Of a stretch of DNA of 32,000 nucleotides, positions 1 to 32,000 are shown in pieces. The DNA is from Flavobacteriaceae bacterium. GTDB lineage: Bacteria > Bacteroidota > Bacteroidia > Flavobacteriales > Flavobacteriaceae. Numbering within the stretch: position 1 is the stretch's first letter; every line of letters starts with the position of its first letter. The notes under the pieces are model-generated. The model was not told the DNA's origin, searched no databases, and was given only the letters and a program-made list of their open reading frames with translations. Position numbers and translations under genes: made by a program. The stretch is taken from contig OZ245049.1 of NCBI GenBank assembly GCA_965224465.1, positions 4,500,001 to 4,532,000 on the forward strand, read 5' to 3'.

Positions 1-1215
1 ATGTCTATATCCTTAAAATTATTAGATGCAGAGATTCTGATTTTTGATAATAAATACGCTGCTGCCATTGAGATTTTGGATATCATTCAAGCAATGGAGC
101 CTACCAACGAAGAGGTTTTTATTCAAAAAGCAACTATTTTTTCAAAAACAAATGCCCACGAGAAAGCGGTCGATATATTAAAAACGGCATTAGAATTTGC
201 GGATGATAAAGCAGAAGTCTATGCGTTGTTAGGGATGGAATATTTGTTTTTATATAATTTTAAGGATGCTCGAGATAATTTTATAGCTTGTTTGGAAGCA
301 GATTTTGAGGATTATTCTTCTCTTTATAATGTAGTCTATTGTTTTGATATGGAAAACAAGCATGTAGAAGCGATCGAGTTCTTAAAAGAATATATAGAAA
401 AAGATCCTTACAGCGATGTTGCATGGCATCAGCTGGGACGTCAACATTACGTATTGGATCAGTTTAACGAGGCATTGCGTGCATTTGATTTCGCGGTCTT
501 GGTAGACGAATTTTTTGTTGGAGCTTATATCGAAAAAGCTAAAACCCTTGAGAAATTAGAACGTTATAGTGAGGCAATTGAGAACTACAAGGCTACCTTG
601 GAACTTGAAGATGCCACTACATTTGCCCTTTTACGGATAGGTGAATGTTATTTAGAACTTGAAGATTTCGGAAATGCCTTAAAGTTTTACAAGCGTACGG
701 TTCACGAAGATCCATTATTAGATAAGGGATGGATGGCCTTATCTTCCATTTATTATAAACAGAAGGATTATGAAAAGTCGCTATATTATATTAACAAAGC
801 CTTGGATATTGATGAGGTTAACACGGCATATTTAAGACGTTTTGGAGAAATAAATATCAAACTTAGTTTTTACGAAGAAGCTGTAAAGGTTTTTGAAACA
901 TGTATAGAACTAGGAGATGATGATTTGGATATTTGGTTGGCATTGATAGATGTACAGTATTTTCTAGGAGATTTTGAACTGGCAATGGACAGCTTAAAAA
1001 AAGCAGATACAGTGCATGCAGATTCTCCCGAATTGAATTATAGATTGTCTTGTTTTCATTTTCTTTTTGATACAGAAGAAAACGGTGTGTATTACCTGAA
1101 AAAAGCCTTGGGAATTGATTTTGATTACCATCTAATAATCAAGGAAATGTATCCATCCGTTTTTGATTTACACGTAGTGCAAGATATTGTGAGTTTTTAC
1201 AAATTTTCTTTCTAA
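1..1215 (+). CDS. tetratricopeptide (TPR) repeat protein; may continue upstream of the window
   Basis: 404-aa ORF made of repeated ~34-aa helical units with TPR-like A/Y/L spacing (e.g. ALKFYKRTVHEDP, KSLYYINKALDID). The ORF starts at base 1, so the 5' end is uncertain. Confidence 0.7.
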   Translation: MSISLKLLDAEILIFDNKYAAAIEILDIIQAMEPTNEEVFIQKATIFSKTNAHEKAVDILKTALEFADDKAEVYALLGMEYLFLYNFKDARDNFIACLEADFEDYSSLYNVVYCFDMENKHVEAIEFLKEYIEKDPYSDVAWHQLGRQHYVLDQFNEALRAFDFAVLVDEFFVGAYIEKAKTLEKLERYSEAIENYKATLELEDATTFALLRIGECYLELEDFGNALKFYKRTVHEDPLLDKGWMALSSIYYKQKDYEKSLYYINKALDIDEVNTAYLRRFGEINIKLSFYEEAVKVFETCIELGDDDLDIWLALIDVQYFLGDFELAMDSLKKADTVHADSPELNYRLSCFHFLFDTEENGVYYLKKALGIDFDYHLIIKEMYPSVFDLHVVQDIVSFYKFSF

Positions 1216-1223
1216 GAAAAGAG

Positions 1224-1231
1224 TACATTTG
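1224..1231 (+). promoter_or_regulatory. candidate Bacteroidota -7 promoter box (TACATTTG) for the DUF368 genes
   Basis: Exact match to TAnnTTTG, ending 20 nt upstream of the ATG at 1252. Confidence 0.35.
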
Positions 1232-1251
1232 TGTTCAAATATTGAAGACAG

Positions 1252-2175
1252 ATGCAAAAAAGAAGATGTATTGATTATCTTATTATTACCTTAAAAGGTA
1301 TAGCTATGGGAGCTGCAGATGTGGTCCCTGGCGTATCAGGAGGTACCATTGCTTTTATTTCAGGGATTTACGAAGAATTATTAGATTCCATAAGTTCGGT
1401 AAATTTAGCTGCTTTAAAAACATTAAAAGACAAAGGTTTTAAGTGTTTTTGGGAGGCAATTAACGGTAGCTTTTTGGCAGCATTATTTTTGGGAGTAGGG
1501 ATTAGTGTGGCTTCTTTGGCTAAACTGATTGCGTATCTCTTAGATGAACATGCCATCTTATTATGGTCGTTCTTTTTTGGATTGGTACTCGCGAGTGTGC
1601 TATACGTAGCAAAACAAATCACAAAGTGGTCTGTATTGAATGTCTTATTATTAATAATTGGCGCTTTTTTAGCTTTTTATATCACTACATTAACGCCTGT
1701 TACAAGCAACGAAATAGCTCCCCTTTATTTGTTCCTTTGCGGTGCTTTAGCTATTTGTGCTATGATTTTACCAGGGATTTCGGGATCATTTATTTTGGTG
1801 TTATTAGGAGCTTATCGCCATGTTTTGGATTCTGTACATGAGCGTGATTTAAAATCTATTGCTATTATTGGAGCAGGAGCTCTTGTGGGAATACTCACTT
1901 TTTCTAGATTGTTAAAATGGCTGTTTACCCATTATAAAAACGCAACGTTGGCTGTGTTAACTGGTTTTATTGTAGGATCTCTTAATAAGATTTGGCCTTG
2001 GAAAAAAGTCTTGGATTCTAAAATGTTTGGAGAAAAACTTGTGGTCCTACAAGAAAAAAGTGTACTTCCTATGAATTATGAAGGAGATAGTTTACTGCTT
2101 TATGCAGGTGTATTAGCGGTTATAGGTTTTTCTCTTATTTTAATCCTTGAAAAATTAGCGAAGAAAAAGCAATAA
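1252..2175 (+). CDS. DUF368 family integral membrane protein
   Basis: N-terminal GAADVVPGVSGGTIAFISGIYEEL and a second PGISGSFILVLLG motif; multi-pass hydrophobic protein. Confidence 0.75.
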   Translation: MQKRRCIDYLIITLKGIAMGAADVVPGVSGGTIAFISGIYEELLDSISSVNLAALKTLKDKGFKCFWEAINGSFLAALFLGVGISVASLAKLIAYLLDEHAILLWSFFFGLVLASVLYVAKQITKWSVLNVLLLIIGAFLAFYITTLTPVTSNEIAPLYLFLCGALAICAMILPGISGSFILVLLGAYRHVLDSVHERDLKSIAIIGAGALVGILTFSRLLKWLFTHYKNATLAVLTGFIVGSLNKIWPWKKVLDSKMFGEKLVVLQEKSVLPMNYEGDSLLLYAGVLAVIGFSLILILEKLAKKKQ

Positions 2176-3210
2176 ATGGCATCAAAAAGAACATTATTAG
2201 ATAAGTTTTTCCTTTTTGTAAAGGGGCTTTCCATGGGGGCTGCCAATAAGGTTCCTGGGGTTTCTGGGGGGACAGTTTCGTTTGTGTTGGGCTTTTATGA
2301 AGAGCTTATTTATTCGTTTAAAAAAATAAATTGGAAAGCATTGAAGCTGCTTTTTACAGGGAGATTCAAAAGTTTTTATCAATATATAAATGCTGAATTT
2401 TTACTCTTAGTAATGGGAGGGAGTATGTGTAGTTATTTCACTATTTCTCTAGTGCTGGATTATTTATTAAAGGCTTATGAATTGTATGTTTGGTCTGCTT
2501 TTTTTGGAATGATATTAGGATCTATTTATTATATAGCAAAAGATTTTAACGATTTTAGATTGTCTAATATATTGAGCGTTGTTACAGGAATTTGTCTTGG
2601 GATTGCAATCAGTTTTATGAGTCCTGCAAAGGAGAATACAAATTTGTATTTTGTTTTTTTCTGTGGAATTATTGGTGTTTCAGGGATGACACTTCCTGGG
2701 CTTTCTGGTTCATTTATCCTTATTTTAATGGGGAATTATGTGCTGTTACTTGTAGATTCAGTAAATGTGTTGACTAGAACTATATTTGATATGTTTACGG
2801 GGAATTTTGATTTTTTGGAGAATACAGAACGTATTAAATATTTAAAAATTGTAGGGGTTTTTACTGCGGGTTCTACCTTTGGACTAATTTTTATATCCCA
2901 TATTTTGGGCTTTGTATTAAAACGTTGGCATCAATTGGTAACGGCCATGATCTTAGGTTTTATCATTGGTTCTCTTGGGATTGTTTGGCCCTGGAAAACG
3001 GTTGTTTTTAAAAGTGAAAATGGAAGCCTGCTTACCGATGTAAATGGAAATAATATCATTCAAAATTACCAACGGTTTTTACCCGATGTTTCTTTGACGG
3101 AAACTTGGATGGCTATATTCTATATTCTTTTTGGAGTAGGCATTGTTTTATTGATAGATTTTTTTTCTAAACAAAATATTACCGAAAAATATGATAGACA
3201 AAACACATAA
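2176..3210 (+). CDS. DUF368 family integral membrane protein (tandem paralog)
   Basis: GAANKVPGVSGGTVSFVLGFYEEL and PGLSGSFILILMG motifs. The ATG directly follows the stop of the upstream paralog. Confidence 0.75.
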   Translation: MASKRTLLDKFFLFVKGLSMGAANKVPGVSGGTVSFVLGFYEELIYSFKKINWKALKLLFTGRFKSFYQYINAEFLLLVMGGSMCSYFTISLVLDYLLKAYELYVWSAFFGMILGSIYYIAKDFNDFRLSNILSVVTGICLGIAISFMSPAKENTNLYFVFFCGIIGVSGMTLPGLSGSFILILMGNYVLLLVDSVNVLTRTIFDMFTGNFDFLENTERIKYLKIVGVFTAGSTFGLIFISHILGFVLKRWHQLVTAMILGFIIGSLGIVWPWKTVVFKSENGSLLTDVNGNNIIQNYQRFLPDVSLTETWMAIFYILFGVGIVLLIDFFSKQNITEKYDRQNT

Positions 3211-3937
3211 ATATGGTTTGGTAGGGAGAAATATTTCCTATTCTTTTTCTCGCCACTATTTTACCAATAAATTTGAAGAACTACATCTAAATACGCATAG
3301 TTATGAGAATGTAGACAAGAAAAACACAGAAGAATTAAAACTTTTTTTTAAGGAGGATTTTAAAAAATTCAAAGGGTTTAGTGTTACTATCCCTTACAAA
3401 CATGATGTGTTTGATTTTTTAGATGATGTAGAAGAAGAAGCTCGTAAAATTGGAGCCGTAAATTGTATTAAAGTCACAGACGACTATAAATTAATAGGAT
3501 ATAATACGGATGTTTATGGTTTTAAAAAGGCCATAGAACCGATGCTGAAAAAGCAAGATACAAAAGCACTAATATTGGGAACTGGAGGCGCTGCTAAAGC
3601 GGTGGCTTATGTTTTTGATAGTCTTGATATAACGTATAAATTTGTATCTCGTTCTGCTGTGGGAACACAAATTTCCTATGCGGACATTACAGAGGAATTA
3701 CTCCTAGATTATACCGTAATTGTAAATTGTTCTCCTGTAGGAACATTTCCTAATATTGACCAATGCCCTGCCATTCCGTATCAATTTATTGGCAAAAAGC
3801 ATGTCTTGTTTGATTTGATATATAACCCAGATCAAACCTTGTTTTTAGCCAAAGGAAAAGAACAAGGAGCTGCTATAAAAAATGGCTTAGAAATGTTAGA
3901 ACAACAGGCGGAAAAGGCATGGGATATTTGGAATTAA
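3191..3937 (+). CDS. aroE: shikimate 5-dehydrogenase
   Basis: YGLVGRNISYSFS, VTIPYK, GAVNC, GYNTDVYGF and NAD(P)-binding LGTGGAAKAV motifs. Overlaps the upstream gene by 20 nt. Confidence 0.85.
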   Translation: MIDKTHKYGLVGRNISYSFSRHYFTNKFEELHLNTHSYENVDKKNTEELKLFFKEDFKKFKGFSVTIPYKHDVFDFLDDVEEEARKIGAVNCIKVTDDYKLIGYNTDVYGFKKAIEPMLKKQDTKALILGTGGAAKAVAYVFDSLDITYKFVSRSAVGTQISYADITEELLLDYTVIVNCSPVGTFPNIDQCPAIPYQFIGKKHVLFDLIYNPDQTLFLAKGKEQGAAIKNGLEMLEQQAEKAWDIWN

Positions 3938-4041
3938 TATATTTAGTGGTTATTAGTAAAAATCATCTTAAAATAATTTCTCATGTACATCGCAATTACT
4001 ATCTTTAGATTTTAATTGAAGGAACCATAAACATTATAAAT

Positions 4042-6087
4042 ATGTTAGACGAAAAAAACAATGATGCGTCAGCTGTAAAAGTTGAAAAAACAAGTGCAAC
4101 GACTAATCAAGAGATAAAGACAGAAACAGCAGCTGAAGTTGTGGAGTCTGTTGAAAGTGTAAAAGAAGTGGAAACTGAACTTACCAAAGTAGTTGAAACG
4201 ATTGATGATGCTGAGAAAGAAGTAGTTGAAGTTAAGGAGGATGCTGAGCATGTAATTGCCGAGGTTGATGCTGAGGAGAAAGTGATAGTAGAACATGATA
4301 CTGCAATTGATGAAATGGATAAAAAAGTAGCCGAATCTTCTGAAACTATTGTTGAAACAGAACAAATTGAACTGCTCGATTATAAAAGTATGGAACTGGA
4401 ACAATTGGTTTCTGAACTAACCGTGTTAGTGAAAGAAAAACCAGTATTGTTAATTAAAAATAGTGTAAACGAAATTAAAAGTGCGTTTAATAAAAAGTTC
4501 GGAGTATTATTAGCCGCTAAAAAAGACTTGTTTTTAGAGGAAGGTGGAAACGAAATTGATTTTCAATATTCCAACCCTTTAAAAACATCTTATAATGCAC
4601 TGTTGTTTGATTATAAAGTTAAAAGAGATACTCATTTTGCAGGTGTGGAGAAAGAACTGAATGCAAATTTACTTTCTAGAAACAATGTAATTGAGGAGTT
4701 GAAAAACTTGATAGAACATGCGGACGGTAATACAATGTACAAAAACTTTAGAAACTTACAAGATACATGGCGTGCTATTGGACCTGTTCCTAAAGCGACT
4801 TATAATGATACTTGGAAAACCTACCATCATCATGTAGAGCGTTTTTATGATTTATTACATTTAAACAATGATTTACGGGATCTAGATTTTAAACATAATC
4901 TAGAAGAAAAAATAAAATTGGTAACCAAAGCAGAAGAATTGGCGGAACACCCAGATATTAATTTTGCTTTTAAAGAGTTACAAGTTATTCATAAATTGTG
5001 GAAAGAGGAAGTAGGGCCTGTTGGAAGAGAACATCGCGAGGAAGTTTGGAATCGATTTAGTGCCGCAACCAAAAAAGTCCATGACAAAAGACACGAACAT
5101 TTTAAAGAGTTGCGTTCGGAATACGAAGCGAATGTAGATAAGAAAATAGCTGTTATAGAAGAGATCAATGCCTATGATACCTCCAATAATAAATCGCGTT
5201 CTGATTGGCAAAAAAGTATAAAGGAAATTGAGGTGTTACGTGATAAGTTTTTTAAATGTGGAGCTGTTCCTCGTGCTAAAAACGAAGAGGTTTGGCAGTT
5301 GTTTAAAACGGCAACACACAAGTTTAATAAGTCTAAGAATCTTTTTTACAAAGATGTAAAAGATGAGCAACTTACAAACTTAAAGAGAAAACAAGCACTG
5401 GTGACTCAAGCAAACGCTTTAAAAGAAAACGACGATTGGGAAAACACTACCAATATGATGAAGAGAATTCAGTCAGATTGGAAAAAAGTAGGACATGTGC
5501 CACGTAAGTATTCGGATAAGTTATGGAAAGAATTTAAAGATGCCTGTAATCATTATTTTGATAAATTACATCAAGTGCAAGATGCGGATAGTAAAGAAGA
5601 ATTAGCGTATTATGATGCTAAGAAAACCTTACTAGATACCATTAAAAATAATTTAGAAGAAAAAGTTGAGATTACCCTAGATACGATTGATGGATATATT
5701 TCTGAGTGGAGAGGAATAGGAAAAGTTCCTTTTGATAAAAAATATATTGAAGGTAAATTTAATAAATTGATAACAACTGTTGCTGAATCTATTAACCTAG
5801 ATAAAGAAGCTATTGAAATGTTGAAATTTAAAAATGTAATTTCTAACTATTTAGAACAAAAAAATTACAGAAAGTTAGATGCTGAACAATTGTTTGTTAG
5901 AAAGAGAATTGATGAATGTATGAAAGAAGTACAACAGTTAGAAAATAACCTAGGATTTATTTCAAATGTAAAAGATGATAATCCACTCTTAATAAATGTT
6001 CTTAAAAATATTGATCAACACAAAGACAATGTTAAAATTTGGAAAAATAAATTGGCGTATTTAAGAACGTTGAGCTATAGTAATTAA
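4042..6087 (+). CDS. DUF349 domain-containing protein with acidic N-terminal region
   Basis: Repeated ~75-aa units with the W..(F/Y)...(K/R) pattern (TWKTYHHHVERFY, EVWNRFSAATKKVHDKRHEHF, EVWQLFKTATHKF, KLWKEFKDACNHYF). The N-terminus is E/V-rich and low complexity. Confidence 0.7.
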   Translation: MLDEKNNDASAVKVEKTSATTNQEIKTETAAEVVESVESVKEVETELTKVVETIDDAEKEVVEVKEDAEHVIAEVDAEEKVIVEHDTAIDEMDKKVAESSETIVETEQIELLDYKSMELEQLVSELTVLVKEKPVLLIKNSVNEIKSAFNKKFGVLLAAKKDLFLEEGGNEIDFQYSNPLKTSYNALLFDYKVKRDTHFAGVEKELNANLLSRNNVIEELKNLIEHADGNTMYKNFRNLQDTWRAIGPVPKATYNDTWKTYHHHVERFYDLLHLNNDLRDLDFKHNLEEKIKLVTKAEELAEHPDINFAFKELQVIHKLWKEEVGPVGREHREEVWNRFSAATKKVHDKRHEHFKELRSEYEANVDKKIAVIEEINAYDTSNNKSRSDWQKSIKEIEVLRDKFFKCGAVPRAKNEEVWQLFKTATHKFNKSKNLFYKDVKDEQLTNLKRKQALVTQANALKENDDWENTTNMMKRIQSDWKKVGHVPRKYSDKLWKEFKDACNHYFDKLHQVQDADSKEELAYYDAKKTLLDTIKNNLEEKVEITLDTIDGYISEWRGIGKVPFDKKYIEGKFNKLITTVAESINLDKEAIEMLKFKNVISNYLEQKNYRKLDAEQLFVRKRIDECMKEVQQLENNLGFISNVKDDNPLLINVLKNIDQHKDNVKIWKNKLAYLRTLSYSN

Positions 6088-6236
6088 ATTTTCAAGTGAC
6101 GGTTTAAAAATGGAATTATTTTTTGTTTTAGCTAAGTAAAAATTCTAAGGATAGGCGATCGTTCTATTTTTTAACAACGCTAGAACGTGAAATAAACTGT
6201 TTACATCTATTATTTTGGACTTTAATTACTGTTATC
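6086..6236 (+). repeat. intergenic stem-forming repeat, copy 1 (long form, most diverged)
   Basis: TTTTCAAGTGACGGTTTAAAAATGGAATTATTTTTTGTTTTAGCTA...AACAACGCTAGAACGTGAAATAAAC...TTTTGGAC, homologous to six other copies in the window. Starts at the DUF349 stop codon. Confidence 0.8.
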
Positions 6237-6253
6237 CTTAAATTCAATAATTT

Positions 6254-6294
6254 AGACATAAAAAAACCTGCAATTTGCAGGTTTTTTTATGTCT
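6254..6294. terminator. bidirectional rho-independent terminator between convergent genes
   Basis: Perfect palindrome AGACATAAAAAAACCTGCAA/TTGCAGGTTTTTTTATGTCT, with a GC core stem CCTGCA..TGCAGG flanked by A and T runs. Confidence 0.8.
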
Positions 6295-6305
6295 AAACTT
6301 ATAGT

Positions 6306-6926
6306 TTATTTTTGTACACTTATATAGGTTGCAATGTTAATTTTAACCTCACTCCACGTTTTTGTAATACCGTCAGGTCCTGTGTGTAGGTCTTTACAAA
6401 CTGCATTTAAAGCTGTAATAGCAGCTTGAGCTTGCCAGTTATCTAAATTCATGGTAGCTTCCATCGTCGCCATCTGTCCGTCTAGAAAATAAGTGATAGG
6501 GAGTTCGTGAGTAATTCCATTAAGGGTGAGCTCTACTTTTCCAGAGGTTTCGGTCTCCATTATCAGTGTCCCTTTAATCTCAGCAGTTTCCGCCATGGCA
6601 CCAAAAAATGAAGTTTTTAATTTAGCATCTCTTTCTTCATTATTAGAAAACAAAGAAGAAATTGGAATTGAAAATTCTAAGTTATTCAATGCATCTTTTA
6701 AATTTGCTGCGGGCTTTGCTTTTGTGAATTTTACAACTCTAAACTCTCCTTTTACGGGTAGTTTTTCTGTTGTTTTGTAAGCTGTCCATTTGACAGAAGT
6801 TGTTTTTTCGTTTACAACATACATTACAGTGTCTTTTGCAGGAGCATCTTTCTTTTTGTTCTCTTTACAAGAAGTGAATGTAATAGTTGTTAGGATTAAG
6901 AAACAGAGGGTGTAGTAATTTTTCAT
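6306..6926 (-). CDS. YceI-like lipoprotein
   Basis: Lipoprotein signal (LTTITFTSC); VKWTAYKT..VKGEF and SSLFSNNEERDAKLKTSFFG resemble YceI-family motifs. Confidence 0.55.
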   Translation of the reverse strand: MKNYYTLCFLILTTITFTSCKENKKKDAPAKDTVMYVVNEKTTSVKWTAYKTTEKLPVKGEFRVVKFTKAKPAANLKDALNNLEFSIPISSLFSNNEERDAKLKTSFFGAMAETAEIKGTLIMETETSGKVELTLNGITHELPITYFLDGQMATMEATMNLDNWQAQAAITALNAVCKDLHTGPDGITKTWSEVKINIATYISVQK

Positions 6927-6992
6927 GGTATTTGTTTTTATTTTGTATGTATTATAAAACTTAACGTTCTAAATTCGGATATATTTTTTAAA

Positions 6993-7259
6993 CTAGGAAG
7001 TAATATGTTTTTCTACTAATTGGATATACATTTTTTTTGCCTCTTCAATAGTAAGGCTACTTAATTGCATCCAAGCATTTAGTTTAAATGCACTGCGGAC
7101 ATCATTCTCTTCGTTGTAAAGCGATTGATAGTTGTTTTCTTTTGTAGATTTTTTATAACAAGCATATAGTTGGAGCATTACGTCTGCCGGTTGTTTTTGA
7201 CGAGACGCATTTGCTTTTTCATAGGCCTTGTTAAATTCAATGTCTAATTCATTTTCCAT
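6993..7259 (-). CDS. acyl-CoA-binding protein (ACBP)
   Basis: 88 aa; F..A.......KP....ML.LYA.YK......, then ..AW and EEAKKMYIQLVEK, the typical ACBP four-helix signature. Confidence 0.7.
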   Translation of the reverse strand: MENELDIEFNKAYEKANASRQKQPADVMLQLYACYKKSTKENNYQSLYNEENDVRSAFKLNAWMQLSSLTIEEAKKMYIQLVEKHITS

Positions 7260-7283
7260 TGTATGATATTTGAAAAATAGTAG

Positions 7284-7934
7284 TTATAAAGTTGCAATTA
7301 TTTGTTCTCCACCTGTCACTGTATCGTTTATCTTTACAGATAGTTTTGAGTCCAAAGGTAAATATAAATCTACACGTGAGCCAAATTTTATAAATCCAGC
7401 GTCGGTTCCTTGCCTGATTGTTTCTCCTTTTTTTGCATAATTGACAATACGCCTTGCCAATGCACCTGCCACGTTCCTATAAAGTATTGCTCCTATAGTA
7501 TCGTTTTTTATAACAATTGTAGTGCGTTCGTTTTCTTCGGAAGCTTTGGGATGCCACGCTAGCAAGTGTTTTCCTGGATGGTAGGTACTGTAAACTATTT
7601 TTCCACTAATTGGATATCTTGTTACATGTACATTTATGGGAGATATAAAGATAGATACTTGAAGTCGTTTTTCTTTAAAATATTCGTTTTCAAATACTTC
7701 TTCTATTCCTACAATTTTTCCGTCTACAGGTGCCATAATGGCATTTTCGGTTAAAATTGTATTCCTTTTTGGGTTTCTAAAAAATTGTAAAACACTTATT
7801 AAAACGACAAGTACAATGGCAGTTAGGGTTTTGTTTGCCCAGAGAGTTGTCGTATAGTTTTCAATTAAAATAATACTAATTCCTGTGAAGATTGCTGCAA
7901 TTAATATACTATTAAATCCTTCTTTGTGAAACAT
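7284..7934 (-). CDS. psd: phosphatidylserine decarboxylase proenzyme
   Basis: N-terminal TM segments, HVTRYPISG, and the cleavage-site region GFIKFGSRVDLYLP. Confidence 0.9.
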   Translation of the reverse strand: MFHKEGFNSILIAAIFTGISIILIENYTTTLWANKTLTAIVLVVLISVLQFFRNPKRNTILTENAIMAPVDGKIVGIEEVFENEYFKEKRLQVSIFISPINVHVTRYPISGKIVYSTYHPGKHLLAWHPKASEENERTTIVIKNDTIGAILYRNVAGALARRIVNYAKKGETIRQGTDAGFIKFGSRVDLYLPLDSKLSVKINDTVTGGEQIIATL

Positions 7935-7935
7935 A

Positions 7936-8751
7936 TTAATGGACTAGTTGTAGGTAAATAAATATAAAAGGGGCTGCAAAAATAACACTGTCAAATCTGT
8001 CTAAAAAACCACCATGTCCTGGGATAAAATTACTACTGTCTTTTACGCCAGCCTGCCTTTTAAACATAGACTCGATCAAATCACCTAAAACGCCAAAGAT
8101 ACTTACAATTGCAGCGATAGCAAACCAGTGATGTAGGCTTAGGTCTGTAAAATAATTGGCAATAATAATACAGGCGATAAATGTAAAAACCAGTCCTCCT
8201 AAGAAACCTTCCTGTGTTTTGTTTGGAGAAATACGCTCTAGTAATTTTCTTTTTCCAATGTTTTTACCTACGAGATATGCAAAAGAATCGTTGACCCAAA
8301 TTAAAATAAATACACCTAAAATAGTGGTGTTTACATATTCGAAAGAGACATTTAAAAATGGAATTTGTACCATCAATGTAAATGGAGCTATAATATAAAC
8401 GACGGTAAGGAATATTTTTCCGAGATGAGAAATAACTTCTTCCTTTTTTGCAAATAAAATAGAAGCAAAGGATGAAAATATGACTAAAAATAATAAAACT
8501 CCGGCATACGTAAAGATTGTTTTTGAAGGGACATCTTCCACGTTTAATATATTTCCGAAAATAAAAAATAAAACACCTATTAAATAAGGGAATACACTTT
8601 TTAGTCCTATCATTCTTTTGAATTCAAATAGGCAAACCATCATTAATAAAAAGAATAGTGTAATAAATGTAATTTTATTAAATAGAATGCAAAAAACAAG
8701 TACTGTAACAAATACTAGTCCTGAAAGTGTGCGCTTGGCTATTGTGCTCAT
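7936..8751 (-). CDS. cdsA: phosphatidate cytidylyltransferase
   Basis: Polytopic membrane protein with the C-terminal signature SMFKRQAGVKDSSNFIPGHGGFLDRFDS. Confidence 0.9.
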   Translation of the reverse strand: MSTIAKRTLSGLVFVTVLVFCILFNKITFITLFFLLMMVCLFEFKRMIGLKSVFPYLIGVLFFIFGNILNVEDVPSKTIFTYAGVLLFLVIFSSFASILFAKKEEVISHLGKIFLTVVYIIAPFTLMVQIPFLNVSFEYVNTTILGVFILIWVNDSFAYLVGKNIGKRKLLERISPNKTQEGFLGGLVFTFIACIIIANYFTDLSLHHWFAIAAIVSIFGVLGDLIESMFKRQAGVKDSSNFIPGHGGFLDRFDSVIFAAPFIFIYLQLVH

Positions 8752-8754
8752 AAA

Positions 8755-9345
8755 TTATAAATCTTCGAAAAGTAAGAGGTATAAATTTTTTGCATTGTTA
8801 CAACCATAATTCATAAAGTCTACATCTTTTTTGTGAGGACTATAGTTTTTTACAGCACCAATATTGCTTGGGATATTTCCTCGATAATGAGCATTTATTC
8901 CAGTTAAACTTTCGCTTTGGTTTTTTACAATTTGGCTTGTTGTGGCATAAACAATGAAATCTACCGATAAATCGGCCAATTTTATATCACTTAGTTGGTT
9001 TGATGAAAATAAAATACTCCCGTTTTCGGCGATTAAATGCTCACAACATGTAAATAATGGTGCCTTCTCGCTAAAATGGGGGGTCTTTTTGATACTTAGT
9101 GCACCAATGAGTTTGAGTAAATCGTTATCAATACAAGTAACAGAATCCCAATGTTTGTTCTCACTAATAATATGTGTTAGAAACTCGGTGACTTCTTGTA
9201 AACTTGTACAATATAGGAATTTACCTCCGTGTTCTATAAAATTCTTAACAAAAACACTATCAATAGATTCCTCTTTGATAGTGTTTTTACTAGATTTTAT
9301 AGAATCCTTTTTTGATTTTTTAAAGATTTTTTTAAAAAAACTCAT
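8755..9345 (-). CDS. LUD (DUF162, LutC/YkgG-like) domain protein
   Basis: 196 aa; CEHLIAENGSILFSS, DFIVYATTSQIV and a C-terminal LYLLLFED pattern resemble LUD-domain proteins. Packed within the rsfS-ftsH-cdsA-psd string. Confidence 0.45.
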   Translation of the reverse strand: MSFFKKIFKKSKKDSIKSSKNTIKEESIDSVFVKNFIEHGGKFLYCTSLQEVTEFLTHIISENKHWDSVTCIDNDLLKLIGALSIKKTPHFSEKAPLFTCCEHLIAENGSILFSSNQLSDIKLADLSVDFIVYATTSQIVKNQSESLTGINAHYRGNIPSNIGAVKNYSPHKKDVDFMNYGCNNAKNLYLLLFEDL

Positions 9346-9387
9346 GCTACATTTTGAATAATTTCAAAAGTAAAGAAATACTAGTGA

Positions 9388-11388
9388 TTAATCGTTAGTT
9401 TCTTCTTTATTTTCATTTTTATTCACGTTAACGCTAGTTTCCTCTGTTACTGAGTTTTCAGACCTTGTTTCAATTACTTGTTCTGGAAAGGGTCTCTCTC
9501 CGAAAACAGCCTTTAAATCTTTCTTGAAAATCACTTCTTTCTTTAATAATAACTCTGCAAGAGAAATTAACTTTTCTTTATTTTCAGTTAAAATTTTAAT
9601 GGCTCTTTGGTACTGCTCTTCTATAATTTTCGAGATTTCTTCATCAATTTTTTGAGCGGTAGCTTCACTGTATGGTTTTGTAAAGCTGTAATCACCATTA
9701 TTTGAAGAATCATAATACGTAATGTTACCGATTTTATCATTAAGTCCATACACACTTACAATAGCTCGTGCTTGTTTTGTTACCTTTTCTAAGTCGTTTA
9801 ACGCGCCTGTAGATATTTTATTAAAGATAACTCTTTCTGCTGCTCTACCTGCCAATGTAGCACACATTTCGTCTAGCATTTGCTCTGTACGTACAATTTG
9901 ACGTTCTTCGGGTAAGTACCATGCTGCACCTAAAGATTGACCTCTTGGTACAATGGTTACTTTTACTAGTGGAGAAGCGTGTTCTAACATCCAGCTTGCG
10001 GTCGCATGTCCAGCTTCGTGAAATGCAATGGTCTTTTTCTCTAAGGGAGAAATAATTTTATTTTTTTTCTCTAATCCTCCAACAATACGGTCTACAGCTG
10101 ATAAAAAGTCAATGTGGTGTACTGATGTTTTATTTTCTCTAGCTGCAATTAATGCAGATTCGTTACAAAGATTTGCAATGTCTGCCCCAGAGAATCCCGG
10201 TGTTTGTTGTGAAAGAAAATGGATATCTACGTCCTTGTTTAATTTTAAAGGTTTGATATGTACTTTAAAAATTGCTTCTCTTTCGTTTATGTCTGGTAAA
10301 TCTACATAAATCTGACGGTCAAAACGACCTGCTCTCATCAATGCTTTGTCTAAAACATCTGCACGGTTTGTGGCTGCGATTACGATTACGTTAGATTCTG
10401 TTCCAAAACCATCCATTTCTGTCAGCAATTGGTTTAGCGTATTTTCTCGTTCGTCGTTTCCTCCGGTCATATTGCTTTTTCCTCTAGCTCTACCAATGGC
10501 ATCTATTTCATCTATAAAAATAATTGAAGGCGATTTTTGTTTGGCTTGTTTAAACAAGTCACGTACTCTAGAAGCTCCAACACCTACAAACATTTCTACA
10601 AAATCAGAACCTGATAATGAAAAGAAAGGTACGCTTGCTTCACCTGCAACTGCTTTTGCTAGCAATGTTTTCCCTGTTCCTGGAGGCCCTACTAATAAAG
10701 CTCCTTTGGGGATTTTACCTCCTAAAGCGGTATATTTCCCTGGGTTTTTTAAGAAATCTACTATTTCTTGTATTTCTTCTTTTGCTCCTACGAGCCCTGC
10801 AACATCTTTAAACGAAGTTTTTACCTTTGTGTTCTGATCAAATAATTTGGCTTTGGATTTTCCAATATTAAATATTTGACTTCCTCCACCGCCACCGCCG
10901 CCAGACATACGTCTCATAAAATAGATCCACAATCCAATTAAAAAGATAAAAGGTAAGTACATCAATACAGAATCCATGATGTTTGTCTTGTCTATATGTT
11001 CTGTATCTACATCTAAGTTCTTATTTTTTTTTGCTTGTTGAATTTGATTTTCGAAATTTTGTAAATCTCCAAAATCGTAGTGAAACAAAGGAGCATTTTT
11101 ATTGTACAAGGTAGATTCTGTATACTTCTTATACTTCTCCTTGTCTAACACTTCGCTTTTAATATAGATCTCTGCAGTGTTATTGTTTACAATATCTATC
11201 TTATCTATGTCGTTATCATTCAGTGTTTTAATGAAATTATTATGACTTAAATTTTGATTACCTAAGTTACCGCTGCTCATGACTTGGTAACCGATATATA
11301 ATAAAAAAACAATTCCATAAATCCAATAAAAATTGAATTTAGGAACTTTTATTTTATTTTTATTTTCTGGCGAATTGTTTTTGTTCAT
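9388..11388 (-). CDS. ftsH: ATP-dependent zinc metalloprotease FtsH
   Basis: Walker [14 protein letters not shown], Walker [10 protein letters not shown], second region of homology [20 protein letters not shown], zinc site HEAGHA. Confidence 0.95.
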
Positions 11389-11415
11389 ATGCGTTTTTCA
11401 AATGTTGCAGTATTA

Positions 11416-11790
11416 TTAACTGGCAGTATTAATATCCGTGATTTTAGCATCGCCCCAAAGGCTTTCTAAATCGTAATATTCTCTAGTTTCTTTTTGGAAA
11501 ACATGTACAGCTACGTTAACATAATCCATTAAAACCCATTCCGCATTTCCTTCACCTTCTACATGCCATGGTTTTTCTTTTAATTGTTTTCCTACCATTT
11601 TCTGGATAGAACCAGAGATGGCTTTTACTTGGGTGTTAGAATTCCCTGAGCAAATGATGTAATAATCACATACTGTGTTTTCTATATCTCTTAAATCTAA
11701 TAATTTAATATCGTCCCCTTTGACTTCGTCAATCCCTTTTATAATAACAGCAATTAACTCATCCGCATTTACACTCTTTTTTGTCATCAA
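11416..11790 (-). CDS. rsfS: ribosome silencing factor RsfS
   Basis: 124 aa; KGDDIKLLDLRDIENTVCDYYIICSGNSNTQVKAI and WVLMDYVNVAVHVF are typical RsfS/Iojap motifs. Confidence 0.85.
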   Translation of the reverse strand: MMTKKSVNADELIAVIIKGIDEVKGDDIKLLDLRDIENTVCDYYIICSGNSNTQVKAISGSIQKMVGKQLKEKPWHVEGEGNAEWVLMDYVNVAVHVFQKETREYYDLESLWGDAKITDINTAS

Positions 11791-11845
11791 AAATTATTTA
11801 TTTAATACAAAGTTATTATTTTTTTGTTAGTAATCGTGGTTGTGT

Positions 11846-11853
11846 TAACTTTG
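11846..11853 (+). promoter_or_regulatory. candidate -7 promoter box (TAACTTTG) for birA
   Basis: TAnnTTTG match ending 17 nt upstream of the ATG at 11871. Confidence 0.3.
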
Positions 11854-11870
11854 TTTCTTTATTATTAATT

Positions 11871-12638
11871 ATGAAGTTAATCAAACTTAGTGCCATTGGC
11901 TCTACAAATGCATATTTAAAGGACTTATGCCAGAAAGAAAAACAACAATCTTACACTGTGGTACAGGCAGATGTTCAGACTTATGGGCGCGGTCAGTTGG
12001 GGACTGTTTGGGTTTCTGATGATGGTAAAAACTTAACAATGAGTGTTCTAGTTAATTTTTTAAGTTTTAAGGTGCGTGATCAATTTTTTGTAAGCATGGC
12101 TGTTTCATTGGCTATTCAAAAGGTTTTATCGAGTTACTTAACAAATAATATCAGGGTTAAGTGGCCGAACGACATTTTGGCAGACGGAAAAAAAATAGCA
12201 GGAATTTTAATTGAAAATAGTTTATCAGGAAATACATTAAACAGAGTTATAATCGGAATTGGTTTAAATGTAAATCAAGATAGTTTTCCGCGTGAGATTC
12301 CCAATCCTACATCGTTTAAAATATTAAGTGATACGTGTTTTGATTTGGATCAGATTATGGATGATATTGTTACGAGTATTGAGTATTTTATGACTATTGT
12401 TCTACATGATGGTTTTGATTTTTTGACAAATAGATACCTTAAGAAGTTATATCTTTTCAACGAATGGAACATTTTTTCAGATTCAAATGGAGTGGTTTTT
12501 TCTGGTAAAATCACAGGAGTTTCTTATGAAGGGAGACTTCAAGTATTGACGAAAAATGGAAAAACTCGAGAATTTAATTTAAAAGAAATCAAATTTTCGA
12601 GTTTTAACACAGAAACAACTGTCAGTAAGTACAGATAG
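11871..12638 (+). CDS. birA: biotin--[acetyl-CoA-carboxylase] ligase
   Basis: STN.YL, QTYGRGQLGTVW, VKWPNDILADGKKIAGILIE. I start at the internal ATG (MKLIKL...) because the 30-codon extension in the ORF track overlaps rsfS and looks non-coding. Confidence 0.8.
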   Translation: MKLIKLSAIGSTNAYLKDLCQKEKQQSYTVVQADVQTYGRGQLGTVWVSDDGKNLTMSVLVNFLSFKVRDQFFVSMAVSLAIQKVLSSYLTNNIRVKWPNDILADGKKIAGILIENSLSGNTLNRVIIGIGLNVNQDSFPREIPNPTSFKILSDTCFDLDQIMDDIVTSIEYFMTIVLHDGFDFLTNRYLKKLYLFNEWNIFSDSNGVVFSGKITGVSYEGRLQVLTKNGKTREFNLKEIKFSSFNTETTVSKYR

Positions 12639-12644
12639 TTGTTC

Positions 12645-13034
12645 TTATATTTTTGCTATATTTTCAGATAAGGTATCTATAAATTTTTGCAGTGGTTTTT
12701 TTACCATCATCGCCATCATTGGATTAAAGTCTCCTACGAAACTTAATTTTGTTTCCGAGCTACTATCAGAGATAGCCTTGATGTCTGCTGTTAATGTAAA
12801 GGGTAGTTTACTGCTAGCAGCTCCAAGAACAACTTTGTCAAATTCTTGTGTTTCTTTTAAAATCAATCTGATTTCAGGCATTCCTTTTAATGAGAAAATC
12901 ATAGATTCTTCGTCTATTTCGAATTTTTCGGTATTTTCGGGTAATAATTGTTCGAAATTTTCCAGTTTAATTAAAAATTCAAAAGTCTCTTTTTGAGATT
13001 TACCTACAGATGTTGTATTACTTTCTAAGTTCAT
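12645..13034 (-). CDS. small SRPBCC-like protein of unknown function
   Basis: 129-aa ORF with good coding appearance. The family assignment is only a guess from size and alternating beta/helix pattern. Confidence 0.4.
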   Translation of the reverse strand: MNLESNTTSVGKSQKETFEFLIKLENFEQLLPENTEKFEIDEESMIFSLKGMPEIRLILKETQEFDKVVLGAASSKLPFTLTADIKAISDSSSETKLSFVGDFNPMMAMMVKKPLQKFIDTLSENIAKI

Positions 13035-13041
13035 TTTGCTG

Positions 13042-13683
13042 TTATTTATTCCACGTACTAGGGTTAATACGCCATTGTTTTAAAGTTGTTAATTCGGTCT
13101 CTGAAATATAATTATTATCATTGGCTAATTCTAATAAATGATCATAATCACTCAAAGTTGTAAGTTCTACATCCTGTTCTTCAAAGTTTTTGTCTGCAAT
13201 ATCAAAGCCATAAGAAAAAATAGCGACCATCCCTTTTACGTTAGCTCCAGCTGCTTTTAATGCTTTAACGGCGTTTAGACTGCTTGTTCCAGTACTGATT
13301 AAATCCTCAATTACTACGACTCGTTTTCCAGGCTCTAAAATTCCTTCTACTTGGTTTTGTCTTCCGTGTTTCTTTGCCTCAGGACGTACATAGATAAAAG
13401 GTACATTCAAATATTCTGCGACGAGAATACCAATAGCAATAGCCCCAGTGGCTACACCTGCTATGATTTCTGGCTTGCCATATTTTTCTTCTATTATTTT
13501 CCCTAACTCTTCGCGCAAATAGGTGCGTATGGTAGGAAATGATAATGTGGTCCTGTTATCACAATAAATAGGAGAATTCCATCCAGAAGCCCATGTAAAA
13601 GGTTCTTGTGGGCTAAGCTTAATCGCTTTAATTTGAAGTAAAAGCTCTGCTGTTTTTTTTGCTGTATCTTTGTTGAAAATCAT
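13042..13683 (-). CDS. pyrE: orotate phosphoribosyltransferase
   Basis: LLQIKAIKL, PFTWASGWNSPIYCDNR, and PRPP-binding loop VVVIEDLISTGTSS. Start placed at MIFNKD (13683), not the 17-codon extension. Confidence 0.9.
   Translation of the reverse strand: MIFNKDTAKKTAELLLQIKAIKLSPQEPFTWASGWNSPIYCDNRTTLSFPTIRTYLREELGKIIEEKYGKPEIIAGVATGAIAIGILVAEYLNVPFIYVRPEAKKHGRQNQVEGILEPGKRVVVIEDLISTGTSSLNAVKALKAAGANVKGMVAIFSYGFDIADKNFEEQDVELTTLSDYDHLLELANDNNYISETELTTLKQWRINPSTWNK
13665..13672 (+). promoter_or_regulatory. candidate -7 box (TATCTTTG) for the NUDIX gene, inside the first codons of pyrE
   Basis: TAnnTTTG match ending 18 nt upstream of the ATG at 13691. Confidence 0.3.
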
Positions 13684-13687
13684 AGTG

Positions 13688-13695
13688 CAAATGTA
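13688..13695 (-). promoter_or_regulatory. candidate -7 box (TACATTTG on the minus strand) for pyrE, overlapping the NUDIX start codon
   Basis: The reverse complement of CAAATGTA is TACATTTG, ending 4 nt before the pyrE ATG. This implies a leaderless or near-leaderless transcript. Confidence 0.25.
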
Positions 13696-14293
13696 TAAAG
13701 TTTTTGTGAATGAACGTCCTTTAATTTTTGTCAATACTAAGAAGGATGCTAATGAGGCATGTTTGTCTAATGTAAAAGAGATGAATTTTAAGCAAATTGT
13801 AGATCAATTGTACAACAATCAATTAAAAAAAATGTGCATTTATCATCCTGAGATAAAAGAGATATGGGCATTGTTTACATCCAGTTTTAAAATTGAAAAA
13901 GCAGCAGGAGGACTTGTTTATAATGATAATAACGAATTGTTGTTTATTCATAGACTGGGGAAATGGGACCTACCTAAAGGACATATAGAAAAAGGAGAAA
14001 GTAAAAAGAATGCTGCGATCAGAGAAGTAGAAGAGGAATGTGGAATCTCTAAATTAAAGATTCAAAATAAAATGCCTACGACCTATCATATGTTTATAAG
14101 AAATGGAGATATGGTATTGAAAATTACATATTGGTATCAGATGTTTTCTAGCGATAAGGGGAGGCTTGTGCCGCAAACTGAAGAAGATATTGATGCTGTT
14201 TGCTTTAAATCTAAACCGGAAGCATTGGAAGCCTTGAAGAATAGCTATGAAAATATTGTAGAATTACTCAAAACTTCGAGGATCTTAAATTAA
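13691..14293 (+). CDS. NUDIX hydrolase
   Basis: Nudix box GHIEKGESKKNAAIREVEEECGI. Start placed at MYKVFVNE. Confidence 0.8.
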   Translation: MYKVFVNERPLIFVNTKKDANEACLSNVKEMNFKQIVDQLYNNQLKKMCIYHPEIKEIWALFTSSFKIEKAAGGLVYNDNNELLFIHRLGKWDLPKGHIEKGESKKNAAIREVEEECGISKLKIQNKMPTTYHMFIRNGDMVLKITYWYQMFSSDKGRLVPQTEEDIDAVCFKSKPEALEALKNSYENIVELLKTSRILN

Positions 14294-14312
14294 ACGCTAA
14301 AAATAAAAACTG

Positions 14313-14320
14313 TACATTTG
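14313..14320 (+). promoter_or_regulatory. candidate -7 box (TACATTTG) for the SulP transporter gene
   Basis: TAnnTTTG match 78 nt upstream of the ATG at 14398. Confidence 0.3.
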
Positions 14321-14397
14321 CAGCTTTTTGAAAATTAACTGGATGACATTATTGGTGTCATGTGTAAAAATAGGAGTGGATACTCCAATATTGAATT

Positions 14398-16053
14398 ATG
14401 ACTGAATTTATAAGGAAGAGGGCGTCAAATATTAAAAACGATGTATTGTCGGGTATTACAGTCTCTTTGGCTTTGGTGCCAGAAGCTGTTGCATTTGCCT
14501 TTGTGGCAGGGCTAGATCCGTTGGTTGGTTTGTATGCGGCCTTTATGGTTGGGTTAATTACGTCTGTTTTTGGAGGTAGACCTGGAATGATTTCAGGGGC
14601 TACTGGAGCATTGGCAGTAGTAATGGTTTCTTTAGTAAAAGAAGGGAATGCAATGGGCTTGCCCGCCGATAATTTAGGCTTGTATTATTTATTTGCTACG
14701 GTAATGTTAATGGGACTAATTCAGGTGTTTGCAGGACTTTTGAAGCTAGGTAAATTTGTCCGTTTAATTCCACATCCTGTAATGATGGGGTTTGTAAATG
14801 GTTTGGCGATAGTGATTTTTATTTCTCAGTTAGGAATGTTTCCTGATGCTGTTTCTGATGGTATTTCTTTTAAGGAAAATAATCATGCTTGGTGGATGGA
14901 ATTGCTTAGCAATACCAAATTTTGGTTGATGTCAGGACTGGTTGTTCTTACCATGTTGATGATGTGGGGCTTGCCAAAAATTAAATATACAAAGAAAGTG
15001 CCAGAAGCCTTATTGGCCATTTTGGTCGTTAGTTTTTTAGCCATATATTTCGGTTTAGATGTGGCTACCGTAGGATCATTTATTAAAGATGGAGGAGGAG
15101 AAGGACTTAAAGGAGGCTTGCCAATGCTACATTTGGAAACCTTTGAGAAAATTCCATTTAGTTGGGAGTCTATAAAATTTATATTCCCTTATGCCTTAAT
15201 TTTAGCGGCTATCGGTTTGATTGAATCCTTAATGACCTTAAATTTAATTGATGATTTAACAGATACTCGTGGAAATAGCAATAGAGAGTGTATCGCGCAA
15301 GGTGGTGCAAATATTGTAACAGGTTTGTTCGGAGGAATGGGTGGATGTGCCATGATCGGTCAGTCTATTATCAATATAAAAGGTGGTGGGCGTACAAGGT
15401 TGTCTGGAATAGTTGCAGCTGTTTTATTACTCTTGTTTATTTTGTTTGGATCTTCATATATTGAACAAATTCCTATTGCAGCTCTTGTTGGAGTGATGTT
15501 TATGGTGGTTATAGGAACCTTTGCTTGGAGTAGTTTTAGAATTATTAATAAAATACCGAAGGCAGATTTATTTGTGATTGTTTTAGTATCATCTTTAACA
15601 GTAATATTTGATTTGGCTGTTGCAGTAGTTGCAGGGGTAATTGTGAGTGCACTGGTCTTTTCTTGGGAAAATGCAACACGTATTAGAGCTAGAAAAAGAA
15701 TTAAAGAAGATGGAACAAAAATATATGAAATTTGGGGTCCCTTGTTTTTTGGATCCATTACTGCATTTGTTGAAAAATTTGACATTAAAAACGACCCAGA
15801 TAAAATCGAAATTGATTTTGTTGAGTCTCGTGTAAGTGATCATTCTGCAATTGAAGCAATTTTTAATATCGTAGAGAAATACGAAAAAGTAGGAAAAAAA
15901 GTACATTTAAAGCATTTAAGTGAAGAGTGTAAAATATTATTATTAAAAGGAAGTCCCAAATTTGCAGAAGTAATTGTAGATGATATAGACGATCCTCGCT
16001 ATCACCTAGCTGCAAACCCAGAAGCTTTTTCAAAAGGATTGTATGATTCCTAG
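14398..16053 (+). CDS. SulP family inorganic anion (sulfate/bicarbonate) transporter with C-terminal STAS domain
   Basis: N-terminal DVLSGITVSLALVPEAVAFAFVAGL, many TM segments, and a soluble C-terminal ~120-aa STAS-like domain. Confidence 0.9.
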   Translation: MTEFIRKRASNIKNDVLSGITVSLALVPEAVAFAFVAGLDPLVGLYAAFMVGLITSVFGGRPGMISGATGALAVVMVSLVKEGNAMGLPADNLGLYYLFATVMLMGLIQVFAGLLKLGKFVRLIPHPVMMGFVNGLAIVIFISQLGMFPDAVSDGISFKENNHAWWMELLSNTKFWLMSGLVVLTMLMMWGLPKIKYTKKVPEALLAILVVSFLAIYFGLDVATVGSFIKDGGGEGLKGGLPMLHLETFEKIPFSWESIKFIFPYALILAAIGLIESLMTLNLIDDLTDTRGNSNRECIAQGGANIVTGLFGGMGGCAMIGQSIINIKGGGRTRLSGIVAAVLLLLFILFGSSYIEQIPIAALVGVMFMVVIGTFAWSSFRIINKIPKADLFVIVLVSSLTVIFDLAVAVVAGVIVSALVFSWENATRIRARKRIKEDGTKIYEIWGPLFFGSITAFVEKFDIKNDPDKIEIDFVESRVSDHSAIEAIFNIVEKYEKVGKKVHLKHLSEECKILLLKGSPKFAEVIVDDIDDPRYHLAANPEAFSKGLYDS

Positions 16054-16090
16054 TGATGGGAATTCCTTTTGAACCTATACTTTTTGGAAG

Positions 16091-16136
16091 AACGCTAAAT
16101 ATTCATTTAATTTTTGAATATTTAGCGTTTTTTTTT
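16091..16136 (+). terminator. rho-independent terminator of the SulP gene
   Basis: 15-bp perfect stem AACGCTAAATATTCA / TGAATATTTAGCGTT followed by a T run. Confidence 0.8.
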
Positions 16137-16297
16137 GTACCTAAAGTTTGTATCGATATTTGAAAAATAAAAAGACCGATGTGATGGAATACCTCAATAG
16201 CGTAGCCATTATCATCGGTGTTGTTTTTGGCACCCTAATTGGTTTTAGGTTGATGGGGAGTTCTTGAGAATCCAAATGCTATTGCGATGGTTGATTT

Positions 16298-16349
16298 GAC
16301 TTTTTTTAATAGTATAGCCGATGTTACTTTTAACGGTACTAAGCAATAA
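16298..16349 (+). pseudogene. orphan 3' end of an LRR-lipoprotein gene (third, lost copy)
   Basis: ...GATGTTACTTTTAACGGTACTAAGCAATAA matches the last codons (DVTFNGTKQ*) of the genes ending at 20906 and 27028. There is no ORF upstream. Confidence 0.75.
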
Positions 16350-16358
16350 CTACATGTA

Positions 16359-16397
16359 ATGGATAGTTGATACTTATTTTTAGTGTCGACGATCCAT
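16359..16397 (+). terminator. conserved long hairpin that follows every LRR-lipoprotein 3' end (copy 1 of 3)
   Basis: ATGGAT AGTTGATACT..AGTGTCGAC G ATCCAT followed by TTTT. Homologous to 20915-20953 and 27038-27076. Confidence 0.6.
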
Positions 16398-16407
16398 TTT
16401 TAATTGT

Positions 16408-16453
16408 ATTCTTTTTATAAATAACAATTAAAATTGTTATTTATAAAAAGAAT
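16408..16453. repeat. perfect 22-bp inverted repeat (46-nt AT-rich palindrome)
   Basis: ATTCTTTTTATAAATAACAATT-AA-AATTGTTATTTATAAAAAGAAT. Confidence 0.85.
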
Positions 16454-16552
16454 ATAGCGTTGAAAATAAGCATAGGAAATGGGTGGAAAACAAGGGGGTT
16501 TTTTGTGACTTGTTAAATAAATGAGGCTGAATTCAAGTCACAAACGCAACTT

Positions 16553-16735
16553 TTAGTTAAATAATAATTGTTCCATTACAAATATAGGGTTTTGATATTT
16601 ATGTCTCTTCCTAGGTCTGTTATTTAATTTTGTTTCTACCTCTTTGATTCTTTGATCTGTTAGGTTTGTAAAGTCACTTCCTTTGTTAACATAGGCTAAT
16701 AAAGGACTTGTGTTGGAAAATCGATTCTTTTTTTT
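16553..16735 (-). pseudogene. IS30-family transposase C-terminal remnant
   Basis: The minus-strand frame reads ...SPLLAYVNKGSDFTNLTDQRIKEVETKLNNRPRKRHKYQNPIFVMEQLLFN*. The LNNRPRK..(Y/F)..P tail is the hallmark C-terminus of IS30 transposases. The frame is closed by a stop upstream. Confidence 0.65.
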
Positions 16736-17181
16736 TATGTTAAAATGTTAAATCATACCCCAACAGTTATACTTTTTCTGTTCCTGCTAATGCCTGTATT
16801 TCTGTTTTGAATAAAAATAAATCATATATTTTTTTTCATTTATTGCATACTAGTTTCGAAGTAATATTAGATGTAAGACCTTGTTATCTAAGGAGTAATA
16901 TTGGGCTAATTCCTTTCGTCAGACGTTGATTATAAAATGTTTGATAGTGCTATTTTATGCTGTTGTAAATCAACTATTTTGAGTGTTTTTTGTTTTTTTT
17001 TAGGATAAATCAACATCGTTTAGAGAGAAAATAATTATTTTAAAACATAATTAGATTACTGATTTTTAATGCTTTATAAAAATGTAATTTGAGATGATTT
17101 TTAGGTTTGTCTTGAAGTTAAAATTATTTAAGTGTACGTCATACAATTAAAATTATACTTTTGATATTATTAAGATTAATT

Positions 17182-17315
17182 ATGAAAAGCATAAAAGCAC
17201 TTTTGTTACTATTGTTATTCTATAGTAATTCCACGGTTTTTTAGGGTCAGTAAAATATGATTTTCAACCGAATCGATTGTGATATTGTTTTTAACCGATA
17301 CCATATATAAACGAG
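17182..17315 (+). pseudogene. TonB-dependent receptor start fused by deletion to the middle of an HmuY-like gene
   Basis: MKSIKALLLLLLFYSNSTVF* matches codons 1-20 of the receptor at 21917, with TAT changed to TAG. From 17265 the sequence continues as homolog of 24482-24530, the HmuY-like gene. Confidence 0.85.
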
Positions 17316-17476
17316 TACTAAATACATTTCCAAGTGACTGTTTAGAAATGGAATTATTTTTTGTTTTAGCTAGGCGAAAAATGGATGTATAACCTTAGCT
17401 ATGGTTTTGTTTTTTAACAACGCTAGTACGTAAAATAAATTATTTATATCGGTTATTTTGGATTGTAATTGGGATA
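17316..17476 (+). repeat. intergenic stem-forming repeat, copy 2 (long form) inserted inside the HmuY-like pseudogene
   Basis: TACTAAATACATTTCCAAGTGACTGTTTAGAAATGGAATTATTTTTTGTTTTAGCTAGG...AACAACGCTAGTACGTAAAATAAATTATTTATATCGGTTATTTTGGATTGTAATTGGGAT. Absent from the equivalent site (24530/24531) of the intact paralog. Confidence 0.85.
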
Positions 17477-17699
17477 ATAGTTGACTAAGCGGTATGGAAA
17501 AGCAGGCATTTATGATAAGGGACTTGTTGCCTATGTAGCTATTGTATCGGTAATACAAAAAAACGACAATACTGAATTTATAACAGATTCTGTAGATAAA
17601 ATTTTGATGCGTGATAAGAAGTAGATCAAATTATATATCCCTATAAATAAGGTTCCGTGGTTCAATCCTTATTCGGATCCTTAGTAAATAAATCAATTG
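17477..17699 (+). pseudogene. HmuY-like pseudogene, middle segment
   Basis: Nucleotide homology to 24531-24757, with stops and frameshifts. Confidence 0.8.
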
Positions 17700-18790
17700 G
17701 GCTCAACTAGCATTTAGCGTTGTTATAAAAATTTTGTCATAATCAGTTTGGATATTGTTATATATTTTAATTGCATTTGAACGTTTCATTGAGTACTTAA
17801 GGACAGTAACTACCCAATTTGATTCTTTACGATATGAATCTTTAATTGTTTGCCAATTTAAATATTTTTGAAGATATTTTGTGGATACTCCTTTTAATTT
17901 TACGTTACAAAATGTCTTTAACCTACTATGCAAACTATTGATGTGCTGAATATGATAAGTCCCTTTGACTCGTTGGTTTTTACTACTGTTTAAAACATGA
18001 TGCTCTAAATGTAAATCCTTACTAAACCCAGTAAAACTACGGTGTCCATCAGAACAAAATACGGTTCTATTATCTACCATGCTTCCGATAGTGTTTTTTA
18101 TATTACTCTTGGTAATTCTGCCCATATTTGTAAATTTAGAAACGCATAGTTCTGCTCTATCTTGGGTTGTTAATACCGTTGCGTATTCTTTTGTTATACC
18201 TGCCCCTTTCTTTTCGGATCTACTTCTGGGAGGTCTATGTACACACTTTTTACCTTTTTGACTGTGTAAATAAAAGGTCTCATCACTCTCGGTGATTCCT
18301 TTGAAATGACCTGTGGTTTCTTGGAACATAGCAGATAAAAAACGATGACGCCATCTAAATGCCGTCCCTGGATCTATGGAAAGATCCTTTCCTGTTTTAA
18401 CCAAACTTAAATTCAATTCAAGTGTTTTTAAAAAGGCTGGTATGCGTTGCTTTTTGTGTATCCCAGCTAGCCAACTGCCGGTAAATTCAGTAAAAGTACG
18501 TTTACAATCTTTACATTTATAACGCCTGCTGTTTTTATCAACACCTGCTTTTATATAGTGATAGCCATTGCAGTAAGGGCATTCACCCCTTCTGTCATCT
18601 AAAGCATTCCCTCTCATTTTAATAATATCTACATAACTTCCTGATTTACAAAGAGACTGAAATTCTTTAAGCAAAATATCCTGCTTAGTTACATCTAGAC
18701 AGTCAAAATATTTTAAAATAGCTGAATTATCCATAATGATTCTGTTTTTCAGTAAGTTACGAAATAAATACGCTATTTACAAGTTGAGCC
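17700..18790 (-). mobile_element. IS1595-family insertion sequence (1091 bp), apparently intact
   Basis: Imperfect terminal inverted repeats GGCTCAACTAGCATTTAGCG / GGCTCAACTTGTAAATAGCG (16 of 20). Flanked by the 8-bp direct repeat ATCAATTG (17692-17699 and 18791-18798). Carries a single transposase ORF. Confidence 0.85.
17703..18734 (-). CDS. IS1595-family (ISXO2-like DDE) transposase
   Basis: N-terminal zinc ribbon CPYCNGYHYIKAG...YKCKDCKRTFT, then DDE-type core with ESDETF, CSDGHRSF and HIQHINSLHSRLK. Confidence 0.85.
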   Translation of the reverse strand: MDNSAILKYFDCLDVTKQDILLKEFQSLCKSGSYVDIIKMRGNALDDRRGECPYCNGYHYIKAGVDKNSRRYKCKDCKRTFTEFTGSWLAGIHKKQRIPAFLKTLELNLSLVKTGKDLSIDPGTAFRWRHRFLSAMFQETTGHFKGITESDETFYLHSQKGKKCVHRPPRSRSEKKGAGITKEYATVLTTQDRAELCVSKFTNMGRITKSNIKNTIGSMVDNRTVFCSDGHRSFTGFSKDLHLEHHVLNSSKNQRVKGTYHIQHINSLHSRLKTFCNVKLKGVSTKYLQKYLNWQTIKDSYRKESNWVVTVLKYSMKRSNAIKIYNNIQTDYDKIFITTLNAS

Positions 18791-18938
18791 ATCAATTGCT
18801 AATAAGTTGTTAAGTAGCGCCTTGATGTTTTAAGGCTTATCACCATCATACACTCCATCTCACTACGAGTATATAATATGTGCCACTAATGAAAAGAATC
18901 ACTTTAAATGTGATCAATAAATAAAGAATTAAGAAATA
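18791..18938 (+). pseudogene. HmuY-like pseudogene, 3' segment
   Basis: Homology to 24757-24959 with an internal deletion of roughly 70-85 bp. Ends with the same AAGAAATAG as the intact gene. Confidence 0.75.
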
Positions 18939-18974
18939 GAGATCGAATATTTTTTTGGGTCGAAATAATGCATA

Positions 18975-19051
18975 ATACTAAATACATTTCCAAGTGACGG
19001 TTTAAAAACAAACTATTTATATAGGTCATTTCGGATTGTGTGGTATAATTC
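18975..19051 (+). repeat. intergenic stem-forming repeat, copy 3 (short form)
   Basis: ATACTAAATACATTTCCAAGTGACGGTTTAAAAACAAACTATTTATATAGGTCATTTCGGATTGTGTGGTATAATTC. Confidence 0.85.
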
Positions 19052-19118
19052 TCCACAATGCCATTTTTGGCATAAATAAATTGCATTACAATTAGTAATA
19101 ATTAAATTTTAAATAAGT

Positions 19119-20906
19119 ATGAAAACAATTAAATTAGTTGCAGTGTTATTTATAATGCTGAGTGTATTCGCTTCTTGCGATAAAGATGATACTGATTTTT
19201 CAGAAGGAAAGGCTCTGGAAAATACCGAGTTAAAAACAGTACTTAAAGCTATGGGATATGAGTTTGATGCTGATAATAAGCTGATTGTAAATGACAAGGC
19301 GATACAGACAAAAAGTCTTGACTTATCGGGGAAAAAATTAACAAGCTTTACAGGTTTAGAAATTTTTCCTCATTTAACAGAAGTAAACTTAGCTAATAAT
19401 ATGTTTGAAGACCCAGACTTTAGCAAGTTACCAGTAACAATTATAAAGCTGAATTTATCAAACAATCATCTCCAAGAGTTAGATTTTATAAAACTGCCTT
19501 TAGCAGTTAATGAGTTAGATTTACAAGGCAATAAACTTTACGAGTTTAAAACGCTAAAGCCTGAGCGTAAGTTTGCAAAATTATACTTACCAGAAACGGC
19601 TAAGTACAATACGGACGAAGTATTGGCATATTACACAGCCAATAAAATGTTAGATATACAAATAAGAACAGGTGGTAAATTAATAAAATATACGAGCCTG
19701 CGTAGCGTACCGGATCCTCTTTTACGTGCTGGTCTGAAACAAAAATTCCCTTCGGTATTTACAGGTGATAAAATTGATCTTTCAAAAGAAATGGCTGTTT
19801 TAGAAGGAGAAAAAGGATTGCTGTTGTTGAATGGAGATCTTCCTTACAATAAGGATGTTAAGTCATTAGAAGGGATTCAGTACATTGCCAATTTTAAAAA
19901 CTTTTCTGGAAATGTAAAGGTACATATGAAAGCTTCGTTAGGTACAAGTATTGGCTATTTTAAAGTGTCAAAAGAAGTTTCAGTGTTGCAGTTTGTTAAT
20001 GTTAACTTTACGGAAGCCATTGATTGGAAAAGTGCAAAGAAATTGATTTCTTTTGGACTAGGAAATGCAACAGGCTTGCAAGAAGTTGACCTCTCCTTTT
20101 CAGAAGCCTTTGGTAAAATAGCCAGTCCTTTTGGAGTAGAGATTGCTTTGTTAGATTGTCCAGATTTAGAAAAAGTTGTTTTTCCAAGTCGTGATAAACA
20201 AAATTTTGCTGGATTTATGTTTCAAAACCTTCCTAATTTGAAAGAACTTGACCTATCAAAAATAGGATCTTTAGAGTCTGGTTTACACAATTCATTATTG
20301 GGGCTTCCTTCTTGTTGGATTAAATATCCTACGGCGTTAAATTCAACAGGCGATGGTGAGAAAATTTTACTATACATAGACAAGGGGGTTGGTGAAAAGT
20401 CTGAAACAAAATCTTTTACGGAAAAATCCAAGAATATATTAAGTTCCGAGATCTATAAAAAATCAGTAAATTCAAGTCAAAAACCTGCTGTTGGTAATGC
20501 TACATTCACCGGAGATTATTTGGGAGTTTCAAAGCCAATCATAAATGATAAAAAGTACAAGGATGTGGCCAGCACTTTTAAATTGTCTCAAAGCCAAACA
20601 GGTACTAATAAAATGAATATTTATCTGCCTCCTTTTAAAACTGATAAGATGCCAGGTAAATTAAAAATTGACATAAAAAATACGGAGTTTACAACCGCTT
20701 ATAATGGCAATATTTCCTTTGTAGGATCCCAGCCAAAGTGTGTTACATTCAAATTAACATCTTGGCCATTCATCACTTATAGTGCTAAAGGTGATTATAA
20801 AGGAACTATAATAAATAAGAAGTTTTACTTTTTTATTCATGCCGAAAAGAAAACGAGTTTTTTAGATGTTATAGCTGAAGTGACTTTTAATGGTACTAAG
20901 CAATAA
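19119..20906 (+). CDS. surface lipoprotein with two leucine-rich-repeat modules and a C-terminal beta-rich domain (paralog A)
   Basis: Lipobox LSVFASC. LRR units LDLSGKKLTSFTGLEIFPHLTEVNLANNMF, LNLSNNHLQELDF, LDLQGNKLYEF. Second LRR block NLPNLKELDLSKIGSLE. Paralog of 25244-27028. Confidence 0.8.
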   Translation: MKTIKLVAVLFIMLSVFASCDKDDTDFSEGKALENTELKTVLKAMGYEFDADNKLIVNDKAIQTKSLDLSGKKLTSFTGLEIFPHLTEVNLANNMFEDPDFSKLPVTIIKLNLSNNHLQELDFIKLPLAVNELDLQGNKLYEFKTLKPERKFAKLYLPETAKYNTDEVLAYYTANKMLDIQIRTGGKLIKYTSLRSVPDPLLRAGLKQKFPSVFTGDKIDLSKEMAVLEGEKGLLLLNGDLPYNKDVKSLEGIQYIANFKNFSGNVKVHMKASLGTSIGYFKVSKEVSVLQFVNVNFTEAIDWKSAKKLISFGLGNATGLQEVDLSFSEAFGKIASPFGVEIALLDCPDLEKVVFPSRDKQNFAGFMFQNLPNLKELDLSKIGSLESGLHNSLLGLPSCWIKYPTALNSTGDGEKILLYIDKGVGEKSETKSFTEKSKNILSSEIYKKSVNSSQKPAVGNATFTGDYLGVSKPIINDKKYKDVASTFKLSQSQTGTNKMNIYLPPFKTDKMPGKLKIDIKNTEFTTAYNGNISFVGSQPKCVTFKLTSWPFITYSAKGDYKGTIINKKFYFFIHAEKKTSFLDVIAEVTFNGTKQ

Positions 20907-20914
20907 CTAATGGA

Positions 20915-20953
20915 ATGGATAGTTGATTCTTATTTTTAGTGTCATCTATCCAT
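20915..20953 (+). terminator. conserved long hairpin after the LRR-lipoprotein gene (copy 2 of 3)
   Basis: ATGGATAG TTGATTCT..AGTGTCA T CTATCCAT followed by TTTT. Confidence 0.6.
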
Positions 20954-21054
20954 TTTTAATTGTGTTTTTTATTTTCACAATCATGTTTTGTACAGCCATT
21001 TTGTTAATTATTGCAGGAATAATTATGAATGTACGAACAGTAAAAAAGTAAGTA

Positions 21055-21217
21055 ATTCAAATACATTTCCAAGTAACGGTTTAGGATTTGAATTGTTTTT
21101 TGTTTTAGCTAGTCGAATAATCTAAGGATTGGCATTAGCTATCGTTCTTTTTTTATACAACGCTAGAATGTGAAATAAACTATTTATATCGGTTATTTTG
21201 GATTGTAATTGCTATAA
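21055..21217 (+). repeat. intergenic stem-forming repeat, copy 4 (long form)
   Basis: ATTCAAATACATTTCCAAGTAACGGTTTAGGATTTGAATTGTTTTTTGTTTTAGCTAGTCG...ACAACGCTAGAATGTGAAATAAACTATTTATATCGGTTATTTTGGATTGTAATTGCTATAA. Confidence 0.85.
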
Positions 21218-21880
21218 AGTATGTTTTGTTCTTGCTGGATTTTATCTTTTAGTGAGGCTTGGTATTTGTGGTTCTATGTTGGCTTAGTACAAACCGTTTT
21301 TTGTTCTTATACTTTTTCTTGTTTTTCTTTTATGCTGTTTTAAAAGTGTGGTTTTACCTTGTAGTTTCTAAAGCTGCTCACTAGGTATTTTAACCAATAT
21401 GATTTCCGTACACTTGTCTATTATGAACATAGGTTAATAATAGACGAGTGTACGATTATTGATCCTTATTTCCATGTTAAAATGTTAAACCACAATCCCG
21501 TGGTTGTATTTTTCTGCTTCTGTTAATCACTTATATTTATGCCTTTAAATAAAAACAAAGCATACATTTTCTTCTATTTATTACAGAGTAGTTCCTAAGT
21601 AAAATTAGATGTAATTCCTTGTTGTCTAAGGGGTATTTCCTTTTATCAGGCGTTGATTATAAAAAGTTTGATAGTGCAATTTATGCTGTTGTAAATCAAC
21701 CCTTTTCGCGTTGTTTTGTGCCTTTTTAGTATAAAACAGCATCGTTTTTATAAAAAACAATTATTTTTAAAATAATCGTACACGGCTGATTATCAGTATC
21801 TAAAAATTATAATTAGCGTTGTTATTTAGGTTTGTCTTGAAATTAAAATTATTTTAGTGTACGTCATCTAATTTAAATTA

Positions 21881-21888
21881 TATCTTTG
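21881..21888 (+). promoter_or_regulatory. candidate -7 box (TATCTTTG) for the TonB-dependent receptor operon
   Basis: TAnnTTTG match ending 28 nt upstream of the ATG at 21917. The decayed unit keeps a -7 box (TACTTTTG) at the equivalent position (17154-17161). Confidence 0.4.
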
Positions 21889-21916
21889 CAGTTTTTATTA
21901 AGACTAATTATAAATT

Positions 21917-24238
21917 ATGAAGAGTATAAAAGCGCTTTTGTTACTATTGGCATTCTATAGTAATTCCACGGTTTTTTATGGTCAGCAAAAAATGATTTTA
22001 AAGGACGCTGAAACTTTAGAAGTTTTAGAAACAGCAGAAGTTATATTTTCTTTGGCTAAAGACATGAAAAAGTCTAAAGGATGTGTATCCAATAATTTAG
22101 GTGAAATTGCCATTCCGTATGCCAAAGCGTGTTATTACAAAGCTTTTTTTATAGGTTACGAAACTAAAAAAGGTAAAATACGTACGGCTAAAAATACCTT
22201 CACAATATTCCTTAATCCTATCGGGCATGAATTAGATCAAGTGGTTATAACAGGTAGTAGAGCACCTAGGTCTATAAAATTATCTCCCGTAGTAACACAG
22301 GTGATACCTGCTTCTAGACTTACAGAATCTGGTTTTAAAGATATTCAAGGTGCATTAATGCAAGAGATGCCTGGCCTTAATTTTCAAAAAGTTGGTTTTG
22401 GAACAGATATTAATATTTCTGGTTTAGATGCTAGACATATATTATTTCTTATTGATGGAGAAAGGCTTACAGGAGAAATGGCGGGTAATTTAGACTACCA
22501 AAGGTTTAACTTACACGCAATAGATAGAATAGAAATTGTAAAAGGTGCATCTTCTACTTTATATGGTTCTAGAGCAGCAGGAGCAGTTATTAATATGATA
22601 ACAAAAAAAACAAAAAAACCTTTTGTTGCCAAAATTGGAGCTCGCTACGGGCAAATGAATGAAGTGAATTACAAAAAGCCTCGTAAATCAAACTTTCTTT
22701 ACATGTATCAAAAAAATGTAGATAAGCCTAATTTACAAGCATGGGCTTCTGTGGGGAGTAATATTGGGGACTTTACTTCACAAACAGATGTACTGTATAG
22801 TAGTTCAGATGCTTTTTATTTATTTCAATCAGGCTACGATATTAAAAAGTTTCCTGCGGATCCTAAAATTGGATTGAAGGAAGAAGTTACTATAACCTCT
22901 TGGTTGCCAAGACCTCCTCTAGGTGTCGAAGGATCGGAACATGTAAATATTTCTCAGAAATTATACTATGATCCGTCTACCAATTTATCTGCCCAATTAT
23001 ACGGTTCTTTATTTTTTCTAAATACGTATGATTTAGTACAAGATTTGCAATTTTCACAAGCAAAAGATATTACGGGAGGTGTAAATATAGCTTACAATTT
23101 TAATGATTTTGCAAAGGTGACATTAAGTATGCATTCTGATTTTTACAAACGGTTTAAAAGGCAAGAGCGCATAGATACTAGAGATATAGTGTATGACTCT
23201 CAGATTTATCAGCCTCGTATTATTATTTCTTCTGAATATTTTAAGAACAATAGTATATTATTTGGAATAGAATATTTTAAAGATGATTTAACTAGTGACC
23301 GTTTTAAAAACAACAAATTAGTAAAACGAAGTAAGAAAGATTTGGATGTTTTTTTACAAAACGAATACAATATTACTGATAAAATTATGATAGTTGGAGG
23401 TTTTCGTTCCAGTTATAATGAAAATTATGGAACCAACATAGCTCCAAAATTAGCCGTAAAATATTCTCCATCAAATCCTGTGTCTATACGTTTTAATTAT
23501 GCTGCAGGGTATAGGTCTCCCTCCATAAAAGAACTGTATTTTAATTGGGATCATTTAGGGATGTTTCAAATTGTAGGAGATGAAAATTTACAGCCAGAAA
23601 AAAATAATTATTTTTCTATTTCTAGTGAGTACAGGACCCGAAAGCTGTTTTTTTCCGGAAATGTGTATGCTAATTATTTCAGAAATAAAATAGAAGGAGT
23701 ATGGAGAATTTATAATTTTCAATACAATTTTGAATACAGAAACCTATCAAAAAACGCCATATTAGGGACTGAAATAGTAGGTCGTGTAAAATTGAGCGAT
23801 CCTTTATCTATAAGCCTTTCATATTCTTACGTGCATGTTGATAAAGTAGAAGGGATACAAATAAATACATCTTCACCTCATACAGGAAATATACGCTTTG
23901 AATATCAATACAAAAAAGAAGATTATAAGCTAAAAGCAAATTTAAGCCTTGCCATTACAGGGAAAAAAGAATTTAGTGTACAAGATAAAATAGTATTAAA
24001 AGGAAAAACATACGATGCTTTTTTTGAAGTAGAAACACCTACGTATGTTATGTGTAATTTATCCATCAATCAAAAATTTAAAAACAGAACAGAACTTACA
24101 ACAGGAATAGATAATCTGTTTAACTATAAGCCTAAAACATTAGGTGCTGGAGTTACAATGTTTAACGTCCCTGCAACCTCTGGACTCAGGTTTTTTGTCC
24201 AAATGAACTTTACTTTAGATAAATTTTTTAATAATTAA
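21917..24238 (+). CDS. TonB-dependent outer-membrane receptor with N-terminal carboxypeptidase-regulatory-like domain
   Basis: Signal peptide, then a small beta-sandwich-like N-domain. Plug region DQVVITGSR...ISGLD...FLIDGERL...IDRIEIVKGASSTLYGSRAAGAVINMITKK, followed by a long beta-barrel with alternating Y/F strands. Confidence 0.9.
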   Translation: MKSIKALLLLLAFYSNSTVFYGQQKMILKDAETLEVLETAEVIFSLAKDMKKSKGCVSNNLGEIAIPYAKACYYKAFFIGYETKKGKIRTAKNTFTIFLNPIGHELDQVVITGSRAPRSIKLSPVVTQVIPASRLTESGFKDIQGALMQEMPGLNFQKVGFGTDINISGLDARHILFLIDGERLTGEMAGNLDYQRFNLHAIDRIEIVKGASSTLYGSRAAGAVINMITKKTKKPFVAKIGARYGQMNEVNYKKPRKSNFLYMYQKNVDKPNLQAWASVGSNIGDFTSQTDVLYSSSDAFYLFQSGYDIKKFPADPKIGLKEEVTITSWLPRPPLGVEGSEHVNISQKLYYDPSTNLSAQLYGSLFFLNTYDLVQDLQFSQAKDITGGVNIAYNFNDFAKVTLSMHSDFYKRFKRQERIDTRDIVYDSQIYQPRIIISSEYFKNNSILFGIEYFKDDLTSDRFKNNKLVKRSKKDLDVFLQNEYNITDKIMIVGGFRSSYNENYGTNIAPKLAVKYSPSNPVSIRFNYAAGYRSPSIKELYFNWDHLGMFQIVGDENLQPEKNNYFSISSEYRTRKLFFSGNVYANYFRNKIEGVWRIYNFQYNFEYRNLSKNAILGTEIVGRVKLSDPLSISLSYSYVHVDKVEGIQINTSSPHTGNIRFEYQYKKEDYKLKANLSLAITGKKEFSVQDKIVLKGKTYDAFFEVETPTYVMCNLSINQKFKNRTELTTGIDNLFNYKPKTLGAGVTMFNVPATSGLRFFVQMNFTLDKFFNN

Positions 24239-24251
24239 GCAAAGGGTAATT

Positions 24252-24959
24252 ATGAAAATAAAAATAGCACTTATAATATGTGTAGTACTAAGTATATTAA
24301 CCGCTTGTGTAAAATACGATGCCGAGCCATTTAGTGGAAAAACACTTCCTAGAAGAACGGAATATAGTAACGATTGGTTATACTATAATTTAACGAAGGA
24401 TACATATTTAAACCCGCATAAATCAGAATCGGGAGATTCTATAAAGGGAACCAAAAGTATTATAATAGAAGGAAAGCAATTCAACCGAAACGATTGGGAT
24501 ATTGCCTTTAACCGATACAATATTAGAACCAATAGCGGACTAAGCGGTACGGAAAAAGGAGGCGTTTATGATATGGGACTTGTTGCCTATGAAGATATTG
24601 TATCGCTAACACAAATACCCGACAATGCTGAATTTATAAAGGATTCTGTAGTTAAAATTACGATGAGTGAGAAGATGTGGAACAAACTATACTTCCCTAT
24701 AAATAAAGAGCCGTGGTTCGATCCTAATTCGGGACCTAAGCAAATGAAATCTACAGCTAATAAGTTGCTAAGTAGCGCCTTGATGTTTTCTGGGCCGCCA
24801 CCATCATATACGCCTTCTAATCATGTGTATATAATTCGTACTGCTGATGGAATGAATTATTTTAAATTACAAATTATTAGTTGGTATGATCAATATAAAA
24901 ATATTGGACAGCGAGGTGGGAAAATTAGCTTTAAATGTGATCAATTATTAAAGAAATAG
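24252..24959 (+). CDS. HmuY-like lipoprotein
   Basis: Lipobox LSILTAC. DWDIAFNRYNIRTNSG and a C-terminal YFKLQIISWYD pattern typical of HmuY-family proteins. Lies immediately downstream of the receptor. Confidence 0.75.
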   Translation: MKIKIALIICVVLSILTACVKYDAEPFSGKTLPRRTEYSNDWLYYNLTKDTYLNPHKSESGDSIKGTKSIIIEGKQFNRNDWDIAFNRYNIRTNSGLSGTEKGGVYDMGLVAYEDIVSLTQIPDNAEFIKDSVVKITMSEKMWNKLYFPINKEPWFDPNSGPKQMKSTANKLLSSALMFSGPPPSYTPSNHVYIIRTADGMNYFKLQIISWYDQYKNIGQRGGKISFKCDQLLKK

Positions 24960-24994
24960 AGATCGAATATTTTTTGGACTCAAAATAATGCATC

Positions 24995-25160
24995 ATACCA
25001 AATGCATTTCCAAGTGATGGTTTAGAAATGGGATTATTTTTTGTTTTAGCTAGACAAGAAATGGATGGATAGCCTTAGTTATCGTTCTATTTTATAACAA
25101 TGCCAGCACGTAAAATAAATTATTTATATCGGTCCTTTTGGATTGTTATTGGTGTAATTC
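24995..25160 (+). repeat. intergenic stem-forming repeat, copy 5 (long form)
   Basis: ATACCAAATGCATTTCCAAGTGATGGTTTAGAAATGGGATTATTTTTTGTTTTAGCTAGAC...AACAATGCCAGCACGTAAAATAAATTATTTATATCGGTCCTTTTGGATTGTTATTGGTGTAATTC. Confidence 0.85.
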
Positions 25161-25243
25161 TCCACGATGCCATTTTAAGATGTAAAGAAATTTGCATAAC
25201 AATTAGTGAAAAATAAATAAAAACAATTAAATTTTAAATAGGT

Positions 25244-27028
25244 ATGAAAACAATTAAATTAGTTGCAGTATTATTTATAATGCTGAGTATATTCGCTTCT
25301 TGCGATAAAGATGATGATTTTTCAGAAGGGAAAGTTCTGAAAAATACCGAGTTAAAAACAGTACTTAAAGCTATGGGATATGAGTTTGATGCTGATAATA
25401 AGTTGATTGTAAATGATAAGGCGGCAAAGACAAAAAGTCTTGATTTATCAGGGAAAAAATTAACAAACTTTACGGGTTTAGATATTTTTCCGCTTTTAAC
25501 AGAAGTAAACTTAGCTAATAATATGTTTGAAGACCCAGACTTTAGCAAGTTGCCAGTCACAATTATAAAACTAAATTTATCAAACAATCACCTTCAAGAA
25601 TTTGATTTCACAAAACTGCCTTTAGCTGTTAGGGAGTTAGATTTACAAGGCAATAAACTTTACGAGTATAAAACACTAAAGACTGAGCGAAAGTTCACCA
25701 AATTATACTTGCCAGAAACTGCTAAGTACAATATGGATGAAGTATTGGCATATTACACCGCCAATAAAAAGTTAGATATACAAATAAGAATGGGGAGTAA
25801 ATTAATAAAATATACAAGCCTACGTAGCGTACCCGATCCTCTTTTACGTGCTGGTCTGAAACAAAAATTCCCTTCGGTATTTACAGGTGATAAAATTGAT
25901 CTTTCTAAAGAAATGGCGGTTTTAGAAGGAGGAAATGGACTACTATTAATTAATGAGTATCTTACTTACGATAAGGATGTTAAATCATTAGAAGGGATAC
26001 AGTATATTACCAATTATAAAAACTTTTCTGGAAATATAGTGGTAAATATGAAAGCTTCTCTAGGTACAAGTATTGGCTATTTTAAAGTTTCAAAAGAAGT
26101 TTCAGTATTGCAATTTATTAATGTTAATTTTACGCAAGCCATTGATTTGAAAAATGCAAAGAAATTGATTTCTTTTGGACTGGGAAATGTAAAAGGCTTG
26201 GAAGAAGTTGACCTCTCCTTTTCAGAATCTTTTGGTACAATTGCCAGTCCTTTTGGAGTAGAGATTGCTCTGTTAGATTGCCCAGATCTAGAAAAAGTTG
26301 TTTTTCCAAGTCGTGATAAACAAAATTTTACGGGATTTATGTTTCGAAACCTTCCTAAATTGAAAGAACTTAACCTATCTAAAATTCAATCTTTAGTGTC
26401 AGGTTTTGATAATTTATTAATAGGTCTTCCTTCTTGTAAAATTATATATCCTACGGTGTTAAATGCAACAGATGATGGCGAGAAAATTTTACTATCCATA
26501 GATAAGGAGGTTGGTGAAAAGCCAGAAACCAAAGCTTTTATAGCAAAATTTAAGGATATATTAAGTTCTGAGATCTATGAAAAAACAGCAAATTCAAGTC
26601 AAAAATATGCCGCTAATAACGCTGCGTTTATAGGAGATTATTTGGGGGTTTTAGAACCGATAATGAATGGGAAAACATACAGTAATATTGACCGTACTTT
26701 TACATTGTCTCAAGACCAATCTGGCAGTCATAAAATGAATATTTACCTGCCTCCTTTTAAGGTTGGGACGATGCCTGGTAAATTAAAGGTTGATATTAAA
26801 AACACAAAGTTTACAACCGCTTCTAATGGAAATATTTCATTTGTAGGTTCCCAGCCCAAGTGTGTTTCGCTCAAGTTAAGTTCTTGGCCATACACAAACT
26901 ATAGGTTTAAAGGTGATTATAATGGAACTATAATAAATAACAAGTTTCACTTTTTTATTCATGCCAAAAAGAAAATTATGTTTTGGGATATTACATCCGA
27001 TGTGACTTTTAATGGTACTAAGCAATAA
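25244..27028 (+). CDS. surface lipoprotein with two leucine-rich-repeat modules and a C-terminal beta-rich domain (paralog B)
   Basis: Same architecture as 19119-20906. The N-terminal ~370 aa are nearly identical by eye and the C-terminal ~200 aa are clearly more diverged. Confidence 0.8.
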   Translation: MKTIKLVAVLFIMLSIFASCDKDDDFSEGKVLKNTELKTVLKAMGYEFDADNKLIVNDKAAKTKSLDLSGKKLTNFTGLDIFPLLTEVNLANNMFEDPDFSKLPVTIIKLNLSNNHLQEFDFTKLPLAVRELDLQGNKLYEYKTLKTERKFTKLYLPETAKYNMDEVLAYYTANKKLDIQIRMGSKLIKYTSLRSVPDPLLRAGLKQKFPSVFTGDKIDLSKEMAVLEGGNGLLLINEYLTYDKDVKSLEGIQYITNYKNFSGNIVVNMKASLGTSIGYFKVSKEVSVLQFINVNFTQAIDLKNAKKLISFGLGNVKGLEEVDLSFSESFGTIASPFGVEIALLDCPDLEKVVFPSRDKQNFTGFMFRNLPKLKELNLSKIQSLVSGFDNLLIGLPSCKIIYPTVLNATDDGEKILLSIDKEVGEKPETKAFIAKFKDILSSEIYEKTANSSQKYAANNAAFIGDYLGVLEPIMNGKTYSNIDRTFTLSQDQSGSHKMNIYLPPFKVGTMPGKLKVDIKNTKFTTASNGNISFVGSQPKCVSLKLSSWPYTNYRFKGDYNGTIINNKFHFFIHAKKKIMFWDITSDVTFNGTKQ

Positions 27029-27037
27029 CTAAATATA

Positions 27038-27076
27038 ATGGATAGTTGATACTTATTTTCAGTGTCAATTATCCAT
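27038..27076 (+). terminator. conserved long hairpin after the LRR-lipoprotein gene (copy 3 of 3)
   Basis: ATGGATA GTTGATACT TATTTTC AGTGTCAAT TATCCAT followed by TTTT. Confidence 0.6.
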
Positions 27077-27094
27077 TTTTAATAACTAAAATTT

Positions 27095-27682
27095 ATGAGA
27101 ACAAAAATAATTATACTATTAAGTTTATTCGCATTATTTTCTTGTGAGAAAAAAGAAATGGAAGAAACTACACCTGATAATACAGCGCAGTTCAATAAAG
27201 TATTTAACAATACGATTGTGCTTACTACAATGGCTTTTATAAGTGGTGATCCAAGAACTGTTGAGCCTGGCATGCCTATGAAATTTCATTTTAAGTACAA
27301 TAAGAATAATCCAGATAAGCTTTTGTTAGAGTTTAAAAAGTTTCACTATGGGAAAATGCCTTTGTCCGTAAATTTCAGGGGGCTTGTAGATTTACAAAAG
27401 GATACTAAAAATGGAGTAGAAAGAGTACGTCTGTATTGCAACAATGCTGCAACAGGTATTTGGAACCCAGCAGAACCAGAAGCAGCATTAGGACCAGGTG
27501 CTACAGGTAATGGTAAAGTTGATGGTTATTTTTATCCTGAAACTAATGAAATTGAAGTTTTTATCAATTTTAATATGATGAATGTTACGGCATATTCTGT
27601 AAAACAAAAAATTGACCTTAGTCGTCTTGCTAGGTTTGACAAGGAGATGAAAGACTATATAAAAATTCATGATGCTCAGTAG
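27095..27682 (+). CDS. small lipoprotein, possibly a calycin/lipocalin-like beta-barrel
   Basis: Lipobox LFALFSC. 195 aa, beta-rich. Shares an F(K/H)..(D/G)KMP motif with the C-terminal domain of the LRR lipoproteins. The fold assignment is a guess. Confidence 0.6.
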   Translation: MRTKIIILLSLFALFSCEKKEMEETTPDNTAQFNKVFNNTIVLTTMAFISGDPRTVEPGMPMKFHFKYNKNNPDKLLLEFKKFHYGKMPLSVNFRGLVDLQKDTKNGVERVRLYCNNAATGIWNPAEPEAALGPGATGNGKVDGYFYPETNEIEVFINFNMMNVTAYSVKQKIDLSRLARFDKEMKDYIKIHDAQ

Positions 27683-27793
27683 TCAAGCCAGAATTAGATC
27701 AAATAAATGTATTAAATAGGGGGATTCGTATACATATAGGTAGCAAAACAGTTGTTTTTTTAGGGCGATATAGCGCTGATGTAGCGATATCTA

Positions 27794-27873
27794 ATACCAA
27801 ATACATTTCCAAGTGACGGTTTAGAAATAGAATAAACTATTTATATAGGTCATTTTGGATTGTGTGGTATAAT
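27794..27873 (+). repeat. intergenic stem-forming repeat, copy 6 (short form)
   Basis: ATACCAAATACATTTCCAAGTGACGGTTTAGAAATAGAATAAACTATTTATATAGGTCATTTTGGATTGTGTGGTATAAT. Confidence 0.85.
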
Positions 27874-28202
27874 AGGTTTTTGAAAGACATACTTAGATCT
27901 GGACAGTAAATGTAGGTCTGTTGTTTTTAGCTGGTAGCACCTGTTTTGTAACTAATCAGTATGCCTCTTTAAATAAAAAAAAGATACATCACTGACTAGA
28001 AGCATGTTAAGAATACGTTTATTGAGTATCAAAAATAGATTTAAAACTATAACACAAATAAAAAGGTGCTGATAAATAATGTTTTAGGTTTTTTGTGATA
28101 AAAAAACGAAAGGATTTTTTTAATTTACTGAAACATATCATTAAACTAAACACCCTAACTATATTAGCTATTTTTTATGATCTAAGTATATTTGGAACGG
28201 TA

Positions 28203-28661
28203 TTACTTAATTTTTGAAACGCAATTAGGAACAAGTTTGGAAACGTCACCTTCATATTTTAAAATATCACGAACAATACTAGAGCTTATAAATGATGTTT
28301 CAACAGAGGTTAATAAAAAGATGGTTTCAATATTAGATAGGATCCGATTTGTGTGTGCAATTGCCTTTTCAAATTCAAAATCAGCTGGGTTTCTCAATCC
28401 TCTTAAGATAAAGTCAGCGCCTGTTTTTTTGCAAAAATCAATGGTCAGCCCTTGGTAGGTATCTACGTTTATTTTTGATTCGTTTGCAAAAGTGTCTGAA
28501 ATAAACTGTTTGCGTTGTTCTAAAGGGAACATATATTTCTTGTCAGAATTTACACCTATTGCAATAATGATTTTATCAAACAATGGAAGTGCTCTTTTTA
28601 TAATGTCTACATGTCCGTTTGTGATAGGATCAAAAGATCCTGGAAAAATAGCAATGTTCAT
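28203..28661 (-). CDS. coaD: phosphopantetheine adenylyltransferase
   Basis: IAIFPGSFDPITNGHVDII, RGLRNPADFEFE, SSSIVRD. Confidence 0.9.
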   Translation of the reverse strand: MNIAIFPGSFDPITNGHVDIIKRALPLFDKIIIAIGVNSDKKYMFPLEQRKQFISDTFANESKINVDTYQGLTIDFCKKTGADFILRGLRNPADFEFEKAIAHTNRILSNIETIFLLTSVETSFISSSIVRDILKYEGDVSKLVPNCVSKIK

Positions 28662-28705
28662 TTTTTTATGTTTTTAGGAGTGATATTTAGTTTTGTTCTT
28701 TTCGT

Positions 28706-29680
28706 TTATTTTAAGGCCATGTTAATGGCATTAGAAAACAGATCTTCTAATGATATTCCAGCTGCAATGGCTTGTTGAGGAAGTAAACTTGCAGTTGTGA
28801 GTCCTGGTACGGTGTTTATTTCTAGAAAATGAGGCTCGTTATTTATCAAAATGTATTCGGCTCTTGAAAAACCTGACATGTTTAAACTTTTGTAGACCAG
28901 CATGGCTATTTCTCGAACGCGATGCGCTATAGAGGGCGTTAAATCTGCAGGTGTCACTTCATTGCATTTACCTTCGTATTTTGCCTCGTAGTCAAAAAAG
29001 TCGTTTTCCGAAATAATTTCTGTAATCGGAAGCACCTTTATTGCGCCTTTGTATTCGATGACCCCAACGGATACTTCACGTCCATCCAAAAACGATTCAA
29101 TAAGTATTTGTGAATCTTCTTTATAAGCTTTTTCTATGGCAGCAATTAATGATTCCTCTTTGTAAACTTTTGAAATTCCATAACTAGACCCCGCATTATT
29201 TGGCTTGACAAAACAAGGCAATCCTACTTTTTTTATAATGGATTTGGTGTTTATTTCTTCGCCCAAATCCAAATAGTAGGAGGTTGCAGTTTTAACACCG
29301 TATGGTTTTACAATACTTAGGCAGTCTCTTTTGTTAAATGTAACTGCCATTTGATAAAAAGGAGCAGAAGTATGAGGGATTCCCAGAAGTTCAAAATAGG
29401 CTAGCAACGTTCCATCTTCTCCTGGTGTGCCGTGAATGGCATTAAAAACGCAGTCGAATGTTATTTTTTTGCCATTTATACATGTAGAAAAATCATCCTT
29501 ATTTATTAGAAATTCGTCCTTATTCTCATTTACCAATACCCATTTCTCCTTTAATATGTGAATTCTGTAAGGGGTGAAGTGTCTGTTTTTCAGCGCGTTG
29601 TATACGACATCTCCGCTTTTAAAAGAAATTCCAACCTCAGAAGAATATCCGCCCATCACAATGGCAATATGTTGTTTCAT
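28706..29680 (-). CDS. ddl: D-alanine--D-alanine ligase
   Basis: IAIVMGGYSSEVGISFKSG, HGTPGEDGTLLAYFELLGIPHT, ATP-grasp FVKPNNAGSSYGISKV, and C-terminal EINTVPGLT. Confidence 0.9.
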   Translation of the reverse strand: MKQHIAIVMGGYSSEVGISFKSGDVVYNALKNRHFTPYRIHILKEKWVLVNENKDEFLINKDDFSTCINGKKITFDCVFNAIHGTPGEDGTLLAYFELLGIPHTSAPFYQMAVTFNKRDCLSIVKPYGVKTATSYYLDLGEEINTKSIIKKVGLPCFVKPNNAGSSYGISKVYKEESLIAAIEKAYKEDSQILIESFLDGREVSVGVIEYKGAIKVLPITEIISENDFFDYEAKYEGKCNEVTPADLTPSIAHRVREIAMLVYKSLNMSGFSRAEYILINNEPHFLEINTVPGLTTASLLPQQAIAAGISLEDLFSNAINMALK

Positions 29681-29774
29681 TTTTAGTTTATAAGTTTATT
29701 AAGTATAGATACAAACATACGCTAAAAAGCAAACATTTAAAAATTAATGTGTTTTGTAACCATACATTTTATAG

Positions 29775-29782
29775 TATCTTTG
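29775..29782 (+). promoter_or_regulatory. candidate -7 box (TATCTTTG) for the PASTA-domain gene and rluD
   Basis: TAnnTTTG match ending 19 nt upstream of the ATG at 29802. Confidence 0.35.
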
Positions 29783-29801
29783 TCAATTCTAAAAACAAAT
29801 T

Positions 29802-30389
29802 ATGAATTTTATAAATTTTCTTAAGAGTAAACAGTTTTTAATACAATTAGGTCTCGGGATCGTTGTATTGATGGTATTTGTGTTTTTACTTTTTAAATGG
29901 TTGAATATTTCTACCAATCACAACCAAAAAATTGAAGTTCCTGACTTGAGTAAAATGGTATTAAGTGAAGTAGAAGATACCTTAGACGAATTGGATTTGG
30001 CATATAAAATCATCGATTCTACAAGTTTCAACCCTAATTATCCTAAAAAATCAGTAATTGAACAAAGCCCTGAAGCAGGTGATTTTGTAAAAGAAAAAAG
30101 AAAAATATATTTGACTTTAAATCCTTCTAATTATAGAAATGTCACCATTTCTAAATTTTATGGGAAAACCAAACGAAATATCTCTCCGATACTTATTGCT
30201 CAAGGATTTCGAATCTCTAAGAAATATATATATGTTTCTGACATTGCTAAGGATGTTGTAAGAGGAATAAAATTTAAAGGGAAAGACCTTAAAAAAGGAG
30301 ATAAAATACCTAAAAATTCTTTATTGACATTTGTTTTAGGTGATGGAAAAGGAAGTGGACGTTATAACTATACTCAACAAAATAACTAA
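29802..30389 (+). CDS. membrane-anchored PASTA domain protein
   Basis: N-terminal TM helix, then two ~65-aa units (VPDLSKMVLSEVEDTLDELDL...IEQSPEAG...V), the PASTA-like pattern. Confidence 0.65.
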   Translation: MNFINFLKSKQFLIQLGLGIVVLMVFVFLLFKWLNISTNHNQKIEVPDLSKMVLSEVEDTLDELDLAYKIIDSTSFNPNYPKKSVIEQSPEAGDFVKEKRKIYLTLNPSNYRNVTISKFYGKTKRNISPILIAQGFRISKKYIYVSDIAKDVVRGIKFKGKDLKKGDKIPKNSLLTFVLGDGKGSGRYNYTQQNN

Positions 30390-31405
30390 TGAATCAATCA
30401 GAAGACAAAAACGATTTATACGAGCATTTTAAATATGTAGCCAAAGAGGGGCAAGAGCCTTTACGTGTAGATAAATTCTTAATGAATTTTATTGAAAATG
30501 CAACAAGAAATAAAATACAAATAGCCGCCAAAGCAGGAAATGTTTTGGTAAACGATGTTTCCGTTAAATCTAATTATAAGGTGAAAGCGCATGATGTGGT
30601 TAGGTTGGTTTTAGAGCATCCGCCACACGAACAATTGTTGGTGGCAGAAGATATTCCTTTGGATATTGTTTATGAAGACGACCAAGTATTGGTTGTCAAT
30701 AAAGTAGCAGGAATGGTGGTGCATCCAGGTCATGGTAATTATAGTGGTACATTGGTGAATGCCTTAATACACCATTGCGAAAATGTTCCGATGAATAGTA
30801 ATGATCGTCCTGGTTTAGTACATCGTATAGATAAAGATACCAGTGGATTACTCGTAATCGCAAAAACGGAGCTGGCTATGGAGAAGTTGTCGAAACAGTT
30901 TTTTGATAAATCTACCAAACGTATCTATCATGCTTTGGTGTGGGGAAATGTAAAAGAAGATTCTGGAACGATAGAAGGAAATATTGGGCGTAGCTTAAAA
31001 AACAGGTTGCAAATGACTGTTTTTCCAGAGGGTGATTTTGGTAGACATGCGGTGACACATTATAAAGTGTTGGATCGTTTTAGTTACGTTACTTTAGTTG
31101 AATGTCAGTTAGAAACAGGACGTACACATCAAATTCGCGCTCATTTTAAGTATATTGGACATACATTGTTTAATGATGAACGTTATGGAGGCGAACGCAT
31201 ATTAAAAGGAACTACGTTTACCAAATACAAACAATTTGTAGACAACTGTTTTAATATCCTTCCAAGACAAGCCTTACACGCAAAAACTTTAGGTTTTGTA
31301 CATCCAACAACTGGAGAGTTTATGGAGTTTAATTCAGAAATCCCCGCAGATATGAAGGAATGTTTGGACAAGTGGATGAATTATACAGAAAATCAAAGGA
31401 CTTAA
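30389..31405 (+). CDS. rluD: RluA-family 23S rRNA pseudouridine synthase (RluD-like, with S4 domain)
   Basis: S4-like N-terminus (LRVDKFL...), catalytic motif GLVHRIDKDTSGLLVIAKT, and GRTHQIRAH. Confidence 0.85.
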   Translation: MNQSEDKNDLYEHFKYVAKEGQEPLRVDKFLMNFIENATRNKIQIAAKAGNVLVNDVSVKSNYKVKAHDVVRLVLEHPPHEQLLVAEDIPLDIVYEDDQVLVVNKVAGMVVHPGHGNYSGTLVNALIHHCENVPMNSNDRPGLVHRIDKDTSGLLVIAKTELAMEKLSKQFFDKSTKRIYHALVWGNVKEDSGTIEGNIGRSLKNRLQMTVFPEGDFGRHAVTHYKVLDRFSYVTLVECQLETGRTHQIRAHFKYIGHTLFNDERYGGERILKGTTFTKYKQFVDNCFNILPRQALHAKTLGFVHPTTGEFMEFNSEIPADMKECLDKWMNYTENQRT

Positions 31406-31407
31406 TA

Positions 31408-31488
31408 ATACCAATTCACTTTCCAAGTGACGGTTTAGAAATGGAATTATTTTATATCGGTCATTTTGGGTTGTAATTGGTGTAATTC
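31408..31488 (+). repeat. intergenic stem-forming repeat, copy 7 (short form, looks like the empty-site version)
   Basis: ATACCAATTCACTTTCCAAGTGACGGTTTAGAAATGGAATTATTTTATATCGGTCATTTTGGGTTGTAATTGGTGTAATTC. Starts 3 nt after the rluD stop. Confidence 0.85.
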
Positions 31489-31510
31489 CTTTTTGAACTC
31501 AATAAAATTT

Positions 31511-31540
31511 AAAAATCCTCTTTATGGAGGATTTTTTTTG
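31511..31540 (+). terminator. rho-independent terminator downstream of rluD and repeat copy 7
   Basis: AAAAATCCTC TTTATG GAGGATTTTTTTT. Confidence 0.75.
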
Positions 31541-31742
31541 TGAAAAGTTTTCGATATCCTTAAAATGTCTATTTTTGAGGGGGTAAAATCTCTGTTTCGG
31601 AACAGAAAATAGCCTTTTGGAAGTATTCCTAGTAGCCTTGGGCTGAGCTTGTTGATTTATAGAAATAATTTATTGAAATATGATGTCAAGATGATGAAAT
31701 GAGTATCTTTAACCAGCAACTAGCAACTAATAACCAACAGCA

Positions 31743-32000
31743 ATGAAAATAGTAATATCTCCGGCAAAATCATTAGATTTTGAAACAGTAGTGCCAATAA
31801 AAAAGCACACAGAAGCAGTTTTTTTAAAAGAAGCAGCAGTATTGAATAGTGAACTTAAAAAATTATCACCTAATAAATTAGGGGAATTAATGCATATTTC
31901 TTCAGCCTTGTCAGACTTAAATTGGAAGCGCAATCAAGATTGGGCAGTGCCTTTTAATCTTGAAAATGCAAGACAAGCCGTTTTTGCTTTTAAAGGGGAT
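31743..32000 (+). CDS. yaaA: YaaA-family (DUF328, peroxide stress) protein, 5' part only; runs off the window
   Basis: MKIVISPAKSLDFE...ARQAVFAFKGD is the canonical YaaA N-terminus. It is not in the supplied ORF track because the frame is open at the window end. The listed antisense ORF 31727-31933 is spurious. Confidence 0.8.
   Translation, partial: MKIVISPAKSLDFETVVPIKKHTEAVFLKEAAVLNSELKKLSPNKLGELMHISSALSDLNWKRNQDWAVPFNLENARQAVFAFKGD

Follow-up and report, generated by a model that had tools for sequence, protein, structure and literature searches.

The repeats analysed here, in a window of 32,000 nt (the whole stretch of DNA under study), very probably belong to a foldback-type DNA transposon that is non-autonomous (a MITE); the class is an ordinary one, and this member has no name. 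Searches with exact patterns and with mismatches, repeat finding and a profile HMM were used to recover the copies. The first-pass annotation of this DNA had claimed seven copies in the same orientation, and seven were indeed found, all on the + strand, four of them long (154-159 bp) and three short (70-75 bp). No eighth copy was detected in the window by the profile HMM at E<1 on either strand, and dinucleotide shuffles gave 0 matches to either arm. In the refined list that follows, the outer coordinates comprise the element with its flanking 3-mers, while the element coordinates are without the target duplication.

6075..6234 (element 6078-6231), + strand: long copy; flanks CTA / TTA, a target duplication with 1 mismatch
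17313..17477 (element 17316-17474), + strand: long copy; flanks GAG / TAA; within a decayed HmuY paralog
18973..19048 (element 18976-19045), + strand: short copy; target duplication TAA / TAA; hairpin apex deleted
21053..21217 (element 21056-21214), + strand: long copy; target duplication TAA / TAA
24993..25157 (element 24996-25154), + strand: long copy; flanks TCA / TAA
27792..27872 (element 27795-27869), + strand: short copy; target duplication TAA / TAA
31406..31485 (element 31409-31482), + strand: short copy; target duplication TAA / TAA

Positions just past stop codons had also been reported, correctly for the DUF349, HmuY, LRR protein, DUF4903 and RluD genes. The 5' terminal repeat of copy 6078-6231 contains the TAA with which the DUF349 gene ends (6085-6087), and a bidirectional terminator (6251-6297) follows 3' of this copy. 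The first LRR lipoprotein gene ends 149 nt before copy 21056-21214, copy 24996-25154 is placed between the intact HmuY gene (stop 24959) and the second LRR gene (start 25244), and copy 27795-27869 is 112 nt 3' of the DUF4903 gene. The last copy, 31409-31482, separates the TAA stop of rluD (31403-31405) from a conserved intrinsic terminator (31511-31536).

Concerning other loci, the element was found in one marine Flavobacteriaceae lineage, that is, in this 5.24-Mb genome and in North Pond Flavobacteriaceae assemblies. The latter hold seven further copies at non-orthologous sites, six in three MAGs (NORP129, NORP150 and NORP167) and one on a metagenome contig, with an arm identity of 80-94%, adjoining unrelated genes (rplT, ligA, a methyltransferase gene and others). 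The total number of copies analysed was 14; in addition, an ORF-derived trace (P0122) comes from the same 5.24-Mb chromosome.

The full element is about 160 bp long, has about 30% G+C and is a quasi-palindrome from end to end; over all copies the length ranges from 70 to 184 bp. Its ends read TACCAATTACA...TGTAATTGGTA. The terminal inverted repeat of the consensus, TTATACCAATTACA, is identical on both arms at 14 of 14 nt, of which three are the duplicated target and 11 the first nucleotides of the element, and in the consensus an imperfect terminal match runs on to about 28 bp. This repeat was found in 13 of the 14 copies, being degenerate at locus L033. The most divergent copy, 6078-6231, has a terminal repeat AGTAATTAAA...TTTAATTACT with three changes, matched on both arms. 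Stop codons occur in all six frames of the consensus, which is non-coding. A full-length hairpin is predicted for every long copy, and the arm pairing noticed earlier (TCCAAGTGAC with GTCATTTTGGA, ACA with TGT, ATACCA with TGGTRT) was reproduced with RNAfold. In the short copies (70-75 bp) the apex of the hairpin is missing, with three different junctions, and these copies would have arisen by deletion of the apex.

The flanks of the element indicate insertion. The 3-mers around TACC...GGTA are TAA/TAA in the copies at 31409, 27795, 18976 and 21056 and at loci L009 and L036, and they are TTA/TTA at L017 and L044. The chance of finding at least 8 identical flanking 3-mers among 13 insertions is about 8e-11. 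The flanks are not exactly identical for the insertions at 6078 (c6086) and 17316 (c17316), for L026, L033 and L056, and for the paralogous duplicate at 24996 (c24995): they differ by one base in c6086, L026, L056 and c24995, and do not match in c17316 (GAG/TAA) and L033 (TTG/CGT). No TAA/TTA pair, which an inverted repeat would give, is present among the flanks. At L044 and L017 the TAA stops of ligA and of a GATase gene, respectively, are the duplicated target itself.

Insertion is shown by two comparisons of filled and empty sites. Three relatives, NORP167, a Lutibacter MAG and one further MAG (loci L053, L055 and L061), have no element at the site after rluD, and in NORP167 the stop of rluD is followed directly by the same terminator. 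In the HmuY pseudogene the sequence reads AAAC|GAG|[element]|TAA|TAGTTGAC, while the intact paralog reads GAAC|CAA|TAGCGGAC, so that the CAA of the latter (24528-24530) holds the position occupied at 17316 by the element and one extra 3-mer. Moreover, no element was found in the homologous TonB-HmuY-LRR-DUF4903 heme-uptake cassettes of three other taxa.

We took the criteria for a MITE from previous studies (PMC3184786 and PMC11602168). The terminal inverted repeats, target duplications, empty sites, dispersal to non-orthologous loci, folding and lack of coding capacity described above are all those of this class. Because the repeats insert, duplicate a 3-bp TWA target, are dispersed and are missing from homologous cassettes, we regard them as a MITE whose target duplication is Tourist-like, of IS5/PIF-Harbinger type; a 3-bp TWA duplication characterises Tourist-type MITEs as well as the transposases of PIF/Harbinger and of the IS5 family (IS1031/IS427/ISL2 groups), and a transposase of this kind was probably responsible. 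A DDE transposase acting in trans would cut at TWA (TAA or TTA) with a 3-bp stagger, and repair would duplicate the triplet on both sides of the element. The TWA target accounts for the location close to stop codons: TAA is at once a preferred target and the commonest stop codon, and insertions at gene ends are tolerated as well, so that copies gather at or just past stop codons, where a duplicated TAA can preserve the stop. Copies upstream of terminators would be co-transcribed, the RNA hairpin being a by-product.

Not every copy in the window stands for a transposition event. The window contains two and a half paralogous TonB-HmuY-LRR-DUF4903 cassettes, and the copies at 18976 and 24996 occupy paralogous sites of this segmental duplication, with flanks that align on both sides; since these two copies share a site, the window has six independent insertion sites for its seven copies. 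Part of the copy number in the window is therefore due to segmental duplication of the heme-uptake cassette and not to transposition. It might be argued, from this pair of positional paralogs and from the presence of 5 of the 7 copies in this 12-kb island, that the element is immobile and that all copies are by-products of cassette duplication, but we find this hardly credible: the other flanks are unrelated (DUF349, rluD, DUF4903, an LRR gene and the interior of a pseudogene), copies exist at unrelated loci of other genomes, and there are target duplications and empty sites. Immobility is refuted for at least 5 of the 6 insertion events in the window.

The first-pass annotation had preferred a 3'-UTR or RNA-level element to a MITE. 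This preference is not supported in view of the TWA duplications, the exact empty site after rluD and the exact insertion into the HmuY pseudogene. A dedicated 3'-UTR RNA element would be expected to keep a fixed sense orientation and position and to be conserved at orthologous sites, and neither was observed. Three copies (31409, 6078 and L009) are in sense orientation between stop codon and terminator, and all copies in the window are co-oriented with + strand genes; outside the window, however, the rules of orientation and position break down, since L026 runs antisense to the two - strand genes on either side of it, L017 has an antisense position between the stop codon and the terminator of its gene, L033 and L036 lie beyond terminators, and L044 and L056 are entered in antisense from a convergent gene. 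It should be noted that the orientation of the independent insertions in the window (6 of 6 in one direction, p ~0.03) counts against a MITE, as cut-and-paste transposition predicts no such bias.

A different possibility is that the element is, or has become, a functional RNA whose mobile-DNA features are only a matter of origin: co-transcribed in 3' UTRs or between cistrons, the + strand hairpin would serve as a stabiliser, an RNase III/E site or an sRNA source, as reported for ERIC and Correia elements. We consider it unlikely, and exaptation at the RNA level unsupported, given the antisense and extra-terminator loci above and the missing element at orthologous or homologous sites of relatives, although some features of the fold speak for it. 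With RNA parameters the fold of the + strand is the more stable one in all 14 copies, with a margin of 2-19 kcal/mol over the - strand, which bears out the strand preference of the stem noticed earlier; with DNA parameters this asymmetry is lost, the difference being only about 1 kcal/mol. The fold z-scores of short copies range from -2.5 to -4.3 on the + strand and from +0.3 to -3.5 on the - strand. In the alignment of long copies 90.7% of cells are paired, and the stem position described as variable between G-C, G:T and A-T corresponds to alignment columns 29/172, with GC in 6 copies, GU in 4 and AU in 1.

Double changes were counted at 9 pairs against 4.7 expected, a number reached by 5 of 500 shuffles, and the covariation score was matched by 1 of 500; both figures come from only 11 related sequences, and for related sequences shuffles of this kind are known to over-call. 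The terminal repeats account for five of the nine pairs; there, covariation is expected for any transposon, as the two ends have to suit the same transposase. Where a Watson-Crick pair has undergone a single transition, the result is G:U rather than A:C in a proportion of 24:10 (p ~0.02), but this is not significantly different from the balanced 9:9 of unpaired columns, and strand-biased mutation of the coding strand could yield such a bias. Consensus mismatches favour the + strand in 6 cases and the - strand in 2, which is not significant. In the helix proposed as maintained RNA, the + strand stem position is real. There is a weak hint that pairing is kept up beyond the terminal repeats, which counts against a plain MITE; the covariation is modest and lies mostly in the terminal repeats.

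The same strand asymmetry, the single long hairpin formed by the whole element, as in a REPIN, and the co-orientation of the 6 independent insertions, which lie on the strand of positive GC skew (+0.117), could also be accounted for by a REP/REPIN-like or PATE-like element that a tyrosine (HUH) transposase of RAYT or IS200/IS605 type mobilises in single-stranded form; recognition of the hairpin on one strand would then explain why the stem is strand-specific and why orientation is uniform within one replichore. This is very improbable. HUH single-strand transposition makes no target duplication, and the presence of 3-bp duplications largely refutes it. Besides, with its length of about 160 bp and its AT-rich sequence the element is no short G+C-rich palindrome, and with DNA parameters folding is weak and nearly the same for the two strands. 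Orientation does not follow replication consistently, the North Pond elements being on the negative-skew strand (L009, L017 and L044) or at loci without skew, and no HUH transposase was present among the window proteins examined.

Returning to a MITE mobilised in trans, neither an autonomous IS with matching ends nor an IS5-type transposase was found in the window or at the North Pond loci, and further hits to the pattern of the element ends lay in coding DNA and were due to chance. The window has a single transposase, of IS1595 type, which belongs to the following element.

17700-18790: IS1595; inverted repeat GGCTCAACT...; 8-bp target duplication ATCAATTG

The arms had been said not to resemble the IS1595 ends, and this holds: the best local match to the terminal repeat of the MITE is 7-8/30. 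Together with the 8-bp duplication, it rules out an IS1595-derived MITE.

Concerning known RNA families, Rfam 15 gave 0 matches at gathering thresholds over the window. The best permissive match was to Flavo-1, which scores 13.9 bits (E=4.5) where its gathering threshold is 42, so that no family, Flavo-1 included, reaches its threshold; the lack of a match is a further point against a functional RNA. The arm sequence appears in no paper found by our literature search. The repeats, which had not been recognised as a named family, are therefore a real family that matches neither Rfam nor the literature.

Several repeat systems share features with this element. ERIC/IRU sequences, which occur in intergenic regions that are transcribed, are about 127 bp long and imperfectly palindromic; depending on orientation, the hairpin of their RNA can alter the stability of an mRNA, which is the behaviour that had been proposed for the present element. 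However, sequence, host and target duplication differ, and the North Pond copies are inconsistently oriented relative to transcription. Correia elements (CREE/NEMIS) of Neisseria are about 100-160 bp long, have terminal inverted repeats and many copies near gene ends, occur as long and short isoforms differing by an internal deletion, and are co-transcribed and able to form long RNA hairpins; we know of no cognate transposase for them. The analogy of long and short isoforms holds here, but Correia elements are documented to act as promoters and IHF sites and to be processed by RNase III, and a Correia-like MITE is ruled out by the duplication (TA, 2 bp, against TWA, 3 bp) and by unrelated terminal repeats with no sequence similarity. 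REP/BIME/REPIN sequences are extragenic hairpin repeats that are over-represented at 3' ends and in the space between convergent genes (PMC3184786). The present element folds as one long hairpin like a REPIN, but REPs are short, G+C-rich, tied to RAYT and without target duplication, and are ruled out by its 30% G+C, its length of about 160 bp and its 3-bp duplications.

The genus Flavobacterium alone has hundreds to thousands of MITE clusters (PMC11602168). To these and other MITEs of Flavobacteriales and Bacteroidota, such as that of P. gingivalis (PMC4596501), the likeness is one of class and phylum. From Tourist and IS5/PIF-Harbinger MITEs the element differs in being palindromic over its whole length and not at the ends only, and no IS5-like transposase or autonomous partner was found here. 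Many IS5 ends are typically GG/GA, whereas the present termini start with TACC. The TWA preference is that of IS5 subgroups and PIF-Harbinger, and like Tourist-type MITEs the element is short, non-coding and AT-rich, has terminal inverted repeats and prefers genic neighbourhoods. The 3-bp duplication restricted to TAA/TTA is common to both, and 3 bp is the length of target duplication that PIF/Harbinger makes (PMC2213677).

The repeats in the window are copies of a MITE, ordinary in kind but so far undescribed. By repeat finding, by alignment and with a profile HMM we recovered exactly the seven same-orientation copies reported in the first-pass annotation, all on the + strand, and the profile HMM detected no further copy with E<1 on either strand of the window. 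The recurrence of the arms is far above chance, with 0 matches to either arm in dinucleotide shuffles. The gene contexts (DUF349, HmuY, LRR protein, DUF4903 and RluD) also agree with those originally given.

Copies of the element in the window, flanking triplets excluded
6078-6231, + strand, long copy
17316-17474, + strand, long copy
18976-19045, + strand, short copy
21056-21214, + strand, long copy
24996-25154, + strand, long copy
27795-27869, + strand, short copy
31409-31482, + strand, short copy

The consensus ends in inverted repeats that are identical over 14 nt, TTATACCAATTACA, made up of a 3-nt target duplication and 11 nt of the element, and the inverted repeat goes on imperfectly to ~28 nt; the consensus has stops in all six reading frames. 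Long copies form a single interrupted hairpin from end to end (apex GATAGC-CTTA-GCTATC), and the element is a foldback quasi-palindrome, more than a pair of terminal repeats. The short copies, which lack the apical part and show three distinct junctions (after GGTTTA, after GAAATAGAAT and within TATTT), are deletion derivatives, probably produced by palindrome instability or abortive gap repair. Copy 6078 carries three matched changes across its terminal repeats, AGTAATTAAA...TTTAATTACT. Inspection of the element by eye gave no exact match to the Bacteroidetes-type promoter motif TAnnTTTG.

The short copy 18976 and the long copy 24996 occupy paralogous positions, with flanks that align on both sides, and the window therefore holds six insertion events and not seven. 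All six lie on one strand (p ~0.03, in a window chosen post hoc). Copy 18976 has a 2-nt deletion (TTGTG--TGGTA) and other derived bases in common with 27795, an unrelated short copy whose 3' arm matches its own but for 1 nt. This likeness at the site of 24996 could be due to gene conversion among copies or to the use of one TAA target more than once.

Evidence for transposition comes first from the flanking triplets, outside TACC...GGTA. These are direct repeats of TAA at 31409, 27795, 18976 and 21056 and at two of the seven North Pond copies (L009 and L036), and direct repeats of TTA at two others (L017 and L044). The triplet pair has a one-base mismatch at 6078, at the North Pond copies L026 and L056 and at 24996, which is the paralogous duplicate, and there is no match at 17316 (GAG/TAA) or at the degenerate L033 (TTG/CGT). 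The TAA/TTA pair expected from an extension of the inverted repeat was found in none of the copies, and the chance probability of at least eight identical triplets in 13 insertions is ~8e-11.

Empty sites agree with this. In the North Pond MAG NORP167 the rluD stop is directly followed by the same intrinsic terminator as in the window, AAAAATCCTCTTTAT(T/G)GAGGATTTTTTTT, with no element, whereas in the window a 74-bp element and one extra TAA stand between stop and terminator; the site after rluD is also empty in a Lutibacter MAG and in a third MAG. Likewise, the decayed HmuY paralog reads AAAC-GAG-element-TAA-TAGTTGAC and the intact one GAAC-CAA-TAGCGGAC, an exact 3-nt site. A similar comparison of 21056 with the paralogous region after 16404 was discarded, the sequences being too diverged. 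Past the rluD terminator, the stretch 31540-32000 diverges from the relatives, where yaaA comes directly; it has no ORF of at least 80 aa up to the window end and may be another insertion.

Finally, the element is dispersed. Six North Pond copies in three MAGs and a seventh on a metagenome contig (L056) lie at unrelated loci, adjoining rplT, ligA, a methyltransferase, a glycosyltransferase and others, and arm identity between genomes (80-94%) equals the level within the window. The TonB-HmuY-LRR-DUF4903 clusters of three other taxa contained no copy. The features of the element are those by which MITEs have been defined (PMC3184786, PMC11602168).

The position of the copies close to stop codons follows from the target. 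In NORP150 the TAA stop of ligA (L044, 6974-6976) is itself the duplicated target, as is that of a gene with a glutamine-amidotransferase domain in NORP129 (L017, 5540-5542), and the target duplication of 31409 abuts the rluD stop. The DUF349 gene (4042-6087) owes its last three codons and its TAA stop to sequence (6078-6087) of the MITE's 5' terminal repeat, which has therefore taken the place of its native C-terminal end. A copy inserted at a stop codon or beyond it is close to neutral, and since the TWA target (TAA or TTA) includes TAA, placement 0-150 nt after stops needs no RNA function. By our own estimate, a stop codon hit by two to four of the 13 insertions is not clearly in excess of chance, given the abundance of TWA in AT-rich intergenic DNA.

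Open reading frames can be called on the element itself. On L056, the last 34 residues of P0121, a UPF0158-like protein of 130 aa (367-759, + strand), are encoded by the antisense strand of the MITE (~650-815, - strand), and P0122 (47 aa), from the window's own chromosome, is an ORF lying wholly on another copy with an internal deletion. That chromosome, of 5,241,564 bp, also encodes P0123, whose sequence is 100% identical to the HmuY of the window.

The first-pass annotation had favoured a 3'-UTR or RNA-level element over a MITE. Its structural observations stand: RNAfold reproduced the described arm pairing, the + strand folds better than the - strand as RNA in 14 of 14 copies (by 2-19 kcal/mol), and the stem position that alternates between G-C, G:U and A-U is real. 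A check against Rfam for known motifs gave no match. The preference itself is not supported, in view of the target duplications, the empty sites and the dispersal, and orientation and position vary outside the window. The seven window copies do point the same way, but L026 is antisense to the two - strand genes that flank it, L017 is antisense in the interval from the stop of a gene to a bidirectional terminator, and at L044 and L056 a convergent gene enters the copy antisense. The copies L033 and L036 are on the far side of terminators, and three others (L009, 31409 and 6078) lie in sense between stop and terminator. Where a copy precedes a terminator, it is presumably part of the transcript, as a hairpin. 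A replication-strand cause of the orientation was rejected, since relative to the element the local GC skew does not have the same sign at every locus. Two perfect 23-bp palindromes were seen in the window: one (6251-6297) is a bidirectional terminator that separates the DUF349 gene and its MITE from the convergent gene 6306-6926, and the other (16407-16454) comes after what is left of the end of an LRR gene.

An RNA role could also have left its mark as covariation. The interior of the RNAalifold consensus differs from the single-sequence folds, and pairs were counted instead on the full-length hairpin mapped from the L017 fold, over 11 long copies. In these, 90.7% of cells are paired; nine pairs have both partners changed, where shuffles give 4.7 (5 of 500 shuffles as high), and the covariation score was matched by 1 of 500 shuffles, a control that over-calls related sequences such as these. 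Covariation is modest. Five of the nine double-change pairs sit in the terminal repeats, three of such pairs coming from copy 6078 alone, and there a transposon needs two ends that fit the same transposase.

Computed with DNA parameters, folding is weak and nearly the same on the two strands, therefore any strand specificity would have to act on RNA. Among differences between the consensus arms, six transitions favour the + strand and two the - strand, besides 13 transversions, which is not significant. Among variants at Watson-Crick pairs, transitions preserving a G:U pair outnumber those giving A:C by 24 to 10 (p ~0.02), with 9 to 9 in unpaired columns; this bias is a hint that + strand pairing is maintained, indistinguishable in this sample from strand-biased mutation. 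Overall, the evidence does not support an RNA-level role. It could be imagined that the MITE has been exapted, its full-length hairpin being kept on the + (RNA) strand to stabilise transcripts or to signal their processing, in 3' UTRs or between cistrons, with orientation filtered by selection in this genome; the duplicated heme-uptake operons would be an example of its setting. We regard this as unlikely.

Several copies of the MITE lie in an island (16053-28200) that the closest relative, NORP167 (RluD 91% identical), lacks on its syntenic contig; there, lgt, a radical-SAM gene and coaD come after SulP. The island consists of two and a half tandem paralogous heme-uptake cassettes, each a TonB-dependent receptor, HmuY, an LRR lipoprotein and DUF4903. 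Decay is seen in the first of them, where the start of TonB is fused to the interior of HmuY near 17263 and an IS1595-family element is inserted.

The IS1595-family element of the island
17700-18790, complete IS1595-family element with transposase on the - strand (17703-18734), interrupting the MITE-bearing HmuY pseudogene
Inverted repeats of this element, GGCTCAACT(A/T)G...ATAGCGT
17692-17699 and 18791-18798, its 8-bp target duplication, ATCAATTG

In the cassettes of other taxa (L057, L058, L060), HmuY is separated from the LRR protein by a calycin-like gene or a calycin-LRR fusion; the HmuY-LRR interval of the window, 285 nt, holds only the MITE. At L057, transposase genes of IS1595, ISL3 and IS256 type adjoin the cassette. 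The two NORP167 copies, L033 (~4830-4855) and L036 (~2230-2255), have in common an extra 23-nt insert in the 3' half, read as AAATTGTGCTCAACCTGATTTGG and GATGCTGGTGATCAACTTGATTAGG. The L033 insert has GCTCAAC, the core of the window's IS1595 inverted repeat, where the L036 insert has ATCAAC; this could be a coincidence or a footprint.

As for mechanism, the element would be mobilised in trans by a DDE transposase making 3-bp staggered cuts at TWA. A preference for TWA is shared by IS5-family groups, PIF/Harbinger transposases and Tourist-type MITEs. The duplication would point to IS5-family groups or to a PIF/Harbinger-like transposase, as for Tourist MITEs; PIF/Harbinger elements make a 3-bp duplication (PMC2213677). 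An autonomous partner would be bounded by TACCAATTACA...TGTAATTGGTA with a TWA duplication; none turned up in the window or at the loci compared. The IS1595 element of the island was rejected as parent: as first noted, its ends are unrelated to those of the MITE, and its duplication is 8 bp long. Pattern matches in other Flavobacteriaceae MAGs were chance matches in coding regions, and a solo arm-like stretch (L009, 7901-7941) is too weak a trace (E=0.17).

A degenerate 21-mer scanned against a genome collection gave mostly chance matches and, among those listed, at least six true copies in NORP129, NORP150 and NORP167. A stricter 22-mer gave one match in metagenomes (L052, by chance). A scan of viral contigs gave none, and blastn with the consensus gave no match in plasmids. 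A protein database queried with the concatenated translation of three element frames yielded two ORFs called on copies; with only two, the family is therefore rare in public data.

These results explain a repeat that could pass for an sRNA or a riboswitch-like motif, and they flag annotation artefacts (the DUF349 end, the tail of the UPF0158-like protein, small spurious ORFs on copies). The element also marks recent plasticity of the genome in a marine lineage of Flavobacteriaceae about which little is known; in the present case the plasticity lies in a heme-uptake island that is duplicated and partly decayed. Interest would be greater only if the weak signal of + strand hairpin maintenance held genome-wide or in transcripts.

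MITEs have been catalogued by hundreds to thousands in Flavobacteriales (PMC11602168), and the arm sequence was not found in the literature searched. In its workings the element resembles a MITE of the Tourist or Correia type, but Correia elements duplicate TA and it is not one of them; nor does it belong to REP/REPIN sequences, which are G+C-rich and make no duplication, or to the IS1595-derived MITEs. With it, the bacterial MITEs gain one that makes a Tourist-like TWA duplication and has repeatedly landed on TAA stop codons; it is a new, lineage-restricted representative of a known class.
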